From Candidatus Obscuribacterales bacterium (GTDB lineage Bacteria; Cyanobacteriota; Vampirovibrionia; Obscuribacterales; Obscuribacteraceae): a DNA stretch of 64,000 nt. The stretch is taken from assembly GCA_965228855.1 (NCBI GenBank), contig CBDDIJ010000002.1, positions 512,001 to 576,000 of the forward strand, in the 5' to 3' direction. The notes below the pieces were generated by a model. The model was given only the letters and a program-made list of their open reading frames with translations, was not told the origin of the DNA and ran no database searches. The position numbers and the translations under genes were made by a program. Positions 1-64,000 of the stretch are shown here, piece by piece (position 1 is the stretch's first letter; each line of letters opens with the position of its first letter).

Positions 1-208
1 TCGTTGTAGTGGTCGTTGTTTTGCTGTCGACAGCAGAGCGAACCGGTTTGATACTACCTGTGGTACCAGCAGCCGGCGGCGGTATGTTCTTGCCATAATC
101 GGTGACGTATTGAGACTGCGACAATGCTGCGCGAGGCACCAGCGAGATTGTGATCGCAACCAGCGAAATCACTGAGAATAATCTGCGAGATCTGGAAACT
201 TGTAGCAT
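1..208 (-). CDS. Secreted hypothetical protein, 5' part only (runs off the window edge)
   Basis: ATG at 208 on the minus strand reads MLQVSRSRRLFSVISLVAITISLVPRAALSQSQYVTDYGKNIPPPAAGTTG... with no stop before position 1. The N-terminus is signal-peptide-like. It is absent from the ORF track because it is truncated. Confidence 0.6.
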   Translation of the reverse strand, partial: MLQVSRSRRLFSVISLVAITISLVPRAALSQSQYVTDYGKNIPPPAAGTTGSIKPVRSAVDSKTTTTTT

Positions 209-523
209 GGTCGCAAAACCTTTCGATAGGGGCAGGGCGGATAGTAAGAGTACAACTGATCAGCGCCATTATAAGGTCTTGGCCTGCGTTTTGCAGAAAA
301 GGTCAAAGGATGTTTTACTATATCCTTTCGTAACTCCTAAAAACAAAAAACGAGGACTGACCAGCGTTTCGCTGCGTCCTCGTTTCCAAGACCAGAGCAA
401 ATGCCCGCCCCTCGAAAAGAAAGCAATCGGCTAAGTTCGTCAAGCAATTGCTAACAAGAACCGGTCTAGCAGCTCGCTTCCGAGCATCGTTCCGGCTCTC
501 GACGAGCACACTAGGACGAAGCC

Positions 524-826
524 CTACTTCTTCTCCAGCATCTGTTTTCTCAGACGCCAACCAGAGCGAAAAACGAACCCACCCATAATGGCGAAACCCC
601 AGCCGAGCAGGTAGGTGAGGAGCCGGCGCTCATCGATGAAGGCGTGAGCAAGGATTCCATCCAGCCCGAGCGCGATGTACGAAACACCGGCGAAAAGTTT
701 CGCCAGATAATTCGTCTTTGGTTCGCCGCCGCTCAAACTGGAGAACCAGTTGAACAATCCAAGAAGAGCGGTGACGAATGCGATGGCAGACAGGGTCAGC
801 AAAGCGGGAACTACATAATCAATCAT
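524..826 (-). CDS. Small membrane protein (about 3 hydrophobic segments)
   Basis: 100-aa ORF with three hydrophobic stretches; GGAG RBS-like sequence upstream. Confidence 0.6.
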   Translation of the reverse strand: MIDYVVPALLTLSAIAFVTALLGLFNWFSSLSGGEPKTNYLAKLFAGVSYIALGLDGILAHAFIDERRLLTYLLGWGFAIMGGFVFRSGWRLRKQMLEKK

Positions 827-1117
827 AACCAGGACTCCAGGCTAAGTGATGTCACGCTGGCGCAGATGCGCAAGCGGACGAGAGGCGCGATAGCTGTTTC
901 CAAATCAGCCAGCAATCGCGTTTTTCAGATGAGTTTCACTCCATCGTCAAATCCGAAAAGGTCAAACCGAACGCGCACGACCATCCGTAAATGGCGGCAG
1001 TTCTCTCTGAGTAGTGCAGTGGCAGCGCGCGGTTCTTAAATTCAGAAATGAATAAGAAGCAATGCCTGACCCTAACAATCACAAAAGTCGGTTCTCAAGA
1101 CATACGTGTTTAATAAA

Positions 1118-2116
1118 TCAGGATTTGACGGTCTGAGCGCTCAGGAAGGCATCTAGCTCGGCTTTCGTGGGCAGCGCCGGTATCGCTCCAGGCTTAGTAC
1201 AGGCTAGCGCGCCAATCGCATTGGCTCTATGGATGATTGACAGCATTTGCTCCTGAGAAAGCGCGTCGAGTGCCGCTCTTCGGTTCGCCGTCCCTTTTAT
1301 GTGCTCTAACAACCCACCCAGAACTCCGGCGTTGAAGCCATCTCCGGCACCAGTCGCCTCTACCAACTTCACTGAGAATCCCGGAACAATCTTAGAACCG
1401 TTGGCGGTAGAAATGTAGGCGCCACGTGAGTCGAGCGTGACAATCATCAAACCGATGTTGTTCTCCTTCCTCAGTTTATCCGCTTCGCCGTGATCGCGAG
1501 AACCGGTTAGAAACTGAAGTTCGTCCTCATTGATTTTAACGATATCGCCCCAGTGAAGAGTCTTCAAAATCGCATCTCGACATGCCGACTCCGATGGCCA
1601 GAGGCTGAGACGCACGTTAGGATCGTAAGAGGCAAGCATACCGTTTTCCCTGGCCATTCGAACAGCCTTTTCAGTGCTCGATTTAGCAGGCTCCTCAATC
1701 AACGAAATCGAACCAAAATGCAGTATGGAGGCTTTAGCAAACTGCTCAGCATCAAGGTCTTCTTCACGAAGGCGTGTATCGGCGCAAGCGATTCGCGAGA
1801 ACTCTGCCAGTTTTCTATCACCGTTCGCCATGGTGACGACGTAGGCCATCCGCGTCTGAGCCTGACTATCCTCGATTGTCATTGAGACGTCGATATCGTT
1901 TTCCGACAATACAGCTTTTAGCCATTCACCAAACGCGTCTTTTGAAACTCGACCGATGAAGCCCGTCTTAATTCCCTGTCTTGCTAAACCGACTGCAGTG
2001 TTCGCCGGTGCGCCCCCCGGAGCTTTCGTGAACTGTGTCGACTGCGGCAGCTCTGCGCCGACGGTCGTGCAGACCCAGTCTACGAGTATCTCTCCGAGGC
2101 AAAGGACATCAGACAT
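1118..2116 (-). CDS. PfkB-family carbohydrate kinase (fructokinase-like)
   Basis: GEILVD, PGGAPANTAVGLARQG, YDPNVR, KINEDE and EATGAGDGF PfkB signatures. Confidence 0.93.
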   Translation of the reverse strand: MSDVLCLGEILVDWVCTTVGAELPQSTQFTKAPGGAPANTAVGLARQGIKTGFIGRVSKDAFGEWLKAVLSENDIDVSMTIEDSQAQTRMAYVVTMANGDRKLAEFSRIACADTRLREEDLDAEQFAKASILHFGSISLIEEPAKSSTEKAVRMARENGMLASYDPNVRLSLWPSESACRDAILKTLHWGDIVKINEDELQFLTGSRDHGEADKLRKENNIGLMIVTLDSRGAYISTANGSKIVPGFSVKLVEATGAGDGFNAGVLGGLLEHIKGTANRRAALDALSQEQMLSIIHRANAIGALACTKPGAIPALPTKAELDAFLSAQTVKS

Positions 2117-2344
2117 TATCTACTCCGTTTCCGTTCTCAGACTGAACGACTTCTTTTTTCGCGCCCACGAAACATCGCCGGCCACAATCACTGTCGGTCG
2201 AATGTTACCAGGGATATACCCCGATTGTGAACCGCACACCAGTCTCTCTACTATATGCCGCCATGATTTGTTTCTAGTAATTTCACTTAAACGGCGGGCA
2301 TTTCAGACGATTTCTACGTTCTGTCATCTCAGAAAAACTGCTTC

Positions 2345-2396
2345 TGTCTACGAGACGTTGCCGCTTTTCGCGAAATTCGTCATCGTCTCGTAGACA
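2345..2396. repeat. 52-bp dyad element, copy 1
   Basis: tgtcta-cgagacgt-tgccg-cttttcgcgaaatt-cgtca-tcgtctcg-tagaca; CTACTATA at 2248, TATAGTAG at 2485 and 2511. Confidence 0.9.
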
Positions 2397-2534
2397 AGCG
2401 GGCAAATTTGCCTTGAGTCAGACCAGGTGGATGCTCGAAAGCACCACGGTTACTCATCAGCCGGAAAACACGGATACGCCCGAATATAGTAGTTAATTCT
2501 TACGCTCAAATATAGTAGTAAATTCTTCAAAAAT

Positions 2535-2574
2535 CAGAGAGCCTGGAGCTTGGGCAAGCATCCAGGACTCTCTG
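2535..2574 (-). terminator. Intrinsic terminator after the DUF218 gene
   Basis: Hairpin cagagag-cctgga...tccagg-a-ctctctg with an A-run at 2529-2533 (U-tract on the minus strand). Confidence 0.6.
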
Positions 2575-2625
2575 CAAAGCTATGGGTTATCGCGTCGCAA
2601 GTTTCTTTCTAAGCCTGGAACTTGT

Positions 2626-3192
2626 TCAGGCAGCTCGCTCTTTGTAAGCGGGAATCCGCTTGAGGAGCTTTTCCATGCACGCCGACAAATCTCCTGGATT
2701 GATATCCTCGAAGAATTCGCGTGCACGTATCATCGCTGCCGGAGCACCAGACTGTCGGTTTTCACGCGACCATTCCGGAGCTTCATGGGCCACGACTTTC
2801 CACTTAGGTCCAAGTACTTGTTCGAAGATGTACACCGCGCGTTCCATATGGAACGGCGAAGTGACCACGAACAGCGTACCCGGCTCCATGTGCTGGAGGT
2901 GGCGAGAGACGGTGAAGATGGCATTGCCGAAGGTGTCGAACGACTGATCCTCCAGCAAGACATCCTCACTCACTCCCTCAGCTTTGATGATTTCCGCCAT
3001 CACAGCGGCTTCGGTTTTTCCGTGCCCCGAAGTGTCACTCGGAGCGCGAGAACCTGACGCGATAAGCCTCATCGGTTGGCTTTTGACCAGGGCGGCCGCG
3101 GTTTTTGCCCGCAAAGCCGTCACCTCAGTCGCCGTACCGTCAGCTTTTAAACCACTGCCAAGCACGACGGCGACTGAGTTCTCGAACGACAT
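2626..3192 (-). CDS. YdcF/DUF218 (ElyC/SanA-like) family protein
   Basis: VVLGSG, IASG, EAAVMA, LEDQSFDTFGNA and VVTSPFHMERA motifs typical of DUF218. Confidence 0.88.
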   Translation of the reverse strand: MSFENSVAVVLGSGLKADGTATEVTALRAKTAAALVKSQPMRLIASGSRAPSDTSGHGKTEAAVMAEIIKAEGVSEDVLLEDQSFDTFGNAIFTVSRHLQHMEPGTLFVVTSPFHMERAVYIFEQVLGPKWKVVAHEAPEWSRENRQSGAPAAMIRAREFFEDINPGDLSACMEKLLKRIPAYKERAA

Positions 3193-3210
3193 GTCAGTGC
3201 TCGTCGATTC

Positions 3211-4131
3211 TCAGTCGGGGTCGGTGCTGCCGGTCGTCACAGGTCCAGTGCCGGTTTCCGGCTGAGCGTCGGAGACGCTGCCGCAACCGCACGAACTCGG
3301 AGCCGGAGCACCGCCCTTGTCGGCAGGGGAGGAAGGAGACGGAAGACCAAGACGAATCGCCCGGCGGCGCCGGCGAATCAAGCGGTTGAGAGCGCTCTCT
3401 TCGACGTCGAGCCAGTCCTTGCAGCGCATGGTCTCGAATCCGGTATTCTCGGGCAGCTTGTCGCTTGCCGAGGCCAGGCTGGTCTCCAGGGGCAAGTAAA
3501 CAAAGTTGGTCTTCGACAGCGCAGCACCGTCGGACCGGATGCTGTTGCCGACGAAAGCCGAGTAGTGGGGGCTGGCGTCCATGTCTTCGATGAACTGACC
3601 CACGAGGCCGGCCTTGTTCTCCTGCAGCGTGATGATGATGTCGTCGAAAACCGCCGACAGACCACCCTGCCGAATCTTGTACTTCTGCGCCTCACGGTTG
3701 CCGACGGTCACAGCCACAATCATGAAGTTGTGGCGCGCGCGCGTCAGCACCGGCAGCGCGTAGTCGAACAGCTCCGGAGGGTTGAAGAACGGGGCACGCC
3801 CGATGCGCTCGCAGATGTCGGCGACGAGCTTCTTGCGTCGAACCCCATTTTCACGGCAGAGCGCAGTGTAGGACTCGGCAATCGCCTGACCGAACTTTCC
3901 GCGCTCGAAGCCGCGATGGGGCATGGACCCGTAGTAAACCTGATTGAGCTTGGCCTCAGCCGCTTTGCGATTGAAACCGCAAAGGCTCATCAGCTCGGCA
4001 AACTCCTGAATCGCTCCGTCGAAATACTTCTGACAGACCATCACGGTACCGTCGATGTCGACGAAGAGAACAGCGAGTTTGCCATCTGGAGCGCACATGT
4101 TGCGATCCGGAGTATGACAGTTAGTCACCAT
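3211..4131 (-). CDS. HAD-superfamily hydrolase
   Basis: Motif I FVDIDGT, motif II VTVG, motif IV-like FVGNSIRSD; low-complexity C-terminal tail; AGAGG RBS. Confidence 0.8.
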   Translation of the reverse strand: MVTNCHTPDRNMCAPDGKLAVLFVDIDGTVMVCQKYFDGAIQEFAELMSLCGFNRKAAEAKLNQVYYGSMPHRGFERGKFGQAIAESYTALCRENGVRRKKLVADICERIGRAPFFNPPELFDYALPVLTRARHNFMIVAVTVGNREAQKYKIRQGGLSAVFDDIIITLQENKAGLVGQFIEDMDASPHYSAFVGNSIRSDGAALSKTNFVYLPLETSLASASDKLPENTGFETMRCKDWLDVEESALNRLIRRRRRAIRLGLPSPSSPADKGGAPAPSSCGCGSVSDAQPETGTGPVTTGSTDPD

Positions 4132-4647
4132 AGGTCACCTCTTCCGTTATCCGATGCGCCACACCAGCAAAACCGGCTTCGCAGCCCGTTTCACAATGGA
4201 GCGATGTATCGGTGATTCAGTTCGGACAATCAAACCGGAAAGATCACGGACGAACCAATACAAGCCACACGTTGTGCACCTGCCTTAGTTCTGGAATCCG
4301 AAAATACTTGTATTTACTGGCTTGATGTCTGAATCAAAAAAATAAGATTGTGTTTCAAACTTAAGGGCTCTCGTTCTACCACGTAAATCCAGTAGTCAAG
4401 AGCACCATATCTCAATGGCGGCTTTCCACAAAGGCAAAAATAAGCTGAGTACAGCGATTCGAAATATCCGTTGTTTCTCTCAGGGCTCGCAAACAGTCAA
4501 TCTTTATACCTGCGCGAGCTAGATTCTCATGACAAGCCGAGCTCCAAGCACAGCCTCGCTTTTAAGACTCTGAAACCTTGCGCTAACCAAGCAAAAACGA
4601 GCCCAAGTCAGGCTCGTTTTCAAGTGCAGTATGTCCCTTGTCCTGAC

Positions 4648-5313
4648 CTACGGCTTCGCAACCGCGTCTTTGTTGAAGGATGTGATGTTCGAAAGGAAGG
4701 CTTCGACCTCGTTCATATCGATTGGCTTATCATCTTCACTCGCTGCATACACTGTGACCGCCGCGTCCGGTGTCGGCAGTACGCAGCCCATGAAAGCCGG
4801 CGAGCGCTTACCAGTCGATTTATTTTCCGACATCCCGAGAATATAGGGCATCTCCATGCCGCCAACAGTGGTTTTACCTTTCTTCTCCACTTCGATTGTC
4901 GTCGTCGAGGACGATCCCCCTGCGCCAGGAGTCGAGACACCTCGCTCGGCAATCTGCTCCACGAGCTGGTCCGCAGATGTTACCTTCGAGTCGGAGTTCG
5001 GAACTTTAATTAGCATGTAAGTCGTCTTGGTGCTCTCGTTCTGCACCGCAACCATAGGCAGCATGCCGAACATGTCGAAACCGAAGGCGTACTTATATGG
5101 TGGTCCCAACTCCTTCATGGTGACCATCTTTGCGACGACTTTCTTCGCATTCTCAGGATCCATAGCCTTCTGCACTTCCTGGTAGCCAACGTAAAAAACC
5201 GTTCCGCACGTCGCCAAACACAGAACGAATCCGACAGCCATGATTCCAAGCAACCATTTGAGCCAGGTTGCGATGCCTTTGTTGTTGCGGCTTTGGCGTT
5301 GGCGTTTCATCAT
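4648..5313 (-). CDS. Membrane-anchored hypothetical protein
   Basis: Basic N-terminus, one TM helix with Cys (LCLATCG), soluble domain; start chosen at ATG 5313 after AAAAGG. Confidence 0.75.
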   Translation of the reverse strand: MMKRQRQSRNNKGIATWLKWLLGIMAVGFVLCLATCGTVFYVGYQEVQKAMDPENAKKVVAKMVTMKELGPPYKYAFGFDMFGMLPMVAVQNESTKTTYMLIKVPNSDSKVTSADQLVEQIAERGVSTPGAGGSSSTTTIEVEKKGKTTVGGMEMPYILGMSENKSTGKRSPAFMGCVLPTPDAAVTVYAASEDDKPIDMNEVEAFLSNITSFNKDAVAKP

Positions 5314-5871
5314 TGCACCTTTTCTTGAGAGGAGAAACAGACCTGATTTCCGTTTGCTCAGTTTATCATTCATATACACTTAATGCTTAACGGCAATATC
5401 GCAACAATTGGTCGCGAAACCCGTTTCACTAGCGCGAGCACTTAGCAACCGCGAGTGGTGGCAGATATATCTGTTCGATACGAAAAACACTTGCAGCGAT
5501 TCAAATGCGCATATCGGCTTGCAATAGGCAGAACCGCTTGAATTCTCGCCCTTAAACATTTGATTCAGTTTGTGCGCTAATCAGTGATCAAAAAGAAAAC
5601 GTAAACAGCAGGTTCGCGGTATTGATTTAGAGCGGCAAAACACCGTTCACTACTCTGGTAATTATTTCGAATCACTCTTGGAATTCCCGAACCAAAAACG
5701 TTCTGCGCCCCACGGAATCCAACTCCTTATCGAACTCAGCCTCTGACATCGAGGTGCAGTTAGATCGCCGTTTTGAAACCGACTCTCACAGAGCCGGTGG
5801 TGTGATTCGCGATGATTGCTCTGTCTTGCAGACTCTTCATGCTACTTCCAGACTTCCCAAGGAAAACAAAA

Positions 5872-6195
5872 ATGCAAGGCGTGACTGAACTCAACACTTC
5901 CAATTTCGACAGCACCGTGCTCCAGAGCTCCCAGCCGGTCATCGTCGATTTCTTCGCTACCTGGTGCGGCCCCTGCCGTCAGCTCAGCCCGCTTCTCGAG
6001 CGCCTTTCCGCCGAATACGCCGGACGTGTCACGATCGTGAAGGTCAATGCCGATTCCAGCATGGATCTGGCAGCGAAATACAACGTGAGCGGCTTGCCGA
6101 CACTGTTGTTCTTCAAGGATGGACAAGTGGTCGTGCGCAAGGCCGGTCTCGTCCCGCTCGGTGAACTGAAGCGAATTTGCGACTCGCTGCTCTAA
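5872..6195 (+). CDS. trxA: Thioredoxin
   Basis: WCGPC active site, VIVDFFA, GLPTLLFFKDG; ATG 5872 after AAGGA. Confidence 0.93.
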   Translation: MQGVTELNTSNFDSTVLQSSQPVIVDFFATWCGPCRQLSPLLERLSAEYAGRVTIVKVNADSSMDLAAKYNVSGLPTLLFFKDGQVVVRKAGLVPLGELKRICDSLL

Positions 6196-6224
6196 GCCGT
6201 TTCTCGTTCCGTTAAACCGTGGCC

Positions 6225-6260
6225 GCGGAGATGTCTACTTAAGTGGCATCTCCGCCTTTC
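6225..6260 (+). terminator. Intrinsic terminator after trxA
   Basis: gcggagatg...catctccgc stem followed by ctttc. Confidence 0.55.
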
Positions 6261-6403
6261 TGCTCGCGAGGAGACTCGCTTGTGATGCAAATTTACTTCA
6301 GAAAAGGAGACGAACATTTGATCGAATGCCGCACCAGATATGGTGCAAAGCTCGCATTACTGAGCGAAGCCTCTGGCAAAAACTAAAAACAGGGCTCATA
6401 ACA

Positions 6404-7585
6404 ATGAGAACAATTGCTCTGTTTCTCGCAGCTTTGACCTTAACTTTTGGATTCGCAGTCGAAACCCACGCTGACGATAAGGTCGCAACACCCGAAGACG
6501 CGAATAGCGTTTCCACCGCCCGGAAAGACTTGGAAACAGCCGCAGCTGACGCGAAGCTGAATCTGGCTCGTCTGCAAGAACGAATGAACGAGTTCGAATC
6601 CCGCGCCACCAATAGCGGTATCACCTCGAAACAAATTTCTGACAGCTATAGCCGCTTGACTGAGTTACTGGTCGCGACCGGCAACGGTCCGCACTTCGAC
6701 ACCGTGACACGCCAGCGGCTGGTCGAGCTGGTGATGCACAACATCGCTCGTCCGACTAAGATCGATCAGGGCGCACACCCGACCTGCAATGTCACCACGC
6801 TCGAAGTGTACACAGCGGCCCGACATCCCGACGTTTATGCCGACCTTGTTAAACAGGTAGCTCTGACGGGTGAGTACGCGACCCAGACCAAAGAAACCGT
6901 ACATATCCCGAAAGCTGCTTTGATGCCGGGCGATGACGAGAAAAGTTTCGACATGGATAAGCCGGCGTCCAACAAGCGAAATCACGCCAGTCAAATCATT
7001 CAGATGACATTCATCAACGGCGTGTATGAAACCGGTCGCTACCACTCGACCGATCATCAGGGCAAAAAGATTGACTGCACCGGTTATCGATATGTGATGG
7101 GTCCGCCCGTGAAAACCTGGTTTACGTTACCCGACGGAAACCGAGCGTTCACGACCGACGAAGATAAACTAATCGACGGCAACGGAAAGCAGATCCGCGA
7201 CAGTCAGGGGCAACTCTCTACGAGTCCAATCTTCATCGGAACCGATGTACTGGCTGCATCTGAGATGGTTCTCGGTTATAAGATGCCTTATTTGAACTCG
7301 CCTTACAAAGTCGAAAACCAACCGTGGGTCTTCGATTTACCGACAAAAGAGCGGCTTTTGAAATACAAGAAAGACGGTCAATTTCCGCTAGGCGTGCCGA
7401 CCCGGCGCGGTAACCACGTGCAAACCATTCACGACGTCATCGAAGAGAATGGAAACGTCTGGATCTTGATCGACAATCAACACGGCGAAAAAGAAGACGG
7501 TTGGATCACGCTCAGTGAGCTGCATAAAACAATGCAAGATGCAAACTATGATTTAAAAACGCGCAAAGAGCGACCGACAAAGTAA
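6404..7585 (+). CDS. Secreted protein, putative papain-fold (clan CA) cysteine peptidase
   Basis: Signal peptide MRTIALFLAALTLTFGFAVETHA; DQGAHPTC (Q-x5-C), GNHVQTI and WILIDNQHG echo papain QGSCGSC, NHAV and WIVKNSWG. The CDS is secure; the function is inferred. Confidence 0.7.
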   Translation: MRTIALFLAALTLTFGFAVETHADDKVATPEDANSVSTARKDLETAAADAKLNLARLQERMNEFESRATNSGITSKQISDSYSRLTELLVATGNGPHFDTVTRQRLVELVMHNIARPTKIDQGAHPTCNVTTLEVYTAARHPDVYADLVKQVALTGEYATQTKETVHIPKAALMPGDDEKSFDMDKPASNKRNHASQIIQMTFINGVYETGRYHSTDHQGKKIDCTGYRYVMGPPVKTWFTLPDGNRAFTTDEDKLIDGNGKQIRDSQGQLSTSPIFIGTDVLAASEMVLGYKMPYLNSPYKVENQPWVFDLPTKERLLKYKKDGQFPLGVPTRRGNHVQTIHDVIEENGNVWILIDNQHGEKEDGWITLSELHKTMQDANYDLKTRKERPTK

Positions 7586-7720
7586 CAAAGCGCCACCAGG
7601 ATTGGTGCTGAGATGACAATGAGTTTCTGACAGAGAGCCCGGGAGTCTACCAGCCATGCTTCTCCCCCTCTCGTCAAAGCGGCGCTTCTACTATACACGC
7701 TCGTTGAGTAAAACTGTCCG

Positions 7721-9943
7721 TCAATCCCGGAAAGAATCCTTTTCCAATCCAGCCTTTGCCGCCTTTTCGAAGTCCAGAACTTTTACCAGGAACGCGAATT
7801 TGTCGGTCCATTCCTCGATTATTTTGCTGGTCGGCTTTCCTGCGCCGTGTCCAGCACTCGTCTCGATCCTGATTAGAACGGGGTTGTCACCCTGATAGGC
7901 ATTTTGCAACGCGGCGGCAAATTTGAAACTATGCGCCGGAACTACTCGATCATCAGTATCGGCAGTAATAACCAGGGTTGCCGGATAGTCCTTTCCTGAC
8001 TTGATATTGTGCAAGGGTGAATAGGCAAGAAGCGTATCGAAATCATCAGCATTGTCGGCACTGCCATAGTCAGACACCCATCCCCAACCGATCGTGAATT
8101 TGTGGAAGCGCAACATGTCGAGCACACCGACCGTCGGACATGCCGCAGCAAACAAGTCGGGTCGCTGAGTCATACAAGCTCCAACGAGAAGCCCACCATT
8201 ACTCGCGCCGGCGATCGCCAGTTTTTTACTCGACGAGTATTTGTTGTCGACCAGCCACTCACCGCAGGCTATGAAGTCATCAAACACATTCTGCTTTTGC
8301 TTCTTCATTCCTCCCAAGTGCCACTTCTCACCGTACTCTCCGCCTCCACGCAGACAAGCCTGCGCGAACACTCCACCCATCTCCATCCATTCAATCAGCG
8401 CGACGGAAAAGGCCGGTCGCAACGCGTGATTAAAACCGCCGTAGCCGTATAAATAAGTCGGATTTTGGCCGTTCAATTCAATACCTTTGCGGTGAACGAT
8501 GAACAATGGCACCTTTGTTCCATCTTTACTCGTCACGAACACTTGCTTGGTCTCGAACATATCCGGGTCGAACTTGACGTTCGGTTTAAAGAAGAGTGTG
8601 CTTTTTCCAGACTCGATGTCGTATTTATAAATCTGAGGAGGAGTATTGAAACTGGTATATGTATAGTAGGTCTGCTTATCATCGCGACGCCCACCAAAAC
8701 CGCCTGCCGTGCCAATTCCCGGCAATTCAATCTTCCTGATTGTTTCACCACTGGTAGTGGCTTCTTCCATCTGCGTAAACGCGTCCTTTAAGTATCGACT
8801 GAAGAAACGTCCTCCTACATAGTTGACTTGCTCAAGAGTCTCGTCGCGCTCCGCAATAATCTCTTTGATTGCGACATCATCTCCATTCGATTTGCTGATG
8901 TCCACAGCAATAACGCGCCCTTTGGGGGCGTTCAAATCAGTCAAAAACCAGAAGGTGTTACCGTCGTTTCCAATAAAATTGTAACGAGCATCCATTTTGT
9001 TCAAAAGTTCGACAACTTTGGAATCAGGCTTGGTCAGGTCTTTATAGAAGACGCGATTTTTCGGCTCCGTTCCCTTCCACACCTGGATGATGAGAAACTT
9101 CCCGTCATCGCTTACGGTTCCATCAAAACCCCATTCTTTTTGATCCTTGCGTTCGTAAACTAGCTGATCCTCCTCTTGCTTGGTTCCAAGCTTATGGAAG
9201 TAGAGCTTCTGGAAGTAATTACGATCTTCGAGTTTCGTATCCTCGTTGGGTTTGTCATAGCGGCTGTAGTAGAAACCGGCACCATCAGCGGTCCACGACG
9301 CGTTGGAAAATTTCACCCATTCGAGTTTGTCTTCCAGATCTTTGCCGGTTTCAACGTCGCGAACATACCATTCTTGCCAGTCAGAGCCTGACTTCGAAAT
9401 GCCGTACGCTAATTTCTTAGCGTCACGCGTCAACTCCAACCCAGCTAGCGCGACTGTTCCATCCTTGGAAAGCGTGTTGGGGTCAAGGAGAACACGAGCC
9501 TCTGCATTCTCATTGTCTTTCACATAGACGACATCTTGATTTTGGAGTCCGCTGTTTTTGAAGTAAAACAGCTTGCCGCCCTCGAGAAACGGCGTCGCGT
9601 ATTTTTCGTAGTTCCACAATTCTTTCAGTCGCTTGTTTATCTCAGGCCTGATACTAACTGAATCTATAAACGACCTGGTCACTTTATTTTCTTCGTCGAT
9701 CCACTGCCTCGTCTCTTTTGTATGAGGATCTTCCAGCCACCGATAGGGATCTTCAATCTTTTTGCCGTGGTATAGATCGACATGATCGATTCGTTTCGCC
9801 TGGGGATAGGTAAGTTTTTGCGACTGTTTAGTTTCCATGCTACTTGACTCTGATTGGGCTGCTAAAGGACTTTGCGCAGTCGCTAATAGCAACGCGCCGG
9901 ACAAAATTGACAATGACAGCGAAATGCATCTACGTCTATCCAC
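7721..9943 (-). CDS. Prolyl oligopeptidase (peptidase S9A), secreted/periplasmic
   Basis: DPYRWLED, GASNGG (catalytic Ser), DDRVVPAHSFKF (Asp), AGHGAGKP (His); N-terminal signal peptide. Confidence 0.96.
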   Translation of the reverse strand: MDRRRCISLSLSILSGALLLATAQSPLAAQSESSSMETKQSQKLTYPQAKRIDHVDLYHGKKIEDPYRWLEDPHTKETRQWIDEENKVTRSFIDSVSIRPEINKRLKELWNYEKYATPFLEGGKLFYFKNSGLQNQDVVYVKDNENAEARVLLDPNTLSKDGTVALAGLELTRDAKKLAYGISKSGSDWQEWYVRDVETGKDLEDKLEWVKFSNASWTADGAGFYYSRYDKPNEDTKLEDRNYFQKLYFHKLGTKQEEDQLVYERKDQKEWGFDGTVSDDGKFLIIQVWKGTEPKNRVFYKDLTKPDSKVVELLNKMDARYNFIGNDGNTFWFLTDLNAPKGRVIAVDISKSNGDDVAIKEIIAERDETLEQVNYVGGRFFSRYLKDAFTQMEEATTSGETIRKIELPGIGTAGGFGGRRDDKQTYYTYTSFNTPPQIYKYDIESGKSTLFFKPNVKFDPDMFETKQVFVTSKDGTKVPLFIVHRKGIELNGQNPTYLYGYGGFNHALRPAFSVALIEWMEMGGVFAQACLRGGGEYGEKWHLGGMKKQKQNVFDDFIACGEWLVDNKYSSSKKLAIAGASNGGLLVGACMTQRPDLFAAACPTVGVLDMLRFHKFTIGWGWVSDYGSADNADDFDTLLAYSPLHNIKSGKDYPATLVITADTDDRVVPAHSFKFAAALQNAYQGDNPVLIRIETSAGHGAGKPTSKIIEEWTDKFAFLVKVLDFEKAAKAGLEKDSFRD

Positions 9944-10184
9944 GCACGCTCATCCTCCGGAGATACTCGCGCTAAATCATATCTCGTTTGGATATCAATT
10001 GCTTTTAAAAGCCCATCGCAAGACTTGATGTATATCTTTTCAACAGTTAAACCCCCAGCGCGCGCCGTTTATCACAACGAAAAATGACCGCAGCGCCGAA
10101 TTTTCATTGAGTTTTTAGCGAAGATAGACGATAATTTCATCGTTCGAGGCGTCCCGTATCGTCGATGTTTTAACGATCGAAAGC

Positions 10185-11135
10185 ATGGCAACGCGTCCTA
10201 AATTCAATTTTCGCCGGTTGATTAGCTTGACAGTGTCGCTGCTCGCCGGGCTCACCGCGCCGTTTTACGGTGCAGTTTCCGATCTCGATTCGCAGGTTGC
10301 AAACGCCAACGCCGCGTTCGCGCGATCTCGCCCACCGGCACTAGCGCCCGATGCAGTCAACATGATTTATGCGCTCTCCGCCCAACCGGAACTGATGAAC
10401 TTGTCGTATTTGCGCTACATGATCGGCGATCCGGAAAATGAAAGATCTCAGATGGCGCTCAAGGCGAAAACGTACTACTGGTATCAAGAGCCGAAGCGCA
10501 TTGCAACTTATTCGCTGCACCAAGACGGTCCTCAGCCCGGAACGGTTACGCGTTCAATCTTCACCATAACGGTCCCCGACTCGCAGCTCACAACCAAAGA
10601 GATGGAGCGATTGTTCGGACAGGAACATAAGCGCGTGTTCGACCACAACTCACATCCGACCGATGTTTACTCGTTCGGTCCGCATACTTACGTTGCATTT
10701 GCTCAGCCTCAGGACACATTCCGGGTGAATAAAATCCACGTTGGATACGAAGGTCCGCCTCTGAAGCCGCCTCCGCAAGAGGCTGTTTATGCCGCATACA
10801 ATTTCGGCAAAAACAAAGCCGTCGGCGCGGCAATGAAGAATGGCGACTGGCGCGAGGCTATCGGCTGGCTACGACGCGACGCGGCTTTGAGACCGAGTGA
10901 CCCATTCGTTCACATTCAACTCGGACAAGCCTATCGAGCCGGTCTGATGATCAATGAGGCGATTTCCGAATATTCACAAGCCGCTAGATGCGGAGCCGGA
11001 AATCCAGAGGTGGAGAAGATTTGCCGAGCAGCGCTTGTTGACATGAAAGTACTTCCTGCACATGCACAACATCGCCAAACCGACCGACGCAGCTACGTCG
11101 CCGGCGGTTCTCTTGGCAGCGCAGCCGGACTTTAG
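10185..11135 (+). CDS. Exported hypothetical protein with C-terminal TPR-like helices
   Basis: N-terminal hydrophobic segment; WREAIGWLRRDAALRPSDPFVHIQLGQAYRAG...EAISEY matches a TPR pattern. Confidence 0.75.
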   Translation: MATRPKFNFRRLISLTVSLLAGLTAPFYGAVSDLDSQVANANAAFARSRPPALAPDAVNMIYALSAQPELMNLSYLRYMIGDPENERSQMALKAKTYYWYQEPKRIATYSLHQDGPQPGTVTRSIFTITVPDSQLTTKEMERLFGQEHKRVFDHNSHPTDVYSFGPHTYVAFAQPQDTFRVNKIHVGYEGPPLKPPPQEAVYAAYNFGKNKAVGAAMKNGDWREAIGWLRRDAALRPSDPFVHIQLGQAYRAGLMINEAISEYSQAARCGAGNPEVEKICRAALVDMKVLPAHAQHRQTDRRSYVAGGSLGSAAGL

Positions 11136-11341
11136 CAGAAAAAGTCATTTGTGACCGTTTTGGTCGAGCGCCATATCCGAACAAGTTTAACCTTCTCGAA
11201 AGCCACGCCGGTCGGTCGGTTTCAGCCCCAGCCAGATTAATTCCGCTTGACATTAACACCTCATATGGTCTAATTACAAAATACACATGGATATGTGTGT
11301 CATTCCGGTCCGAAATCTTACTATCACAGGCGTGCGCATTT

Positions 11342-11830
11342 ATGTCTCTCGGAAACAATCAAGCTTTTGACGGCGGCGTGGGTCGCGGCACATCCGATCG
11401 CACCGTCGATTCCTCGAACTTCATCACCGTGTCCGCACCTACCGAAGCACTCCAGGCAGATGCCTACAAAGGTTTCGGTCACCCGAGCGACAACGGCAAT
11501 GTCAACGTCAAACAATCAGACGGTTTTCTTGCCGGCATGGACCGCGCCATCAACTCCGTTCCGGAAGAAATGGTCGGCGCGCAGCGCGAAATAATCGGCG
11601 GAAAGTCGACCCAGGCGATCTGGGATGCAAATGGGAATGGCAAGGTCGATGTGGACGAATTCAAAGACAACCAGGCAGAAAAAGACCGCAATCATGCCGG
11701 TTTAGCTGCGTTAAACTGGGGCTTCGGTAAAGGCGGGGATGCACCCGGCGACCTGACCAAAGAACAACAAGAGCTGGTCAAGAAACTTGCTGACGAGATG
11801 ATCGCGAAGAACACCACTTCTAACGCCTGA
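11342..11830 (+). CDS. Hypothetical protein with an EF-hand-like Ca-binding loop
   Basis: DANGNGKVDVDEF fits the DxNxNGx(I/V)xxxE loop; start uncertain (11297 or 11342). Confidence 0.65.
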   Translation: MSLGNNQAFDGGVGRGTSDRTVDSSNFITVSAPTEALQADAYKGFGHPSDNGNVNVKQSDGFLAGMDRAINSVPEEMVGAQREIIGGKSTQAIWDANGNGKVDVDEFKDNQAEKDRNHAGLAALNWGFGKGGDAPGDLTKEQQELVKKLADEMIAKNTTSNA

Positions 11831-11935
11831 GCAAGCGAAACGTCGACTTTAAAGATACTCAAGCTGTGGATTTACAGCTTGAAGTGAATCGCATCGGACA
11901 TTTACTCTAAGAGCACTTATTTCAAGGGCTCTCTA

Positions 11936-12967
11936 ATGTCTCTCACATCAAATCTAGCCTCCAGCGGAAGCAAAGCCGTTGTAGTCGTTCACGGCGGTGC
12001 AGGCGCGATTGAACGAGCAAAACTCACAGCGAGTCGAGAAAAGGAAGCCAGAGATAAACTGACCGAAGCATTGAGAGCCGGACACAAGGTTATTTCAGAA
12101 GGCGGTAGCAGTTTAGACGCTGTAGTTGCGGCTGTAAAAGTTCTAGAAGACGCCTCCTGCTATAACGCCGGGCGTGGGTCTTGCCTGAGTCGGTCCGGCA
12201 AAGCAGAGATGGACGCGGCCGTCATGGACGGTTCCAATTTGAGAGCCGGCGCAGTCGCCGGGCTGACCTGCGTAAAGAATCCGGTCATGGCCGCACGCGC
12301 GGTGATGGATCACAGCGATCACGTTCTCCTCGTTGGAGCCGGAGCCAACGCCTTTTCGCGCAAGATTGCCAACCAGGCGGGCCTCAAAATTGTCTCTCAA
12401 GAATACTTCGTAACCGCCCGCGCTGAGCGTAATCTGCAACAGTTTCTTCAGCAAGAAGCGGAAGCCAAAAGACTGGGTATCAAGGGACCATCGGGATTAA
12501 CCACCGGCTCGTCACAGGATGACGATCGGCTTGAGGAGCCGCTCGGCAAGAAATACGGAACGGTAGGTGCGGTTGCAGTCGATAAAAACGGACACATCGC
12601 AGCAGCTACGTCGACCGGGGGCATCGTCGCCAAAAGCCCAGGACGAGTGGGCGATTCGCCGATTGTAGGCGCCGGCACATTCGCGGACGACGAGACCTGC
12701 GCGCTGTCCGCTACCGGCACCGGAGAACATTTCATTCGCGGCTGCGTCGGACACGAAGCCAGCGCGCTAATTAGATACCTTGGAATGACAGTTGCTGAAG
12801 CCGCAGAGCGCATTTTCTCTGTGACACTACCTCGCACCGGCGGCGAAGGAGGCGTAATTTTGATCAATACGAAGGGCGACTTCGCAATGCGCTTCAACAC
12901 GCTTGGAATGTACCGCGGCGTCGTTCTCGAAGACGGCACGATCGAAACCTCCGTCTACGCAAACTAG
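11936..12967 (+). CDS. iaaA: Isoaspartyl peptidase / L-asparaginase (Ntn hydrolase)
   Basis: VVHGGAG, YNAGRG, EMDAAVMDG, GTVGAVA (nucleophilic Thr), GRVGDSP, TGTGE. Confidence 0.93.
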   Translation: MSLTSNLASSGSKAVVVVHGGAGAIERAKLTASREKEARDKLTEALRAGHKVISEGGSSLDAVVAAVKVLEDASCYNAGRGSCLSRSGKAEMDAAVMDGSNLRAGAVAGLTCVKNPVMAARAVMDHSDHVLLVGAGANAFSRKIANQAGLKIVSQEYFVTARAERNLQQFLQQEAEAKRLGIKGPSGLTTGSSQDDDRLEEPLGKKYGTVGAVAVDKNGHIAAATSTGGIVAKSPGRVGDSPIVGAGTFADDETCALSATGTGEHFIRGCVGHEASALIRYLGMTVAEAAERIFSVTLPRTGGEGGVILINTKGDFAMRFNTLGMYRGVVLEDGTIETSVYAN

Positions 12968-12983
12968 ACGGAAACGTTCACCG

Positions 12984-13940
12984 CTACTGACAAACAGCCA
13001 ACATTTTGTTCAAAGACTCTTTGAAGAAACGTTCGTCATCCTCTGAAATTCCCAGGCAAACCTCCTGATTTACCTGACGCGCAAGCTGAGGCAGAACCTG
13101 GATCAAGCGCTCTCCATCCGCAGTTAGCCAAACTAGATGGGAACGCCGATCGCGCTCATCTCGCTCTTTGCGGATCAAAGATCTCTCTTCCATTCTCTCG
13201 AGCACACCGGCAAGGGAACCGCCAATTTGCTCGAGGTAATGCCCGATCTCGGAAACCGGGACGCCATCTTCCTGCCAGAGCCTGCACAGTACGACCCAGT
13301 GACTTGGAGTGACGTTATGCACCTCGATAAGATCAGCGAAGCGTCGCGTCGTGAGCAGCTGCAAGACCTTTAAACGGTAGCCGGGACCTCGGGGTGGAAG
13401 AATGAAGTGAAATTTTTGGGGAACCTCAACGCTTTCATGTGGAAGACAAACCGAGTAGGACGGCTCAAAATTGTAAATCATGCGATCCAAAATTTTTGAG
13501 AAACGCTCCAATTCATCCTCGGAAAGATCTTGCCAGGCATGGTACCAATGGCGGTGCACCAACGCCGGCAGCGAAGCACTGAGGGCGCGTCCCTCGTCGC
13601 TGAGAAACACTCTCCAGATGCGCTTGTCGTTCTTATCCCGCTTGCGCTTCAAAAGCTTGCGCTTCTCCATTCGCGTCAGCAGATCAGAAAGCGTTCCACC
13701 AATGTGCTGCAGCTGGCTTGCAATGTACATGACCGGCAAGCCGTCCTTTTGCCAGAGACAGGAAAGAACAACCCAATGACTGAGCGTGATGTCGAATTCG
13801 CCAAGCGCGTCGTTAAGCCGTTTCGCCATAATCGTCACGACGCGTTTCACGAGATAACCGACTGATTGCCTGGCAAACAGTTCGGAAAATTCTTTTTTGA
13901 TCTCGTCTTTGTCGCGCGTTTTTTCGAGCATGTTGTTCAA
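12984..13940 (-). CDS. Tandem (double-domain) MarR-family transcriptional regulator
   Basis: Two homologous winged-helix repeats: SHWVVLSCLWQKDG...RMEKRKLLKRKRDKNDKR and SHWVVLCRLWQEDG...RMEERSLIRKERDERDRR. Confidence 0.9.
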   Translation of the reverse strand: MNNMLEKTRDKDEIKKEFSELFARQSVGYLVKRVVTIMAKRLNDALGEFDITLSHWVVLSCLWQKDGLPVMYIASQLQHIGGTLSDLLTRMEKRKLLKRKRDKNDKRIWRVFLSDEGRALSASLPALVHRHWYHAWQDLSEDELERFSKILDRMIYNFEPSYSVCLPHESVEVPQKFHFILPPRGPGYRLKVLQLLTTRRFADLIEVHNVTPSHWVVLCRLWQEDGVPVSEIGHYLEQIGGSLAGVLERMEERSLIRKERDERDRRSHLVWLTADGERLIQVLPQLARQVNQEVCLGISEDDERFFKESLNKMLAVCQ

Positions 13941-14016
13941 TCACACCCCGATCACAATCATACATCAGTCCGGCACCAAAATGCCCACCGGTACTAGCAG
14001 ACGATTGCCAAGGTTA

Positions 14017-14053
14017 ATTATGGTTGGCACGAATAGTTCGTATCACCTATAAT
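14017..14053 (+). promoter_or_regulatory. Sigma70-like promoter overlapped by an imperfect palindrome (candidate MarR operator)
   Basis: ttggca (14024) - 18 bp - tataat (14048); dyad attatggt...acgaa-tag-ttcgt...acctataat. Confidence 0.55.
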
Positions 14054-14085
14054 AACAACAAAGGCATACCTGCGGGTCGATTACT

Positions 14086-17000
14086 ATGTGGATCGTACAG
14101 CTGGCGCTTAAACGACCATACACTTTCGTAGTCGTTTCGCTATTCATATGCATCCTCGGATTCGTCAGCATCACAAAAATGCCGACGGACATTTTTCCAA
14201 CGATCAACATGCCGGTAGTTTCAGTTATCTGGAGTTACAACGGGCTTCCGGCTGAACAGATGGAAAACCGCATAACGACTATATGCGAGCGAGCCATTAC
14301 GACAGTCACGAGCGACATCGACCACATCGAATCCTCATCGTTGAACGGCATCTCCGTCATAAAGGTTTATCTGCATCAAAGCGCCGATGTCGGAAGAGCG
14401 GTTGGAACTATTTCCGCCCTGTGCCAGACACTTCTTCGCATTTATCCGCCAGGAACGACGCCACCATTGATTACTTCGTTCAGCGCATCCGACGTCCCCG
14501 TACTTCAGCTGGGCGTCGGAAGCAGAGTGCTGTCGGAGCAAGAACTATTCGATTACGGTTTGAACTTCATTAGAACTGGTCTTTCCGGCGTCCAGGGCGC
14601 GTCTCTTCCGTTGCCATACGGAGGCAAAAGCAGGCAGGTTATGGTCGATCTCGACCCGCACGCGCTGCAATCAAAAGGTCTGTCTGCAACCGACGTCTCT
14701 CTTGCCCTCGCCGGGCAAAACGTCATTCTTCCAAGCGGTCAGGCAAAAATCGGCGCCACTCAATTTCCGGTCCAACTCAACAGCACTCCTGAAACAGTGG
14801 AAGGGTTCAACCACCTTCCGTTGAAACAGATTAATGGAACCACTGTCTATCTCAAAGATGTCGCACACGTCCGCGACGGCTTTGCGGTTCAAACCAATAT
14901 CGTCCACCAGGACGGCAGAAGATCGACGCTGCTGAACGTTTTGAAAAGCGGCAGTGCCTCTACGATCTCGGTGGTTGAACGGGTTCGCAAAGCACTTCCT
15001 CAGGTACTATCCACGGTGCCTAAGTCTTTGAACGTTCAGCTGATCGCCGACCAATCCGTTTTCGTTAAAGCCGCCGTCGACGGTGTTATTCGCGAAGCGG
15101 CAATTGCAGCTTTTCTGACGGCAATGTTGATTCTCGTACTCCTGGGGAGCTGGCGTAGCACCTTCGTGGTCGCAATTTCGATCCCCCTATCAATTCTCGC
15201 ATCGATCATTTGTCTCTCGCTCTGCCATCAGACCTTGAACATCATGACTCTCGGCGGACTGGCTCTGGCCGTGGGTATGCTTGTTGATGACGCTACGGTC
15301 GAAGTGGAAAATATCCACCGCAACATGGCCATGGGCAAGCCTATAACGCAGGCGATCCTCGATGGTGCCGAGCAGATCGCAGCGCCTTCGTTTGTCTCGA
15401 CGCTCGCGATTTGCATCGTGTTCGTCCCCGTTCTAATGCTAACCGAGCCGGCAAAATCGCTGTTCGTGCCGCTCGGCATGGCAGTCGTATTCGCGATGAT
15501 GTTTTCCTACTTCCTCTCACGCACGCTCGTTCCAGTGATGTGTCAGTACCTTCTGAAAGGTCATGAGGAGGAGGATACTGAAACTCACAAAGGCAACATC
15601 TTCACCGCAGTCCATCTGTTTGTAAACTCGATTTTCGATGCCGTTCGAGACAAATACAAAGTCATTCTGGATTTTTTTCTCCTCCGGAAAACACTCACTG
15701 TCATCGCCTTTTTGACCTTCTTCAGTTTGTCGTCGTTTCTAATTCCGGTAATCGGCATGGACTTCTTCCCCAGCGTCGATGCCGGTCAGCTGCGAATGCA
15801 CCTGACGGCGCCTACAGGAACAAGACTGGAGGAAACCGAGAGAATTTTCTTGCAAGTCGAAGACGAAATCAGGAAGATCATCAGCCACGAGGATCTGGCT
15901 ACAATCCTGGATAACATCGGCATTCCCACAAGCGGGATAAACCTGGCTTACGGCGACAATATTACGACCAGTGAGTTCGATGGTGAAATTCTGATTTCGC
16001 TTACTGAGGAACATAAAACTTCCACGTTCGTTTACGCCGACAAAATACGAGCGATGCTAAAGAAAAAATTTCCCGAAGTGAATTGCTTCTTCCAGCCCGC
16101 TGACATCGTGAGCCAGATTTTAAACGCCGGTCTGCCGGCTCCAATCGATATTCAAGTTGCAGGACGCAATAAGAAGGCGAACTACAAGATTGCCCAGCAG
16201 ATTCGCAAAGAAGTCGCTGCAGTGCGCGGATCCGCAGATGTCACTCTTCATCAAATCACCAATGCTCCACAGTTGAACCTGAACGTCGATCGCACCAAAG
16301 CCAATCAACTCGGTTTCTCTCAACGAGATATCGCATCCTCTCTGCTAATCAGCCTGGCCTCCAGTTTTCAAACCGCACCAGGCTTCTGGGTAAATCCGGA
16401 AAACGGAGTCAACTATCCTGTCGCCGTTCAAACGCCTGAGCATCGGATTGGCAGTGTCGACGCGATCATGCAGACTCCAGTCACCAGCCCGACAAGCAAC
16501 TCGCCGCAGCTTCTGATGAACCTGGCGACGGCGCAACAGGGAACAACCGCGACAGTCGTCAATCATTACAAGATTCAACCTGTGTACAACGTGTTCGCAA
16601 ACGTCAACAATCGCGATCTCGGTGGCGTGATGGCTGACGTCGAAAAGATTGTCAAACGCATCGAGCCGGACTTGCCGCGCGGCAGCTCCATTTCCGTTCG
16701 TGGACAAGCTCAGAGCATGACGGCGGCTTTCTACGGATTGCTCAGCGGACTGGTATTCGCGCTATTACTGGTTTACCTGCTTCTCGTAATCAATTTCCAA
16801 TCCTGGACCGATCCATTGATCATTCTCATGGCACTTCCGGGCGCCGCCACAGGCATCTTATGGGCTCTCTACTCAACGCAAACCACCTTCAGCGTCCCCG
16901 CACTCATGGGGGCTATAGTATCGATTGGTGTAGCCTCTGCTAACAGCATATTGCTAGTCACATTTGCCAACGACCAGTTGGCGGAGGGGTATGATGCCAC

Positions 17001-17280
17001 GGAAGCAGCCTCGCAGGCTGGATTCACGCGATTTCGTCCAGTCGTCATGACCGCCAGCGCAATGATAATCGGCATGCTTCCCATGGCACTGGGGTTGGGC
17101 GAAGGCGGCTCGCAAAATGCACCGCTGGGACGCGCCGTGATCGGTGGACTTAGTGTCGCGACAGTGGCGACTCTGCTATTTGTCCCCTGTATTTTTGCAA
17201 TCGTTCGAAGAAACGCAAAGCAACCGATCGTGAGCCACGAGCACGATCTGGCGCCGTCCGGAGGAATCAAGTATGACTGA
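14086..17280 (+). CDS. RND efflux permease (AcrB/CusA superfamily)
   Basis: 1064 aa; GMLVDDATVEVEN, RFRPVVMT and APLGRAVIGG RND motifs. Confidence 0.96.
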   Translation: MWIVQLALKRPYTFVVVSLFICILGFVSITKMPTDIFPTINMPVVSVIWSYNGLPAEQMENRITTICERAITTVTSDIDHIESSSLNGISVIKVYLHQSADVGRAVGTISALCQTLLRIYPPGTTPPLITSFSASDVPVLQLGVGSRVLSEQELFDYGLNFIRTGLSGVQGASLPLPYGGKSRQVMVDLDPHALQSKGLSATDVSLALAGQNVILPSGQAKIGATQFPVQLNSTPETVEGFNHLPLKQINGTTVYLKDVAHVRDGFAVQTNIVHQDGRRSTLLNVLKSGSASTISVVERVRKALPQVLSTVPKSLNVQLIADQSVFVKAAVDGVIREAAIAAFLTAMLILVLLGSWRSTFVVAISIPLSILASIICLSLCHQTLNIMTLGGLALAVGMLVDDATVEVENIHRNMAMGKPITQAILDGAEQIAAPSFVSTLAICIVFVPVLMLTEPAKSLFVPLGMAVVFAMMFSYFLSRTLVPVMCQYLLKGHEEEDTETHKGNIFTAVHLFVNSIFDAVRDKYKVILDFFLLRKTLTVIAFLTFFSLSSFLIPVIGMDFFPSVDAGQLRMHLTAPTGTRLEETERIFLQVEDEIRKIISHEDLATILDNIGIPTSGINLAYGDNITTSEFDGEILISLTEEHKTSTFVYADKIRAMLKKKFPEVNCFFQPADIVSQILNAGLPAPIDIQVAGRNKKANYKIAQQIRKEVAAVRGSADVTLHQITNAPQLNLNVDRTKANQLGFSQRDIASSLLISLASSFQTAPGFWVNPENGVNYPVAVQTPEHRIGSVDAIMQTPVTSPTSNSPQLLMNLATAQQGTTATVVNHYKIQPVYNVFANVNNRDLGGVMADVEKIVKRIEPDLPRGSSISVRGQAQSMTAAFYGLLSGLVFALLLVYLLLVINFQSWTDPLIILMALPGAATGILWALYSTQTTFSVPALMGAIVSIGVASANSILLVTFANDQLAEGYDATEAASQAGFTRFRPVVMTASAMIIGMLPMALGLGEGGSQNAPLGRAVIGGLSVATVATLLFVPCIFAIVRRNAKQPIVSHEHDLAPSGGIKYD

Positions 17281-18721
17281 AGAGCTCAAGAGCCCCGACC
17301 TGGGAGCGCGCGCCTCAAACGTGCAGCCGATTCAAATAGCTCGCTCGGTTCATGCCGTTCATCCCGAAGGCGGTCATCCGGACGCTAAGTTCAAAACCGG
17401 TTCCGGCTCGAAGATTCCGCTTGCCGTCACTGCCTTTCTCGTAGGAGGCGCCGTTGTCTTCGGGGGAATATTCGCAGCCGGTCTCATACCTCGCTTGCAA
17501 CAAAAAGAACAAGCGGCCGCTCTCGCCAAAGAAGAAGCGAAACAGTTGCCATCATATGCGGTGACAACGATAAAACCAGGCAAGAAAATTACGGAGCTCA
17601 CTCTGCCTGCAAACATACAGGCAATCCAAGAATTCAGTATCTACGCCCGCTGCGATGGTTATCTGAAGCAACGATTGGTCGACATCGGCGACCGGGTTAA
17701 AAAAGATCAGCTATTGATGGTGATAGACGCACCGGAACTCGAACAGCAATTGAAGGGCGCGCAGGCTGCGTTGCAACAAGCCAAAGCCCAATTGAAGTCT
17801 GCTGAAGCAGATCTCGCGCAGTCGGTTTCTCTCATAGAAAACAATAAGGCTTCTGTGAAACGGCTACAGGCGGTGTTGACATTTGCAAAGCGAGAACTGC
17901 ATCGTTACGAGGAATTGGCGAACCAGGGAGCCGTGAGTGTCGAGCAACGAGATGAAAAATTAAGGGATCTCGACGCCGACCGCGCATCTGTCGAGGCAGC
18001 CAATGCGGCTGTCGAAGCGGCTCAAGCTCAGGCTTCAGCGAATCGCGAAAAGATCTCAGCAGCAAAAGCGTCAGTAGAGGCGGCTCACGCACAAGTGCGC
18101 GAGATCCAGTCGCTAGCCTCATTCCAGCGCCTGCTAGCACCCTGCGATGGCGTTATCACTGCGAGAAACGTGGATGCCGGAGCTCTGGTCTCCAAAGGCA
18201 GCAGCACGAACAATCAGGCCCTGATGAAGATGGCTCGAACTGACGTGCTGCGTGTGTTCGTATTTATTCCGCAATCGGATTACCAGGGTGTATACGTTGG
18301 GATGCCTGCAAAAATCAAAATCGCCGAGTTGCGAGACAAAACTTTTGAGGGCCGCATCGCACACATCTCAGGAGGCATGGACCCGACCTCCCGAACACTT
18401 CAAACAGAAATTCAGATTCCAAACCAAACCGGCTCACTGCTGCCGGGAATGTACGCGCAAGTCAGCTTATCCGCGGAACGCGAGAATCCACCGTCAATTA
18501 TCCCCGACCAGGCAATCGTTGTTAAACCGGATGGGCAGTTTGTCATCACCGTTTCACGCGACGGAACAGCTCACTATCAGCGGATCAAACTGGGACGAGA
18601 TTTCGGACACGAAAGCGAAGTGCTATCCGGGCTCAAACCTGGAATGGTTATCACGACCGAACCTTCAAATGAAATAATGGAAGGTCAGAAAATTAGCACG
18701 CGCTCCGCAACCGCGGACTAG
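17273..18721 (+). CDS. RND periplasmic adaptor (membrane fusion protein)
   Basis: TM anchor, lipoyl halves (VDIGDRVKKDQLL; APCDGVITARNVDAG), coiled coil, LLPGMY; overlaps the RND stop codon. Confidence 0.93.
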   Translation: MTEELKSPDLGARASNVQPIQIARSVHAVHPEGGHPDAKFKTGSGSKIPLAVTAFLVGGAVVFGGIFAAGLIPRLQQKEQAAALAKEEAKQLPSYAVTTIKPGKKITELTLPANIQAIQEFSIYARCDGYLKQRLVDIGDRVKKDQLLMVIDAPELEQQLKGAQAALQQAKAQLKSAEADLAQSVSLIENNKASVKRLQAVLTFAKRELHRYEELANQGAVSVEQRDEKLRDLDADRASVEAANAAVEAAQAQASANREKISAAKASVEAAHAQVREIQSLASFQRLLAPCDGVITARNVDAGALVSKGSSTNNQALMKMARTDVLRVFVFIPQSDYQGVYVGMPAKIKIAELRDKTFEGRIAHISGGMDPTSRTLQTEIQIPNQTGSLLPGMYAQVSLSAERENPPSIIPDQAIVVKPDGQFVITVSRDGTAHYQRIKLGRDFGHESEVLSGLKPGMVITTEPSNEIMEGQKISTRSATAD

Positions 18722-19015
18722 AAGTAGATTCCATCAGTCTGCACTTTTTTCTCCACCAAATCTACACCAGTTACTCACGCGACGATCACAAGCCTGAAAC
18801 AATATATTGGATATGGTCATCGCTCGCCAAGCCAGCATTGCCCAGCTTCCGCACCTTGCGAACGCGGCGAGCGGTTTACTGCTGGTACTGGATATGGTGC
18901 AACAATTTTGCGCAATTATCGTCGCTAAATCACAAATACGCAATTAGGATGATGCGATCCAAAGTTGCCTTGACCTAATCTTCCTCTGTAACCCGATTTT
19001 TTAGAAACCCGATTC

Positions 19016-20065
19016 ATGAAAATAATAAGTACGGCCACCAGCTTTCCCAACCACTATTACGCACAATCTGAGATTACGACGGCTTTAGGAGATTATTGGC
19101 AGGATGCGCTTAAAAAGCGCGAAGTAATGGAGCGTTTCCATCGCAACGCTGGTGTCGAAGGAAGACACCTGGCAATGCCCGTTTCCGAGTTTCCAAAGGT
19201 GAAGGACTGGGGCGAATCAAACGACATTTTCATTCGGCAGGCAGTTACTCTTGGCGAAAGTGTCATCAACAAGGCTCTTGCGGAAAGGGCAGTACAAGCC
19301 AATCAGATCAGTGCTTTGACATTTGTATCGATAACCGGAATATCAAATCCATCGATTGATGCGAGACTGATGAATCACATCGATTTTCCCTCCAATTTGA
19401 AGCGAACTCCGATATTCGGTCTGGGCTGCGTGGGCGGAGCCGCCGGCATCGCAAGGACCGCCGATTATCTGAAAGCGTATCCGGACCAGATGGCTATTCT
19501 GTTGTCGGTAGAACTTTGCTCATTGACCTGGCAACGCGCCGATCTCACTCCCGCACACGTCATTTCATCTGCCCTCTTCGGCGACGGAGCCGCGGCGGTT
19601 CTAATGTGCGGCGCTGAACTCGATCATGACGGACCAACGGTTATCGATACGCAATCGAACTTCTATCGCGGCACCGAGGATTTGATGGGATGGAACATCA
19701 CTGCCGATGGATTTCGCGTCCTGTTATCGCCCGATGTACCGAAAGTAGTGCTGGAGCACTTGCGAAGCGATGTCGACAAGCTGCTCGGCAAGCACGGATT
19801 AACACGTGCCGATATCGGTCAATGGATTATGCACACCGGAGGACCGAAGGTTCTTGAGGCCACTCAGAAAGCACTCGACCTTCCGCGTGAAGCACTAGAA
19901 GTTTCGTGGCAATGTCTGAGCGACATGGGCAATCTCTCCTCAGCATCTGTGCTTGCGGTGCTCGACCGAATCATACGCACAGCTCGTCCCCCGAAAGGCA
20001 CCTGGAGCGTTATGTCTGCGATGGGCCCGGGCTTTTGCTCAGAGCTGGTTCTGATTAAGTGGTAG
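19016..20065 (+). CDS. Type III polyketide synthase (chalcone/stilbene synthase superfamily)
   Basis: Cys-His-Asn triad: GLGCVGG, MHTGG, MGNLSSAS; also LFGDGAAA and MGPGF. Confidence 0.94.
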   Translation: MKIISTATSFPNHYYAQSEITTALGDYWQDALKKREVMERFHRNAGVEGRHLAMPVSEFPKVKDWGESNDIFIRQAVTLGESVINKALAERAVQANQISALTFVSITGISNPSIDARLMNHIDFPSNLKRTPIFGLGCVGGAAGIARTADYLKAYPDQMAILLSVELCSLTWQRADLTPAHVISSALFGDGAAAVLMCGAELDHDGPTVIDTQSNFYRGTEDLMGWNITADGFRVLLSPDVPKVVLEHLRSDVDKLLGKHGLTRADIGQWIMHTGGPKVLEATQKALDLPREALEVSWQCLSDMGNLSSASVLAVLDRIIRTARPPKGTWSVMSAMGPGFCSELVLIKW

Positions 20066-20085
20066 TTCTTTTCGGTAACTCAAAA

Positions 20086-21285
20086 ATGAAAACAGAATCA
20101 ACCGATGCGGTGATAATTGGCGGCGGTCCAGCCGGTCTAGCTGCGGCGATCGCACTAGCCAACCGCGGAGCTAAATGCACCGTGGTCGACTTCAAAAAAC
20201 CTCCAATCGAAAAACCTTGCGGGGAGGGCTTAATGCCCGACTCCCTGAAAGAACTCGCAAAGCTGGGAATTGAGCTTCCAAAGACCAGCGGATTCGTATT
20301 CGACGGCATCAGATTTAAACGAGGCAAATATCAGGTGGAGAGCAGCTTTCCGCTAGGCGAAGGTTTAGGTGTAAGACGAACGGTGTTACACCAAGCTCTA
20401 GTTTCCAAAGCGGAAGAATCGAAAAATATTTCTCTCGTTTGGAATACACGTGTCAGCAGAATCGACCCTGATTCAGTTTGTGTCGGGGACCGCGAGATCT
20501 CATATAAGTGGCTCATTGGAGCGGACGGAATTAATTCTGGTGTGCGTAAGTGGGCGAGCCTCGATGTCGGTGAATCGGCGACGTTCCGCTACGGCTTCCG
20601 CAGCCATTATCTGATCGAACCGTGGACATCTCGGATGGAACTTCACTGGGCAGACATCGGGCAGATGTACGTAACTCCAGTAAGTGAAGACGAAGTCTGT
20701 GTCGTCTTCCTGAGCCGAGACAAGAGTATGCGTTTCGAACAGGCGCTCCAGCGTTTTCCGGAGTTAAACGAACGACTGAATGGTGCATGCCTGTCGTCTA
20801 AACTGCAAGGCGCGGTCACTGCAATCAGAACGCTTCGTGCAGTGTCCGGAGAAAATACTGCACTTATTGGCGATGCCTCCGGATCGGTCGATGCTATCAC
20901 CGGAGAGGGACTCGCATCCTCGTTCAGGCAGGCTCTCGCTCTTGCAGATGCACTGGAGCAAAACGATCTTGCAATTTATGCCAAGGCCCATAAAGCACTT
21001 GCACAGTTACCGACGCGAATGGCTCAGCTGATGCTTCTTCTCGACCGTTTGCCAGGTCTTCAAGATCGAATAATTCGAGCCCTTTCACTTACGCCCGACA
21101 GCTTCGGAAACCTGCTGAGCGCCCATGTCGGACATCAATCCCTTCCTCTAACGATCTGCCGAGAAATTCCCAAAATCGCATGGAATCTTTTCGCGACAGA
21201 GCAGACCGGCTCTGAGTGCGACTCAATACCGTTTCCAACTCCCGCACAAACTACGTCCAAGCATGAGGTGACCAAGATTGCGTAG
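20086..21285 (+). CDS. FAD-dependent oxidoreductase/monooxygenase (geranylgeranyl reductase / SrsC-like)
   Basis: IIGGGPAG, KPCGEGL, IGADG and IGDASGSVDAITGEG flavoprotein motifs; follows the PKS directly. Confidence 0.88.
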   Translation: MKTESTDAVIIGGGPAGLAAAIALANRGAKCTVVDFKKPPIEKPCGEGLMPDSLKELAKLGIELPKTSGFVFDGIRFKRGKYQVESSFPLGEGLGVRRTVLHQALVSKAEESKNISLVWNTRVSRIDPDSVCVGDREISYKWLIGADGINSGVRKWASLDVGESATFRYGFRSHYLIEPWTSRMELHWADIGQMYVTPVSEDEVCVVFLSRDKSMRFEQALQRFPELNERLNGACLSSKLQGAVTAIRTLRAVSGENTALIGDASGSVDAITGEGLASSFRQALALADALEQNDLAIYAKAHKALAQLPTRMAQLMLLLDRLPGLQDRIIRALSLTPDSFGNLLSAHVGHQSLPLTICREIPKIAWNLFATEQTGSECDSIPFPTPAQTTSKHEVTKIA

Positions 21286-21892
21286 CAGAGCGACGAAGGC
21301 TTATTTAAAATCGATAGCTGTTTCGACCGTCCTTCTCGGACTTGCAAACTGCGCTCCCGCACTCGCAGAAAACAAAGTTTGGAAGATTGATGAGCAAACA
21401 TCATCGGTTGAATTTTCGGTTAAACATCTGCTCGTTTCGAATGTAACCGGACGTTTTCCGGGTTTCTCCGGCGAAATCGGTTATGACGGTAAGAATCTGG
21501 CACAAGCTACCGTGAAGGCCTCGGTCTCCACCGGTAGTATCAATACGAAAAACCAAATGCGCGATAAGCATTTGAAAGCAGAGAACATCCTCGCTGCCGC
21601 ACTCTATCCTGCAATAACCTTCAATTCGAATCGGGTCGTTCCACTCGCGGATGGCAAATTTGACATCATGGGAAAGCTCACTTTGCACGGTGTCGAGAAA
21701 GAAGTTACACTGCACGCCAGTCCATTGAAAGTTCACTCGGATAAAAACAAACAACGCCTCAGCACCACTGCTTCCACAGACATCGCCCGCAAAGAGTTCA
21801 ATATATTTGTCGATAAGGCGATTGATAAAGGCGGCGCGGTTGTCGGTGAAACGGTAAAAGTTAAACTGAAAATCGAACTTGTCGAGGAATAA
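21278..21892 (+). CDS. YceI-family lipid/polyisoprenoid-binding protein
   Basis: Signal peptide; WKIDEQTSSVEFSVKH, RDKHLK, GKLTLHGVEKEV. Confidence 0.9.
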   Translation: MRSRATKAYLKSIAVSTVLLGLANCAPALAENKVWKIDEQTSSVEFSVKHLLVSNVTGRFPGFSGEIGYDGKNLAQATVKASVSTGSINTKNQMRDKHLKAENILAAALYPAITFNSNRVVPLADGKFDIMGKLTLHGVEKEVTLHASPLKVHSDKNKQRLSTTASTDIARKEFNIFVDKAIDKGGAVVGETVKVKLKIELVEE

Positions 21893-21904
21893 TTCGACGG
21901 ACCA

Positions 21905-23431
21905 ATGAATTTGCCAAACACTGTCGACGGTCGGCGCATATCGAGGATATGTAAGCTTATCGTAGCCGTTTCCATCATTGCCATTGCCGGCAGTTCATGC
22001 CATACAAACCAATCGCAACCGACGGATCGAATCGAAATAGACGGCAGAATAGAAGCTGATGAAACGCGATTGTGCGTACTCACGCCAGGCAAGGTGAGCA
22101 AGGTAAATACCGAGGAAGGTGCGTCCGTTCAAGCCGGACAGGAGCTGCTTGAACTTGATAGCAGTTTGTTTAAAGACCAATTAAAAAGCTTGGATGAACT
22201 TATACGAAAGGCTCAAAACGAAAGAAATGAGATCTCACAGCTGGCGTTGAAGCTGAAGAAACAGCATCCTAGCAAAGCCTTTTCCAAACTTGATATACCG
22301 GCTCTTGAGTCGATTGATCCGAAGCCCGGCAAGCAGTCATTGCCGAAACGAGAAAGCAAAACCGTCGCTAGCACTGATGACGACAGAAACGCAACTGAGA
22401 CAAAAAGTAAAGGTCTAGCAGAGCCGCTGGAGCAAATAAACGAAGTTCAAAGCACGCAGACAAAACTGCTGAACGAGGCAACGGCAAATATGCTCGCCAC
22501 CGTAGATGGTGCGTATAGTCGCGAACTACAGATGCTAAAAGACGGCAAAGAGGACGCCCTGAAGGCTCTCGGCTCCAAGTTTCCATTCTCCTCCATGGCA
22601 AAAGCTAAGAGAACCGGAATCGAGCAAGTTTTTGACGCAAAAGAGAAAGCACTTACACAAGCTTATCAAGCCCAACGAAAGGCGATCACAGAATCGTCCA
22701 CGGCAAAGAAGAAGGCTCTAGACGAGAGTATCGAGTCACGAAGACAATCGTTACGTCAATTGAACACCGCCAGAGATGAGATGCGAAACGAACTGGTCGG
22801 CGCGCAAACTAGTATTCAACAAACAATCGAGAAACAAAAGCAACTTCTCAGCTCCGCCGTGCGACTAGAAAGTAACAGAATCGCTCGCGCCACACTCGAT
22901 CAAGTCCAACGAGCCGGCGCCCGCAGCAAGGCTGAGATGATCGAGATGCAGAAGGAACAGGCGCGAGCGCGCCTAGCGATGCTGGATACAGACATCCTCA
23001 AAGCGCAGGCGCTAAGAACAGAACTGCAAAACAAGATCGACCTTTGCACCGTTCGCAGCCCGGTAAAAGGAGTCTGTGTCATGCGTGCAGTGCAGCCTGG
23101 TGAACTCGTGATTCCGGGACAGACTCTGTTGAAGCTGATAGACGACGAGAAGTTGTATGTTCGTGCAACAGTAACCGCAGGCGACCTTTCCAGGCTGAGA
23201 GTTGGTCAGAGAGCAGAAGCAAGGCCTGGCTCGGCGCTGGAAAAACCGCTGTTGGCAAAGGTGACTACCATCGAAACAACCCCATGTTTCACTCCCAAGG
23301 GCGTCTATTTCAAGGAAGATCGAGTTAAACAAGCTTATGGCGTAAAGTTATCGCTCGAGGAACATAACATCGCAGCAAAGCCAGGGATGCCGGTTTCAGT
23401 CACTGTTTTTGCGGACGGGAAAAGCAAATGA
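21905..23431 (+). CDS. HlyD/YbhG-type membrane fusion protein with a long coiled-coil insertion
   Basis: GRIEADE...PGKVSKVNTEEGASVQAGQEL, VRSPVKG, FTPK and AKPGMP; possible lipobox GSSC. Confidence 0.85.
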   Translation: MNLPNTVDGRRISRICKLIVAVSIIAIAGSSCHTNQSQPTDRIEIDGRIEADETRLCVLTPGKVSKVNTEEGASVQAGQELLELDSSLFKDQLKSLDELIRKAQNERNEISQLALKLKKQHPSKAFSKLDIPALESIDPKPGKQSLPKRESKTVASTDDDRNATETKSKGLAEPLEQINEVQSTQTKLLNEATANMLATVDGAYSRELQMLKDGKEDALKALGSKFPFSSMAKAKRTGIEQVFDAKEKALTQAYQAQRKAITESSTAKKKALDESIESRRQSLRQLNTARDEMRNELVGAQTSIQQTIEKQKQLLSSAVRLESNRIARATLDQVQRAGARSKAEMIEMQKEQARARLAMLDTDILKAQALRTELQNKIDLCTVRSPVKGVCVMRAVQPGELVIPGQTLLKLIDDEKLYVRATVTAGDLSRLRVGQRAEARPGSALEKPLLAKVTTIETTPCFTPKGVYFKEDRVKQAYGVKLSLEEHNIAAKPGMPVSVTVFADGKSK

Positions 23432-25371
23432 GTGACGGCGAAAGAAACGCTCCGGTCTATTCAGTGCGGCTGCATCAGCTGACCAAGACGTTCGCCGGAG
23501 TCAAAGCCGTGAACAATCTTGACCTGGAGATCCAACAAGGCGAGCTGTTTGGATTCATAGGTCCTGATGGTGCTGGGAAATCAACCCTCTTTCACGCGAT
23601 TGCGGGAGTGCTGAAACCCACTTCCGGTTCTGTCGAAATACTCGGTAAAAGAGCGCGCGAAAATCGCCTCGTGATTGGTTACTTGACCCAACAGTTCTCT
23701 TTGTATCCGGAGTTGTCGGTCGACGAAAATCTCCGCTACTTCGCCGGTACAAGGTCGATTCCGAAAGAGGTGTTTGAACCAAGGCGCGACCAGCTGCTTA
23801 ACCTGGTTGGTCTAACACCATTCGCCAACCGGCTAGCCATCAATCTCTCAGGCGGTATGAAACAAAAGTTGGCGCTCTGCTGTGCGCTGATTTTTTCTCC
23901 GCAGATTTTACTTCTAGATGAGCCAACTACCGGTCTGGACCCGATATCGAGGCGCGAATTCTGGTTGTTACTTTCCAGAGTCGCCCACTCCGGCGTGACT
24001 ACCCTAATCGCAACTCCGAATTTCTCTGAAGCCGAACTCTGCGACCGGGTCGCGCTCATGAGACACGGAGAAGTCCTGGCGCTGGGTCGACCGGATAAGT
24101 TAAGAGCGGAGCTATCTGTCAGTCGGATACAGATCCGAACAGATAACATCAACGATGCAGTTCAAGTCGTTTATAAAACAATAAATACTCAATCGGATAT
24201 TGAAGTATGCGATATCAACACTTACGGCGATCGTCTCGACCTGTTAACCACCAGCAAAGAGAAAACTGTAAGCACTATAGAAAAGGCGCTGGTGCTTAAT
24301 GGTATTGCATCTAATACCATTTGCTCGATAGAGGAGCCAACTCTCGAAAATGTTTATATACTGAACTCTCGGCAACATGGAACTGCAGAGCAAGATATTG
24401 TGCCCTTCCCGAAGAGCATCCGCTCTCCTTCTCTGCATGGAAACGCCAGCGTCGCAATTTTGGCCGAAGATTTGCAGAAGAACTACGGCGGTTTTTGCGC
24501 TGTAAACAAGGTCAGCCTGGCGATTAAACGCGGCGAGATCTATGGTTTGCTGGGCGCCAACGGCGCGGGCAAAACCACTACCATCAAAATGCTGTGCGGT
24601 TTGGTCAAGCCAAGCAATGGCAAGCTGCGAATAGGCGACGGGAACTTAGCTCAAAACTCTCGTGCATTGCGCCAGACTATCGGCTACATGAGCCAGAAAT
24701 TTACTTTATACGAAGATCTCTCCGTGATCGAGAATCTCAACTATTACGCATCTGCATACGCTATTCCCAATCGAAATCGAATCGCCAAGATCGACTGGGT
24801 ATTCGCCATCTGCGAACTCTCCGACATCCGCAACGCGCTTGTAAAAACACTTCCGCAAGGCTTGAAACAGCGCATCGCATTCGGTGCCGCAGTAATGCAT
24901 GAACCGGAGATACTTTTCCTGGATGAGCCTACCTCCGGGCTTGATCCGCTAGCACGGCGGCAGCTGTGGAAGGCAATTCGTCAAATCGCACAGCATGGAA
25001 CGGCAGTCCTCGTCACCACTCACTTTCTCGATGATGCGGAATACTGTCACAGGTTAGGACTTATGGTCTCGGGTAAGCTTATCGCCGAAGGATCGCCACA
25101 AGCCATCAAAGCAAACAGTGAACCGATTTTCGAGCTTGTGGTCGACAATACACAGAAGGCTTATGCCGTTCTCTCAGAGAGGCTCGACGGGGCGCGGATA
25201 TCGGTTTTTCCAAATCGAATGCACTTGCAAATCAGCGACGGTGATGTAGACGAAAAACGAGTTATGGAATACTTGAGCGTTGGCGGTATCGAAGTAAAGC
25301 GAGCCGGATTAATACCGCCCTCGCTGGAAGACGCCTTTGTCCAGCTGGTCGGAAGAGGAAATTTCGATTGA
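23428..25371 (+). CDS. ABC transporter ATP-binding protein with two NBDs (YbhF-like)
   Basis: GPDGAGKS, LSGGMKQ, LLLDEPTTG; GANGAGKT, LFLDEPTSG, TTHF. Confidence 0.94.
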   Translation: MSDGERNAPVYSVRLHQLTKTFAGVKAVNNLDLEIQQGELFGFIGPDGAGKSTLFHAIAGVLKPTSGSVEILGKRARENRLVIGYLTQQFSLYPELSVDENLRYFAGTRSIPKEVFEPRRDQLLNLVGLTPFANRLAINLSGGMKQKLALCCALIFSPQILLLDEPTTGLDPISRREFWLLLSRVAHSGVTTLIATPNFSEAELCDRVALMRHGEVLALGRPDKLRAELSVSRIQIRTDNINDAVQVVYKTINTQSDIEVCDINTYGDRLDLLTTSKEKTVSTIEKALVLNGIASNTICSIEEPTLENVYILNSRQHGTAEQDIVPFPKSIRSPSLHGNASVAILAEDLQKNYGGFCAVNKVSLAIKRGEIYGLLGANGAGKTTTIKMLCGLVKPSNGKLRIGDGNLAQNSRALRQTIGYMSQKFTLYEDLSVIENLNYYASAYAIPNRNRIAKIDWVFAICELSDIRNALVKTLPQGLKQRIAFGAAVMHEPEILFLDEPTSGLDPLARRQLWKAIRQIAQHGTAVLVTTHFLDDAEYCHRLGLMVSGKLIAEGSPQAIKANSEPIFELVVDNTQKAYAVLSERLDGARISVFPNRMHLQISDGDVDEKRVMEYLSVGGIEVKRAGLIPPSLEDAFVQLVGRGNFD

Positions 25372-26483
25372 AGGCGATCAGATCACAGATTGAAAAGGAG
25401 TGGTCTTCGTTTCGCCGAGACCGGCTCGGGATGTCACTTGCCATTCTGCTACCGCTAGCCACGCTATTGCTATTTGGATACGGAGTTCGTCTTCAAAACT
25501 CCGACATACCGATCTGCGTCGAAGACCGTGACAAAACCGCCAGCAGCAAGAACGTGATTGCGCACCTTCGAGAATCCAGGGAATTGAAAGTGCTGGAGGC
25601 GCCATCCGGCAATGATCTTTCTACTCTGCTCCTGGAAAACAAAGCAAAGGCTACTGTCTTTATTCCAAAAGGTTTCTCCACAAAGATAGAGAGCGGAGAA
25701 GCCAGTCCGTTTCAAGTCATTGTTGACGGAAGCGACGTAGGATGCGCCGAGACTGTGAACGCACTCGCACAGAAAGCCGCTTTCCAGGCGGAACACCAGA
25801 CGAAGACAGTCAATCCACAGGCATACTTCGCAGTGCCCGAGTTCAAAATTCTCTTCAACCCCGGCGTCGACGAGACACCGTATATAGTATCAGGTGTTTT
25901 CGCCATTGTTCTCTGGATGTATCCGGCTCTGTTGTCCGCTGTTGCGATTTCACGAGAGCTCGAACAAAAGACTATTATTCAGGTTTACGCTTCAGGTCTA
26001 ACACCATCACAGTTTCTCGTCGGAAAAGGCGCTGTATATTTCCTGGTTGGAGCAGCCGTCTCAATTGCTATGGCAGTCCTCGGCAGCGTCATATTTGGAC
26101 TAAAAACCGATATAGCCTGGGCACCGCTATTTCTCTCGACCCTTACCTACATTGCAGCAGCAGTATCTTTCGGACTGTTCGTCGGCGCAGCGACCCGCGA
26201 AGAGAATATCGCCGTACAAGCCACCGCAACTGGTGGCTTCTTCCCAGCATTGCTATTGTCGGGCTTTGTGTATCCATTATCTAACATTCCCTATCCGCTT
26301 TCATTGGTGAGTTACATCGTTCCCGCTCGTTATTACATCGACATTTGTAGAGACATCTATCTACGAGCCGGTGGCTGGGAAGATGTGTGGTGGCGAATAA
26401 TCACCATCGGAGTCTTCGGACTGATACCTTATCTGGCCGCCTGGAACGCGATCCGGCGCATGAGTCTGGAGGGCAAGGAATGA
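25368..26483 (+). CDS. ABC-2 exporter permease (YbhS-like)
   Basis: ILFNPG, ISRELE, LLSGFVYPL, PARYY; multiple TM helices; translationally coupled. Confidence 0.9.
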   Translation: MKAIRSQIEKEWSSFRRDRLGMSLAILLPLATLLLFGYGVRLQNSDIPICVEDRDKTASSKNVIAHLRESRELKVLEAPSGNDLSTLLLENKAKATVFIPKGFSTKIESGEASPFQVIVDGSDVGCAETVNALAQKAAFQAEHQTKTVNPQAYFAVPEFKILFNPGVDETPYIVSGVFAIVLWMYPALLSAVAISRELEQKTIIQVYASGLTPSQFLVGKGAVYFLVGAAVSIAMAVLGSVIFGLKTDIAWAPLFLSTLTYIAAAVSFGLFVGAATREENIAVQATATGGFFPALLLSGFVYPLSNIPYPLSLVSYIVPARYYIDICRDIYLRAGGWEDVWWRIITIGVFGLIPYLAAWNAIRRMSLEGKE

Positions 26484-27598
26484 GTGCCTTGAAACGCTTG
26501 TTCGAGAGCAGGCTCTTCGGACTGGTCTATAAGGAGACGATGCACACGCTTCGCGACAAGCATCTTCTATTCCTACTAATTTTTCCTCCGACCCTGCAGC
26601 TCTTCATCCTGGGAGCTGCGCTAGACGTGGGGCTCCGAAATGTACCAATCGGGCTGGTCGACAACTGCCAGAGCGTGACGAGCAGAAGACTTGTTTCCGC
26701 TGTCACGGACACAAACATTTTCAAACTAAAATCTGCGTACTTGAGCGAACAGGAGCTGACGAATTCGATCAAGAAAACCGAAGTGAAGCTAGGACTGGTC
26801 ATACCATCCGACTTTGACCGCAGCCTTGCACGAGAACATGTCGGTCGCGTCGCAGTTATCATCGACGGCGTTGACGCCTATACCGCCAATATTGCCCGTG
26901 GTTATTTGATGCAGATCTTCCAGCACTTCGAGGTGAATTCAGATCCTCCGCAACAGTTGATTGAGCCGGTCGTAACCGTATTTTTCAACCCCGGACTTGT
27001 GAACAGCTGGTATTTTGTGCCGGGCGTGATCGGAGCGATGTTAACACTCACCAGCACGCTGGTTTCATCCGCATCACTTCTTCGGGAGAAGGAGCTGGGC
27101 ACGCTGGAACAACTTTTAATGACACCATATTCGGTGAGCGAAATTCTATTCGCCAAGGTCTTGCCCGTTTTCGTATTGCTACTTTGCGATGTCTTCCTCG
27201 CCCTCGGCATGGCGTTGTTCGTCTTCAAACTTCCATTTCGAGGCGACATATTCATATTCCTTGTCGCCAGCGGGTTGTACATCTGCGTCGGCATCGGCCT
27301 TGGTATCTTGATGGCAACGGTTTGCAAAACGGAGAGACAAGCTCACCTCGTTTCTTTCTTCGTCAATATCCCGTTGATGCAACTTTCAGGTGCCGTTGTC
27401 CCATTTGAGACCATGCCTCAATTGCTCCGACAAATCGCCTCGATCGATCCACTGCGGGACTATACGATCATAGCCAGAAGCCTGTTCCTGAAAGGGTCCG
27501 GATTAAACGCTCTGATGCCGCACCTTCTGATGCTGGGCGCGGCTGCGCTTGTCTTGTTCAGTTTCAGCATTCTACGCTTTCGCAAACAATTGGACTGA
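26480..27598 (+). CDS. ABC-2 exporter permease (YbhR-like)
   Basis: FFNPGL, VPGVIG, REKELGTLEQLLMTP, LSGAVVP; ATGA overlap with the upstream stop at 26480-26483. Confidence 0.92.
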   Translation: MSALKRLFESRLFGLVYKETMHTLRDKHLLFLLIFPPTLQLFILGAALDVGLRNVPIGLVDNCQSVTSRRLVSAVTDTNIFKLKSAYLSEQELTNSIKKTEVKLGLVIPSDFDRSLAREHVGRVAVIIDGVDAYTANIARGYLMQIFQHFEVNSDPPQQLIEPVVTVFFNPGLVNSWYFVPGVIGAMLTLTSTLVSSASLLREKELGTLEQLLMTPYSVSEILFAKVLPVFVLLLCDVFLALGMALFVFKLPFRGDIFIFLVASGLYICVGIGLGILMATVCKTERQAHLVSFFVNIPLMQLSGAVVPFETMPQLLRQIASIDPLRDYTIIARSLFLKGSGLNALMPHLLMLGAAALVLFSFSILRFRKQLD

Positions 27599-27683
27599 CG
27601 CGAACCCGCTACTATATCACCCCAAAGACAGTTCAAGCACCGGGCGGGCTTTCGGACATCATGATCAGACTTGAGCTTTGCTT

Positions 27684-27735
27684 TGTCTACGAGCCATTGC
27701 CGCTTTTCGTGAAATCCGGCAATGTGTCATAGACA
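27684..27735. repeat. 52-bp dyad element, copy 2
   Basis: tgtcta-cgagccat-tgccg-cttttcgtgaaatc-cggca-atgtgtca-tagaca; CTACTATA at 27609, TATAGTAG at 27826. Confidence 0.9.
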
Positions 27736-27857
27736 AACAGGCAAAAAGATAACGGCTTCGGATAGGTGGGCGCCCGAAAGCCCCATGGGTTAACTACTCT
27801 GCCGGATTTGCTAAATACTGCCTTTTATAGTAGCAAAACCGAAGAGGCGAAGACCGC

Positions 27858-27876
27858 CAGGAACCGAGGGTTCCTG
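27858..27876 (-). terminator. Probable terminator of the ftsH operon
   Basis: caggaacc-gag-ggttcctg hairpin. Confidence 0.45.
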
Positions 27877-27959
27877 ACGATCTCCGGGGCGATTTTCGCA
27901 AGGTGTCGCGTGGGAAGATTCACCTTCCGCAAGCGCAACTCTGCAGAAATCGAAATAGC

Positions 27960-28172
27960 TCAGTCCTGGTCTTTGAACACGATCCCGATGGTGACGAGCA
28001 TGTTCAGGAAGGCGTTGACCATGAAGAACATGGTCCACTGCAGGTCGTTCGCTTCGTTGAAGTGGTGAGCTCCGACGAACGACGAGATGGTGATGAAGAG
28101 CGCGATGCAACCGCGAACGCGATCGCTCTTGCTCGAAATACCGGTCCCGGTGGGTTTGAACATCGGGGTCAT
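27960..28172 (-). CDS. 70-aa two-TM membrane protein translationally coupled to ftsH
   Basis: TAATG stop/start overlap with fts[18 protein letters not shown]...CIALFITISSFVGA...WTMFFMVNAFLNMLVTIGIVFK. Confidence 0.7.
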   Translation of the reverse strand: MTPMFKPTGTGISSKSDRVRGCIALFITISSFVGAHHFNEANDLQWTMFFMVNAFLNMLVTIGIVFKDQD

Positions 28173-30358
28173 TAGAGCACCTCCTTCTTCTTGGCGGGCG
28201 AGATGTCGATCACGAGCTTCTTGGGGTCGACCTTGGACGGATGGGTCTTCTTGAACTCCAGCCAATCCTGCTCGATCATGGTCTCCTTCTCGCGAAGGAT
28301 GGCGACGAGCGCTTCGAGGCGTTCCCTGTCGGTCTCGATGATGTAGACGGCGAGGTCGTAGCAGGCATTCGCGATGCGCCGCCACTCGTCGTCGATCTCG
28401 TCCATGAGCTTGGGACCGACCGAGGAGATCGGACCGCTGCCCATGCCGCGCATGCCAGTGCTGCCGCCGGCGCCGACCGAGATCATCCCGAGACGGGACA
28501 TACCCCAGCGCGTCACCATGGTGTGAGCCATACGGCAGCCCTGCTCGAAGTCGTTGGAAGCACCGCTGTCCATCTTGCCGAGCAGCACCATCTGAGCGGC
28601 ACGACCCGCCATCGCCATGACGATGCGAGCGACGCACTGCTCGAAGTCCATGCCGTAGCGATCCTCGCCGGGCATGCTCTGAACGTAGCCGAGCGCCTTG
28701 GACCGATTCATGATCGTGATCTTCACGACCGGGTCGGCACCAGGCATCACGTCGGTGGCGATGGCGTGACCGCCCTCGTGCACCGTCGTGTTGTTCTTGT
28801 TGTCCTCCGACATCGCCTTCTGGCGCTCGGGATTCGCACCGCCGTAGCGGACGAAATCGATGCCTTCGTCGAAGTCGGTGTTCAGGATGACGGCGCCGGC
28901 AGCCTGCAGGCTGGCAATCGCTTGCGCAATCGCAGCTTCCACGGCTTTCTCGTTGACCTTGCCATCGACCAGCGGAATTTCCGGCAGGTCGAAACCGTGA
29001 CGATCGGCGGCGAGGAGAGCAGCGCGGCTGCAAGCACCTTCGATTTCGGCGCCGCTGTAGCCGTAGGTGCGCTTCGCCAGAGCCGTCAGCTCGACGTCCT
29101 GAGCGAGCGGCTTGCCGCGGGTGTGGATCTTGAAGATGGCAGCGCGACCTTCAGTGGTCGGCAGATCCACCGTGACCTGCGCGTCGAAACGGCCCGGACG
29201 CAGAAGCGCGTCATCGAGCATGTCGACACGGTTGGTGGCGGCGAGCAGGAAGAGACCTTCGTTGTCGTTGATGCCGTCCATCTCGACGAGCATGGCGTTG
29301 AGCGTCTGTTCACGCTCCTGGTTGCTGCTCTCGCCGTGACCGCCACCGCGCTTGCCGCCCACCGCATCGATTTCGTCGATGAAGATGAAGTGCGGCTTGC
29401 CAGTTTTGCGAACCTTGGCACGACCGGACTCGAACATGTCGCGAACACGGGACGAACCCACGCCGACGAACATCTCGACGAAGTCGGAGCCGGAGGTTGC
29501 TTCGAACGAGCCGTCGGTTTCGCCCGCGAGGGCGCGTGCCAACAGCGTTTTGCCGGTACCCGGAGGTCCGACGAGCAGGATGCCCTTCGGCAGCTTGGCT
29601 CCGAAGAACTTGTAGAGCCAGCGACGCTTGACCGCCTTGGCGAGACGACGAAGTTCCTTGACCGCTTCATCGGCACCGGCGACATCGTCGAACGTCACCA
29701 CGCGCATCTGCTTCGTCTTGTCGTCCGAACTCGTCGAGCGAGCCTTGCCGAAATTGGCCATCTTGCCACCCGGACCGGCAGCACCCATGGCCGCGCGATT
29801 GCGGTTGGACATCCAGACCATGGCGAGAACGAGGATGACGATCGGACCGAAGGTCCAGGCGAGACGCTGAAGCGAAGAGGTGGAATCATCTTCCGCCTTC
29901 CAGAGAATCTTCTTCTCGCGCGCGGTCTTCAGGACCTCGGCACGGCCGCCCTGTTCAGGCAGGGTGACGAAGTACTTGGTCGAGTCACCGGTCTTGTAGA
30001 CGGCGATGCGGTCGACGCCGTTGAGGAAGGTGATCGAGCTCACGGCACCGGGGTTGGTGTCCATGAGGAGGAACAGCTCGGACGCCTGCATGTAGGCGGT
30101 CGGCTGAACGCCACGTCCACGAGACGGAGCGGCGGGTGAAGCGGGGGAGGTCTGGGTGCTGGTTCCGACTTGAGCTCCCGGCGCCTGAACGGCGGGGGGT
30201 GCCTTGGTCACCACGGGCGCGCCACGCGTGTGAACAGCGGGCGGGGTGACAGTGCGGACGGGTCCTTCCGAGGTGAGGACAAACCCGACAAACGCGGCAA
30301 TCAGCGGAATCGCAAGCATCCAGATGACGAACTGCTTGTTTTCAGGTGAGAGTTTCAT
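28172..30358 (-). CDS. ftsH: ATP-dependent zinc metalloprotease FtsH (divergent paralogue)
   Basis: Two TM helices, [11 protein letters not shown] pore loop, [38 protein letters not shown] 30358 after GGAG. Confidence 0.93.
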
Positions 30359-30831
30359 ATCCGTTACTCCAGATTTGAAGGCTGGATTAGACGCAGCCTT
30401 TGTCCGGCATATTTGCGGGACGAGCGAAAAAGGGTAAGAACACCGCTCGAGTGACTCGAACGATCCATGACGCGCTTGCAACTGAGACTCACCCACCGTA
30501 AAGACCCGCCGTCACTGTTTAAGACGCGCGAAATCTGATTTTGGAGGTGAAAAGGTTATTGTGCCTTGGTTTTCTCAGAGAGTTGCAGAAGCTGATATGT
30601 AATTCGAACCTACGCGCCGAGGCATCCTCATGACAATAGGCCGATAGTCGTAACTGACAACTATTTACCATATGAACTTTTATGTTTCCTTAAGAATCCT
30701 TGAAACCTAGCGCTAGATTAGCGTAGCGGCAGAGAAGACAGAGCCACTACTATCACATACAGGATCCGCAAAATCGTACAGAGCCCTAGCAGACCGGCTT
30801 TCCGGGTTCCAGCTATCCGTAGCCCCGAATT

Positions 30832-30883
30832 TGTCTACGAACGGATGACGGAATGCGAGAAAATCGGCATCCCCTGAGAGACA
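30832..30883. repeat. 52-bp dyad element, copy 3
   Basis: tgtcta-cgaacgga-tgacg-gaatgcgagaaaat-cggca-tcccctga-gagaca; CTACTATC at 30747, TATAGTAG at 30986. Confidence 0.85.
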
Positions 30884-31327
30884 AGCCGCCTTCTCAGGGC
30901 TAGACCCCGTTCGGCAAAATCTCTGCAGACCGAGCCGGGTCAACCTTCCTGACGATTCAGACGTGGCTCAAAGATTCTTATCCCGTATAGTAGCACGAGC
31001 AATACTAGCGCGAGCTGAGTCGTGCAGTAACAAAGCCGAAAAGGCTCACGGTTTCATATTGTATCTAGTTGTAAAGAGAATAGTTAATCAAACTTTTGAT
31101 GATTCAAAATATCCATTTCTGCTTGTCTAGATGTATCCACATCACTTCGATCTCTGAAGGCAACTTTCTCTCTAAAAACAGCGCCTCTAGCTCTAAATAG
31201 TTGCCTCTCTCTGAACGATTTGACCGTTGGTAGACAATCGCACGTTCGCACGTGGGGTTGTGTCGGTGGGTTCAATCCGCTGTGCGGGATGAATCCAGTG
31301 TCTTAGCTTTCGCATCAGGAGCGAATC

Positions 31328-31873
31328 ATGCAATTCTTCCGCATCAAAGTTGGCCAAGATAACGCACCGGTCATCGAGCCCTTCCTGGAATGGCTGCGTC
31401 TCGACGGCACGTCGTACATCTCGGTCGGCGGCTCCGGTCTGTCGTACATCTCGGTGGCACCGGAATTCCAAGCAGACGACCGCACCGGCCGCCTGCAGGT
31501 CGGCGACATTCGTCCCAACAGCCGCGGCGGTATCGAACTCTTCCCGCAGGGCATCATGCGCAACGGCGTGTTCATCCCGAGCAGCTCCGGCGCAGACGAC
31601 CGGGCTTTCGTGGTGCTCCCGTCCGGTGCCTACGACTTCCACGTCGACCGCGGTATCCACGCCGTTCCCCGGCGGGATCTGATGCAGGCTCTCAGCGTCG
31701 TTCTCAACCCCGGTGACGTCATCAAGGCTCTGCCGAAGGTGCGCACCATTCGCGAGATGGACGCCATCAAGCCGATGTATCTGCATTATCACGGCTTCTG
31801 CAAGCTGACGTTCTCGGCCGAGCAGCCCGCTGCTCTCACCGAGAACAGCAACGCCGAAGCCGCTCTCGCCTGA
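31328..31873 (+). CDS. Hypothetical protein
   Basis: 181-aa ORF, AGGAG RBS, strong C/G-ending codon bias. Confidence 0.75.
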   Translation: MQFFRIKVGQDNAPVIEPFLEWLRLDGTSYISVGGSGLSYISVAPEFQADDRTGRLQVGDIRPNSRGGIELFPQGIMRNGVFIPSSSGADDRAFVVLPSGAYDFHVDRGIHAVPRRDLMQALSVVLNPGDVIKALPKVRTIREMDAIKPMYLHYHGFCKLTFSAEQPAALTENSNAEAALA

Positions 31874-32057
31874 CGCGTAACGCTTAGCGCAGTCCGCGCC
31901 GATGAGGTTCATCGCAAGATGAGCTCGTCCCGCGGCTGCGCCACCGTCCGCGTTTTAACCGCGCATCGCACAAGCGATGTGTATCCCATCAACATGGTGC
32001 TCACGAAGCGAGCGTCAAGCTCGAGTCGTGCACTTCTTCTCACGAAGGAGACTAGCG

Positions 32058-32588
32058 ATGAACACGATCGCCAACGGCACCATCTCGCTGCGAGCTGCCC
32101 GTGAATGGTGCACTCGCGCGCATGGTAGCCAACTCTATGGAACCCTGCCCTACAACTACCATCTCGGCAAGACCGAGAACGTCGCTGTTCGGTTCGGTTT
32201 CGGCAAGGACACCGTCATCCGCATCTCGTGCTGGACGCACGACGTACCGGAAGACACCAAGAAGAAGCTCGAAGACCTTCTTCGCGCCGGCTTCCCCGGT
32301 CGCGTCGTTGAGATAACCTGGCGCGTCACCGACGAGCCCGGCGCCAATCGCAGCGACCGCAAGCGCAAGACCTATCCCAAGATTGCCGTCGATTGGAAGG
32401 CAGTCGTGGTGAAGCTCTGCGACCGGATCGCCAACGTCGAGCATTCCATCAACGATGCGAAGCGCATGCGCAAGAATCGTCGGGAATATCCGAAGTTTCG
32501 CGCGGCTCTCTTCAACGCGAACCACGACGCGCGAGTCCTCCGCATGTGGGCGCACCTCGACCAACTGATTCTGGGGAAAACTGCGTGA
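32058..32588 (+). CDS. HD-domain hydrolase, small alarmone hydrolase (Mesh1/SpoT-hydrolase)-like
   Basis: AHGSQ...PYNYHL, WTHDVPEDT, VKLCDRIANV; GAAGGAG RBS; no synthetase domain. Confidence 0.85.
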   Translation: MNTIANGTISLRAAREWCTRAHGSQLYGTLPYNYHLGKTENVAVRFGFGKDTVIRISCWTHDVPEDTKKKLEDLLRAGFPGRVVEITWRVTDEPGANRSDRKRKTYPKIAVDWKAVVVKLCDRIANVEHSINDAKRMRKNRREYPKFRAALFNANHDARVLRMWAHLDQLILGKTA

Positions 32589-32647
32589 ATTCAACAACTT
32601 CGCGTCCGGAGGATTGCGCAAGCGATGACTCCGACTGTTTAGACCTC

Positions 32648-32708
32648 GCTGGGAGATAGTTCTGCTGTTCGCCGAAACGCGAATAGCAGATTCTCTCCCA
32701 GCATTTTT
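32648..32708 (+). terminator. Intrinsic terminator after the HD gene
   Basis: Long hairpin gctgggaga...tctgctgttcgc-cgaaac-gcgaatagcaga...tctcccagc followed by attttt. Confidence 0.7.
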
Positions 32709-32829
32709 CGAACACGCTCTACTATACAGCTTCGTATTCGACACCAAGAGCACCAAGCAACGAAGAACCAAGCAGAACTGCAATCCCCGTAACCAAGGGG
32801 GAAGGATAGGCAATTCTGTAAGTTGGGTT

Positions 32830-32881
32830 TGGCTACGCTGCGTTGACGGAAATAGCGAAATTCGTCGCTCTCTCGTAGCCA
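32830..32881. repeat. 52-bp dyad element, copy 4
   Basis: tggcta-cgctgcgt-tgacg-gaaatagcgaaatt-cgtcg-ctctctcg-tagcca; CTACTATA at 32719, TATAGTAG at 32962 and 33067. Confidence 0.88.
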
Positions 32882-33074
32882 GACGAAGAGAGGTCAAGCT
32901 ATCTGGAGGCTGAGGACTCTGACTATACGGGCATTTTACGTGCTCACTGGAGACTGTCTTCTATAGTAGATAAGCCTCGGTAGCCAGACGAAGAGAGGTT
33001 AAGTTATCTGGAGGCCTAGGACCATGACTATACGGACATTTTACGCGTTCAACTGAGACTGTCTTCTATAGTAG
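32875..33074 (+). repeat. Imperfect tandem duplication, period 105 bp
   Basis: gtagccagacgaagagagg...gactatacgg...gagactgtcttctatagtag at 32875-32969 and again at 32980-33074. Confidence 0.9.
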
Positions 33075-33358
33075 CAGGGCCACGGACTTGAAAAAGGTTT
33101 GCTTGGTTTAGTAGGTTCTGGAATCGTTTTCTCTTCACACACACGATTTATCGAAAAAACAAATCAGGCGCCCCGACCGACAGTCACCGGAGAAGCTTCA
33201 CAGCTCCCGCGTTCGAACGACCTCGCCTGACTTTGACGATTTGCGCCGATACGGATGTTCCGCCTCGGTGATGCAAGCGCGTTTTCAAAACCGCTTGCGA
33301 CTTCCTAGCACCACCCGACTCGCACTGCGAGTTGCTCTCTTTTTTTGGGAGACCAAAG

Positions 33359-34135
33359 ATGGAACTCATTTTGCTCTGCCTGACCGCGCTCACGCTCGGT
33401 CTTCGACACGGGCTCGACTTCGACCACATCGCCGCTATGCTCGACATGGCGGGAACGACAGTAACCGATCCAAGCACCGGCAGTAAACACTTCAAGTTTC
33501 GAGAATTGATGCGCACGATGAAGCTACCGGCGCTCTATGTCTTCGGACACGGGCTCATGGTCGTTATCCTCGGCGTTGTCGCCCTCCTGTTCGGTACTGT
33601 CCTGCCCGATTGGATCGACACGTTGATGGAGCGAGTAGTCGGTGTAACGCTTCTCCTGCTGTCGCTCTATCTCATGTATTCACTTGTGCAGTTTTTCCGC
33701 AATGGGCAAGACCTGAAGTTGAAGAGCCGATGGATGGTGGTTTTCGAGTCGGTCGATCGGGGATGGCACTGGTTGGTTTCAAAACTGACCGGGCGAACAC
33801 ATGACCACAAACACGAGCTCAACTGGGACGCCAAAGGAGCTTTCCTGGTCGGTATGATTCACGGCATCGGGGCGGAAACCGGCACTCAGGTGTTGCTGTT
33901 TGCTTCGGTAGTCGGAACCGCGAACATCTTCTTCGGACTCGGCATGTTGAGCGCGTTCACGCTCGGCATGACGATTTCCACCCTGGCGATCGCAGCATGT
34001 GTTTCCGCGGGGTTGACGACATCGACGTATTTCAAGTCGATCGTGTTCATTCTCTGCTTGCTCGCAGCCATCTTCAGCTTCGTCGTCGGGCTCTACTTCA
34101 CGTTCGGCCTGTCGGTAATGCTTCCCTCCTTCTGA
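33359..34135 (+). CDS. NicO/HoxN-type nickel/cobalt transporter
   Basis: LGLRHGLDFDHIAA, GHGLMV, HDHKH and GMIHGIGAETGTQ motifs; multiple TM helices. Confidence 0.85.
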   Translation: MELILLCLTALTLGLRHGLDFDHIAAMLDMAGTTVTDPSTGSKHFKFRELMRTMKLPALYVFGHGLMVVILGVVALLFGTVLPDWIDTLMERVVGVTLLLLSLYLMYSLVQFFRNGQDLKLKSRWMVVFESVDRGWHWLVSKLTGRTHDHKHELNWDAKGAFLVGMIHGIGAETGTQVLLFASVVGTANIFFGLGMLSAFTLGMTISTLAIAACVSAGLTTSTYFKSIVFILCLLAAIFSFVVGLYFTFGLSVMLPSF

Positions 34136-34154
34136 ACCTCACCAGGAACTGCCT

Positions 34155-35417
34155 ATGGAAACGAACACGCGAGAACCGCTGCGCAAGCCCCCTGCGCGAG
34201 CCAGCAAACCGGCTCGCAGTTTTCTCTGGTTCATCTGCATCGCCTACGCTACGCAGGGAATCGCGCAGCACTTCTGCCTCATCGCCCAACCGCTCGATTA
34301 CTACATGCTGAAGCTTGGGAAAAACGCTGCAGACGTAGCAGCTGTTCTCTCAGTGCTGATGATTCCGTGGATGGTCAAACCTGTCTACGGTTTGGTGAGC
34401 GACTTTTTGCCGCTCTGGGCCTATCGGCGCAAATCGTATCTGGCTGTGGCTTATGGACTGGGAGCGCTCTTCTATGCCATCGCAGCGATGACCGGCTCGT
34501 TCAATCTGCTCATCGGAGCGCTCCTGCTAACAGCGACGGGCATGGCGATCGGCACGACAATCGTGAACGGTTTAACGCTCGAAGTCGGGCGTCCGACTTC
34601 GGAATACCGGTCATACCAGAGCATCCAGGCGGCGTGCTATTACACGGCGAACATTTGCTCGTTTTTGCTTGGCGGTCTGCTCTGCAGCACGTTGTTGCCG
34701 ACCGAGGCGTTGCAAACTGCCGCTTCGATTGCGGCCGTTCCCTGCGCGCTTACGGCAGTTGCTGCATGGAAGCTAATTCACGAGGACAAAACCGAACGCC
34801 AGAAGTTTTCCATCAGCACCGTATTCGGTATCATCCGCGAATTCAAAGTGCGCGGACTTCTGGTTGTGGCGACATTCCTCTGCTTCTGGAGCTTCAGTCC
34901 CGGCTTCGGCACTCCGCTGTACTTCTACGAGACCAAGGTCATCGGTTTCACTCAGATGTTCATCGGTCAACTGGGCGCCATCAACGCTTTCGGCATGTTC
35001 GCCGGTGCGATCGTTTTCAAATACGCGATGGATCGCAAGCTATCGCCCAGGGTTCAGACCGTGATTTCAGTGATTCTGGGCACGGTGAGCACTCTGGGCT
35101 ATCTCTGGCTCGCTGACGCCCAGACCGCAGTCGCGCTCGAATTTTTCCGCGGTGTTGCGAACATCATCGCTGTCCTGACGCTCTACGGATTGGCATCGGA
35201 TGTCAGTCCTCCGCGGCTGGAGAGCACGACAATTGCCGTTTTGATCGCAGCGTATAACATCGCCGAACAGCTCTCCAACGTGCTCGGAGCTCATTTGTAC
35301 ACCAACACCTTCAGCGAAGCATTCGCGCCGCTGATTTTGGCAAGTGCGCTGATGACGCTCGCTTGCCTGGTTTTCGTGCCATTCCTTCCCCAAAAGGATT
35401 TGCACCTAAAACCCTGA
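34155..35417 (+). CDS. MFS transporter, folate-biopterin (BT1) family-like
   Basis: IPWMVKPVYGLVSDFLPLWAYRRKSY BT1-type motif; about 12 TM helices. Confidence 0.85.
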   Translation: METNTREPLRKPPARASKPARSFLWFICIAYATQGIAQHFCLIAQPLDYYMLKLGKNAADVAAVLSVLMIPWMVKPVYGLVSDFLPLWAYRRKSYLAVAYGLGALFYAIAAMTGSFNLLIGALLLTATGMAIGTTIVNGLTLEVGRPTSEYRSYQSIQAACYYTANICSFLLGGLLCSTLLPTEALQTAASIAAVPCALTAVAAWKLIHEDKTERQKFSISTVFGIIREFKVRGLLVVATFLCFWSFSPGFGTPLYFYETKVIGFTQMFIGQLGAINAFGMFAGAIVFKYAMDRKLSPRVQTVISVILGTVSTLGYLWLADAQTAVALEFFRGVANIIAVLTLYGLASDVSPPRLESTTIAVLIAAYNIAEQLSNVLGAHLYTNTFSEAFAPLILASALMTLACLVFVPFLPQKDLHLKP

Positions 35418-35482
35418 ACGTTTGAAGGAGCGCTCAAGTCCACGGTTTCGCTTCTAGTGTCGAAACAAAATGCAACCACCCT

Positions 35483-35534
35483 AATCTCGAACCGCATCAG
35501 TTCCCAGACTTGATGCGGTTCGAGATTGTTTTTT
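35483..35534 (+). terminator. Intrinsic terminator after the BT1-like MFS gene
   Basis: Perfect 17-bp stem aatctcgaaccgcatca / tgatgcggttcgagatt followed by gtttttt. Confidence 0.75.
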
Positions 35535-35730
35535 CGCCGAGAACGATTGACTAATTTTTCTTTGCGCAGCTATGTGACATTCTATAGTAGCTATGCCTAA
35601 CAGCCCAAATCGGCGAGACAATCCCAAATCGATGGCAGCACGAGAGAAAAGTAGCAAGGAAAGTTTCATGTGAATGGAGACCGGTTTTGAACCGATCTCC
35701 ATTCCACGACGTAAGCGTTTCAATCAAACG

Positions 35731-36009
35731 CTAGCGGTAGTACCGACGCCAGTACTTGCCGTCATCTTCATCATCGGGCGCGGCAAGCGAGTCGCGGTCG
35801 AATCGGTCACCACTCGAATCCTGAACACGTTCGGTGCCAGGATCGCTTGCCTTCAGGACATCGCGCGCGGAAACCGACTGAGCAGACCGCGCAGCGAAAC
35901 GCGCGGTCTTAGCACGCGAGTGCATGCGCCGCTTCGCGAGTGAACGACGAACGGCAATGAACAACCCGACGATTACCGCCAGAATGAGAACAGCAATGAT
36001 CAACTTCAT
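35731..36009 (-). CDS. Small single-pass membrane protein
   Basis: MKLIIAVLILAVIVGLFIAVRR...; AGGAG RBS; hairpin at 35672-35704 downstream. Confidence 0.65.
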   Translation of the reverse strand: MKLIIAVLILAVIVGLFIAVRRSLAKRRMHSRAKTARFAARSAQSVSARDVLKASDPGTERVQDSSGDRFDRDSLAAPDDEDDGKYWRRYYR

Positions 36010-36047
36010 GTTGAGCACTCCTTTTGTTTGTTTACGGGAGACAGGCT

Positions 36048-37301
36048 CTAAGAGCCCGTCGCACAGCGCGCACGACCTGCCAGATACCATGCCGTCGTGA
36101 CAGCGCAAGCGACAGCGGCACCACAGATGGTAGCAGTCACTCCAACTTGTTCGACCAGGAAACCCAGAGTCGGACCTCCGATAGCGAACATGCCAAAGTA
36201 CGAGTACATCCAGAAAACGGTGGACACCACACCACGCATGCGATCTTCGGTCTTGCTCTGAACAACAGCATGGCTGCCGATCAGCAACATCGTCATGGAA
36301 AAGCCGGCGGGAACAACCAGAGCCATCGACAACGGCAAGTTGCGCGACATGGCGAAGAGAGCAATGAATGCGGCATAAACGAATCCTGCAAAGCCGACAT
36401 AGCGACTCAGTTCTGCACTGTTGCCTCGGCTTGCGGTCAGATAAGCCAGAAGAACCGACCCTACCATCGCGCCTATTTCAGACGCGGCGATCAGAAGTCC
36501 ATTCGTACGAGCTGTTCCATGGAGCAGATCCGTGAAGACCGGCATGAGCGGAACGTATACGCCGCAGAAGCTGAACACCGCGACGAGGATGAGCAGCCGG
36601 CGAATCTCTGGGTTTCCGTAAGTGAAACGAAAACCCTCCGACAAACTCGGCGCCGTCGATTGCGCTCTGGCACCTGGACGGATGAATTTGAGCGTGCAGA
36701 GTTCGAACAGATACGTAAGCGCATTGACTGCAAAACAGCCAGTTGCACCTACAACCGCAAGAAGAACCGCAGCTACAGCCGGTCCAGCAACCCGCCCGCT
36801 GTAGAACAGAAGGCTATCGAGCGCGAAACCGTTCATCACATCTTCGTTGCCGACCAGCTGCGGGATGATTGCAAACCGCGCTGGAATCTCGAATGCGACG
36901 ATCACTCCGAACACCGCAGACAATGCGTACAAATGCCAGACTTGCAGAATCCCGAGAGAGGACAATGCCAGCCAAGCCGTTGAGACGCACAGAGCGAGGA
37001 TCTGCGTGATCACGATAATCTTCTTGCGATCAAAACGATCAGCCGCCCAGCCGCCGGGAATGCCCATGATGAGCATCGGAAGCTGGTAGGCGAACAGAAT
37101 CGAACCGAGTACGAAAGATGACCCGGTCATCTGGTAAGCGACCCATGCCACCACAATCTCTTGCATCAGCGACCCAGTCAGCGACGCAAGCACTCCAAGC
37201 GCGTAGAGCCTGAAGTTTTTATGCTTGAGCGAACTGAAGGTGGTGCCGAAAAACCGAGAAAGCGATCCGGAGTCGCCCTGTTGAGGGCTTTCCATCTTCA
37301 T
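36048..37301 (-). CDS. MFS transporter (MFS_3/DUF894-like)
   Basis: FSSLKHKNFRLY, GGWAADRFDRKK, FEIPARFAIIPQLV, EDRMRGVV; about 12 TM helices. Confidence 0.88.
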   Translation of the reverse strand: MKMESPQQGDSGSLSRFFGTTFSSLKHKNFRLYALGVLASLTGSLMQEIVVAWVAYQMTGSSFVLGSILFAYQLPMLIMGIPGGWAADRFDRKKIIVITQILALCVSTAWLALSSLGILQVWHLYALSAVFGVIVAFEIPARFAIIPQLVGNEDVMNGFALDSLLFYSGRVAGPAVAAVLLAVVGATGCFAVNALTYLFELCTLKFIRPGARAQSTAPSLSEGFRFTYGNPEIRRLLILVAVFSFCGVYVPLMPVFTDLLHGTARTNGLLIAASEIGAMVGSVLLAYLTASRGNSAELSRYVGFAGFVYAAFIALFAMSRNLPLSMALVVPAGFSMTMLLIGSHAVVQSKTEDRMRGVVSTVFWMYSYFGMFAIGGPTLGFLVEQVGVTATICGAAVACAVTTAWYLAGRARCATGS

Positions 37302-37792
37302 GCTCCTTTTGAAAAAGTCGTCTGTCGTTCCGCTGAGAGCAGAGAGGCAGAAAATAGACTGACGAATATGGTTCTTTAAGTGTTGAGGCAGTAGATTGGG
37401 TTTCGGAACTGATTGTTAAACTTTAGGCTTTAAACTTCGCCTGGTAAAGAACTGGATGAAGGATGATGTTTCACTCTTTCTTTGAAAGGACCGACCGGAA
37501 CGGCAGCCCAAACGTCCGCTCAACAACCGTTTTCAGAATTTTCACAACTGAAAGCAGCGAGCGGCATGAGTTTTATTTTCAGCTGAGCATTCGCTGAACT
37601 CCTTAGCGAGGGTAGCGCAAACTGGCATCCGGTCGGATTGTTCTGCTTGCTGCAGGGACGAGGTCGTCCATGAGCACTCGAATTGCTTCATCCTGCTGTC
37701 GCCACCAGATGCAGTGCAAATACAATTCACGCTCGCCACCATATGCAGTAGCACAGAAAGTTCGTGTCTTGCTGCTGGTTCGATTGTTATGA

Positions 37793-38236
37793 CTACTTAT
37801 TTTTGGGAGCTGCGCCCGTCGGGTGAGGAGGGAGAACCGCCATGTTCTTGATGTCGCAACCGGCGGCTGCGTCCATAACGGAGACAACATACTTCTGAAG
37901 CGCGTCTTCGTCGGAGTTCAGAATCAGCGGCATATCGACACCCGGATGAGCAGCGAGTTCCGCCTTCAAGACTTCCATAATCTTCGGTGTCTCCGCGGGA
38001 ACCGGCTTGTTGTTAATCGTGATGCTTCCGTCAGCCCCAACTTCGACGTTGATTTTCGGCGTGTCATCTTTCTTGGGAGGAGTCGTCGTCAATCCAGGCG
38101 GAGAGACCCGCAACACGGCCTGGTTAACAAGCGGGGCAATCAGAATCATGATTACCAGCAGCACTAAAAATACGTCTGTAAGCGGCGTTACGTTGATTTC
38201 GGTGAAGGTCTCGCCAGCCTTGCCACCCATAGCCAT
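37793..38236 (-). CDS. exbD: ExbD/TolR biopolymer transport protein
   Basis: EINVTPLTDVFLVLLVIMIL with the conserved TM Asp; VVSVMDAA; start taken at MAMGG after GGAGA. Confidence 0.88.
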   Translation of the reverse strand: MAMGGKAGETFTEINVTPLTDVFLVLLVIMILIAPLVNQAVLRVSPPGLTTTPPKKDDTPKINVEVGADGSITINNKPVPAETPKIMEVLKAELAAHPGVDMPLILNSDEDALQKYVVSVMDAAAGCDIKNMAVLPPHPTGAAPKNK

Positions 38237-38783
38237 AGGCTGAATTCTCCCTGGGGGTTGTCTACGGCTAATATTAACGCGCCCGGGCAATGATTGCCAT
38301 ATGAATAACCCTGAGATTGACTATAAAAATACAAAGCCGTTCGCAAACCTGGTCGCAAGGTAAGCCCGCGTTGTGAACTGAAAGTCGCCGGTATTTCAGC
38401 TGCGCTAGGTTTCCGATTGTTATTGGCTGTTTAAACGGCAATCGACCATGGCAAGACCGATTTCACACTTTACAACCACGGATTCGGACGGTTTATCGCG
38501 TCATTGTTAGTCAGATCTAAACACTCGGTTATGACCTCAAGCTGAGATCTCCTTGAGACGCAAGACTCCGAGATCTTAGTCTTAATTGCATAACTGTTTT
38601 ACAAACCAGAAATGGTGTTCTCCGGCTCATAACTTTCCAGGATTCGGAAACGAAAAAATTCTTCTTGGTCGCGCAAGTGATTCGTAGAAGTCCTGCTTGA
38701 GCCGATTTCAGCACGCCCAGTTGGTGCTGAAACTCTTAACTTCCACTCGTCAAAGAACGAGAGAAACCCCGGAGTCCGGTAAT

Positions 38784-40025
38784 ATGAAAAAAGAAATCAC
38801 CAACCGAATCGGCAAGCGTAAGATGCGCTCCCTGCCAAAGATTATGCTCCACGAGCACCTTGACTGCTCCCTCCGCCCGCGCACCATGCTCGAGCTGTGG
38901 GAGAAACGCGGCTTCGAAAACGCGAAGATCGCGTTCCCCGCGTCGGTGCTCGATACCTGGAAGCTCGCCGCAACGAAGTCCGGCGCCGAGAAGCGCCGCC
39001 TTCGCATGCAAGCTGCCCAGGAGTATCAGAAGTTTCTCGTCGGCTTCGCCAGCTTGTCGCTCGCGAACTACGTCCAGGCTATCGTCGACCACGTTCTGCC
39101 GCTCATGCAGGCGTCGTCGAACCTGACCCGCATCACGAGCGAGCGCATCGACGATGCCATCGCTGACGGTATCGCGGGTATGGAATTGCGATTCGCACCG
39201 CAGCTCCACACCTGGGAAGGGCTCTCCCTCGACGAAGTCATGGAGTCGGTCATCGCCGCAACCAAGACGGCGCCGTTCCCGCTCAAGCTCATCCTCTGCG
39301 CGCTGCGTCACGAAGACGGCACCATGGCGCGCAAGCTGGCTGACCTCTGCGTCAAGTATCAGCGCCACGTCGGCGTTTTCGACCTTGCCGCCGACGAGAA
39401 GGCCAATCCCGGTCTCCTGAAGTGGTGGCTCCAGGCGGCGCTCTACGCCAAGGCGCTGTACCCGAAGCTGCTCGTGACCATCCACCTGTGGGAAACCGAC
39501 GAGCCGAACGACCAGGACATCGCCCTCCTCAACGGGTTTGACCAGATGCTCGTCGAGCTGACCCGTCAGCTCTCGGCATCCGGACAGACTCGCGTTCCAG
39601 ACGACGTCTGGGAGGCTGCGGGCAAGGTCGTCGAGACAATGCTTCCGACTCTCCTGACCGCCGTTCATACGGACGCGGGCAATGGTTCGCTGCGCATCGG
39701 ACACGGCTTCCGTGGAAACCGTCAGGGACAGCGCCTCATCGAGGTCTGCCCGACGTCCAACGTGGTCACCGGTCAGGTGGCTTCGATCGCCGCACACCCC
39801 GTCGACAAGCTCCACCGCGAAGGCAAGCGCGTCACCATCAACACCGATGGCACGCTCTTCACCGAAGTGCAGCTCACGGACGAGTACCGCAAGCTGCAGG
39901 AGGCGTTCGACTGGACACTCGATGACCTCCTCACGGTCAATCTGACCGCGCTGGAAGGCTCGTCGTTCAGCCAGAAGGACAAGTCCCGCCTGCGAGCCGC
40001 TCTCAAGCGCGCTTACAAGAGCTAA
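38784..40025 (+). CDS. Adenosine/adenine deaminase-family amidohydrolase (divergent)
   Basis: LHEHLDCS, ELRFAP, DLAADE, TIHLWE, RIGHG, EVCPTSN, INTDG. Confidence 0.88.
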   Translation: MKKEITNRIGKRKMRSLPKIMLHEHLDCSLRPRTMLELWEKRGFENAKIAFPASVLDTWKLAATKSGAEKRRLRMQAAQEYQKFLVGFASLSLANYVQAIVDHVLPLMQASSNLTRITSERIDDAIADGIAGMELRFAPQLHTWEGLSLDEVMESVIAATKTAPFPLKLILCALRHEDGTMARKLADLCVKYQRHVGVFDLAADEKANPGLLKWWLQAALYAKALYPKLLVTIHLWETDEPNDQDIALLNGFDQMLVELTRQLSASGQTRVPDDVWEAAGKVVETMLPTLLTAVHTDAGNGSLRIGHGFRGNRQGQRLIEVCPTSNVVTGQVASIAAHPVDKLHREGKRVTINTDGTLFTEVQLTDEYRKLQEAFDWTLDDLLTVNLTALEGSSFSQKDKSRLRAALKRAYKS

Positions 40026-40043
40026 CCTGTTTTAAGCTCGACC

Positions 40044-40078
40044 GTAAACGACTGACGCCCCGCGCGTTAGTCGTTTAC
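40044..40078 (+). terminator. Hairpin terminator after the deaminase gene
   Basis: gtaaacgactgacgc-cccgc-gcgttagtcgtttac. Confidence 0.65.
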
Positions 40079-40205
40079 CCTTCTAAATTTTGCTACTAAC
40101 ATATACAGTACAGGCCTACCTACTAAAACATACAGTAATTTTCAAATCCCTAAAGACAGTCAAGACATGGAAATACGGAAATGGCTGCCTAGAGACACCC
40201 CGGCT

Positions 40206-40257
40206 TGTCGCTCTCAGAATGCCGAATTTTGGGAATTCCGGCAACGCCTCATAGACA
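40206..40257. repeat. 52-bp dyad element, copy 5
   Basis: tgtcgc-tctcagaa-tgccg-aattttgggaattc-cggca-acgcctca-tagaca; CTACTAA variants at 40093 and 40120. Confidence 0.8.
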
Positions 40258-40285
40258 AGCAAGGTTGCGCGCCTATCCGGGTGAC

Positions 40286-40472
40286 GGGATTGACGGGGCT
40301 CGAGCTAGACCCGATCTGTCAATGGGACAGCGACGGAATTCGCTAGATCCGTCGCTCTGGGATTGACGGGACTCGAGCTAGACCCGGTCTGTCATTTAGA
40401 CAGCGACGGAATTCGCTAAATCCGTCGCTCTGGGATTGACGGGACTTGAGCTAGACGGGGCTTGAGCTAGAC
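40286..40472 (+). repeat. 73-bp tandem repeat (about 2.4 copies) containing 52-bp dyad copies 6 (40317-40368) and 7 (40390-40441)
   Basis: Unit starts at 40286, 40359 and 40432; core tgtcaa-tgggacag-cgacg-gaattcgctagatc-cgtcg-ctctggga-ttgacg. Confidence 0.9.
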
Positions 40473-40937
40473 AGCGCCGGTTCTACATTCGATCTGGATC
40501 AGCTTGCGATAGCTAGTACAGATCTCCGCGCGCCCGACGTAAAAGCTCAGAAGATACAAAATACATACGAAGAAATAAATCTTCAAGTCTATGATTCGCG
40601 CTAGTGATCAGCCTTTCAGCTCTCTTCTCAGAATTATCTTATTATTGCCTCAACCTCTTGGTAATTTAGTCTCCAATGTTCTAAGTAATAAGAGAACAAT
40701 TTCTCTTCCTGCCAAAAAAACTTCCGCGTAGCCCAATTCAGATAAGCTCTCACGAATAGCCTAGCCTTGGACACACGTCCTCGGTTTCGGCAGGTCATGA
40801 GCGTCTTGGGTTTCTCGCTGAGGTTTCCGCAGAAGAAATTGGGAGCTGGGTTCGGATTCCGGAGCCGGCTTCTCTGCGCACTCACATCGATGCTGCGTAG
40901 ATTCGCCCGTCTTCCACCAGACCGAAAGGGTAATGCT

Positions 40938-41132
40938 ATGTTCGTGACCCCGCTTACTCTCTGGTCCTGGGCGGCCGCCGCGCAGACGAGCTTCGTGCTT
41001 CAGTCCGCGATGTTCTGGCAGTCGGCTTTCGCTTCGGCGATCGCTCGTCCTCGACCCGCTCTTCGCCTCGCCGCCTTCAATCCCACGATCGTGCGGACCG
41101 AGCGGCGGGCGATTCTGGCTGTCGTCCGCTAG
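40938..41132 (+). CDS. Possible 64-aa small protein upstream of pepA
   Basis: GAAAGGG RBS-like sequence, ATG 40938, C/G-ending codon bias like its neighbours; no recognisable domain. Confidence 0.4.
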   Translation: MFVTPLTLWSWAAAAQTSFVLQSAMFWQSAFASAIARPRPALRLAAFNPTIVRTERRAILAVVR

Positions 41133-41265
41133 GTCGACAGTTCCTCCGTCGTAGTTTTCTGCCGTCATCGGTGGCTGGTTCAGCTGAACAGCTACTGGTG
41201 GCGGTTTCTCACACAACTCAAGCGACTCACGGTTGCAAACGTGGGTCCGAAAAGGAGAAATACCC

Positions 41266-42816
41266 ATGTCGAAGAACGACATCAATTTCGCCGTCGGCAA
41301 GTCCGCTCGGCGCGCTCTCGTCGCTGGCGCTGCCAGCGTGACTCTCGTTCCGGTGTTCGCCGCCGAGGACGAAACCAAGGGACTCCAGCTCGCCAAGCGC
41401 GTCTCCGCGCAGGCGAAGCTCGCCGGCTTCAAGGGCGAAACCGGCCAAACCATGAACGGCGCCACCACCGACGGTGCTGCCACGGTCAACTTCGGCGTCG
41501 GCGCCAAGGACAAGTTCGGCATCGAATCCTGGCGCAAGGCGGTCACCGCCGCCGTCAAGCAGGTGCGCGGTCTGAAGACCGACTCGATCACCCTGAAGGT
41601 CCCCGCCGATCTCGCCGGCGCCAAGTCGCTGCTCGGCTCGAACAGCCTGTTCGACCTCGGCGTCGCCACCTCCGAGACCGTCGCCATGGTTCTGTACCGC
41701 GCCAACCACCACAAGACCGCCGAAGGCGGCCACAAGGACGAAGGCGGCATCTCGAACGTGACGGTCGACGTCAGCGGTCTGACCGCGGCGCAGAAGCGCG
41801 AATTCCAGCGCGGCATCGCCGCCGGCGCCACGATCGGCAATGCCGTCGCCATCGCGCGCGACACCGCCAACGAGCCCGCCAACATCTGCACGCCGACGTT
41901 CATGGCGGAGCAGGCGCTGCAGCTCGCCAAGGACTTCCCGGGCTCGATCACGGTCGAGATCCTGGAGCGCAAGCAGTGCGAGACCCTGAAGATGAACGCC
42001 TTCATGGCGGTCGCGAAGGGCACGGAAGAGCCGCCCAAGTTCATCATCGTCAAGTACACGCCGGCGCAGTGCCGCGCGGACGGTCCCAACCTCGCCATCG
42101 TCGGGAAGTCGGTCACGTTCGACACCGGCGGCGTCGACCTGAAGCCGGCTGACGGCATGCGCGACATGAAGTACGACATGTGCGGCGGCGCCAACGTGCT
42201 GGCCGCCATGCGCGCGATCGCTGCCCTGGGCGTGCCGATGAAGATCACCGCCTACTGCGCCGCGACCGAGAACGCCACCGGCGGCAGTGCCTATCGTCCG
42301 GGTGACGTCTACACCGGTCTCGACGGGCGCAGCTACGAGATCGACAACACCGACGCCGAAGGCCGCCTGACCCTGGTCGACGCCATCGCCTACGCGCGCA
42401 CGTTCGGCAAGGCCACGCACATCGTCGACTACGCCACCCTGACCGGCGCCATCCTCGTGGCTCTGGGCGACCAGGTCGCCGGCGTGTTCTCGAACAACCA
42501 GGCGTTCGCCGACCGCTACCTGGCGGCCGCGAAGTCGCAGGGCGAACTCGCTCACCAGCTGCCCACCTTCGATCACTACAAGGAGCAGAACAAGTCCTCG
42601 ATCGCGGACATGAAGAACACGGGCGGTCGCCTCGCTGGTTCGACCACCGCGGCTCTGTTCGTGCTGTCGGCGGCGCGCGATGTGCCGGCGATCCACGTCG
42701 ACATCGCGGGCACGGCCTTCCGCAGCCGCGAGATCGGTCACGAGCCGGCCGGCGGCACGGGTTGGGGCGTGCGCACGCTCATCGCCCTGGCGCAGGACCT
42801 GGCCAAGAACGGCTGA
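41266..42816 (+). CDS. pepA: Leucyl aminopeptidase (peptidase M17)
   Basis: VGKSVTFDTGG, MKYDMCGG, NTDAEGRL, ATLTGA, HVDIAG; AAGGAG RBS. Confidence 0.95.
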   Translation: MSKNDINFAVGKSARRALVAGAASVTLVPVFAAEDETKGLQLAKRVSAQAKLAGFKGETGQTMNGATTDGAATVNFGVGAKDKFGIESWRKAVTAAVKQVRGLKTDSITLKVPADLAGAKSLLGSNSLFDLGVATSETVAMVLYRANHHKTAEGGHKDEGGISNVTVDVSGLTAAQKREFQRGIAAGATIGNAVAIARDTANEPANICTPTFMAEQALQLAKDFPGSITVEILERKQCETLKMNAFMAVAKGTEEPPKFIIVKYTPAQCRADGPNLAIVGKSVTFDTGGVDLKPADGMRDMKYDMCGGANVLAAMRAIAALGVPMKITAYCAATENATGGSAYRPGDVYTGLDGRSYEIDNTDAEGRLTLVDAIAYARTFGKATHIVDYATLTGAILVALGDQVAGVFSNNQAFADRYLAAAKSQGELAHQLPTFDHYKEQNKSSIADMKNTGGRLAGSTTAALFVLSAARDVPAIHVDIAGTAFRSREIGHEPAGGTGWGVRTLIALAQDLAKNG

Positions 42817-42863
42817 GTCGGCTGCCAGTGACCCGTGAGGTCCTGACGGTCTGACCGCACCGG

Positions 42864-42890
42864 GAGCAGGGGACTCAACATCCCCTGCTC
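42864..42890 (+). terminator. Hairpin after pepA
   Basis: gagcagggga-ctcaaca-tcccctgctc. Confidence 0.55.
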
Positions 42891-42981
42891 TCATTCACGA
42901 ACGGGATCGGCTCCCAAGCCGGTCTATTCGCCGGCGTTCACCCAACGCCATAGATTCACCCGTCACGAGAAGGAATCTTTC

Positions 42982-43314
42982 ATGACGGACAACAACAACA
43001 TCGGGAAGCCGACAAAGGCTCCTCATCTGCGTCTCGTCGTCAACGAGGCTTACGTCGACCCGGTCGAGGAGGAAGCGACAAAGTACGCAACCTATCTCGA
43101 AACCGAGTACGCCAGCCGCGCCAACAAGGTCGGCATGCCGAACTTCACGACCAGCATCGACGTTGTCGACTACCCGCTCGACAACGTGGTCGACCGCGTC
43201 GTTGCCATCATGGACAAGCGCGGCTGGACCGTCGAGCCGGTGGACTTCACCTGCTCTGGCGGTCGCGCCGGGTCGTTCTGGCTCACACCGCGCGACGTCC
43301 ATCGTAAGTTTTGA
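42982..43314 (+). CDS. Hypothetical protein
   Basis: 110-aa ORF, GAAGGA RBS, biased codon usage. Confidence 0.7.
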   Translation: MTDNNNIGKPTKAPHLRLVVNEAYVDPVEEEATKYATYLETEYASRANKVGMPNFTTSIDVVDYPLDNVVDRVVAIMDKRGWTVEPVDFTCSGGRAGSFWLTPRDVHRKF

Positions 43315-43452
43315 TCGCACTCGCTGCGGGCAGGCTCTTGTCAAACGGAGTCCTGCTCGCAAGCGAGATCGTTCCACCCAATAACCGCACCACATCCGGT
43401 GCATGAGGAACGGAACACATCCGCTTCTCAAACCTGACGAAAAGGACTCTAC

Positions 43453-43944
43453 ATGACTCAGGCTTCTATCCCCCGTCTCGTGATCGGCGCCCACCAGATG
43501 GTCGGACATGCGATCGTGCAATCGCTCTTCCGCCCGGGCTCGGTGACCGAAGTGACCATCCGCCCGCGGGACCGCTCGGACATGGGCGCCTTCATGGCGT
43601 TCAATCCCGGCCAGACTCGCGCACAGACGGCGGACGACATCCGCAACGAGGGCATCATGGCACTCGCCGGTGTGATCGCCGCGCGTGAACTGACGGGAAG
43701 CGTCGACGGCTGCAGCGCCTCGTTCATCAAGGGCAACTGCATCGCCACGCGCTACGTCGACCTCACCGAGCCGCAACTCGAGGGCACGCGACGCCTCACG
43801 CGCATCGCGGAGGTCGTCGAGACCTGGACCACGGCCGGCGTCGAGCTCGTGCGCGCCAACGAGGACAAGATCCGTCGCGTCGCCGGCGTCCTCCTCGAGA
43901 AGGAGACGCTCACCGCCGCCGAGTTCAGCGCGCTGGTCGGCTGA
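43453..43944 (+). CDS. Stand-alone FtsH protease-domain (M41)-like protein with a degenerate active site
   Basis: AHQMVGHAIV (compare HEAGHA), ALAGVIAARE, and C-terminal LVRANEDKIRRVAGVLLEKETLTAAEF typical of the FtsH C-terminus; AAAGGA RBS. Confidence 0.72.
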   Translation: MTQASIPRLVIGAHQMVGHAIVQSLFRPGSVTEVTIRPRDRSDMGAFMAFNPGQTRAQTADDIRNEGIMALAGVIAARELTGSVDGCSASFIKGNCIATRYVDLTEPQLEGTRRLTRIAEVVETWTTAGVELVRANEDKIRRVAGVLLEKETLTAAEFSALVG

Positions 43945-44368
43945 CTGCCGACGAGCTGACTCGCCGCCTCGCCTGATGGCGAGCGGACTGAATGCAGACG
44001 CCAATGGGCAGCCGACAGCTCTGCGGTAGAGAATCCCTGCTCACGAACCCGTTCTCTCAGCGCACGCGGAGCTCGTTTCCGACCAGCCGGTTTGAAACGC
44101 AGCTCCGCGTTGTACTGCGAAAGCGCAAACGGTTTCGTCCCCAAGAAAAACCAAAGTGGTTTGCCTGGGTCGACTTGTGCAGACTGCGCGAAGATCTGCA
44201 CAGGCCGACTTGTTGTCGAGGATGGCGACATCCTTTCAGGCAGGTCGTCAACTGTTTCCTCCGGCGAGTTCACCTTAATTCGTGCAGCGCTGCTGAAATG
44301 TTAGCCGCCAAGCGGTTAGCATATCCGACGGTCGACAGACAACCGGCAGTCGGAAAAGGAACACAGTA

Positions 44369-45808
44369 ATGAAACCACTACTCATCGCTGGACTGGCACT
44401 CATCCTCACACTGTTCGTCTTCGCTCGTCGCGGAGATGCGCGGTCCCAGATGCAGAACCGGTCGGCACCATCGATTGCCGCTCGCGCACGCGGCAACGTC
44501 AAAGTGATCGTCACGAGCGCCGACAAGAAATTCGCGGAGCAAGCGCCCCTTTCATGGAGCACGGCTTCCAGCGAGGGAGACGCGAAGATCGCGGTCGACG
44601 GCAGCAAGAAATACCAGGACATCCTGGGATTCGGCGCGGCTTTCACGGACGCGGCTTGCTTCATGATCAACGAGCTGCCCGCGGAGTCCCGCGCGAAGCT
44701 CATGAAGGACCTGTTCAGCCCCGACAGCCTCGGGCTCAACGTCAATCGTGTCTGCATGGGCTCGAGCGACTACGCCACGCACCTGTACAGCTACGATGAC
44801 GGCGACGAGCCCGACCCGGAGCTGAAGCGCTTCTCCATCGCTCACGACGAGAAGTACATTCTGCCGGTTATAAAACAGGCGCGCGAAATCAACCCGGACA
44901 TCTTCCTGTTCGCCTCGCCGTGGAGCCCTCCCGGCTGGATGAAGGCGAATAAGTCGATGCTCGGCGGCTCAATGCGCCAGTTCTACTTCCCGGCATACGC
45001 GCAGTATTTCGTGAAGTTCCTGAAGGGTTACGAGGCCAACGGCGTGCCCGTTCAAGGCGTGACCATTCAGAACGAAGTCGACACCGACCAGGACGGTCGC
45101 ATGCCTGCCTGCCTCTGGCCGCAAGAGTACGAGGTCGGCTTCATCGCCAACCATCTCGGACCGGCGCTCGAGAAGGAAGGCATGAAGACCAAAATCTGGT
45201 TCATCGACCACAACTACAACCTCTGGGGACGCGCTCAGGCATCGCTTGAGGACGCGAACTTCCGGAAGTATGTCGACGGCATCGCCTGGCACGGTTATGT
45301 CGGCGACGCGTCGAAAATTACTGATGTCCACAACGCCTTCCCGTCGGTCAACATGTACTGGACCGAGGGCGGACCGGACGTCACCAACGCCGACTACGGC
45401 GTCGACTGGGCAAAGTGGGGCAAGACCTTCACCGGCAACCTGCGCAACTGGTGCCGCTCGGTCACCGCCTGGAACTTCGCCCTCGACGAGGAAGGCAAGC
45501 CAAACATCGGTCCCTTCCCCTGCGGCGGCGTCGTCACCATCGACAAAAACACCAAGGAGATTCGCCATAGCGGTCAGTATTACGCGCTCGGGCATTTCTC
45601 GAAGTTCATCAAACGCGGCGCAAAACGCATCGACTCGACGGCTTCGGTCGAAGGGATCGATCACGTTGCATTTGAGAATCCCGATGGACAGCGGGTAGCG
45701 GTTGTCACCAATAGTGGTGCGGCGCGCTCGGTGTCTCTCAAGGACGGGGACAACACGGTCGACATCGCGCTCGAGCCGAACTCCGTCACCACGCTCGTCT
45801 GGGAATAA
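44369..45808 (+). CDS. Glycoside hydrolase family 30 (glucosylceramidase / beta-1,6-glucanase-like), secreted
   Basis: YQDILGFGAAFTD, ASPWSPPGWMK, TIQNE (acid/base), WHGY, WTEG (nucleophile), YYALGHFSKFI, VAFENPDG. Confidence 0.94.
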   Translation: MKPLLIAGLALILTLFVFARRGDARSQMQNRSAPSIAARARGNVKVIVTSADKKFAEQAPLSWSTASSEGDAKIAVDGSKKYQDILGFGAAFTDAACFMINELPAESRAKLMKDLFSPDSLGLNVNRVCMGSSDYATHLYSYDDGDEPDPELKRFSIAHDEKYILPVIKQAREINPDIFLFASPWSPPGWMKANKSMLGGSMRQFYFPAYAQYFVKFLKGYEANGVPVQGVTIQNEVDTDQDGRMPACLWPQEYEVGFIANHLGPALEKEGMKTKIWFIDHNYNLWGRAQASLEDANFRKYVDGIAWHGYVGDASKITDVHNAFPSVNMYWTEGGPDVTNADYGVDWAKWGKTFTGNLRNWCRSVTAWNFALDEEGKPNIGPFPCGGVVTIDKNTKEIRHSGQYYALGHFSKFIKRGAKRIDSTASVEGIDHVAFENPDGQRVAVVTNSGAARSVSLKDGDNTVDIALEPNSVTTLVWE

Positions 45809-45948
45809 GCCCGGAGCGCCCGTAACTACAAACCGCGAGGCTCGCATCTAGCCTGCCGATCGAACAGCGCAAAAGGTTTCTTGCTTGAAACCGATTGCGC
45901 TGTTTCAGTTCGTCGACAGGCTCATGGAGCCTCGCAGAGGTTTGCGTC

Positions 45949-47718
45949 ATGAAAACTCTATCTAACGCACTTCCATGGAAGCGCCTGGTTAAGGTCGGCA
46001 AACCGTTCTGGGTCTCAGAATCCAAATGGACGGGTTTCCTTCACCTCGGCCTCGTGCTCGGCTTACTCGCTGCCAACGCGGGCGTTGCTTACTTCATCAA
46101 CCGGAACGCCGGTGCCTGGATGGAGTCGATCCAGCTCAAGAAGGTCGACGACTTCTGGTATTACACGGCGGTCTACGGTGGTCTCATCCTGCTGGCCACG
46201 CCCGTGCAGGTCTTCTACGGCTACTTCCGCACGCGCCTTGCGCTCGTGTGGCGCCGCTGGCTCTCCACGAGCTTCTTCGCCGGGTACTTCTCGAATCAGG
46301 CGTACCTGAAGATGACGCGCGACAAGGAGCTGGACAACCCCGACCAGCGCATGGCGCAGGACGTCGACTCGTTCTGCAACTCGTCGGTCGGTCTGTTCAT
46401 CTCCATCATCGACGCCGTCGTCAATGTCACCATGTTCGCAGGTCTGCTCTGGTACCTCTCCGGAACGCTGACCTGGACCGTGATCGGCTATTCGGCGATG
46501 GGTTCGCTCATCGTCATCCTCATCGGTCGAGCTCTCGTCAAGCTCACCTTCAACCAGATGAAAACCGAAGCCGACCTGCGTTTCGGCCTGGCCGAAGTTC
46601 GCCGCGAGGCGGAAACCGTCGCGCTCTACCGCGGCGAGGCGCTGGCGATGGCACAGGCGAAAACCCGTCTGGGCCGGGTGATCGACACGCTCATGTCGAT
46701 CATGAACGTGAACCGAAACATCCAGCTCTTCACCAACGCCTACAACATGTTCGTGCCGGTCATCCCCGCTCTGATCATGGCGCCCCTGTATTTCAAGGGC
46801 ACGGCCAAGTTCGGCGACATCACCCAGGCGACCATGGCCTTCCAGGCTGTGTTCAACGGCGCGACCATCCTGATCGGTCAGTTCGGCGGCATCACCGCCT
46901 TCACCGCCACCATCAACCGCCTCGGTTCCTTCCTGGAAGGTCTCGAAGCGGCTGGCGTGGAGCGGGTTCCGGCCGGCAAGCGTATCAATGTGACCGAGGG
47001 CGATGAAGTCACCTTCGATAAGGTCACTGTCACCACCCCCGATACCGGCCGCGATCTGATTGTCGGTCTGACCGTCGGCGTGGGCAAAGGTAAGAGCATG
47101 CTCGTCACCGGACCTGACGGCTCCGGCAAGTCGTCCCTGCTCCGGGTGCTCACGGGAATCTGGACCACGGGTTCGGGCAACTTGCAGCGACCGACGAATG
47201 GCGAGGTCATGTTCCTCGACAAGTCGCCGTACCTTCCGCCGATGACGCTCCGCGAAGCGCTCTGCTTCCCGACCACGCTCAACTCGGCGAACGATGACGA
47301 CCGCCTGCAGCAGGTGCTCAACCTGGTCGACCTCGGCGACCTGCCGAAGAAGAGCGATGGTTTCGACACCGAGCAGACCTGGCGCGAGACGCTGTCTCCC
47401 AGCCAGCAGCAGCGCCTGGCTCTGGCGCGCATCATCAACCTGAAGCCCAAGTACGTCGTCATCGACGAGGCTTCGGCGTCCCTGGAAGCGGAGAACGAGA
47501 AGCTGCTCTATCAGCTCCTCACCACGATCGGAGCGACCTTCGTCAGCGCCGGCAACGGTAACATGCTGGCCAAGTACCACACTCAGGTCCTCGAGCTCGC
47601 CGGCGACGGCAGCTGGAAGGTGTATCCGGCATCGGACTATCAGCCCAAGACCTGGCGCTCGTTCCAGAACTTCGTGCCGGACTTCCTGCTCGGCGACAAG
47701 AAGGACAAGCGCAGCTAA
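45949..47718 (+). CDS. ABCD/YddA-type ABC half-transporter (TMD plus NBD), NBD degenerate
   Basis: LDNPDQRMAQD, EADLRFGL...EAETVALYRGE (EAA motif), GPDGSGKSSL, VVIDEAS. Confidence 0.9.
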   Translation: MKTLSNALPWKRLVKVGKPFWVSESKWTGFLHLGLVLGLLAANAGVAYFINRNAGAWMESIQLKKVDDFWYYTAVYGGLILLATPVQVFYGYFRTRLALVWRRWLSTSFFAGYFSNQAYLKMTRDKELDNPDQRMAQDVDSFCNSSVGLFISIIDAVVNVTMFAGLLWYLSGTLTWTVIGYSAMGSLIVILIGRALVKLTFNQMKTEADLRFGLAEVRREAETVALYRGEALAMAQAKTRLGRVIDTLMSIMNVNRNIQLFTNAYNMFVPVIPALIMAPLYFKGTAKFGDITQATMAFQAVFNGATILIGQFGGITAFTATINRLGSFLEGLEAAGVERVPAGKRINVTEGDEVTFDKVTVTTPDTGRDLIVGLTVGVGKGKSMLVTGPDGSGKSSLLRVLTGIWTTGSGNLQRPTNGEVMFLDKSPYLPPMTLREALCFPTTLNSANDDDRLQQVLNLVDLGDLPKKSDGFDTEQTWRETLSPSQQQRLALARIINLKPKYVVIDEASASLEAENEKLLYQLLTTIGATFVSAGNGNMLAKYHTQVLELAGDGSWKVYPASDYQPKTWRSFQNFVPDFLLGDKKDKRS

Positions 47719-47929
47719 TACCACCTGTGGTGCCAGCGCGAGAAACACTTGCGGTTTCACTGGTATCATTAATGGTGCTAGCCACCAAGAAGGGCGATGG
47801 ACGCACACACGCCCACCGTCAAACGCGGTGAAGGACCGGCTTCCGCTTTTCGGTTCTTCACCGCGCCACTTCGCCCGTACTCAAAGCGGAAACAACTTCG
47901 TGCAAAGAAAAAAACGAAAGGGAATTTCA

Positions 47930-48364
47930 ATGACCCCGGAAAAGTCTGTCCAGAGCGCTGGGCAACTGAGATTCATGCTGGAGCGCATGAAGGCGATTCA
48001 GGCTCGCTTCGAGTCGCTGCCCGCTCCGAAGGATTCCGCATCGTTCAGCCGCCGGCACGCGCTCGGCAAGCTGCTTCGCACCACGGACCACCTGACCAAG
48101 GCGCTGACCATCAACTTCGGTCACAGCCCCGAAGGTCTCGCCGTGCTGTCGGCCACCACCGTCGGTGGCAAAGGTCTCGACAGCGAGCAGGTCGAATTCA
48201 TCCGCGACCAGTGCGCGGACGAACTCGCGTATAAGCACGCGTTCAGCGACAATCTCACCGACGCCATCATCATCGAGGCAAGCGGCATCGAGATTCAGGA
48301 GATGCTGACGTTCCTCCAGCCCCTGGTGGATCGCTGCGCCTCCCTGCTCACCGCGGAGTGCTGA
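47930..48364 (+). CDS. Hypothetical protein
   Basis: 144-aa ORF from ATG 47930 after AAAGGGA; biased codon usage. Confidence 0.7.
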   Translation: MTPEKSVQSAGQLRFMLERMKAIQARFESLPAPKDSASFSRRHALGKLLRTTDHLTKALTINFGHSPEGLAVLSATTVGGKGLDSEQVEFIRDQCADELAYKHAFSDNLTDAIIIEASGIEIQEMLTFLQPLVDRCASLLTAEC

Positions 48365-48730
48365 CCTCGCGCCTCCCAGCGTGACGGACGCACTTGACCA
48401 GGGCGAGTCCCAATCACCACCTGCGGTGCAGCACGCATCACAGGCGGAGAGAACGGACTCGCCCACGCAGCTGGAAGACGCCGGCGCCCTGCGCGTCGGC
48501 GCCTTTCTGCGCCCTGAAAATGTTGGACGTCACAGCATCATTTTTTGTTCGAAATTCGAACGATGCTGCAGAGAAACCGACAAGGGAGCTCACAGGAAAC
48601 CCCCGAGCGGGTTGAAACCGCTCCGCTCAGATTGCCCACGGGCAAGTCTTCGAGCCGTGAAACCGCAGCCGCGTGAAGCGCAAACGGTTTTCCCGGACAT
48701 CCTCAGAAACTCCCCAAACAGGAACATCAA

Positions 48731-50590
48731 ATGAAAGAATCATCGACCTCTTCGCTCCTCAATCTCCGCCACGCTCGCCTCGCCGCCTGGGTGACGAGCA
48801 TGGACGCGCTTCTCCAGCCCGACCGCATCATCGTGTGCGACGGTTCGCAGGACGAGTTCGACCGCCTCACGGCGGAGATGGTGGCGAGTGGTACCCTGAC
48901 TCGACTCAACGCCGAGCTGCGCCCGAACAGCTTCCTGGCTCGTTCGGACGTGTCCGATGTGGCGCGCGTCGAAGAGCGCACCTTCATCTGCTCGAAGGAC
49001 AAGGACGACGCCGGTCCGACCAACAACTGGATGGACCCTGCCGAGGCGAAAGCCACCCTGTCCGCCCTGTTCGACGGCGCCATGCGCGGACGCACGATGT
49101 ACGTGATTCCGTTCAGCATGGGCCCGCTCGGCTCCGATATCTCGCATATCGGCGTCGAGATCACCGACTCGCCTTACGTGGTCGCCAGCATGCGCATGAT
49201 GACGCGCATGGGCTCCGCGGTTCTCGACGAGCTCGGCGACGACGGCGAGTTCATCCCCTGCCTGCATTCGGTCGGCGCGCCGCTGTCCGAAGGTCAGGCC
49301 GACGTGAGCTGGCCGTGCAACAAGACCAAGTACATCTGCCACTTCCCGGAGAGCCGCGAAATCTGGTCTTTCGGCTCGGGCTACGGCGGCAACGCCCTGC
49401 TCGGCAAGAAGTGCTTCGCGCTGCGCATCGCCTCCAGCATGGCTCGCGAAGAAGGCTGGCTCGCCGAGCACATGCTCATCCTCGGGCTCGAATCGCCCGA
49501 AGGCGAGAAGAAGTACATCGCCTGCGCGTTCCCGAGCGCCTGCGGCAAGACGAACCTCGCCATGCTCGTGCCGCCCGCCGGCTTCGACGGCTGGAAGGTG
49601 ACGACGGTGGGCGATGACATCGCCTGGATCAAACCGGACGCGACGGGAACGCTGCGCGCCATCAACCCGGAAGCCGGCTACTTCGGCGTCGCTCCCGGTA
49701 CGTCGCCGAAGACCAACCCGAATGCGATCGCCTCTCTCGGTCGCGACTGCATCTTCACGAACGTCGCGCTTACCCCGGACGGCGACGTCTGGTGGGAGGG
49801 TCTGACCGACGAAGCGCCCGCTTCCCTGATCGACTGGGAAGGCCGCGAATGGACGCCGGGTTGCGGTCGCAAGGCTGCCCACCCGAACGCCCGCTTCACC
49901 GTCGCCGCCACCAACTGCCCGTCGCTCGACAGCGAATGGGACAACCCGGAAGGCGTGCCGATTTCGGCATTCGTCTTCGGCGGACGGCGCGAGAGCACGG
50001 TACCGCTGGTGGTGCAGTCGCACAACTGGCTCTACGGTGTCTACATGGGCGCGACCCTCGGCTCCGAAACCACGGCGGCTGCTGCCGGCGCGGTCGGACA
50101 GGTGCGCCGCGACCCGATGGCGATGCTGCCCTTCTGCGGCTACAACATCGGCGACTACTTCGCGCACTGGCTCGAAATCGGTCGCAAGATCGAGGGCGTC
50201 AACGACGAGAACTGGCTCTGGGGCAGCGACGACGCCAAGCTCCCGCCGGTGTTCTGCGTCAACTGGTTCCGCAAGGACGAGAACGGCAAGTTCATCTGGC
50301 CGGGCTTCGGCGACAACATGCGCGTGCTGAAGTGGATCTTCGAGCGCACCAATGGCGGTGGCGGCGCGGAGACCACGGTGCTGGGCTGGAAGCCTCGCCA
50401 CGAGGACCTGGACTGGACCGGTCTCGACTTCTCGCCGGCGGCATACGCTGCGGCAAGCAAGATCGACCCCGCCGAATGGACCGCCGAGATCGCTCTCCAG
50501 AAGGAACTCTTCGCGAAGGTCGGCGGACGCCTGCCGGGCTGCCTCAACGCCCTGATCGGCGGAATCGAAACCGAGTTCAAGAAGCTCTAA
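48731..50590 (+). CDS. pckG: Phosphoenolpyruvate carboxykinase (GTP)
   Basis: [67 protein letters not shown]. Confidence 0.97.
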
Positions 50591-50639
50591 TCGGGCTCAC
50601 TGAAGCTCGTTTCTAAAACAAATAAGCACTCGTAACCTC

Positions 50640-50680
50640 GAAGGGAACCAAGATTTTGTCTTGGTTCCCTTCTCTTTTTT
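50640..50680 (+). terminator. Intrinsic terminator after pckG
   Basis: gaagggaaccaaga-ttttg-tcttggttcccttc followed by tctttttt. Confidence 0.85.
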
Positions 50681-50785
50681 AAAAACCCTCTACTATATGA
50701 TCCCGTTTCTCTCAAAGCTCAAAGAGTCGACAGTGCGTACGTTTCGAGCATTCGAACAGTTTCTGCCTTAGCCCGAAGAGCCATT

Positions 50786-50837
50786 TGGCTATCCCACGAT
50801 GCCGGATTTCGCCAAAAGCGTCATTCCAGGATAGACA
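50786..50837. repeat. 52-bp dyad element, copy 8
   Basis: tggcta-tcccacga-tgccg-gatttcgccaaaag-cgtca-ttccagga-tagaca; CTACTATA at 50690. Confidence 0.92.
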
Positions 50838-50953
50838 CGAAGGGCGTCAACTCGCCTACTATATACTTTCGTTTCCCTTAAAGACCCAAAGCGCTGACTA
50901 TTCGCCGCTTTTGAGCCTTCGGGCAATTTCGAGACTAACCAGAAACAGTCATC

Positions 50954-51005
50954 TGTCTATCCCACGATGCCGGTTTTCGCCAAAAGCGTCATTCCAGGAT
51001 AGACA
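50954..51005. repeat. 52-bp dyad element, copy 9
   Basis: tgtcta-tcccacga-tgccg-gttttcgccaaaag-cgtca-ttccagga-tagaca; CTACTATA at 50856, CATAGTAG at 51084. Confidence 0.92.
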
Positions 51006-51098
51006 AAAGACCCCTAGCGTCTTAGCCTTATCCCCGAACCTCAATGCGCAAGGTACTTCGCAGCAATGCGATGCGCTACATGGCATAGTAGTAATTTT

Positions 51099-52037
51099 TT
51101 AGTGCAACTTTCCAAGCAACAGGGAGTATCCGAACTCGACAAAGGCAGTCGGGGAGTTGCTCGTGAGCCCGAAGCCGAACCGGGCACTTAGTTGCTGGTT
51201 GCGGCGAAAGCGATAGAGACCACCAGCATCTATGATCTGGTTTGACCTGGTAGACCTCTGAAAGTTTCCCACATATTCGATGAAGCAGTCGCCTTTCGGG
51301 CCCAGTTTTCGAATCAAATCACAGGTCGGCTGGTAAACGACATTTTTGTCTACCGATGGTACTTCGCCCTGATTCTGAGACTCTTCGGCTTCAGTTTTGA
51401 TAAAAACCGCATGCGCAGATCGGACGGTCCAGTTTTCTGAAAATTGTCGACCTGTAACAATCTGCACGAACGGGTCCACGGCGTTGCTCGTAAGACCATT
51501 GCTTCCTGTTGGCACAGTGAAACCTGGTATCACTGCCAGGTCGATTCTCTTGGGAAGCGGTCCCAATCTAATTTTTGCTCCAACGCTCATGTCCGCAACG
51601 CCCGACACCGCCGGATGCACGCCCTGGACAAGCAGGTAGTTAGGAACTGCAAATCGCAACTCCGCGCGGGGAAGCAAGCCGAGTCGCACATCAGTTTGCG
51701 GAATATTGAAGCTTCGCCCCCTCGATTCCTTGGTTAGCGCCAAGCCGTTTTCCGCTTGAATGTAGTTGGGTGGAACAGTAAACGGCGATGGCGTCACAGA
51801 CGGGCGATCAGTGTCTATCTCCGGACCCGGTGAACTCGTGGATGTCTGTGCACTCACACTCAACGCTGAAAACAACAGCAAACACAGTGACGCAGAAGAC
51901 GCTCGTTTAAAAATGGCACGCCACCAAGGGAAAGTCTCAAGACAGGAACATCTTAGTACCTGGCTCGAAAAAAATGCTGTTCCTGAACAACAAAATGTGA
52001 CTGTTTGAACGCAAACCGAAATCGGCTTTGGATTCAA
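51099..52037 (-). CDS. Putative outer-membrane beta-barrel 'transporter' (MetA-pathway/phenol-degradation-like family)
   Basis: IDTDRPS..SPFTVP...QAENG N-terminal motif, GVADMSVGAK, alternating beta-strand pattern; true start probably downstream of 52037. Confidence 0.7.
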   Translation of the reverse strand: MNPKPISVCVQTVTFCCSGTAFFSSQVLRCSCLETFPWWRAIFKRASSASLCLLLFSALSVSAQTSTSSPGPEIDTDRPSVTPSPFTVPPNYIQAENGLALTKESRGRSFNIPQTDVRLGLLPRAELRFAVPNYLLVQGVHPAVSGVADMSVGAKIRLGPLPKRIDLAVIPGFTVPTGSNGLTSNAVDPFVQIVTGRQFSENWTVRSAHAVFIKTEAEESQNQGEVPSVDKNVVYQPTCDLIRKLGPKGDCFIEYVGNFQRSTRSNQIIDAGGLYRFRRNQQLSARFGFGLTSNSPTAFVEFGYSLLLGKLH

Positions 52038-52385
52038 AACATCTGGAACTCACTCCTCTCCACTCTTTGAAAGAATTAGCGCTAGCAACACCAATTGGAT
52101 CTTACATAGATAGGTGCTCCAGCAAAGGGTTTTATTTGCGGAAACGAATTCAGCACGCGTACGGTGAAGACATCATCACTCAACAACCGAATCTCTGGAA
52201 TATCTCTCCCGCAGCCGCTTCTGTCTAGCCCACAACTTCTCCTCGACGCAGTTTCACTGTGACGGTGAGATCGGCAATGCACAGAATCGGCAGCAAACGC
52301 GTTCGAGAGCAGTCCCCGAAGATTCACGCCTCGTCCCAGTTTTGCCACTCGGTGGCAGGACATATTTTTCACACTGGAGGTTGCT

Positions 52386-53405
52386 ATGGCAACAACTTAC
52401 AGCGCCTCGTCTGCGGGGCGTGCACTGTATCGCGCCGCGTGGGAAGTTGTCGGTCAAAAGTTCTTCGACACCGAGAAGCTCGCTGATTGGTCGTCCTGGG
52501 AACACCGGTTCGACGAGCTCATCGATGGGGAGGAGACCGCGCTGCGTTTCATCGAGCAGATGCTGGCGTCGCTGGGGGACAGCTACACCAGGCTCGTCGG
52601 TTTCACCCTGAACAACGACACAGACGCGCAGCCCTCTTCCCCTGCCAGCCAAGACACGCAGCCGGCCTCTGCCGAAACTGACGCGTCCAAATCGACCAAC
52701 GATGTTCTGGTCAGGAAACTGTCCGGCAACATCGGCTACATCCGGATCTTCTCGTTCGAAAACCCGAGCATCGTTGAGCAAGTCACCCAGGGCGTGGAGG
52801 CTGTTCGCTCTTGCGACGCCTTCATCATCGACTTGCGCGACAACGGCGGCGGCAACGTCGACTGGGCATGCAGCTGCGCGGAATTCTTCGTCGCGAAGGG
52901 ACCGGTCGGCAGCATCGTGCGCAGGCTTCCGGACGGGAGAATGTGGCATCGCGATGTCGCTCTGTTCGACGAAGGAATGCTCTTCATCACGAAGGTGACC
53001 GGCGAGGAAGAGCGCATGGAAGGTTTCAGGCGTCGCGATCCCATCACCGTCGGCAAACCTGTCGTCGTGCTCATCAACGAGCATACCGGCAGCTCGGCGG
53101 AGATGATGGCTGCGGCGATCATTGAGAGCGACAAGGCAAGCGGTTTGGTGACAAGCATGGGCGCTCCGAGCTTCGGCAAGGGCATCGCTCAAGCCACCGT
53201 TTCGGTGCTGGACAAGGTCTCCATCCAGATCACCTGCGCTCGCTTCATGTCTCCGACCGATGTCTGGTTCGGCGACGCGCAGCAGACGGTTCGCAACCCT
53301 GTCGTGCCGGACGTTCTCGTGCCGGAAACCGCGGACGACGGTCCGAACGCGCAACTCTCAGCCGCCTTCAACTGGCTGAAGACCCGCATCCAGACCGCCG
53401 CCTGA
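52386..53405 (+). CDS. S41-family (CtpA/Prc-like) peptidase lacking PDZ domain and signal peptide
   Basis: MLASLGDSYT, IGYIRIFSF, IIDLRDNGGG, VLINEHTGSSAE (Ser), SFGKG (Lys), VVPDV; GGAGG RBS. Confidence 0.88.
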   Translation: MATTYSASSAGRALYRAAWEVVGQKFFDTEKLADWSSWEHRFDELIDGEETALRFIEQMLASLGDSYTRLVGFTLNNDTDAQPSSPASQDTQPASAETDASKSTNDVLVRKLSGNIGYIRIFSFENPSIVEQVTQGVEAVRSCDAFIIDLRDNGGGNVDWACSCAEFFVAKGPVGSIVRRLPDGRMWHRDVALFDEGMLFITKVTGEEERMEGFRRRDPITVGKPVVVLINEHTGSSAEMMAAAIIESDKASGLVTSMGAPSFGKGIAQATVSVLDKVSIQITCARFMSPTDVWFGDAQQTVRNPVVPDVLVPETADDGPNAQLSAAFNWLKTRIQTAA

Positions 53406-53409
53406 ACCG

Positions 53410-53450
53410 AGACAGGGGATGAACACAACCGTTCTTCCCCTGTCTTCTTC
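53410..53450 (+). terminator. Intrinsic terminator after the S41 peptidase gene
   Basis: agacagggga-t-gaac...gttc-t-tcccctgtct followed by tcttc. Confidence 0.7.
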
Positions 53451-53557
53451 CAAATCATGTCTACTATATGCCACCGTCTGTCACCAAGTCCCCGAGCGTC
53501 CATGCGCAGTGAATCTCGGGCATCGCGCAGTTTAGGCTTTCTACGAAAAACGCCTTT

Positions 53558-53609
53558 TGGCTATCCCACGATGCCGGATTTCGCCAAAAGCGTCATTCCA
53601 GGATAGACA
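53558..53609. repeat. 52-bp dyad element, copy 10 (identical to copy 8)
   Basis: tggcta-tcccacga-tgccg-gatttcgccaaaag-cgtca-ttccagga-tagaca; CTACTATA at 53461, TATAGTAG at 53688. Confidence 0.92.
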
Positions 53610-53696
53610 CGAGACCGTCCGCGCCTTGCCTCAATCCCCAAACCTCAATACGCGAGAGACTTTATAGCGATCATAGCTTTTATACGCTATAGTAGC

Positions 53697-53741
53697 CTTC
53701 CGGCAACCACTCTTCCGGCAATCGCTCTTCCGGCAATCACT
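53697..53741 (+). repeat. 15-bp tandem repeat, three copies
   Basis: cttccggcaaccact / cttccggcaatcgct / cttccggcaatcact. Confidence 0.85.
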
Positions 53742-54141
53742 CGTCCGCGCGGAGCGCGCCGAGAACAGATTCGATTCGCGCGAGGTTTACAATTCGCTCC
53801 TGGGCAAGCGCGTCTTCGCCGACCTCCTGAATGCGCTTCAGAAGCGACTCTTCGCACACCTCAAGCATGTCGGGCGCAATCAGTTTCGCCACCGTAAAGG
53901 TGCGACTGTTATTCTCCCGATCCTCTGGATCTGCCGAGCCGAGCAGCAGCAAGACGTTTCCATCCAGGTTCAATATCCCATCAATTATTCGATGCAAGTC
54001 GTAGCCCGAAGCTTCATCGCGCACGACGCAAAGCGCCGCGCCATCGCGTTTAAACTTATCGTCCAAGCGCAACTGATGCCCTGACATCGCAACAACCGAC
54101 CCAATCATCATGTAGTTGGCGAGCTGTATTTCTCGATTCAT
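53737..54141 (-). CDS. Hypothetical protein, candidate immunity/partner of the upstream large protein
   Basis: 134-aa acidic ORF starting 12 bp after the 54154 stop, with GGAG RBS. Confidence 0.72.
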   Translation of the reverse strand: MNREIQLANYMMIGSVVAMSGHQLRLDDKFKRDGAALCVVRDEASGYDLHRIIDGILNLDGNVLLLLGSADPEDRENNSRTFTVAKLIAPDMLEVCEESLLKRIQEVGEDALAQERIVNLARIESVLGALRADE

Positions 54142-54153
54142 CGAATCACTCCG

Positions 54154-56547
54154 TTATTTTCTCCAGATTATGGCAGGATCACACGGGTCCACACCGACCG
54201 CGCGGTAAAGAGCATACAAAGCCGGTCTCTCAACGAGCTGCCCAAAAGTGGTGCTCATCTCCGATTCAACCGCGTAGTAACCGGCTCCGTCCGAGCGCGA
54301 CTGCCCACCGCCCGACCTGAGCATCAGCCGATCACCCGCGCCATAAACCATCGTTCCTGGCTTCAGCCCTGTCTTTTGCTCGATTGCAGAAAGCATCGGC
54401 TGAGTCAGTTTAGAGCCAGGCGATAGCTTAAAACTCGCAACCAATCGCTGTTCCACAACCGCGTCCAACACTGGACCTTTGAACGAAACATTGTACATCG
54501 GATCAAAGTAGCGCCCCTCTTCGAATGTGTCACGGCTGACTGCAGCCCGCATGGAAAGCCCGCCCGCAACTTCGGTATTGCCCGTTTTAATCTCTTCCTT
54601 CAATCCAAGCCCCTTCGCATGCAGTATACCGTCAACTCGCTTCTGAACCTTGATCGCTTCCTCTGCGGTTTTCGTGTATATCGTAAACGCCTTGGCGCCC
54701 TGTCCAACTCCATCCGGCGCGACCACTCCGGGTCGTCCCTGCCCCTCCGTCGCGAAAGCGGGATCCATCCCTCTCCATTTCGCGACATACTTGAGCAACT
54801 CCGCATCCCGCATCAGCTCAGGGATCAACGCGCTCTGAACCCTCGCCAGATCCTCCGCCGACTCGGTCAAAACATGAACTTTTATCGGAGACGGCGCCTT
54901 GCCATCGCCCGGAGTGACGGCGTTAAACCAACCTTCCCATTTCATCATCTTCAGTTCATGTTGACCACACTTTAAAATACGAACGCAATCATCATTTGCT
55001 CTAACGCACTCATAGCCACTGTGAGCCAGTTTCGGAAGCTCTTGAACATCGCGCTGTTTGTACTTTTCCACGCGTCCTTCAGGAGCATCGCTTTTGGTTT
55101 TTAAACCTTCCGCGCCTTCCGCAGCCGTTTCGTGCTGTTTACCAGCCCCACCCTTGCCACCACCACTGGTGACAGCCTTTTCAACACCATGCGCTGCCGC
55201 AAAACCCAAACCGACCAACGTCGCATCAGCGAGTGGCTCCCCGAGATTATCTTCGGTAATCGCTTTTGCATGCGCAAATGTTTTCTCACTCGGATGACTA
55301 CAACAATCCTGAAGCGCCGGCAACGACTTCATCAAACCGTTGTATCCATCGGCTCCGACCTGACCGATTTCTTTTACCGCCAGCGCAAGACCACCGGCCT
55401 GCAATGCGCGCGCACCAAGTCGCGTCCACGGGTTCACGTTAGCAGCAAGCGTGCCGACAACCTTGCCAAACGCGACACCCATCGCGGTGCCCGAGGCAAG
55501 ATCGCCAATCGCGCCACCCTGAATGACCTTATGAAGAACCGCTTTCGATGCCCCGATCGCCGCACCATCCCCTAGCGCTGCGCCGGCAAGCATCAAACCA
55601 CGAACCGGATCCGGCATGTGACGCGTTTCGTTTAAAGTGCTCTTCGTCAGAGCCTCCTGATACTTTTCCAACGCCAGATCGCAAACCGCGAGATTTCTTA
55701 AATTCTGTTTTTCAAAATCAGTGAGTCCTTTTTCGCCCCGATTGACGCCATGCTTGTCGGTCGCCGACAGGTTCTTTCGGTAGAGTTCCTCTATCCGATG
55801 ATTGTCTGCCGGTGTCAGCCGCACTTCCACCATCTTCGGCAAAACCATTGGCGATGCCATGGATTTATAATCCGGCATCCACAAACTCGTATCCTGTTTA
55901 ATTAATCCAACCTTGTCACCACCCACGGTGTCATGCTCCACGGACCGATCCGACAGATGGTCGGAATGTTTCGCGGCGAGCAAGTTTCGTTCCATCTCGA
56001 CGATCTTGTCGCCGGCAGACTTATGTTTAGTTTCGCGCGTCTGCCCATCAGCTGTTTCAGATTTAATCGGCGTGCCGTGCTTCGCGGCGAGCCGCTCTCG
56101 CTCCATCTCGATAATCTTGTCACCAGCGGACTTGTGGGGCGCACTATGCCTAGCCTCACCCGTTGGCATTTTCAGCTCATCATCCCTCTGCAGACCAGCT
56201 GGCTTTTGCAGCTCATCACGCTTTTGCTCAGTAGCCGGTTCGGCTCTGCCAGGCGTACCGGGTTTCCCTTCAACCTGCGCGACCAACTTGGAGCGCCGCT
56301 TGCTTGCATCGTAAAACGTTTCGCCCGTGGTGCTGTCGTGCAGGATGAGCGGCTGTTCGGCCTTAACATGCAGCCCGAGCGCCTTCGTATCATGGCTCAG
56401 ACTCTCAAAATTCTCGCTATGCCTTTTCGCTTGCGTATCGCTCGAAATAGCTTCATTCGCGGTTTTCTGCGAGGTAGTCTGTTTGTGGTTGTCGGAAGCG
56501 TCGCGTTTCGCATCGATCGGTTTATGTTTCTCACGGTCCTGGGACAT
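54154..56547 (-). CDS. Large modular protein, putative polymorphic toxin/effector with a phosphothreonine-lyase-like C-terminal domain
   Basis: Charged disordered N-terminus with duplicated HKSAGDKIxEMERxxLAAKH, Gly/Ala-rich hydrophobic middle, C-terminal KVH...KWR...GAKAFTIY. The CDS is secure; the function is inferred. Confidence 0.7.
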   Translation of the reverse strand: MSQDREKHKPIDAKRDASDNHKQTTSQKTANEAISSDTQAKRHSENFESLSHDTKALGLHVKAEQPLILHDSTTGETFYDASKRRSKLVAQVEGKPGTPGRAEPATEQKRDELQKPAGLQRDDELKMPTGEARHSAPHKSAGDKIIEMERERLAAKHGTPIKSETADGQTRETKHKSAGDKIVEMERNLLAAKHSDHLSDRSVEHDTVGGDKVGLIKQDTSLWMPDYKSMASPMVLPKMVEVRLTPADNHRIEELYRKNLSATDKHGVNRGEKGLTDFEKQNLRNLAVCDLALEKYQEALTKSTLNETRHMPDPVRGLMLAGAALGDGAAIGASKAVLHKVIQGGAIGDLASGTAMGVAFGKVVGTLAANVNPWTRLGARALQAGGLALAVKEIGQVGADGYNGLMKSLPALQDCCSHPSEKTFAHAKAITEDNLGEPLADATLVGLGFAAAHGVEKAVTSGGGKGGAGKQHETAAEGAEGLKTKSDAPEGRVEKYKQRDVQELPKLAHSGYECVRANDDCVRILKCGQHELKMMKWEGWFNAVTPGDGKAPSPIKVHVLTESAEDLARVQSALIPELMRDAELLKYVAKWRGMDPAFATEGQGRPGVVAPDGVGQGAKAFTIYTKTAEEAIKVQKRVDGILHAKGLGLKEEIKTGNTEVAGGLSMRAAVSRDTFEEGRYFDPMYNVSFKGPVLDAVVEQRLVASFKLSPGSKLTQPMLSAIEQKTGLKPGTMVYGAGDRLMLRSGGGQSRSDGAGYYAVESEMSTTFGQLVERPALYALYRAVGVDPCDPAIIWRK

Positions 56548-56790
56548 GAAACAACCCCCACAAGCGCCGTACTAGAGCGGCCGATCCGAACACGTAAACG
56601 AGTTATACCCTCGCAAAACCATACCTGAACTCAGGGAAAACCATAAGAAAAACCAAAGCGCAAATGTGCAGGTTGCAAAACACAAATGCGCTCTGGTTTT
56701 CTTTCGGCGGAGGAGCGAAGCACTTTCCGACTTCGCTTTTACAGCTTCGGGGCGGACTCAGTTCGGGGAAACCCAGCCCGCCCCGCCGTT

Positions 56791-57570
56791 TTAAATCGAG
56801 ATTCCACCGTCGCAAGCAATCGTGTGGCCGGTCACCCAGCGACCTTCATCGGAGGCAAGGAAGAGGACGGCATCAGCGATATCTTCGGGAGTTCCTACTC
56901 TTCCCAGCGCGGTGCGCTCCGTCATGTGAGCCTTCGCCTCTTCAGGCACAGCGGCGTTGTACATATCGGTGGCAGTGGTACCAGGTGCGACACCATTGAC
57001 GGTAATCTTTCGCGGTCCCAACTCTTGAGCCCAAACACGTGTGAGTGTATCAAGAGCCGCTTTGGTCGCGGAATAGACACTAGCACCAGGGAACGTCATG
57101 CGAGCAACACCGGAAGAGATGTTGATAATGCGACCACCGTCGGGCATAGCCTTGAGCGCCGCGACGGTGTTGGCAAGAACACCCTTGATATTGACGTCGA
57201 ACACTCGCTCGTAATGCTCCAATGTGATTTCGGTCACGGGAGCACCTTCAAAGACACCTGCGTTATTCACCAGAATGTCGACTCGGCCGAATCGCTTAAC
57301 CACAGCTTCCACGAGATCATCGCTTTCCTTTTGCGAGGATGCGTTTGCCTGGATTGCCAGACCTTCGGTTCCCAGCGAACCAATACGCTCGACAATGCTA
57401 TCGGCCGGTCCCTTGCTTTTCTGATAACTGATCGCTACCTTGGCGCCTTCTTGCGCCAACTTCAATGCGATCGCAGCGCCGATACCGCGGGAGCCACCAG
57501 TCACGAGAGCAACTTTTCCCTCTAAACGCTTGAGTCCTACATTTTCTTCCGTTACTTGTGCCGTTGGCAT
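56791..57570 (-). CDS. Short-chain dehydrogenase/reductase (classical SDR)
   Basis: TGGSRGIG, NNAG, NISS, YSATK, VNGVAPG. Confidence 0.95.
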   Translation of the reverse strand: MPTAQVTEENVGLKRLEGKVALVTGGSRGIGAAIALKLAQEGAKVAISYQKSKGPADSIVERIGSLGTEGLAIQANASSQKESDDLVEAVVKRFGRVDILVNNAGVFEGAPVTEITLEHYERVFDVNIKGVLANTVAALKAMPDGGRIINISSGVARMTFPGASVYSATKAALDTLTRVWAQELGPRKITVNGVAPGTTATDMYNAAVPEEAKAHMTERTALGRVGTPEDIADAVLFLASDEGRWVTGHTIACDGGISI

Positions 57571-57613
57571 GAGAATCTCCTTGTTTTTGGAATGGTTTTT
57601 AAGGATACCGAGT

Positions 57614-58054
57614 TTAAGCGACGGCTGTTTCCAGGCAGCGTTCGCTTAAACGAGAGAGTGTCTGTTCGGCGCGCAGCGCCACATAGGGGTTTTCATCAGC
57701 TGCAAGTGTTTCCAAAATGCAAGGTGATAAAAGTGGATTTTCGGCTAAACCGAATCTAACGTCGGCACTATCACTGGTGGCAAGTTGCTTGAGAAACATG
57801 CGAGGCAGGGATGGGTTGTACGATAAACTCAGCCTGACATCAGCGTTTTCATCCTCCAGTAATCGAAGGAGAACGCTTGTCGGCGTTGAGGCATTTTCCG
57901 CGACACGCGCCCTTACGGCCGGGTCGTTTGACTTTGACAATTCACTTAGTAGCAACGCCGTCAATTGGGTGTCGCCGGCAATAAGATATTGGACACTGAC
58001 CGGTGCCGAACTGCGTTTAGTTTTCCATTGTAAATCCTGATTCGAAATGCACAT
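57614..58054 (-). CDS. Leucine-rich-variant (LRV)/HEAT-repeat protein
   Basis: Repeats of VRARVAENASTP, VRLSLSYNPSLP and VRFGLAENPLLS. Confidence 0.8.
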   Translation of the reverse strand: MCISNQDLQWKTKRSSAPVSVQYLIAGDTQLTALLLSELSKSNDPAVRARVAENASTPTSVLLRLLEDENADVRLSLSYNPSLPRMFLKQLATSDSADVRFGLAENPLLSPCILETLAADENPYVALRAEQTLSRLSERCLETAVA

Positions 58055-58167
58055 TTTCCGATAACCTCGAACATATCATTAGACCGGTCTATTAGTTTCA
58101 TTTCAAAGAACTGGAACCGGTTTCATTAGCCAGTGCTGCAATCCAACCGAGCAGCAACAGTCCCCAT

Positions 58168-58187
58168 AATAGACCGGTCGGTCTATT
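58168..58187. promoter_or_regulatory. TetR-family (NemR-box-like) operator
   Basis: aatagacc-ggtc-ggtctatt contains TAGACC-N4-GGTCTA; a related spacer-less tagaccggtcta lies at 58080-58091. Confidence 0.6.
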
Positions 58188-58351
58188 CCTGTCAACTGCC
58201 CCAAAATTCGCTCATCAAAGATTGGCAATTCTAATGCCGAAGCATGCTACGGGAAAAATTACGTGAACATTGCAGGTTTTGCTCTGCAAAAAAGTTTCGA
58301 TTGGACGAACCATAACCTATTAAAATAGAGAGGCTACCCGGAGGTTCTCCG

Positions 58352-59251
58352 ATGAACATTCTTGTGAGCGGCTCTCGCGGCCTGCTCGGATCCGAACTGA
58401 TCCCTCGACTGAAAGCACGCGGTCATCAAGTGCGCCGCCTGGTGCGCTCTTCGAAGGATGCAAATCCGTCTGACTTTCTATGGGACCCTGCGACGGGCGA
58501 ACTTCAGGGGGAATTGAAAAACATCGAAGGCATCATTCACCTGGCTGGCGAAAGCATTGCCTCCAGCCGCTGGAATGACGCGAAGAAAAAGCAGATACGC
58601 GACAGTCGCATAAAGGGAACTACCTTCATAAGCGAAACAGCCGCGGCAATCCGACCGCTCCCCAGGGTGTTGCTCTGCGCATCGGCAATTGGATTTTATG
58701 GAGACCGAGGCAGTGAGACCCTTGACGAAAACAGCAGCAATGGCAGCGGCTTTCTCGCCGAACTCTGCAGGGATTGGGAAACAGCTACCAATCCGGCTCG
58801 GGATGCCGGCATCCGCGTAGTCAATCTTAGAATCGGTGTTGCTCTTTCACCAAAAGGTGGCGCCCTCGGGAAAATGCTGCTCCCCTTTCAACTTGGTGCT
58901 GGCGGAATTATTGGAAGCGGCAAGCAGGAAATGAGCTGGATAGCAATTGATGATGTGGCCGATGCGATGGTGCACTGCGTTGAGAATGAAACCATCTCCG
59001 GTCCCGTAAATCTGACTGCACCAAATCCGGTATCGAACAAAGAATTCACTCGCGCGATGGGTGCCGTGCTCGGTCGACCGACGCTGTTTCCAATGCCTGA
59101 CTTCGCTGCGCGTCTAGCGTTTGGCGAAATGGCAGATGAGCTATTGCTTTCAAGCGCCAAGGTTTTGCCTAAGAAACTTCAAGCAAGCGGTTTCCAGTTC
59201 GGCTATCCGGACATTGAAGGTGCACTGCGCCACGTGATTAACAAGAAATAG
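58352..59251 (+). CDS. TIGR01777-family NAD-dependent epimerase/oxidoreductase (YfcH-like)
   Basis: SGSRGLLGS, HLAGESIA..RW, SAIGFYG, WE, GSGKQEMSWI, GPVNLTAPNPV. Confidence 0.93.
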   Translation: MNILVSGSRGLLGSELIPRLKARGHQVRRLVRSSKDANPSDFLWDPATGELQGELKNIEGIIHLAGESIASSRWNDAKKKQIRDSRIKGTTFISETAAAIRPLPRVLLCASAIGFYGDRGSETLDENSSNGSGFLAELCRDWETATNPARDAGIRVVNLRIGVALSPKGGALGKMLLPFQLGAGGIIGSGKQEMSWIAIDDVADAMVHCVENETISGPVNLTAPNPVSNKEFTRAMGAVLGRPTLFPMPDFAARLAFGEMADELLLSSAKVLPKKLQASGFQFGYPDIEGALRHVINKK

Positions 59252-59259
59252 AGGGAAGC

Positions 59260-60513
59260 ATGAATCGCGACTACCAAGTCATCATCATTGGAGCAGGGCT
59301 AGCCGGACTGGCTTGCGGACTGCATCTCCAGAAGAAAAACATTCCCTTCATCATCCTCGAGAGTTCGGACGCACCTGGTGGGCGAATTCGCACAGACAAG
59401 GTTGATGGTTTTTTGCTCGACAGGGGATTCCAAATTTTATTGACGGAATATCCTGAGGCACGCAAACTCTTTGACTACGAAAAGCTTGATTTGAAGCCGT
59501 TTTCTCCCGGTGCTCTTGTGCGCCTCGGCAAGAAATTTCATAGAGTTACCGACCCTTTTCGAGAGCCTGATAAAGCACTTGAAACATTGTTCGCACCAAT
59601 CGGAACTCTCACCGATAAAATGAACATCGCGAAGATTCGTCTGACGCTAACTGGACAACCGATCGAGAAGATTCTGACCGCAACTGAATATACAACGATG
59701 GAGTTGCTCAAGCTACAAGGTTTTTCCCAATCGATAATCGATAAGTTTTTCAGACCATTTTTTGGAGGAATTTTTCTTGAGTCGAAGCTCGAGACTTCAA
59801 GCAGAAAGTTTGAGTTTTTCTTCCGAACATTTTCGGGCGGCGACAATGTTATTCCAGCCAAGGGAATGCAAGAACTGCCAAATCAGTTGGCAGAAAAGCT
59901 CGGGCTATCTAACATCAAGTTAAATACCAGAGTCACTAATGTGACCAATCAGACCGTAACGACTGAAGACGGCGAAATATATGAGGCACCGCATGTGGTG
60001 ATAGCCACAGATAGGCGAGCCATGGGAAAAATTCTCTATGGCACGGATTTGTCCGAAGACGACCGGTCTGTGACCTGCCTCTACTTTGCTTGCGACACCG
60101 CGCCGATAAAAGAACCGATTCTCGTTTTAAACGGAGAGAAAACTGGTCCGATCAACAATCTCTGCGTGCCGAGCAACGTCTCTCCCGACTACGCCCCGCC
60201 CGGACAGGCACTGGTTTCGGTGACTGTTCTTGGAACCCGCAAAGATCACAATGCGTTGGAAAAGGCGGTTAGAAGTCAACTTGAAGAATGGTTCGGACGC
60301 GATGTTAAAGGTTGGCGCCGACTGCGGACCTACAGAATCGACAACGCTCTGCCGAAACAAAATCCACCCACCAGCTTCGTGGAAAACAAAAATGAAGTTC
60401 GTCCTGGAATCTACGTGTGCGGTGACCACATGAGCACAGGTTCGCTAAACGGCGCTCTTGAATCGGGCCGAGAAGTCGCAGAGATGATCGAGAAAACTCT
60501 GCTGCAATCGTAA
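59260..60513 (+). CDS. FAD-dependent oxidoreductase (flavin amine oxidase family)
   Basis: IIGAGLAGL, GGRIRTD..DGFLLDRGFQ, CGDH..TGSLNGALESG. Confidence 0.92.
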   Translation: MNRDYQVIIIGAGLAGLACGLHLQKKNIPFIILESSDAPGGRIRTDKVDGFLLDRGFQILLTEYPEARKLFDYEKLDLKPFSPGALVRLGKKFHRVTDPFREPDKALETLFAPIGTLTDKMNIAKIRLTLTGQPIEKILTATEYTTMELLKLQGFSQSIIDKFFRPFFGGIFLESKLETSSRKFEFFFRTFSGGDNVIPAKGMQELPNQLAEKLGLSNIKLNTRVTNVTNQTVTTEDGEIYEAPHVVIATDRRAMGKILYGTDLSEDDRSVTCLYFACDTAPIKEPILVLNGEKTGPINNLCVPSNVSPDYAPPGQALVSVTVLGTRKDHNALEKAVRSQLEEWFGRDVKGWRRLRTYRIDNALPKQNPPTSFVENKNEVRPGIYVCGDHMSTGSLNGALESGREVAEMIEKTLLQS

Positions 60514-60558
60514 GCTAGCAACGGCGAAACTGCGGACGAGAGGTAGACCGTCATTAGC

Positions 60559-60582
60559 ACTGGACTGGACTGGACTGGACTG
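60559..60582 (+). repeat. (ACTGG)n microsatellite
   Basis: actgg x4 plus actg. Confidence 0.85.
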
Positions 60583-60605
60583 CCCTCCCCTCCCTTCGCT
60601 TTAAT

Positions 60606-60970
60606 ACTGCAAATTGGTTTGCAGCTTTTGGCTCAAAACCAGCAATCTAAATTGCAGCCACCGAATTATGTCCCCAGATTGGCGTCCTCTGCACTCTAAA
60701 TCGACCGACTGCAAATTGGTTTGCAGCTTTTGGCTCAAAACCAGCAATCTAAATTGCAGCCACCGAATTATGTCCCCAGATTGGCGTCCTCTGTACTCTA
60801 AATCGAACCGACTGCAAATTGGTTTGCAGCTTTTGGCTCAAAACCAGCAATCTAAATTGCAGCCACCGAATTATGTCCCCAGATTGGCGTCCTCTGCACT
60901 CTAAATCGACCGACTGCAAATTGGTTTGCAGCTTTTGGCTCAAAATCAGCAATCTAAATTGCAGCCACCG
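60606..60970 (+). repeat. 102-bp tandem repeat, about 3.6 near-identical copies, each with a 53-bp imperfect palindrome
   Basis: Units start at 60606, 60708, 60811 and 60913 (actgcaaattggtttgcagcttttggctcaaaaccagcaatctaaattgcagcc...). Confidence 0.95.
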
Positions 60971-60987
60971 CACTATGTCGTAGTGAT

Positions 60988-61038
60988 TTCTGATCTCATA
61001 TCTCATATCTCCTGTCTCATATCTCGTGTCTCATGTCT
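60988..61038 (+). repeat. Degenerate 7-bp tandem repeat (TCTCRTR-like) running into dyad copy 11
   Basis: tctcata tctcata tctcctg tctcata tctcgtg tctcatg tct. Confidence 0.8.
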
Positions 61039-61085
61039 ACGCCAGAGCGACGGATCTTCGGAAAAGCGTCAACGAGTCGTAGACA
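61034..61085. repeat. 52-bp dyad element, copy 11
   Basis: tgtcta-cgccagag-cgacg-gatcttcggaaaag-cgtca-acgagtcg-tagaca; TATAGTAG at 61166. Confidence 0.9.
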
Positions 61086-61184
61086 AACGCCTCGATGACG
61101 GAGTATGCCGATACGGAAGACCCGCTCACCACAACGGTTCCGAGCATTTCGGATTCACGAGCTCATATAGTAGCCAGTCATTGC

Positions 61185-61216
61185 AAAAGAACGGCATGGG
61201 GGAGGTTCCATGCCGT
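61185..61216 (-). terminator. Intrinsic terminator after the YihY gene
   Basis: acggcatgg...ccatgccgt stem preceded by aaaaga (U-tract on the minus strand). Confidence 0.7.
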
Positions 61217-61231
61217 CCACGGGGCGGGGTA

Positions 61232-62332
61232 TTAGCAGCCGAAGCCGGTGGGGCCTACGGGCTCCAAGATCTGGTTTTTGTCGCTGTCACCGTTCTTCTT
61301 TGCGTCGGCGGGCGGCGGTGGTGTCACTCCGCACTGGGTGCAGGTCCGGGGGTCGGTGGTCGTTTGTTGGGCGGGAAGTTTGGTCCCGCATGAAGGGCAG
61401 AAATTCCACTCTGTGGACATATGGACGCCTTTCGAATTAGGCAGTGGAGCGCAACCGCCGCTCCACTCGCGCGCCTTGTAGCAAACCTTGTTGACCTCGC
61501 CCGCCACGAGCAGAACGAGGCTTGAAATATACAACCAGAACATCAGCATCATCACGCCACCAAGCGACCCGTAGGTGAGGTCGTAATGCGCGAGATTCTG
61601 GACATAAAGCCGAAATCCGTAGGTGGTCAGCAAGAAAATCACGGCACCAAATACGCTACCAGGCGTCACCCAGCGGTGCGCCTGATTAACGTCCGGACCG
61701 GCGGCAAAGGTGAGCGCGAACGACGCCAGCACCATCAGGAAGATGACAAACCACGTCACCCAGGTCGCGATGTATGCCGGCAAAAGACGCAGACCAACCC
61801 ATTCGACAAGATACGGAAACGCGAATATCGCAGCCACGGCAGCAAGAAGAATGACCGATTGAACAACGGTCATCCAGATTGCCGTCAGGCGAAACTTCCA
61901 GTACGGTCGAGTATCGCGCACTCCGTAAATGCGATTGAGCCCGTCAATCACCGCGGCGTAAAGCCCCGATGCAAGCCAGATCGTAATCGCCAAACTGATC
62001 GAAAGCACGGCGATCGGCTGACCACCGTGCAATCGCGCAATCTGCTCCTCGATGACCTGATGTGCATCATCAGGGAAGACCGTGCCGAGTAGCGACTCAA
62101 GCGCGTGAAGAAGTTCTTTGCTCTCCACACCCGCTGCCGGCAACAAGAGCGCTCCTAGGGTGATCACTAGTGCGAGAAACGGAACAGCCGCCATCATCGC
62201 ACCGAAGGCAATCGCCGACGCCCTTGTAAAAATTTCGTTTTCAATGACGTCGTTCCACGTGTGCCCGGCGATTTGCCAGACACCGCGAAACCGGCACGAG
62301 ACAGCTCGCCCGATGCCACCGGTTTTATTCAC
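61232..62332 (-). CDS. YihY/BrkB-family membrane protein with a C-terminal zinc-ribbon extension
   Basis: ASAIAF, GLNRIY, PGSVFG, YDLTYGSLGGVMMLMFWLY..GEVN, followed by CPSC...CTQC. Confidence 0.9.
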   Translation of the reverse strand: MNKTGGIGRAVSCRFRGVWQIAGHTWNDVIENEIFTRASAIAFGAMMAAVPFLALVITLGALLLPAAGVESKELLHALESLLGTVFPDDAHQVIEEQIARLHGGQPIAVLSISLAITIWLASGLYAAVIDGLNRIYGVRDTRPYWKFRLTAIWMTVVQSVILLAAVAAIFAFPYLVEWVGLRLLPAYIATWVTWFVIFLMVLASFALTFAAGPDVNQAHRWVTPGSVFGAVIFLLTTYGFRLYVQNLAHYDLTYGSLGGVMMLMFWLYISSLVLLVAGEVNKVCYKAREWSGGCAPLPNSKGVHMSTEWNFCPSCGTKLPAQQTTTDPRTCTQCGVTPPPPADAKKNGDSDKNQILEPVGPTGFGC

Positions 62333-62377
62333 ATTGCTCTCCTCGTATTGATGTTTGTCGCAACGAGGACGCGTTCG

Positions 62378-63235
62378 TTACTCGTCCTCGGGAATCGTCG
62401 GGTCATCGTCCTCGAATTGCTCTGCGAAGAGCGCGTCGGCAGGCGGGTTAACCTGGTCCGCCTTCCAGGTCGTGACGACGGTTCCGTCCGCATCAAGGTC
62501 TTCGGCACAACTCAACTTGCCGCTGTCGTCGTTGGTGTAACGCCGGTATCCATGCTTCTCTTTGACGTTCACCGACTTGCAGACGAATCCCGCTTTCGTC
62601 TTCAGCCAGACTTGTTCGAGCTTGATGTCGCCGGTTTCGCTGTAAACCGTGACGACCATTTGCGTTTCACCAACGACTCGCCGCAACTGACTGCCGTCGG
62701 GCGCATAGTAACACCACTCGAATTGACCGCTGACACCCTTGATGTTGGCGGTGAAATAGATCTTGTTGCTGTCGGTCCTGAAGTGCGTGAGCTCAAATCC
62801 GCCGTCGACGCTGACGCGACGCCGCATCTGTGCACTCTTGCCGTCCTTCTTGTACCGGATAGCTTCAAAGGTCCCGTCCGCGAGCTTTCGCCGTTCGAAG
62901 GCGAGCACGCCCGCTTTCAGTTCGCGCTTGAGCTTGCCGTCAGGGTAATACTCGAACTCGCCCGTCCGCGCGCCGTTCTTGTCACTGACGACCTTAGCAG
63001 TGCGCACCCCGTTTTTAAAACTATCCAACTCGACCGAGCCGTCCTCCTTCACGACCTTCCGTGCGACCAACTCCTTCTCGACGTTAAACGTACTGGTGCG
63101 CGAAGTCTCGCCCTTCTGAGGCGTCTCGCTGACCTGTGCGTAGCCGTGAGGAATATCGTCGGCATCCGCAGCCACGTATCCGAATCCCAGCCCCAGAGCC
63201 AAGCTCAGCGACAGGATCAACTGTTTGCGATTCAT
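62378..63235 (-). CDS. Secreted beta-hairpin-repeat (MORN-variant/YwqK-like) protein
   Basis: Signal peptide MNRKQLILSLSLALGLGFGYVAA; repeated YYPDGK, YKKDGK, YYAPDGS and YSETGD turns. Confidence 0.72.
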   Translation of the reverse strand: MNRKQLILSLSLALGLGFGYVAADADDIPHGYAQVSETPQKGETSRTSTFNVEKELVARKVVKEDGSVELDSFKNGVRTAKVVSDKNGARTGEFEYYPDGKLKRELKAGVLAFERRKLADGTFEAIRYKKDGKSAQMRRRVSVDGGFELTHFRTDSNKIYFTANIKGVSGQFEWCYYAPDGSQLRRVVGETQMVVTVYSETGDIKLEQVWLKTKAGFVCKSVNVKEKHGYRRYTNDDSGKLSCAEDLDADGTVVTTWKADQVNPPADALFAEQFEDDDPTIPEDE

Positions 63236-63666
63236 GCGAGCCTTTCGTGTTTTGAATTTCGTGTATGAAAAACCGCTTGCCGCTTCGCATATCAATCGTC
63301 GCCTCACACGACGTGACCGGTCTCATCCCGTGTCTTGAAGGAGCGAAACAGCGTTGTCGGTTTAAGTTAAGCGTTAGAGCGATAATCGCCTGCGACTGTG
63401 AGGAAAGAAAAAGCGTTTTTATTTCTAGCCAATAGAACAGTTTGGTTTCAAACAGAAACAGCAATTGTGGCCGCCCAGATACATAAGTTTCCGATCAGAG
63501 CGAAAAACCATACTCGTGGAGCTAACGCTTTTGATCTTGGGATAGCGGCCGATTTCATGTTGTTTCACAACAGTGTCACAAACTTTGGGCATTATGGATG
63601 CACGCTCACACGACCGCCTTCTAAACGGTCTTTTAAACTCTCGCTCGCTGCAGGATTACTAAGAAT

Positions 63667-64000
63667 ATGGGAAAACACAACGCCGCTGTTAAAGAAGCGC
63701 CGCACACATCCGATGCGCCATCATCCGGTGATAACTCCGACAATAGCGGGATCGCAAACGCGGCTCGCGAAGCCTGGGGCGGTCTGAGCAAATTCGGCGC
63801 TAAAGCCTGGAACACCACAAAAGAGGTCGGCGGGACAGCGCTCGAAAAAGGCAAAGAAGTGGGCAGCACTGTCGTCGAGAAAGGGCAGGAAGCCTTGCAC
63901 AAGGGCAAAGAGGCAGTTCAGTCCAAAGAGGGGCAGAAAGTCATCAAACAGGCGCGCGAAGGCGCCGCAGACACCGTCGAAGCGCTCGGTGGCCACTCCA
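63667..64000 (+). CDS. Hypothetical protein, 5' part only, with 11-mer amphipathic repeats
   Basis: ATG 63667 reads MGKHNAAVKEAP...KEVGGTALEKG KEVGSTVVEKG QEALHKGKEA... and stays open to the window end. Confidence 0.65.
   Translation, partial: MGKHNAAVKEAPHTSDAPSSGDNSDNSGIANAAREAWGGLSKFGAKAWNTTKEVGGTALEKGKEVGSTVVEKGQEALHKGKEAVQSKEGQKVIKQAREGAADTVEALGGHS

Follow-up and report, generated by a model that had tools for sequence, protein, structure and literature searches.

A stretch of 64,000 nucleotides from a bacterium of the Obscuribacterales, which are non-photosynthetic relatives of cyanobacteria, carries repeated copies of a 52-bp palindromic core at helically phased distances from a short motif, here called the box; this whole stretch is referred to below as the window. 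The reading that we slightly favour, from comparisons of sequences, is that the cores are dispersed copies of a palindrome flanking a gene for a PLD-family nuclease fused to a helix-turn-helix (HTH) domain, and that the encoded protein likely binds the cores and likely copies units of box, linker and core to new gene ends, in a system resembling REP/RAYT with a different enzyme. An earlier note on the same DNA had interpreted the boxes and the core as a composite nucleoprotein site, an interpretation that is supported in part. The nuclease gene flanked by the element, the stand-alone box next to terminators, and the half element (box, linker and core) as the recurring unit were not in that note.

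A profile search started from nine window cores and run to convergence recovered 211 copies of the core from the 8.2-Mb genome (G000), compared with none at any threshold in a block-shuffled version of it. The core is an imperfect palindrome consisting of an outer motif TGKCTAY, eight variable bases, an inner motif GMCG, a W-tract and a four-base centre, and its ends read TG...CA. Each half is itself a rough inverted repeat, the two centres being some 33 bp apart and joined by the W-tracts. Complementarity of the arms at the variable positions (0.36–0.62, compared with 0.27–0.51 expected) is above chance but weak, by about 0.1, and an Rfam search of the window returned no match at the gathering score.

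The box extends past its eight bases to CTACTATA-N6-MGTA. All the boxes and distances listed in the earlier note were found in the window when their positions were re-checked (table 1). Its view that inverted boxes bracket the core holds for 62 of the 211 cores, 117 having one box and 32 none, so that bracketing is a minority form. The proposed distance clusters about 11–12 bp apart do recur throughout the genome: exact outward-facing boxes lie 74–76, 84–88, 94–100 and 107–111 bp from the core, with maxima at 75, 86, 97–98 and 107–110 bp. Phase coherence (R) of the 208 outermost arms is 0.80–0.82 at periods of 11.0–12.0 bp and 0.75 at 10.5 bp, although, the copies being related, R is not an independent-sample test. 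The best-fitting period, 11.25–11.75 bp (10.5 bp fits somewhat worse), falls within the range for DNA loops in vivo, for which one study gives fitted repeats of 11.1–11.6 bp (PMC1762422). AA/TT steps and tracts in the linker have a periodicity of 10.5–11 bp. Exact boxes in the origin domain are concentrated near cores, as the earlier note expected, with 171 in 46 kb there compared with 41 in 202 kb of other intergenic DNA and four in 822 kb of genes. The genome-wide steps of about 11 bp, the linker period and the occurrence of the same box around a different core in another genus thus point to a composite, helically phased nucleoprotein site.

Table 1. Box and core features in the window. Distances are in bp; one-mismatch box variants number three (30747, 40093/40120, 51091).
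Position	Strand	Build	Remarks
2248..2492	.	box 2248–2255, 97 to core 2345–2396, 96 to box 2485–2492; second box 2511–2518	at the orthologous gene end of G012, box present but this core absent
7688..7705	+	stand-alone box, no core	between convergent genes
27609..27833	.	box, 75, core 27684–27735, 98, box	flanked by convergent genes; a sequence resembling the left arm lies at G000:C2:375 kb
30747..30993	.	box (1 mismatch), 85, core 30832–30883, 110, box	
32719..32969	.	box, 111, core 32830–32881, 88, box	right arm has a tandem duplicate at 32980–33084, with box 33067–33074
35573..35590	-	stand-alone box, no core	
40093..40441	.	variant boxes 40093 and 40120 (113/86), core 40206–40257, variant cores 40317–40368 and 40390–40441	variant cores form a 73-bp tandem, of the sub-family flanking a second PLD-HTH paralogue in G007
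50690..51091	.	two box-linker-core units in tandem, cores 50786–50837 and 50954–51005, period 168, closed by a right box	distances 96 and 98 on the left, 86 on the right; follows the terminator of PEP carboxykinase; only the box is present there in G006 and G012
53461..53695	.	box, 97, core 53558–53609, 86, box	right arm 78% like 50943–51067
60606..60979	.	second palindrome family (family B), 102-bp unit in four tandem copies	same build
61034..61173	.	core 61034–61085, 88, box	without left box

On the scale of the genome, 179 of the 211 cores belong to one contig and are dense around oriC, in a zone of contig C2 that reaches from about 60 kb to 1.1 Mb and surrounds dnaA and the skew switch at 793 kb. 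The zone has a higher GC3 (0.62–0.73, compared with about 0.54 elsewhere) and a lower coding density. Convergent gene ends are favoured (64/160 element loci versus 74/373 regions) and divergent regions avoided (13/160 versus 105/373), and a box is present on 148 of the 214 arms facing a 3' end compared with 60 of the 108 facing a 5' end. Among 61 genomes searched, the core pattern matched 183 times in G000, 144 times in G007, once in G006 and nowhere else; named genome records matching it are three, all from Obscuribacterales. Six of eight congeners have no or one copy of the 52-bp core, and palindromes of any kind are few in them (about 390 kb examined). Two IS110 elements insert into the core, at positions unrelated to the ends of the recurring unit described below.

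The nuclease gene, which had no prior annotation, occupies G000:C2:103074-103847 (locus L173) at the edge, not in the middle, of the core-dense region, in the order box, core, gene, core, box; no gene for a partner toxin, methylase or helicase adjoins it. Cores also stand on both sides of other genes, namely five of the other nine scanned (thioredoxin, NADAR-like, adenylate kinase, HAD and one without a family). A paralogue screen of the origin domain, based on an all-against-all BLAST table covering 4,946 of 5,996 queries, revealed a five-member family of 257–314 aa. Two further paralogues in the same genome adjoin the palindrome families B and C, with family B arrays flanking the one at G000:C2:1042618. 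More broadly, a private palindrome of about 50 bp occurs within 750 bp at 8 of 20 unselected homologue loci, compared with 10 of 400 stand-alone control genes and 4 of 150 genes of the relatives; the remaining 12 loci have no palindrome at the threshold used. It lies just upstream of many homologues, and a box is found upstream at only 9 of 28 homologue loci. Where checked (G026, G061, G012, G006, G013, and families B and C of G000), the flanking palindrome recurs elsewhere in the same genome, with six copies in G006 and five tandem copies plus one in G013. Sister proteins have visibly related cores (the G000/G007 variant and a pair in G061), and the same two genomes, G000 and G007, hold both a homologue of more than 50% identity and many cores. 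We are confident that the gene is paired with the palindrome family flanking it.

The protein consists of a PLD-like domain, a CxxC pair and an XRE-type HTH, in this order, the PLD match being below the Pfam cut-off in most copies. A structure model (pLDDT 83) matches the single-HKD nucleases NucT (E 1.6e-6), Zucchini and Nuc, with TrmBL2 also among the fold matches; the nearest relatives of the HTH are HipB and restriction-modification controller proteins, and the PLD part resembles the C-terminal domain of MkoC in PADLOC. The pattern HxK-x4-D-x6-GSxN followed by a downstream Glu is present in a Nuc-like fold, and the H-K-D-S-N-E residues and CxxC are intact in 26 of 27 complete copies at about 30% identity. 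The single copy that has lost the catalytic residues has no palindrome family adjoining it. A predicted homodimer scored 0.42 (best control 0.01), with runs agreeing in at least 38% of contacts at a pLDDT of at least 75; this mark is attained by 20 of 30 solved pairs and by 1 of 23 single chains. Since the predicted contacts lie in the HipB-like HTH part, resemblance to dimers of solved structure may account for the pass. The PLD domains are unpaired in this model. Of 104 family genomes, 56 contain homologues, up to ten each; some are the PLD portion of a longer protein, and identity exceeds 50% in G000 and G007 only. No homologue was found in 300 other genomes of the phylum, the range outside the order resting on this sample plus 33 further matches, few of them full-length. 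Metagenome and viral scans returned only near-identical copies (98% and 54%) and PLD-only matches, and the ESM Atlas HTH look-alikes under 0.9 only.

Apart from the cores, the box appears to be a motif in its own right. The extended box exceeds its control in G000, G007 and G026, and weakly in G012 and G091. In 1.02 Mb of DNA from relatives not chosen for boxes, its profile gave 68 matches against 33 in reversed controls, with a symmetrical consensus TACTA-N7-TAGTA, a logo biased by a searching profile built from G000. Of these matches, 39 are faced from one flank by a terminator-like hairpin with a U-tract and 25 from the opposite flank, compared with 9 and 4 for hairpins pointing the wrong way; the U-tract is mostly 14–19 nt from the box in the relatives. 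Where a gene of G000 is followed by box and core, its orthologue carries a box at the corresponding end in 12 of 58 cases (9 of 55 without three loci picked for their box), compared with 3 of 106 other gene ends. Since the box occurs at orthologous ends without a core, it is at least partly an older host motif; nor is it a mere product of the PLD-HTH enzyme, as it is enriched in G091, whose only match is the PLD part of a longer protein. The boxes have also been combined with other palindromes. In G026, from another genus, the same boxes surround a different palindrome, 94–116 bp from its centre; G012 and G061 have several palindrome families of their own, and G000 has at least two further ones (B and C). 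All these families share a length of about 50 bp and two half-sites with W-tracts between them, and some orthologous boxes carry different cores in G000, G012 and G026.

The recurring unit can be delimited from tandem arrays and from copies shared by distant loci. Tandem arrays mostly repeat box, linker and core, core-only and box-only arrays also being seen; in 16 of the 28 cases in which a core precedes a box of the same direction and another core, 6–10 nt separate the core from that box. For 50 of the 208 linkers a similar sequence exists at some distant locus. When 17 distant arm pairs were chosen by resemblance of their linkers only, identity was found to be elevated in the six variable bases of the box (0.64 versus a background of 0.33) and in the core halves (0.89 and 0.85 versus 0.63), and it is at background outside the box (0.24–0.35 versus 0.27–0.41) and 5–20 bp past the core (0.29 versus 0.26). 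The unit thus extends from the outer box edge to the core edge on the far side, give or take a few bases, and it is asymmetric. At 62 two-box elements the longest flanking repeat is as in shuffled pairings, and the best fixed register reaches 13%; on target-site duplications, as on a −35 element, the genome-wide test agrees with the earlier note, which had seen neither.

Comparisons between genomes give a rather static picture. Out of 342 intergenic regions tried, 291 could be mapped between G000 and the 95%-identical G007 (about 800 kb of G007); 49 element loci are in both, none in G000 only and two in G007 only, one of them a decayed core, so no clean new insertion was found among the mapped regions. 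The differences are mainly in array length, IS110 insertions and a few genes between cores. The comparison of filled and empty orthologous loci proposed in the earlier note was carried out, and it yielded no empty site defining the element ends and no target duplication; only 1 of 90 conserved adjacent gene pairs is an element locus, and the test with both neighbours conserved is therefore without power. Contigs from five sequencing runs, covering two stretches, show no junction at the ends of elements. Host recombination could alternatively account for the exchange of arms and the growth of arrays.

In the mechanism that we envisage, two HTH dimers would sit on the two half-sites of the core, and the linker, bent over 7–10 turns of about 11 bp each, would carry them to the box, itself probably occupied by a conserved host protein. 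Cuts by the PLD domains would fall a few bases beyond the box and beyond the far end of the core, via a 5'-phosphohistidine open to attack by a 3'-OH, the chemistry being shown for BfiI and the polarity being as in HUH transposases. This would produce arrays in tandem, swapping of arms among loci and, on rare occasions, new sites at free boxes, with the enzyme either rejoining the DNA itself or just nicking it and leaving the copying to host repair.

Several features would also suit a domesticated architecture, with a role in chromatin or nicking resembling that of TrmBL2: the protein would bind cores and loop to the terminator-side box, insulating gene ends or relieving supercoils of the origin domain, while spread and homogenisation would be due to host repair only. 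The stable element positions in G000 and G007, the preference for convergent ends, the confinement to a 1.1-Mb domain around dnaA, the TrmBL2 fold match and the different cores at orthologous boxes in three genomes all agree with it. We nevertheless hold it to be rather unlikely, given the scarcity of cores and other palindromes in six of eight congeners, the sharp unit boundary at the box edge and the several unrelated families per genome. It is still less probable that the gene is a self-regulating addiction or defence nuclease restrained by the core as a C-protein-like double operator, with the dispersed copies as decoys or cut-and-repair by-products: the relationship of the HTH to HipB and controller proteins, the MkoC-like PLD part and a palindrome often just upstream would fit, but sites also lie downstream of the gene and in arrays, toxin, methylase and helicase partners are missing, and the phasing to the box is left unexplained.

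Two further possibilities had been raised in the earlier note, and neither fared well. If the box were an outward-facing −10 element activated from the core, antisense transcripts would enter the neighbouring 3' ends, and the higher box frequency on arms facing 3' ends and the agreement of TATAGT with TANNNT could be so explained. However, 42 of 56 single mismatches fall on the would-be −12 and −11 bases, and the box is a poor −10 element because these are the least conserved; with no −35, a symmetrical motif in the relatives and a core centre 100–135 bp off, we give this explanation little credit. Least probable of all, in our judgement, is an ancient MITE, whether mobilised by a DDE transposase or by IS110 recombinases of the genome, suggested by the TG...CA core ends and the two IS110 elements acting on the core; against it are the lack of a target duplication, the asymmetry of the unit, the tracking of PLD-HTH paralogues by the cores and the IS110 insertion points, which are unrelated to the unit ends.

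The chemistries of known transposases and recombinases are those of the DDE, HUH, serine, tyrosine and DEDD/bridge types. Returning to copying by the PLD-HTH protein, we tentatively propose, as a possibility suggested by sequence that we would not yet call probable, that bacteria have a further, new class of mobile DNA. It would be run by domesticated nucleases of the PLD family, each recognising its own 52-bp address by an exchangeable HTH, and these would cut and rejoin DNA via phosphohistidine at a host terminator-side site through a helically phased loop, the box being the site of a DNA-binding termination roadblock factor of the lineage. A literature search found no mobile element using a PLD nuclease and, in the literature that it covered, no description of this system. 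If the proposal is true, a 257-aa enzyme and dozens of natural protein–site pairs would open a compact and testable way to a new chemistry for cutting and joining DNA, and would amount to a natural collection of HTH specificities. The system may also serve as a model for orphan bacterial repeat families arising without RAYT, and it draws attention, in a lineage that has been little studied, to a puzzling DNA motif next to terminators and to an origin domain with sharp limits.

Searches for the enzymes of established systems place this one, on the features tested, outside the REP/RAYT, MITE, integron and serine-recombinase classes. A RAYT/IS200 partner was sought with PF01797, which has no match in the 95%-complete genome and is positive in 6 of 14 controls; PF07508 likewise gave no match in the genome for a large serine recombinase, suggested by the attP-like two-motif halves of the core, and TIGR02249 none over the cut-off for an integron integrase. 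Tyrosine recombinase matches number 17. The core ends also differ from the consensus ends of attC.

The closest parallel is with REP, REPIN and BIME sequences, which two papers describe as hundreds of extragenic palindromes at gene ends, with tandem arrays, lineage-specific families and a single-copy gene plus cluster per family (PMC3116915, PMC3733652), and which, according to a third, are targets of IS110 elements (PMC11208160). The abundant extragenic palindromes, the tandem clusters, the one family per cognate gene and the IS110 targeting are common to both. In contrast to REP/RAYT, there is no Y1/HUH transposase, the flanked gene being of PLD-CxxC-XRE HTH type, the site may be read as duplex DNA, and a second motif stands in helical phase. 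In its combination of an N-terminal single-HKD nuclease and a domain at the C-terminus that binds DNA (Nuc, NucT and Zucchini being comparators for the PLD nuclease) the protein is like BfiI, which, according to two reports, goes through a 5'-phosphohistidine, is most active with two sites and is capable of transesterification in vitro (PMC2853115, PMC2475615). It differs from BfiI by an XRE HTH and CxxC in place of the recognition domain, a 52-bp double site with about 200 self copies, and the absence of an adjoining methylase. The HTH family, the predicted dimer mode and two dimer sites side by side recall C-protein and HipB operators, whereas the fusion to a nuclease and the dispersal of sites at 3' ends, rather than at one promoter, do not. 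Complexes with phased accessory sites are formed at lambda attP, Mu and Tn7 ends and IHF-containing BIMEs, and the likeness to them lies in a span of 220–260 bp, bent linkers and whole-turn spacing; unlike them, the present system has no large serine recombinase and no integron integrase over the cut-off, and its outer site is a host terminator-side motif. Finally, the archaeal chromatin protein TrmBL2 likewise joins an HTH to a PLD-like fold, but the domain order is opposite, and the protein described here has an intact catalytic motif and putative sequence-specific cognate sites.

In the source genome, the core-dense domain around dnaA, within which the window falls, spans 60 kb-1.1 Mb of contig C2 and has sharp boundaries, with a GC3 of 0.62-0.73 (versus ~0.54) and a coding density of 0.76-0.81 (versus ~0.88). 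Orthologous stretches of relatives are likewise GC-rich, and further intergenic tandem arrays (periods ~37 bp and 72 bp) occur in the origin domain of a congener, G002. The first 60 kb of C2, high in GC and lacking collinearity to the ~95% identical relative G007, and contig C4, one half AT-rich and the next GC-rich, look foreign or mis-binned; contig C1 is grouped with these two.

Two genes of G007, one for a short-chain dehydrogenase and the other of the DUF421 family, are situated between cores (L010:5865-7720; L026:10550-11420). The source genome has different content at these two places, a difference hinting that cargo is gained or lost at core sites. Several long ORFs adjoining the elements (419, 134 and 797 aa) have no Pfam family. 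No palindrome family adjoins the PLD-HTH paralogue that has lost its catalytic motif.

The stand-alone TACTA-N7-TAGTA motif lies 14-19 nt downstream of a terminator U-tract and is frequently flanked by two convergent terminators; it is a candidate termination roadblock site for a putative binding factor.

Locations of the features discussed (G000, source genome; G002, G012 and G061, relatives; L, fetched loci)
Feature	Location
PLD-HTH paralogue, catalytic motif lost	L175:1969-2766 = G000:C2:917966
First IS110 element	G000:C2:774.7k, 858.6k, 1120.8k
Second IS110 element	G000:C2:197.2k, 987.6k, C5:861k, 1461.4k
Stand-alone TACTA-N7-TAGTA	window 7688, 35583
Stand-alone TACTA-N7-TAGTA	L144-L152 (G061), L113-L132 (G012)
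Long ORFs without Pfam family	window 27960-28170 region; 6326-7585; 53737-56547
Tandem arrays	L061 (G002:C101:97.4-97.8k); G002:C101:33.0-33.4k

The source genome also contains two distinct IS110 elements, in three and four near-identical copies, respectively. Each occupies a single fixed insertion position within the 52-bp core, and the corresponding G007 places, where tested, lack these copies. The interrupted cores constitute natural target sets for bridge recombinases: IS621 targets REPs, and these IS110 elements target the core in like manner.

Follow-up and report, generated by a model that had tools for sequence, protein, structure and literature searches.

Twin-palindrome repeats clustered around the replication origin in Obscuribacterales and a candidate PLD-CxxC-HTH partner family

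The 52-bp core in the window and in the genome

The window, i.e. the whole stretch of DNA that was analysed, comprises 64,000 nt of Candidatus Obscuribacterales bacterium, a relative of the cyanobacteria (assembly GCA_965228855.1, contig CBDDIJ010000002.1, positions 512,001-576,000, forward strand); the genome, which is 95% complete, is called G000 below. A sequence-only reading had reported 11 copies of a dispersed, intergenic 52-bp dyad-symmetric site in it, and all were found where it had placed them, each between Pfam-supported or long ORFs. The repeats and related elements (window coordinates, no strand assigned) are the following.

2345..2396, core of the TGTCTA class, a 52-bp twin dyad, with distal arms on both sides (hexamers 2248-2253 and 2487-2492)
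27684..27735, core of the TGTCTA class between convergent ABC-2 and FtsH-like genes, with arms 27609-27614 and 27828-27833
30832..30883, core with left arm 30747-30752
32830..32881, core with right arm 32964-32969 and weak left arm 32719-32724
40206..40257, core with left arm 40120-40125
40286..40456, tandem 73-bp array whose cores, of the TGTCAA class, lack arms (40317-40368 and 40390-40441)
50690..51091, composite arm-core-arm-core-arm element 3' of the PEPCK terminator (cores 50786-50837 and 50954-51005; arm hexamers at 50690, 50856 and 51086)
53461..53695, complete arm-linker-core-linker-arm element between convergent genes (core 53558-53609)
60606..60979, third twin-dyad family, missed by the sequence-only reading, in four copies with a 102-bp period (consensus CTGCAAW-N4-WTTGCAG-N15-CTGCAAW-N4-WTTGCAG)
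61034..61085, core with right arm 61168-61173

The cores had been divided without gaps into segments of 6-8-5-14-5-8-6 bp. The gapless fit stands (7 of the 11 equal the consensus exactly and all lie within four mismatches), but a better parse is 19+14+19, in which the core consists of two 19-bp palindromes set 33 bp apart. Neither this parse, nor the phased distal sites, nor the clustering around the origin could be seen from the window alone. When the whole genome was scanned with a position-weight matrix, 210 cores emerged at a score of at least 14 (a 6-mer block shuffle, serving as the null, gave no match at 12 or above), making the family larger than first reported; they occupy 161 loci, mostly at 3' ends. 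The fixed spacing was borne out on contig C2, where 176 cores measure 52 bp and one measures 53 bp, and a de novo scan of the genome for twin dyads found 48 at 33 bp, compared with 0-7 at 30-36 bp. According to a crude purpose-made gene caller, 197 of the 210 cores are intergenic, and spacers between convergent genes are enriched for them (88/197 vs 438/3370 long spacers, p = 1e-25).

Two further statements of the sequence-only reading needed revision. The 8-bp arms do not diverge freely, as positions 7, 8 and 12 hold 0.8-1.0 bit and change at 4.4%, compared with 10-12% in neutral DNA, and the two half-sites vary nearly, though not fully, independently (complementarity of 55.8% across 16 variable columns vs 51.4+/-1.1% in shuffles). 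Pairing between the 19-bp arms has a median of about six mismatches, and none of 134 loci has a perfect arm. With this poor pairing, the invariant length and no Rfam match in the window, the preference already voiced for a double-stranded protein site over an RNA hairpin is sustained; since the boxes are under purifying selection (see below) and arm pairing barely exceeds chance, the 52-mer is a predicted double-stranded protein-binding site. Its central dinucleotide varies (GC 55, CG 39, CC/GG 20, CA/TG 18 and others 29, over the 161 loci). Outside Obscuribacterales, core-pattern matches among those listed have matrix scores below zero and resemble chance or unrelated hairpins.

Distal arms, origin clustering and selection

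The core is often flanked by an arm site, TAC-N6-WATAGTAG, that adjoins terminators and recurs family-wide. Arm-to-core distances follow helical steps of 69/80/92/102 bp, and the terminator hairpins are separate from the core, outside the arms. Arms are found on 154 of 218 sides facing 3' ends vs 51 of 104 facing 5' ends; the notion that the arm is a promoter was rejected, because it mostly faces 3' ends and no -35 box was seen at the right distance. A Pfam screen of 95 (G000) and 66 (its relative G078) origin-domain proteins, out of about 900 domain genes, yielded no dedicated arm binder.

As many as 174 of the 210 cores fall within the 1.04 Mb around dnaA, which is 12.7% of the genome, and G078 carries 16 cores and 23 arms in the 621 kb around dnaA and none in a 400-kb control. 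In G016, the gene of the candidate partner family introduced below and its twin dyads are separated from dnaA by about 1 Mb, so linkage to the origin is not universal.

The core boxes are under purifying selection: substitution reaches 1.8% in the boxes and 0/232 in the arm, compared with 10-11% in the linkers and 12% at fourfold sites. Between genera and between paralogues the core letters are wholly replaced, and in the majority of relatives cores are scarce or missing. In G002, G001 and G006 the orthologous spacers lack cores, with some arms persisting there; G001-G005 possess genes of the partner family with no expansion of the 52-bp motif; and 204 kb scanned in G002 gave no twin dyad at 33 bp and one weak match at 34 bp. 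Strains gain and lose arrays, and one of six copies occurs in the sister genome G007 only. Whole-unit tandem duplications number 11 at nine loci, and in all 11 the junction lies -3 to +5 bp from the core edge. In older duplications, core-edge junctions can also arise from selection on the core alone. Strain comparisons revealed no target-site duplication or clean unit-length insertion; strains differ by whole intergenic slots, a pattern that homologous replacement would give as well.

A candidate partner family and its linkage to the repeats

Which protein might read these sites? No cognate recombinase or DNA-binding gene is visible in the window, as had been remarked, and the candidate gene sits outside it. 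A family without annotation, seen in Obscuribacterales only, probably supplies the partner; its members of about 255 aa join a single-HKD PLD nuclease, a CxxC linker and an HTH resembling those of HipB and C proteins. H107, K109, D114, N124, C156 and C159 are invariant in 24 family sequences, and the HKD motif is intact. The predicted structure (pLDDT 92) matches the fold of NucT, Zucchini and Nuc, with the archaeal chromatin protein TrmBL2 also among the fold matches; the nearest solved HTHs are those of C.BclI and HipB, and the PLD part is weakly similar to Mokosh MkoC and DISARM DrmC. Phage and plasmid collections held no match to the family protein, the one viral match was PLD-only, and Atlas matches were all below 0.9. 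No description of the element or of the protein family was found in Creative Commons PMC and bioRxiv texts (without supplements), and the family appears to be undescribed, with domains that appear to be DNA-cutting and DNA-binding.

Linkage between gene and repeat was measured in two collections. Among 20 family loci from 13 genomes, seven lie no more than about 600 bp from a perfect twin dyad, while the count for random windows of the origin domain is 7 of 300 (p = 3e-6). In metagenomes, a twin dyad scoring at least 16/20 at 33-34 bp accompanies 8 of 23 full-length loci vs 1 of 43 PLD-only loci (p = 0.0006), and one scoring at least 18 accompanies three vs none (p = 0.04), off-spacings giving 0-2 matches; the scored twin dyad is absent at 13/20 genome and 15/23 metagenome loci. 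TGTCTA cores lie on both flanks of the G000 gene at C2:103074-103847 (C2:103k), TGTCAA arrays flank its G007 sister (54% identical), and arrays of a previously unreported CTGCAA class flank the C2:1043k gene and its G007 orthologue, such that three repeat classes each match a paralogue, in G000 or in the sister genome. G000 keeps 24 full TGTCAA-class cores, and the sister paralogue was not found there. Both family genes of G078 end about 105-130 bp from a core, and in two supported clades related proteins are paired with related sites. Beside each member, it appears, lie repeats of its own sequence, an arrangement suggestive of a repeat-spreading system of a new kind.

We give even chances to the reading that these are repeats with a cognate PLD enzyme in an arrangement like REPIN-RAYT, one repeat family having been domesticated in the origin domain. 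The family protein, which probably binds the twin dyads, would recognise a pair of short palindromes at 33-bp spacing, each bound by its own HTH dimer, and its PLD domains would pair to form an active site that cuts or transesterifies at the outer edge of the unit. Such cutting, the odds of which we put at evens, would lead to duplication and relocation of the unit, and at times of the gene as well, with each paralogue keeping its own repeat letters. The 52-bp family would belong to the C2:103k paralogue and would have spread into terminator-side slots, marked by the older host site TAC-N6-WATAGTAG, in the GC-rich origin domain, where the core, in helical phase with that host site, would now be kept by selection. 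A host function is suggested more tentatively; it would probably lie in organising or insulating the origin domain, as part of a looped nucleoprotein complex. Comparably tentative is the fuller proposal of a new class of DNA system, mobile or domesticated: a PLD nuclease with a fast-evolving HipB-like HTH would be the site-specific transposase, or recombinase, of 33-bp twin-palindrome units, would dock them in phase beside post-terminator host sites and would thereby shape an origin domain, GC-rich and shuffled in gene order, in a lineage that lacks ParB. We know of no PLD-family transposase. If the protein does move the repeats, PLD would join DDE, HUH, tyrosine, serine and Cas1 as a chemistry of DNA cutting and joining, a recognition code could be read from the dozens of natural HTH-site pairs of a compact enzyme, and a second, independent REPIN-RAYT arrangement would make the persistence of repeat populations testable in another chemistry. 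If it only binds, there would still be an undescribed organisation of the origin domain, with a gene set that is conserved, elevated GC3 and phased sites, in bacteria seemingly without ParB.

REPIN-RAYT, as presented in PMC5581495, combines REP repeats with a domesticated Y1/HUH transposase, and its many extragenic palindromic copies enriched past gene ends, like its enzyme gene, low in copy number and with repeats of its own class on its flanks, have counterparts here, the enzyme being the PLD-HTH family. The repeats are, moreover, targeted by IS110 elements, as E. coli REPs are by the IS110 element IS621 (PMC11208160). By contrast, PLD-HTH takes the place of a Y1 transposase here, the geometry of the double-stranded site is fixed, no hairpin is under selection, and phased distal host sites and confinement to the origin domain are added. 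Y1 (HUH) transposase PF01797 has no match in G000, and a RAYT was rejected as partner, none having been found in that genome. The families described in PMC3733652 have stems of 8-9 bp and loops of 4-5 nt, and the cores lack a REP-type selected hairpin with an unpaired GTAG/CGTC tag (0/134 perfect arms); the sequence-only reading had seen no match to enterobacterial REP. On the enzyme side, BfiI, Nuc, NucT and Zucchini (PMC2853115, PMC2475615) likewise have a single HKD domain, whose active site is expected where two subunits meet in a dimer; as BfiI demonstrates, enzymes of this kind form a covalent DNA intermediate and can rejoin DNA. The present family differs in that recognition falls to an XRE HTH that follows a CxxC linker, no methyltransferase partner was seen beside the family genes inspected, and the host genome is rich in sites, not depleted.

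Alternative readings

Could the repeats be chromosome-architecture sites instead? The PLD-HTH protein or a host protein, together with an arm factor, would fold the origin domain, anchor it or load SMC on it in place of ParB/parS, and the sites would have spread by ordinary recombination or gene conversion with the nuclease not the mover, a reading that we consider rather unlikely. The parS/ParB, Noc/SlmA and RacA ram sites are position-restricted, origin-biased protein sites under selection, and the cores are likewise selected and, in G000 and G078, not in G016, origin-biased; helical phasing and the TrmBL2 fold match point the same way. ParB_N has no chromosomal match in G078, G012 or G092 and a single weak one, in a 727-aa ORF, in G000; an SMC gene is present, and a Lys-tailed HU paralogue, a candidate for the arm factor, lies in the origin domain of G000, G007, G078 and G012. 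However, for an essential centromere it would be surprising that letters turn over completely and that most relatives have cores in small number or not at all; the HKD motif is retained, and the G016 cores are distant from dnaA. The composite element is a 240-bp architecture with lineage-specific letters, unlike any of these systems. The sequence-only reading had set parS aside; the cores are not 16-bp parS palindromes, and no origin cluster of parS-like words was found.

Less probable still is that the cores are operators for an autoregulated nuclease, either toxin-antitoxin-like or defensive (HipB-like HTH plus PLD toxin), the dispersed copies acting as sinks or as self-marks that dock the nuclease. 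HipB operators line up palindromes of the form 5-N6/8-5 (PMC4150777), comparable with the serial 16-19-bp palindromes and 5-bp boxes seen here, and the HTH belongs to the same class, matching HipB and controller proteins; the weak similarity to MkoC and DrmC and the cores upstream of several family genes also fit. Yet cores lie downstream or on both sides at least as often, with 88/197 between convergent 3' ends, and phased arms, edge-specific duplications and 200 selected copies are left unexplained. Here, furthermore, the HTH is fused to a nuclease, the 33-bp spacing is fixed in all letter variants, and copies in the hundreds are remote from the gene, mostly off promoters, not confined to the promoter of its own operon.

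Large serine recombinase att sites and lambda-type attP feature a dyad of about 50 bp and distal sites in helical phase. The sequence-only reading had drawn the serine-recombinase analogy, and the core with its phased arms and bend-like linker does resemble attP; recombination by a serine enzyme or by either of two Xer-like paralogues located in the origin domain is nonetheless very improbable. The Resolvase and Recombinase domains (PF00239 and PF07508) have no match in G000, there is no fixed crossover dinucleotide, neighbouring cores show no attL/attR pairing (p = 0.30; facing sides uncorrelated), indel breakpoints are not at the core centre, and about 550 kb of the domain is collinear with G007, with no inversions between close genomes. 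Between genera, domain gene order is more scrambled (99/221 adjacencies kept vs 128/170 in three control blocks, a fourth keeping 4/30), but synteny breaks relate to element positions only at p = 0.057. The Xer-like proteins carry R-to-K and H-to-Q changes in their catalytic motifs, occur in core-less genomes and are missing at 1e-30 in G078; they were rejected as partner, their distribution not tracking the cores. Integron attC, with its covarying hairpin of variable length, had been dismissed as well; the boxes are unlike RYYYAAC/GTTRRRY, 176/177 cores on C2 measure 52 bp, and complementarity is weak.

A REP-like RNA or single-stranded hairpin, acting in termination or mRNA stability, would suit the enrichment at convergent-gene 3' ends, the slight complementarity excess and a mean folding energy of -19.2 kcal/mol vs -17.9 for swapped halves, but is scarcely credible given the many mismatches and lack of perfect arms, the invariant length, no match to Rfam, no Y1 transposase, and the distinct terminator hairpins that lie outside the arms.

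Composition and selection of the 52-bp element

The 52-bp element is real, composite and selected. All 11 copies of the motif (the core) reported in the window by the sequence-only reading are present at their coordinates, and the genome-wide matrix scan that it proposed, with a matrix built from these 11 copies, returned 210 copies at 161 loci in the 8.2-Mb genome (G000; contigs C2, which is CBDDIJ010000002.1, C3, C4 and C5), with no matches in shuffled DNA and no scores between 14 and 25. The window corresponds to C2:512001-576000. Each half of the core is itself palindromic (YGKC-N11-GMCR, with a dinucleotide alphabet identical from both ends), so that the core consists of two 19-bp dyads, 33 bp apart, around an AT-rich 14-bp spacer. 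A further site, TAC-N6-WATAGTAG (the arm), faces outward on 236 of the 420 core flanks at 68-70, 78-82, 88-94 or 101-105 bp from the core, a single case at 84 bp being the only one between these distance classes. The linker separating the two contains an AAA...TTT dyad, and 234 of the 291 CTACTATA words in the genome lie close to a core. Arms occur independently on the left and right sides (p 0.84) and are never found beside TGTCAA or CGTCAA half-sites (0/44). Strong hairpins stand directly outside 113 of 205 arms and inside 56, and those outside are consistent with terminators; cores show a preference for convergent 3' ends (88/197 vs 438/3370 long spacers), as judged with a crude gene caller built for the analysis.

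In 23 single-copy core orthologues shared with the close sister genome G007 (23 of 39 tried; ~95% DNA identity), divergence amounts to 1.8% in the conserved boxes, 4.4% in the N8 stretches between them, 0/232 in the arm octamer, 10-11% in the linkers and 12% at fourfold sites. Complementarity between the arms of the core itself (55.8% vs 51.4% by chance) is in small but significant excess, which we read as occasional symmetric copying and not as selection for a hairpin. In keeping with the sequence-only reading, the element belongs neither to integron attC nor to parS; nor does it belong to any Rfam family, the Rfam search suggested for the window having given no match; REP-RAYT membership likewise fails, and the suggested resemblance to serine recombinase att sites did not hold up as membership. 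No description of the element or of the protein family discussed below was found in the main texts of the openly licensed literature.

The origin domain and the range among relatives

As many as 174 of the 210 cores fall within C2:77-1121 kb, 12.7% of the genome. This stretch is a distinct domain, spanning the GC-skew switch and the sole dnaA (793 kb), with a GC3 of 0.62-0.76 vs ~0.54, a coding density of ~0.81 vs 0.89 (both from the same crude caller) and 3 of the 74 tRNAs. In G078, a single-contig genome of another genus, GC is likewise raised in the origin region, 175/233 orthologues of which map to the G000 domain (control, 4/206 in four blocks). The compartment as a whole (G000 C2:about 60-1130 kb; G078 C1:2.40-3.05 Mb) is conserved, raised in GC and GC3 and poor in tRNAs; its genes are mostly of accessory type, their order is scrambled, and rpoB lies on a separate contig, C5. 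It also carries, in four genomes, an HU paralogue with a Lys/Ala-rich tail (G000 C2:631975-632412; 93% identical between G000 and G078 vs ~51% on average). Two Xer-like tyrosine recombinase paralogues (L177:9775-10713 and L178:13144-14055), one with 83% identical orthologues throughout the genus, have R-to-K and H-to-Q changes in their catalytic motifs and are possibly non-catalytic DNA binders.

The exact core occurs in G000, G007 (129 matches) and G006 (one, at an orthologous position) and was not found in 38 further relatives; among the matches listed, records sharing the motif are named Candidatus Obscuribacterales. The arm is older than the core: it is present in G001, G002 and G004 without it, and its matches group around dnaA in G078 (10/10) and G012 (6/6). 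G078 displays the same architecture in different letters, TATGC-N8-GCATA twice, 33-34 bp apart, with 16 copies across 621 kb of the origin region and none in a 400-kb control. The end of an Acidobacteria-labelled contig (L016-L018) is ~85-92% identical to window 50.5-53.8 kb, cores included, probably owing to misbinning, and near-perfect long hairpins in Fibrella genomes (L019, L027, L074), where TGTCTA-N8-WGACG boxes happen to have identical spacing but score low on the matrix, are probably an unrelated repeat.

A probable partner enzyme family

The 52-bp element is tied to an unannotated enzyme family. These proteins of roughly 255 aa, five of them in G000 and all within or at the edge of the origin domain, run from a PLD-like domain (HxKxxxxD invariant, GSxN near-invariant) through a CxxC pair to an XRE HTH whose nearest matches are C.BclI and HipB; NucT, Zucchini, Nuc and TrmBL2 are matched by the predicted structure (pLDDT 92). 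Pfam, NCBIfam and PADLOC offer no model that spans the whole protein. Full-length relatives end at a steep score cliff, the named ones being Melainabacteria or similar, and a search of 300 further genomes from the phylum turned up none.

Of 20 family loci, picked by score and spread from ~90 matches, 7 each bear a perfect twin dyad spaced by 32-33 bp (control, 7/300), with letters that differ from locus to locus (e.g. TATAGCG, TATTCCA, GATTGCA, TGTCG, ATGTG, CGTTTC, TATAC). From 80 metagenome loci, duplicates were set aside together with four that matched in part and two almost identical to the G000 and G007 genes; scores of at least 16/20 at 33-34 bp were then obtained for 8/23 full-length and 1/43 PLD-only loci. 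The spacing spectrum of 47 loci peaks at 33 (7 loci, any other spacing at most 1). An unbiased scan of G000 gave 48 twin dyads at 33 bp vs 0-7 at adjacent spacings, and uncovered a third family of CTGCAA type (45 copies at 11 loci, 4 copies in the window, spacer 15 throughout), one array of which precedes the C2:1043k paralogue by ~270 bp, in G000 and G007 alike. The paralogue at C2:103074-103847 has the main TGTCTA class on both flanks, and its G007 sister is flanked by the armless TGTCAA class; two supported clades pair related proteins with related sites, most deeper branches lacking resolution. Against the linkage count the majority of family loci, which have no scored dyad, and G016, where gene and dyads lie ~1 Mb from dnaA.

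Possible mobility and mechanism

Cores of G000 are absent from orthologous spacers in G002, G001 and G006, the arm being retained in two (7 comparisons), and array content differs between G007 and G000 in both directions. One junction falls at -1..+2 of the core edge in 36/62 tandem arrays; shared orthologues, and selection acting on cores, push this figure upwards. In whole-unit duplications (n=11, 9 loci) every break lies within -3..+5 of that edge, five also just beyond the arm octamer, which fits cutting within a looped arm-core complex. Target-site duplication was not found, and genes of the family substitute entire slots between terminators. The repeat is also a safe harbour in use by two IS110 elements, as REP is for IS621 (PMC11208160).

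IS110 elements inserted in the 52-bp repeat of G000
Element a: C2:774.7k, 858.6k, 1120.8k; 3 copies, each within a core
Element b: C2:197.2k, 987.6k, C5:860.9k, 1461.4k; 4 copies, each within a core

Both insert only in the 52-mer, one using the outer and the other the inner box, and their similar non-coding ends diverge at words matching these positions: a natural bridge-RNA retargeting inside one repeat.

How might the candidate partner protein act? HipB-class dimers are described as binding serial 5-N6/8-5 palindromes (PMC4150777), and in single-HKD nucleases the active site is reported to lie between two subunits, BfiI of this class forming a covalent DNA intermediate with nucleoside addition possible (PMC2853115, PMC2475615). 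A pair of HTH dimers separated by three helical turns on one face could therefore bring PLD domains together, either across the spacer or on its outer sides. For the function of element and family we infer a REPIN-RAYT-like system (PMC5581495) with PLD chemistry, in which one repeat family may have become domesticated next to a host site within the origin domain. The lineage concerned yielded no ParB. The main rival is architectural binding alone, with copies spread passively.

The sole ParB-like match of G000, a 727-aa ORF on C4, accompanies high-GC blocks in C4 and C2:1-77000 (0.63-0.64 per 100 kb) that are likely mobile DNA or contamination. Elsewhere, C3 carries 21 tRNA genes on one strand within 3.5 kb (C3:724518-727973) and a second cluster of five (C3:1529.8-1530.7k). 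The window encodes a GTP-dependent PEPCK (48731-50590), with two more paralogues (71%, 67%) elsewhere in the genome, and, in one cluster (12984-27598), a double-MarR regulator, an RND pump, a type III polyketide synthase with an FAD oxidoreductase, YceI and an ABC exporter.

Follow-up and report, generated by a model that had tools for sequence, protein, structure and literature searches.

The sites at gene junctions in this Obscuribacterales genome are best explained as having two layers, a reading to which we give an even chance of being correct. Across the genus a dyad box, likely a target of a host protein, lies about 13-17 bp behind the predicted terminators of stand-alone, origin-proximal units, and in one lineage (G000 and G007) an arm-core repeat, probably spread by a PLD-HTH nuclease, occupies most of these boxes. 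In short, a host protein site at transcription-unit ends has likely been colonised by a REPIN-like repeat.

The genome under study (G000) is that of Candidatus Obscuribacterales bacterium, an uncultured relative of cyanobacteria. The window is a stretch of 64,000 nt (assembly GCA_965228855.1, contig CBDDIJ010000002.1, positions 512,001-576,000). The compared genomes (G007, G002, G005, G006 and others) are MAGs, parts of each of which were read. G000 and G007 form the core-bearing lineage; G002 and G005 served as coreless comparisons, the core being absent from 643,511 bases of the former and 374,980 bases of the latter.

A dyad box behind predicted terminators

The box is a 17-bp dyad of TACTA-N7-TAGTA type, a layer separate from the core and present across the genus. 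All seven terminator hairpins named for the window fold (-14.8 to -38.6 kcal/mol). The box, which a preliminary description had placed about 10-30 bp beyond them, starts 13-17 nt past the stem in all seven cases, a tighter spacing than claimed. On the forward strand the distance is 16 nt for the HD gene (hairpin 32648-32708, box 32719-32736), 17 nt for pckG (50640-50675 and 50690-50707) and 15 nt for the S41 peptidase gene (53410-53450 and 53461-53478). Behind the deaminase hairpin (40044-40078, forward strand) the box is doubled (40093-40137, with starts at 40093 and 40120), and the nearer of the two, 14 nt past the stem, is the one counted. On the reverse strand the box follows the DUF218 hairpin by 16 nt (2535-2574 and 2501-2518), that of yihY/BrkB by 17 nt (61185-61216 and 61156-61173) and that of the ftsH operon by 13 nt (box 27816-27833; one or more hairpins at 27846-27876, taken here as a single stem). 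Another box, on the forward strand, stands directly after the stop codon of an ABC permease gene (27609-27626). A lone, coreless one separates two convergent genes (7688-7705, forward strand), and further lone boxes lie at 315 and with their end at 35590.

Genome-wide, a strong hairpin ends 8-22 nt upstream of 62 of 164 non-tandem boxes, compared with 6 of 60 control positions. The box thus holds a fixed position behind hairpins of the intrinsic-terminator type, which are predicted as such: their U-tails, averaging 2.6 T in 8 nt, are weak and equal to those in the rest of the genome. In the origin domain of G000, a core accompanies 128 of the 148 boxes behind 3' ends.

Sequence comparison identifies the box as an independent layer, newly found here, at the same genes in relatives devoid of cores. 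With a matrix trained on G000 boxes alone, boxes were detected in G002 behind 19/63 orthologs of core-adjacent genes and 13/112 controls (p=0.004), and in G005 behind 7/38 and 1/73, respectively (p=0.002); 20 of these 26 ortholog matches sit 8-18 nt past a hairpin. For example, the G002 ortholog of DUF218 has a box 18 nt past its hairpin and no core. Boxes also follow the HD-gene ortholog of G002, the yihY orthologs of G002 and G005, and the deaminase ortholog in six of six congeners. Only 18/55 terminated orthologs in G002 and 6/32 in G005 have a detectable box, and the box turns over: of 16 ortholog pairs in which a box occurs, only 5 have one in each genome. Family-wide, the count of the box pattern is no higher than in a reversed control. 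The box is likely a host protein site at transcription-unit ends. The earlier proposal that the element simply targets terminators is nearer the truth than a cassette system, with one refinement: the box also stands behind the orthologs of coreless relatives, and the probable target is a host box that predates the core and was already present behind the terminator.

Architecture and distribution of the arm-core repeat

The core consists of 50 bp, in which two 17-bp halves (G[TG]C-N11-G[AC]C) flank a 16-bp spacer. Arm and core together form a repeat of about 150 bp that contains no ORF and is attached to boxes in the G000/G007 lineage. The distance between box and core is fixed at two arm lengths, 87 or 99 bp, which differ by about one helical turn. 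Inverted boxes are found at both ends of 30-32 of 210 cores; in most copies no more than one arm is detectable. Where units stand in tandem, the following box starts 7-11 nt past the preceding core in 14 of 26 cases.

In the window, a core separates the ABC and ftsH operons (27685-27734, the permease-proximal box being its left box). Another occupies the interval between the ftsH 5' region and the 31328-32588 gene pair (30833-30882), with a left box starting at 30747 and a right box ending at 30993, both toward gene 5' ends. A core lies downstream of the HD gene (32831-32880), and three lie behind the deaminase (40207-40440), at 40207 and, as a 73-bp tandem subtype, at 40318 and 40391. The region behind pckG (50690-51091) holds two box-arm-core units in head-to-tail order, with cores at 50787-50836 and 50955-51004, plus a right arm with a terminal box. 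The element behind the S41 gene is two-armed (53461-53695, core 53559-53608); its core is identical at 48 of 50 positions to the element at 50787-51004, with which it forms direct repeats bracketing the 51099 and S41 genes. The element behind DUF218 is also two-armed (2248-2518, core 2346-2395, doubled right box), and that behind yihY is one-armed (61035-61173, reverse strand; core 61035-61084, box end 61173). No Rfam match was found within the window.

All 174 origin-domain cores of G000 are intergenic, and convergent gene pairs make up 56/130 core regions of this domain as against 25/374 coreless regions of at least 150 bp. A mild bias is seen relative to fork direction, 65 of 164 boxes being oriented with the fork. 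Among 27 pairs of copies sharing an arm, many of them from one tandem subfamily and hence not independent, identity is 0.80-0.85 across the full core, compared with about 0.61, and falls to background level directly beyond it. Related copies have the core and one arm in common, seldom both arms. Neighbouring elements are near-identical in 2 of 129 pairs. No target-site duplication was seen by eye at three window elements, and the single filled/empty pair inspected was not clean. The core halves lack self-complementarity beyond the consensus (8.0 vs 9.5 of 17), and pairing between the two halves is slightly above random (11.2 vs 10.2); by sequence, the core has more the look of a pair of 17-bp duplex sites than of a hairpin. 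Of 69 core intervals, 64 are common to G000 and G007, with 96% identity in the core halves and 89% in the arms. This conservation in place fits a maintained host site and a selfish repeat equally well.

Core junctions are synteny breakpoints

Neighbouring genes are retained in G002 at 6/54 core ends compared with 74/115 other gene ends, and in G005 at 3/29 compared with 55/85. Core junctions are thus synteny breakpoints, as had been anticipated, although the breaks do not coincide with the centre of the core. Shuffling does not require the core, because the same gene ends are unstable between the two coreless genomes (G002 and G005 keep the neighbour at 7/24 of them vs 37/50 others). At the box ends of G002 and G005 the neighbour is kept in 5/16 cases vs 82/122. 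Recent gene gain or loss is weakly enriched at cores (8/65 vs 9/184, p=0.08), and G000 and G007 are colinear in the parts compared, without an inversion at a core. Among core-to-core segments, 18 of 129 hold a single gene and 37 of 111 multi-gene ones lie on one strand; the median distance from core to start codon is 429 bp.

As previously described, sites flank on both sides an extra ftsH copy (AAA+M41) with its small ORF (27960-30358, reverse strand), a pair of genes coding for a protein of unknown function and an HD-domain protein (31328-32588, forward strand), and a block of pepA, small ORFs, GH30, ABCD and pckG (41266-50590, forward strand). This last block is not an inherited module: in both G002 and G006, the ftsH operon is placed within it, flanked by the 42982 and GH30 homologs, and the 43453 gene is found beyond its limits. 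The 31328-32588 pair comes after an asparaginase gene in G002, G005 and G006. Relative to G002 and G006, the segment of the MFS gene, the 37793 ORF and adenosine deaminase (36048-40025) is inverted, and the S41 gene, here next to the 51099 gene (51099-53405), is located elsewhere in G002. The view of the sites as junctions of shuffled transcription units holds insofar as the junctions differ between species and are tied to terminators; a cassette nature is improbable.

Codon usage is an older property

The preliminary description also attributed to the enclosed genes a distinct class of C/G-ending codons. GC3s values are indeed high (0.76-0.91) for ftsH (0.79; its small ORF, 0.84), the 31328-32588 pair (0.80 and 0.76), deaminase (0.82), the S41 gene (0.78; its neighbour 51099, 0.56) and pepA, ABCD and pckG, in a block ranging from 0.81 to 0.91, compared with 0.48-0.61 over 14086-27598 and 0.50-0.53 over 58352-60513. 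DUF218 (0.60) and yihY (0.66) fall outside the class. Within the origin domain the link to the sites is weak, with a median GC3 of 0.75 for genes whose 3' end adjoins a core (n=148) vs 0.70 (n=230; p=0.011), and of 105 core-to-core segments with several genes, only 42 belong to a single codon class. The class is not carried by the sites, since GC3 is the same in orthologs from coreless relatives. For the ftsH operon, GC3s is 0.75 in G002 and 0.71 in G006. Across 263 orthologs the correlation is 0.92, with a shift of 0.009 beside cores vs 0.010 elsewhere. The class is present across the family and, being old and inherited gene by gene, was not brought by the cores. Judged from these comparisons it is an older property of origin-domain accessory genes that shares only a neighbourhood with the sites. 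This is a useful negative result: C/G-ending usage is a maintained, family-level feature and does not record recent capture at the sites.

A PLD-HTH gene associated with the repeat

In G000, a PLD-HTH gene lies between two cores with outward arms (C2:102755-104022). The same arrangement is found in G007, where a paralog also occurs within arrays of the GTCAAT subtype. Pfam assigns PLDc_2 and HTH_3/HTH_31 domains, the PLDc_2 score of the flanked copy being just below the curated cut-off. HxK-x4-D is the motif of the PLD family, and three of the five G000 copies read carry one per chain. In another genus a different 17-16-17 repeat adjoins a PLD-HTH gene, the only clear case of this geometry among 34 PLD-HTH loci scanned outside G000/G007.

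Mechanism and alternative explanations

In the two-layer reading, HTH dimers would recognise the 17-bp halves of the core, the PLD domain would cut or join DNA at the edge of the core, and the host box, a further 17-bp dyad at a distance of 87 or 99 bp, would act as a docking mark. BfiI, a nuclease of the PLD family, forms a covalent DNA intermediate and can join DNA (PMC2475615). Genes would be gained, lost or moved at these junctions probably because insertion just past a terminator spares both gene and promoter, and possibly because nucleases of the PLD-HTH family cut there repeatedly.

A genuine cassette system that lacks an integron integrase, in which the box or box plus core would be the recombination site for whole transcription units, perhaps via PLD-HTH enzymes, is improbable. 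Breakpoint enrichment is strong, the 51099-S41 unit is flanked by near-identical direct copies, two element-bracketed genes (an SDR gene, G007:C3:6366-7262, and G007:C3:330694-331170) are missing in the other genome, two indels break 7-16 nt outside a box, and fusing both end boxes would yield the symmetric dyad found in G002. However, the two ends have unmatched 7-nt spacers (2.3 vs 2.1 of 7 in 32 elements), near-identical neighbours are rare, recent gain or loss is weakly enriched, the two core-bearing genomes are colinear where compared, inter-core segments are mainly multi-gene and of mixed strand, and no clean empty site was found. Its fullest form, an undescribed integrase-free system of the genus in which the host dyad behind each terminator docks PLD-HTH nucleases that cut and join DNA, each with its own 17-16-17 core, so that complete units are captured and put in new order within 1 Mb of accessory DNA around the origin, is similarly doubtful; if true, integrons would have an unrelated counterpart in gene shuffling. 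The same low probability attaches to repeats landing anywhere and surviving only at unconstrained post-terminator junctions where genes come and go. Junction instability without a core agrees with such indifference to target, as does the preference of REP-type repeats for convergent regions reported in passages of PMC3184786. Left unexplained are the 13-17 nt spacing, which weakens the idea, the presence of the box behind orthologous genes where relatives lack the core, the pair of fixed arm lengths and the stability of most box-free terminators.

The box could also be a -10-type, partly bidirectional promoter that restarts transcription past the terminator, arm and core being a small RNA whose lengths set the fixed distances, which we consider rather unlikely. 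The -10 pattern, TAnnnT, is matched by TACTAT, and the dyad supplies one on each strand; the homology of copies stops at the far core edge, as the 3' end of an RNA might. Divergent starts would be placed about 8 bp apart, compared with the approximately 10 bp described as common in bacteria in passages of PMC12825309. Against a promoter, about half of the G002 and G005 boxes point to a convergent 3' end, where there is no gene for a promoter to serve, a sigma-70 scan of 27400-41400 did not pick the boxes, and the core halves pair with themselves and each other as poorly as noted above.

If the two-layer reading is correct, a repeat family finds safe landing places through a host mark at a fixed distance behind terminators, not through the hairpin alone, and a host protein site at transcription-unit ends predicts where genomes rearrange. 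The PLD-fold enzyme would be a candidate DNA mover, testable with one 257-residue protein and a 250-bp substrate.

Comparison with known systems

The sites recall integron cassette arrays in that a repeated site lies at gene 3' ends and gene content differs between species at the junctions. No integron feature withstood comparison, and the analogy originally drawn is rejected. TIGR02249, the integron integrase model, is above cut-off in none of four genomes (G000, G007, G002 and G005; best G000 score 87 vs 265 bits). The ends of attC are R''/R' motifs, found in 0 of 210 cores, and the segments between sites are for the most part not single co-oriented promoterless ORFs. Unlike the units of IntI-attI-attC systems, those described here are multi-gene, lie on both strands, have space for promoters as well as terminators of their own, and consist of genes inherited throughout the genus. 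In Xer cer/psi and resolvase res sites a core is combined with an accessory dyad at helically phased distances, as is also seen here, but the present sites share no crossover spacer and no cognate recombinase gene is tied to them. A tyrosine-recombinase site of att or dif type is rejected on the box spacers of the 32 two-armed elements, and exchange at the core centre on the 27 arm-sharing pairs, whose homology spans the whole core and ends at its far edge. The terminal inverted repeats are reminiscent of MITEs; related copies, as noted, seldom share both ends.

Group IIC introns likewise take a fixed position just past terminator hairpins with a mild fork-direction bias (passages of PMC4424553), but the present unit contains no intron RNA or reverse transcriptase, and a sequence box as well as a hairpin marks the place. 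The PLD-HTH proteins resemble PLD-family nucleases such as BfiI (PMC2475615, PMC2853115) in their fused DNA-binding domain and in the single HxK-x4-D motif per chain of three of the five G000 copies read; they differ in their C-terminal XRE-type HTH and flanking repeats, and their activity is putative. REP/REPIN-RAYT systems (PMC5581495, PMC3184786) comprise hundreds of extragenic palindromic repeats with convergent 3'-end bias and tandem arrays, IS elements inserting into the repeats, and an enzyme gene of low copy number with copies of the repeat on either side, all resembling the present case. Here, in contrast, the flanked gene codes for a PLD-HTH protein and not an HUH (Y1) transposase, the core resembles two 17-bp duplex sites and not a hairpin, the copies cluster round the origin, and each unit is linked, at a distance of 87 or 99 bp, to another dyad, which other species have on its own.

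Structure and distribution of the repeat

The core is a 50-bp repeat in which two 17-bp halves, each of the form G[TG]C-N11-G[AC]C, flank a 16-bp spacer. A matrix for which a shuffled contig gives nothing above -12 bits finds 210 cores in this genome (G000, an assembly of 8.2 Mb in six contigs, whose C2:512001-576000 is the window). Of these, 174 lie within C2:62-1125 kb, the origin domain, every one of them intergenic; dnaA, at C2:793 kb, marks the turning point of GC skew. The outer end of the element is formed by the box, a 17-bp dyad of the TACTA-N7-TAGTA type whose distance from the core is 85-91 or 95-102 bp, most often 87 or 99 bp; the intervening arm is conserved in length and only weakly so in sequence. 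Tandem arrays repeat the unit box-arm-core. Of the 164 non-tandem arms, 99 run from box to core against the replication fork, an orientation that reverses at the origin (p=0.01).

The strict core pattern has 139 matches in G000, 128 in the close relative G007, 2 in the relative G006 and none in the remaining 38 genomes searched; one of the two G006 matches is possibly a stray, its 2.4-kb contig being 86% alike to G000. Core-bearing stretches fall in records titled Candidatus Obscuribacterales in 44 of 47 cases.

The segment C2:102755-104022 consists, in sequence, of a box, arm and core, a gene for a 257-residue PLD-family nuclease-type protein with a C-terminal HTH (PLD-HTH), and a second core, arm and box. 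The same order is found in G007, which also carries a 54% identical paralog within arrays of the GTCAAT core subtype. In a further copy, at C2:1002489-1003349, the gene replaces the core between the two arms of an element. PLD-HTH relatives, some matching in the PLD part only, occur in 56 of 104 family genomes. Many adjoin palindromes of their own, one of which has the 17-16-17 plan (L169). In other genera such genes lie beside palindromes of 45-70 bp (L163 in G048, L179 in G070, and L173, L177, L180 and L181), and the central spacer of the L163 palindrome resembles that of the G000 core. BfiI is a PLD-family nuclease able to hold DNA covalently and to join it (PMC2475615). The PLD-HTH protein may be the enzyme that spreads the cores.

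Another repeat family has a period of 102 bp and stands in for the left arm of the 61035 element at window positions 60606-60979. It recurs at C2:145.6k, 218.9k, 318.2k, 907.9k, 1040.8k and 1043.7k and at C5:885.5k and 1605k, and one array adjoins another PLD-HTH gene (C2:1042618-1043481). This suggests that each PLD-HTH paralog has its own repeat family. A different palindrome, of 28 bp and centred on TTCAACCGTTAACGGTTGAA, is present in about 15 intergenic regions each of the coreless relatives G002 (L198-L202, contig C3) and G005 (L210-L218), clustered in one area. Its appearance suggests a parS-type site or another site of chromosome organisation, and a strict pattern for it gives no match in G000.

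Boxes and terminators

The preliminary description placed the sites right behind terminators, and this holds for predicted hairpins. At all seven hairpins it had named, the box starts 13 to 17 nt past the stem (16, 13, 16, 14, 17, 15 and 17 nt). Genome-wide, a hairpin of -14 kcal/mol or better ends 8-22 nt upstream of 62 of 164 non-tandem boxes, the figure for control points taken after coreless genes being 6 of 60. Convergent gene pairs flank 56 of 130 core regions versus 25 of 374 coreless regions of at least 150 bp, and divergent pairs 9 of 130 versus 109 of 374. Gene starts are nevertheless faced by 35 of 146 boxes, for example at both ends of the 30833 element. The link of boxes to terminators is real and strong; since the U-tails are weak, termination at these hairpins is itself a prediction.

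Gene order at the junctions

The genes of the window occupy the same neighbourhood, without cores and in changed order, in G002 and G006. There the ftsH operon lies between the homologs of the gene at 42982 and of the GH30 gene, and the MFS-deaminase block is inverted. Over 643,511 bases, orthologs flanking a core are still adjacent in G002 in 6 of 26 cases versus 55 of 70 for long coreless regions, a count that omits regions missing one ortholog (40 core, 54 coreless). When gene ends followed by a predicted terminator are counted singly, 6 of 54 core ends have the same neighbour in G002 versus 74 of 115 others, and the G005 figures are 3 of 29 versus 55 of 85. The view that the sites are junctions of changed gene order is thus upheld, and the link of core junctions to breakpoints is real and strong.

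The core need not be present for this. In a comparison of G002 with G005, over stretches in which neither has a core, 7 of 24 core-equivalent ends retain their neighbour versus 37 of 50 others (p=0.0004), so the junctions are unstable with or without a core. The rearrangements cannot be assigned to the G000 lineage; G002, G005 and G006 are mutually 83-86% alike versus 75% to G000 (11 genes), and 40 kb of the more distant G001 were used. No other 50-bp core family emerged at the same junctions of G002 and G005 from intergenic self-comparison or from a generic 17-16-17 scan, which is insensitive (9 matches in 559 kb of the G000 domain itself). Tandem-repeat scars at core-equivalent junctions were inconsistent (1/58 vs 10/109 in G002, 5/33 vs 3/68 in G005).

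An older layer of boxes

Behind orthologs of core-adjacent genes in G002 and G005 stands a box that lacks both arm and core. With training on G000 only, a matrix detects it behind 19 of 63 such orthologs versus 13 of 112 in G002, and behind 7 of 38 versus 1 of 73 in G005, mostly 8-18 nt behind a hairpin. Its consensus is the dyad TACTA-N7-TAGTA, the far half often being TCGT, and nothing beyond the box is conserved at these junctions. With a fixed pattern, hairpin plus box occurs at 41 of 465 gene ends in G002, 15 of 281 in G005 and 1 of 250 outside the domain in G000; between G002 and G005 the neighbour is kept at 5 of 16 box ends versus 82 of 122 terminator-only ends (p=0.011). These fixed-pattern counts are partly circular, because the pattern was written after the G002 and G005 matches had been seen. 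Downstream of the deaminase unit, all six congeners and one further genus have a box; by the fixed pattern, five of the six congeners have it 6-25 nt past a strong hairpin. A count of the box pattern across the family puts no genome clearly above its reversed control; most other genera show lower ratios than this one. Of the 148 boxes in the G000 domain, 128 are accompanied by a core. A putative host site, the box behind terminators accompanies unstable junctions throughout the genus, and the core repeat has apparently settled on it.

Codon usage in the origin domain

The preliminary description also saw modules of distinct codon usage bounded by the sites. Distinct classes do exist. G+C share at third codon positions (GC3s) is bimodal in the origin domain only, genes above 0.75 making up 22-84% per 100 kb across C2:0-1.1 Mb. 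Elsewhere on C2, and on C3 and C5, they account for 0-4%, except for 20% over the final 38 kb of C5; C4 is also high. Between C2:62000 and 1125000 about half of the genes have GC3s near 0.8 and are interspersed with ordinary ones. Genes were called with a purpose-built two-model codon scorer, so that single calls may be wrong; family names within the window come from Pfam. For ftsH, pepA and pckG the genome has low-GC3 copies outside the domain, with which the extra copies in the window share 47%, 43% and 65-68% identity; several extra copies of ftsH, pepA, ABCD and S41 within the domain belong to the high class.

The association with cores inside the domain is real but small: median GC3s is 0.75 near cores versus 0.70 (p=0.011), the class switches across 49% of core regions versus 41% of long coreless ones, and neighbours inside core-to-core segments agree in class at 0.80 versus 0.77. 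That cores brought or created the high class is rejected. GC3s in G000 and coreless G002 correlates at r=0.92 (263 orthologs), 128 of 133 high genes are also high in G002, and core-adjacent genes show no shift. The class is family-wide, the deaminase homolog having GC3s of 0.55-0.80 in 19 further family genomes (at least 0.67 in 16). Plain high expression does not explain it either, GC3s being only 0.43-0.66 in what the N-termini of its proteins suggest to be the ribosomal-protein region; high expression in some other growth state is possible. Nor does a position effect of the origin, dnaA itself standing at 0.54. Because fourfold sites have largely turned over between G000 and G002 (identity 0.53 versus 0.40 by chance) while their GC stays at 0.8, the class is probably under ongoing maintenance. 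Codon class and cores share a neighbourhood, with no causal link.

Several features of the setting may be recorded here. GC is 63% over C2:1-100 kb, G007 passes from the end of C5 nearly directly to C2:61.5 kb, and contig C4 consists of two halves of 46% and 64% GC; C2:1-61000 and C4 are a large insertion, a mis-join or contamination. Arrays of tRNA genes lie at C3:724.5-728.0 kb (21 genes) and C3:1529.8-1530.7 kb (5 genes). Window positions 43453-43944 encode 163 residues that match M41 peptidase in part (GC3s 0.88); the protein is conserved at another position in G002, G005 and G006. One contig, recorded under an Acidobacteria bin (L106-L108), has at its end about 94% identity to window 52.1-55.3 kb and 84% over 50.7-51.9 kb. 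It carries an additional element at about 52.0 kb and, behind pckG, a third tandem unit; its join apparently lies within pckG, and it is probably a chimeric assembly.

How the repeat may spread

G007 is colinear with G000 at about 95% identity across C2:61-122 kb and C2:566-1177 kb, and its assembly holds no close match to window 24001-54665. The two genomes have 64 of 69 core intervals in common. Gene gain or loss affects 8 of 65 core intervals versus 9 of 184 long coreless ones (p=0.08), leaving out four intervals with 1.25-kb insertions at cores, which are present in G000 and absent from G007 (C2:774.7k, 858.6k, 988.1k and 1120.8k). The best support for the cassette idea comes from two G007 genes that sit between elements and are missing from G000. 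A crossover at the core centre is ruled out: in the 8 alignable intervals of ten inspected, breaks fall just outside the box, in the arm or at the core edge, one diverged alignment stopping near the centre, and homology runs through the whole core. In 27 distant pairs with a common arm, identity spans both core halves and drops to background right past the far edge, so that the copied unit is box-arm-core. Joined together, the boxes at the two ends of an element would give the symmetric dyad; their spacers differ, and a recombinase-type crossover of the attL/attR kind inside the box is therefore unsupported. Local duplication is not the general mode of spread: similarity between elements has a median of 31/50 whether they are neighbours or far apart. 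Contigs of four public runs, which may be the source sample, were compared with window 26001-46000. Long pieces of the runs X1 and X2 span the three cores at 27685, 30833 and 32831 and show no differences there; joints at cores look like other repeat copies, and contigs cannot reveal rare circles.

Relation to known systems

The cassette-like system proposed in the preliminary description is unproven and fails the tests that could be run; we regard it as improbable. What is new is a putative host box behind terminators, at junctions unstable across the genus, colonised by a core repeat. A literature search confined largely to open-access journals listed no publication on the box, the core or a PLD-type transposase. 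The box-core system is not an integron. Terminator targeting is common to it and to group IIC introns (PMC4424553). Closest in working is the REPIN-RAYT system (PMC5581495, PMC3184786), from which the present one differs in its enzyme.
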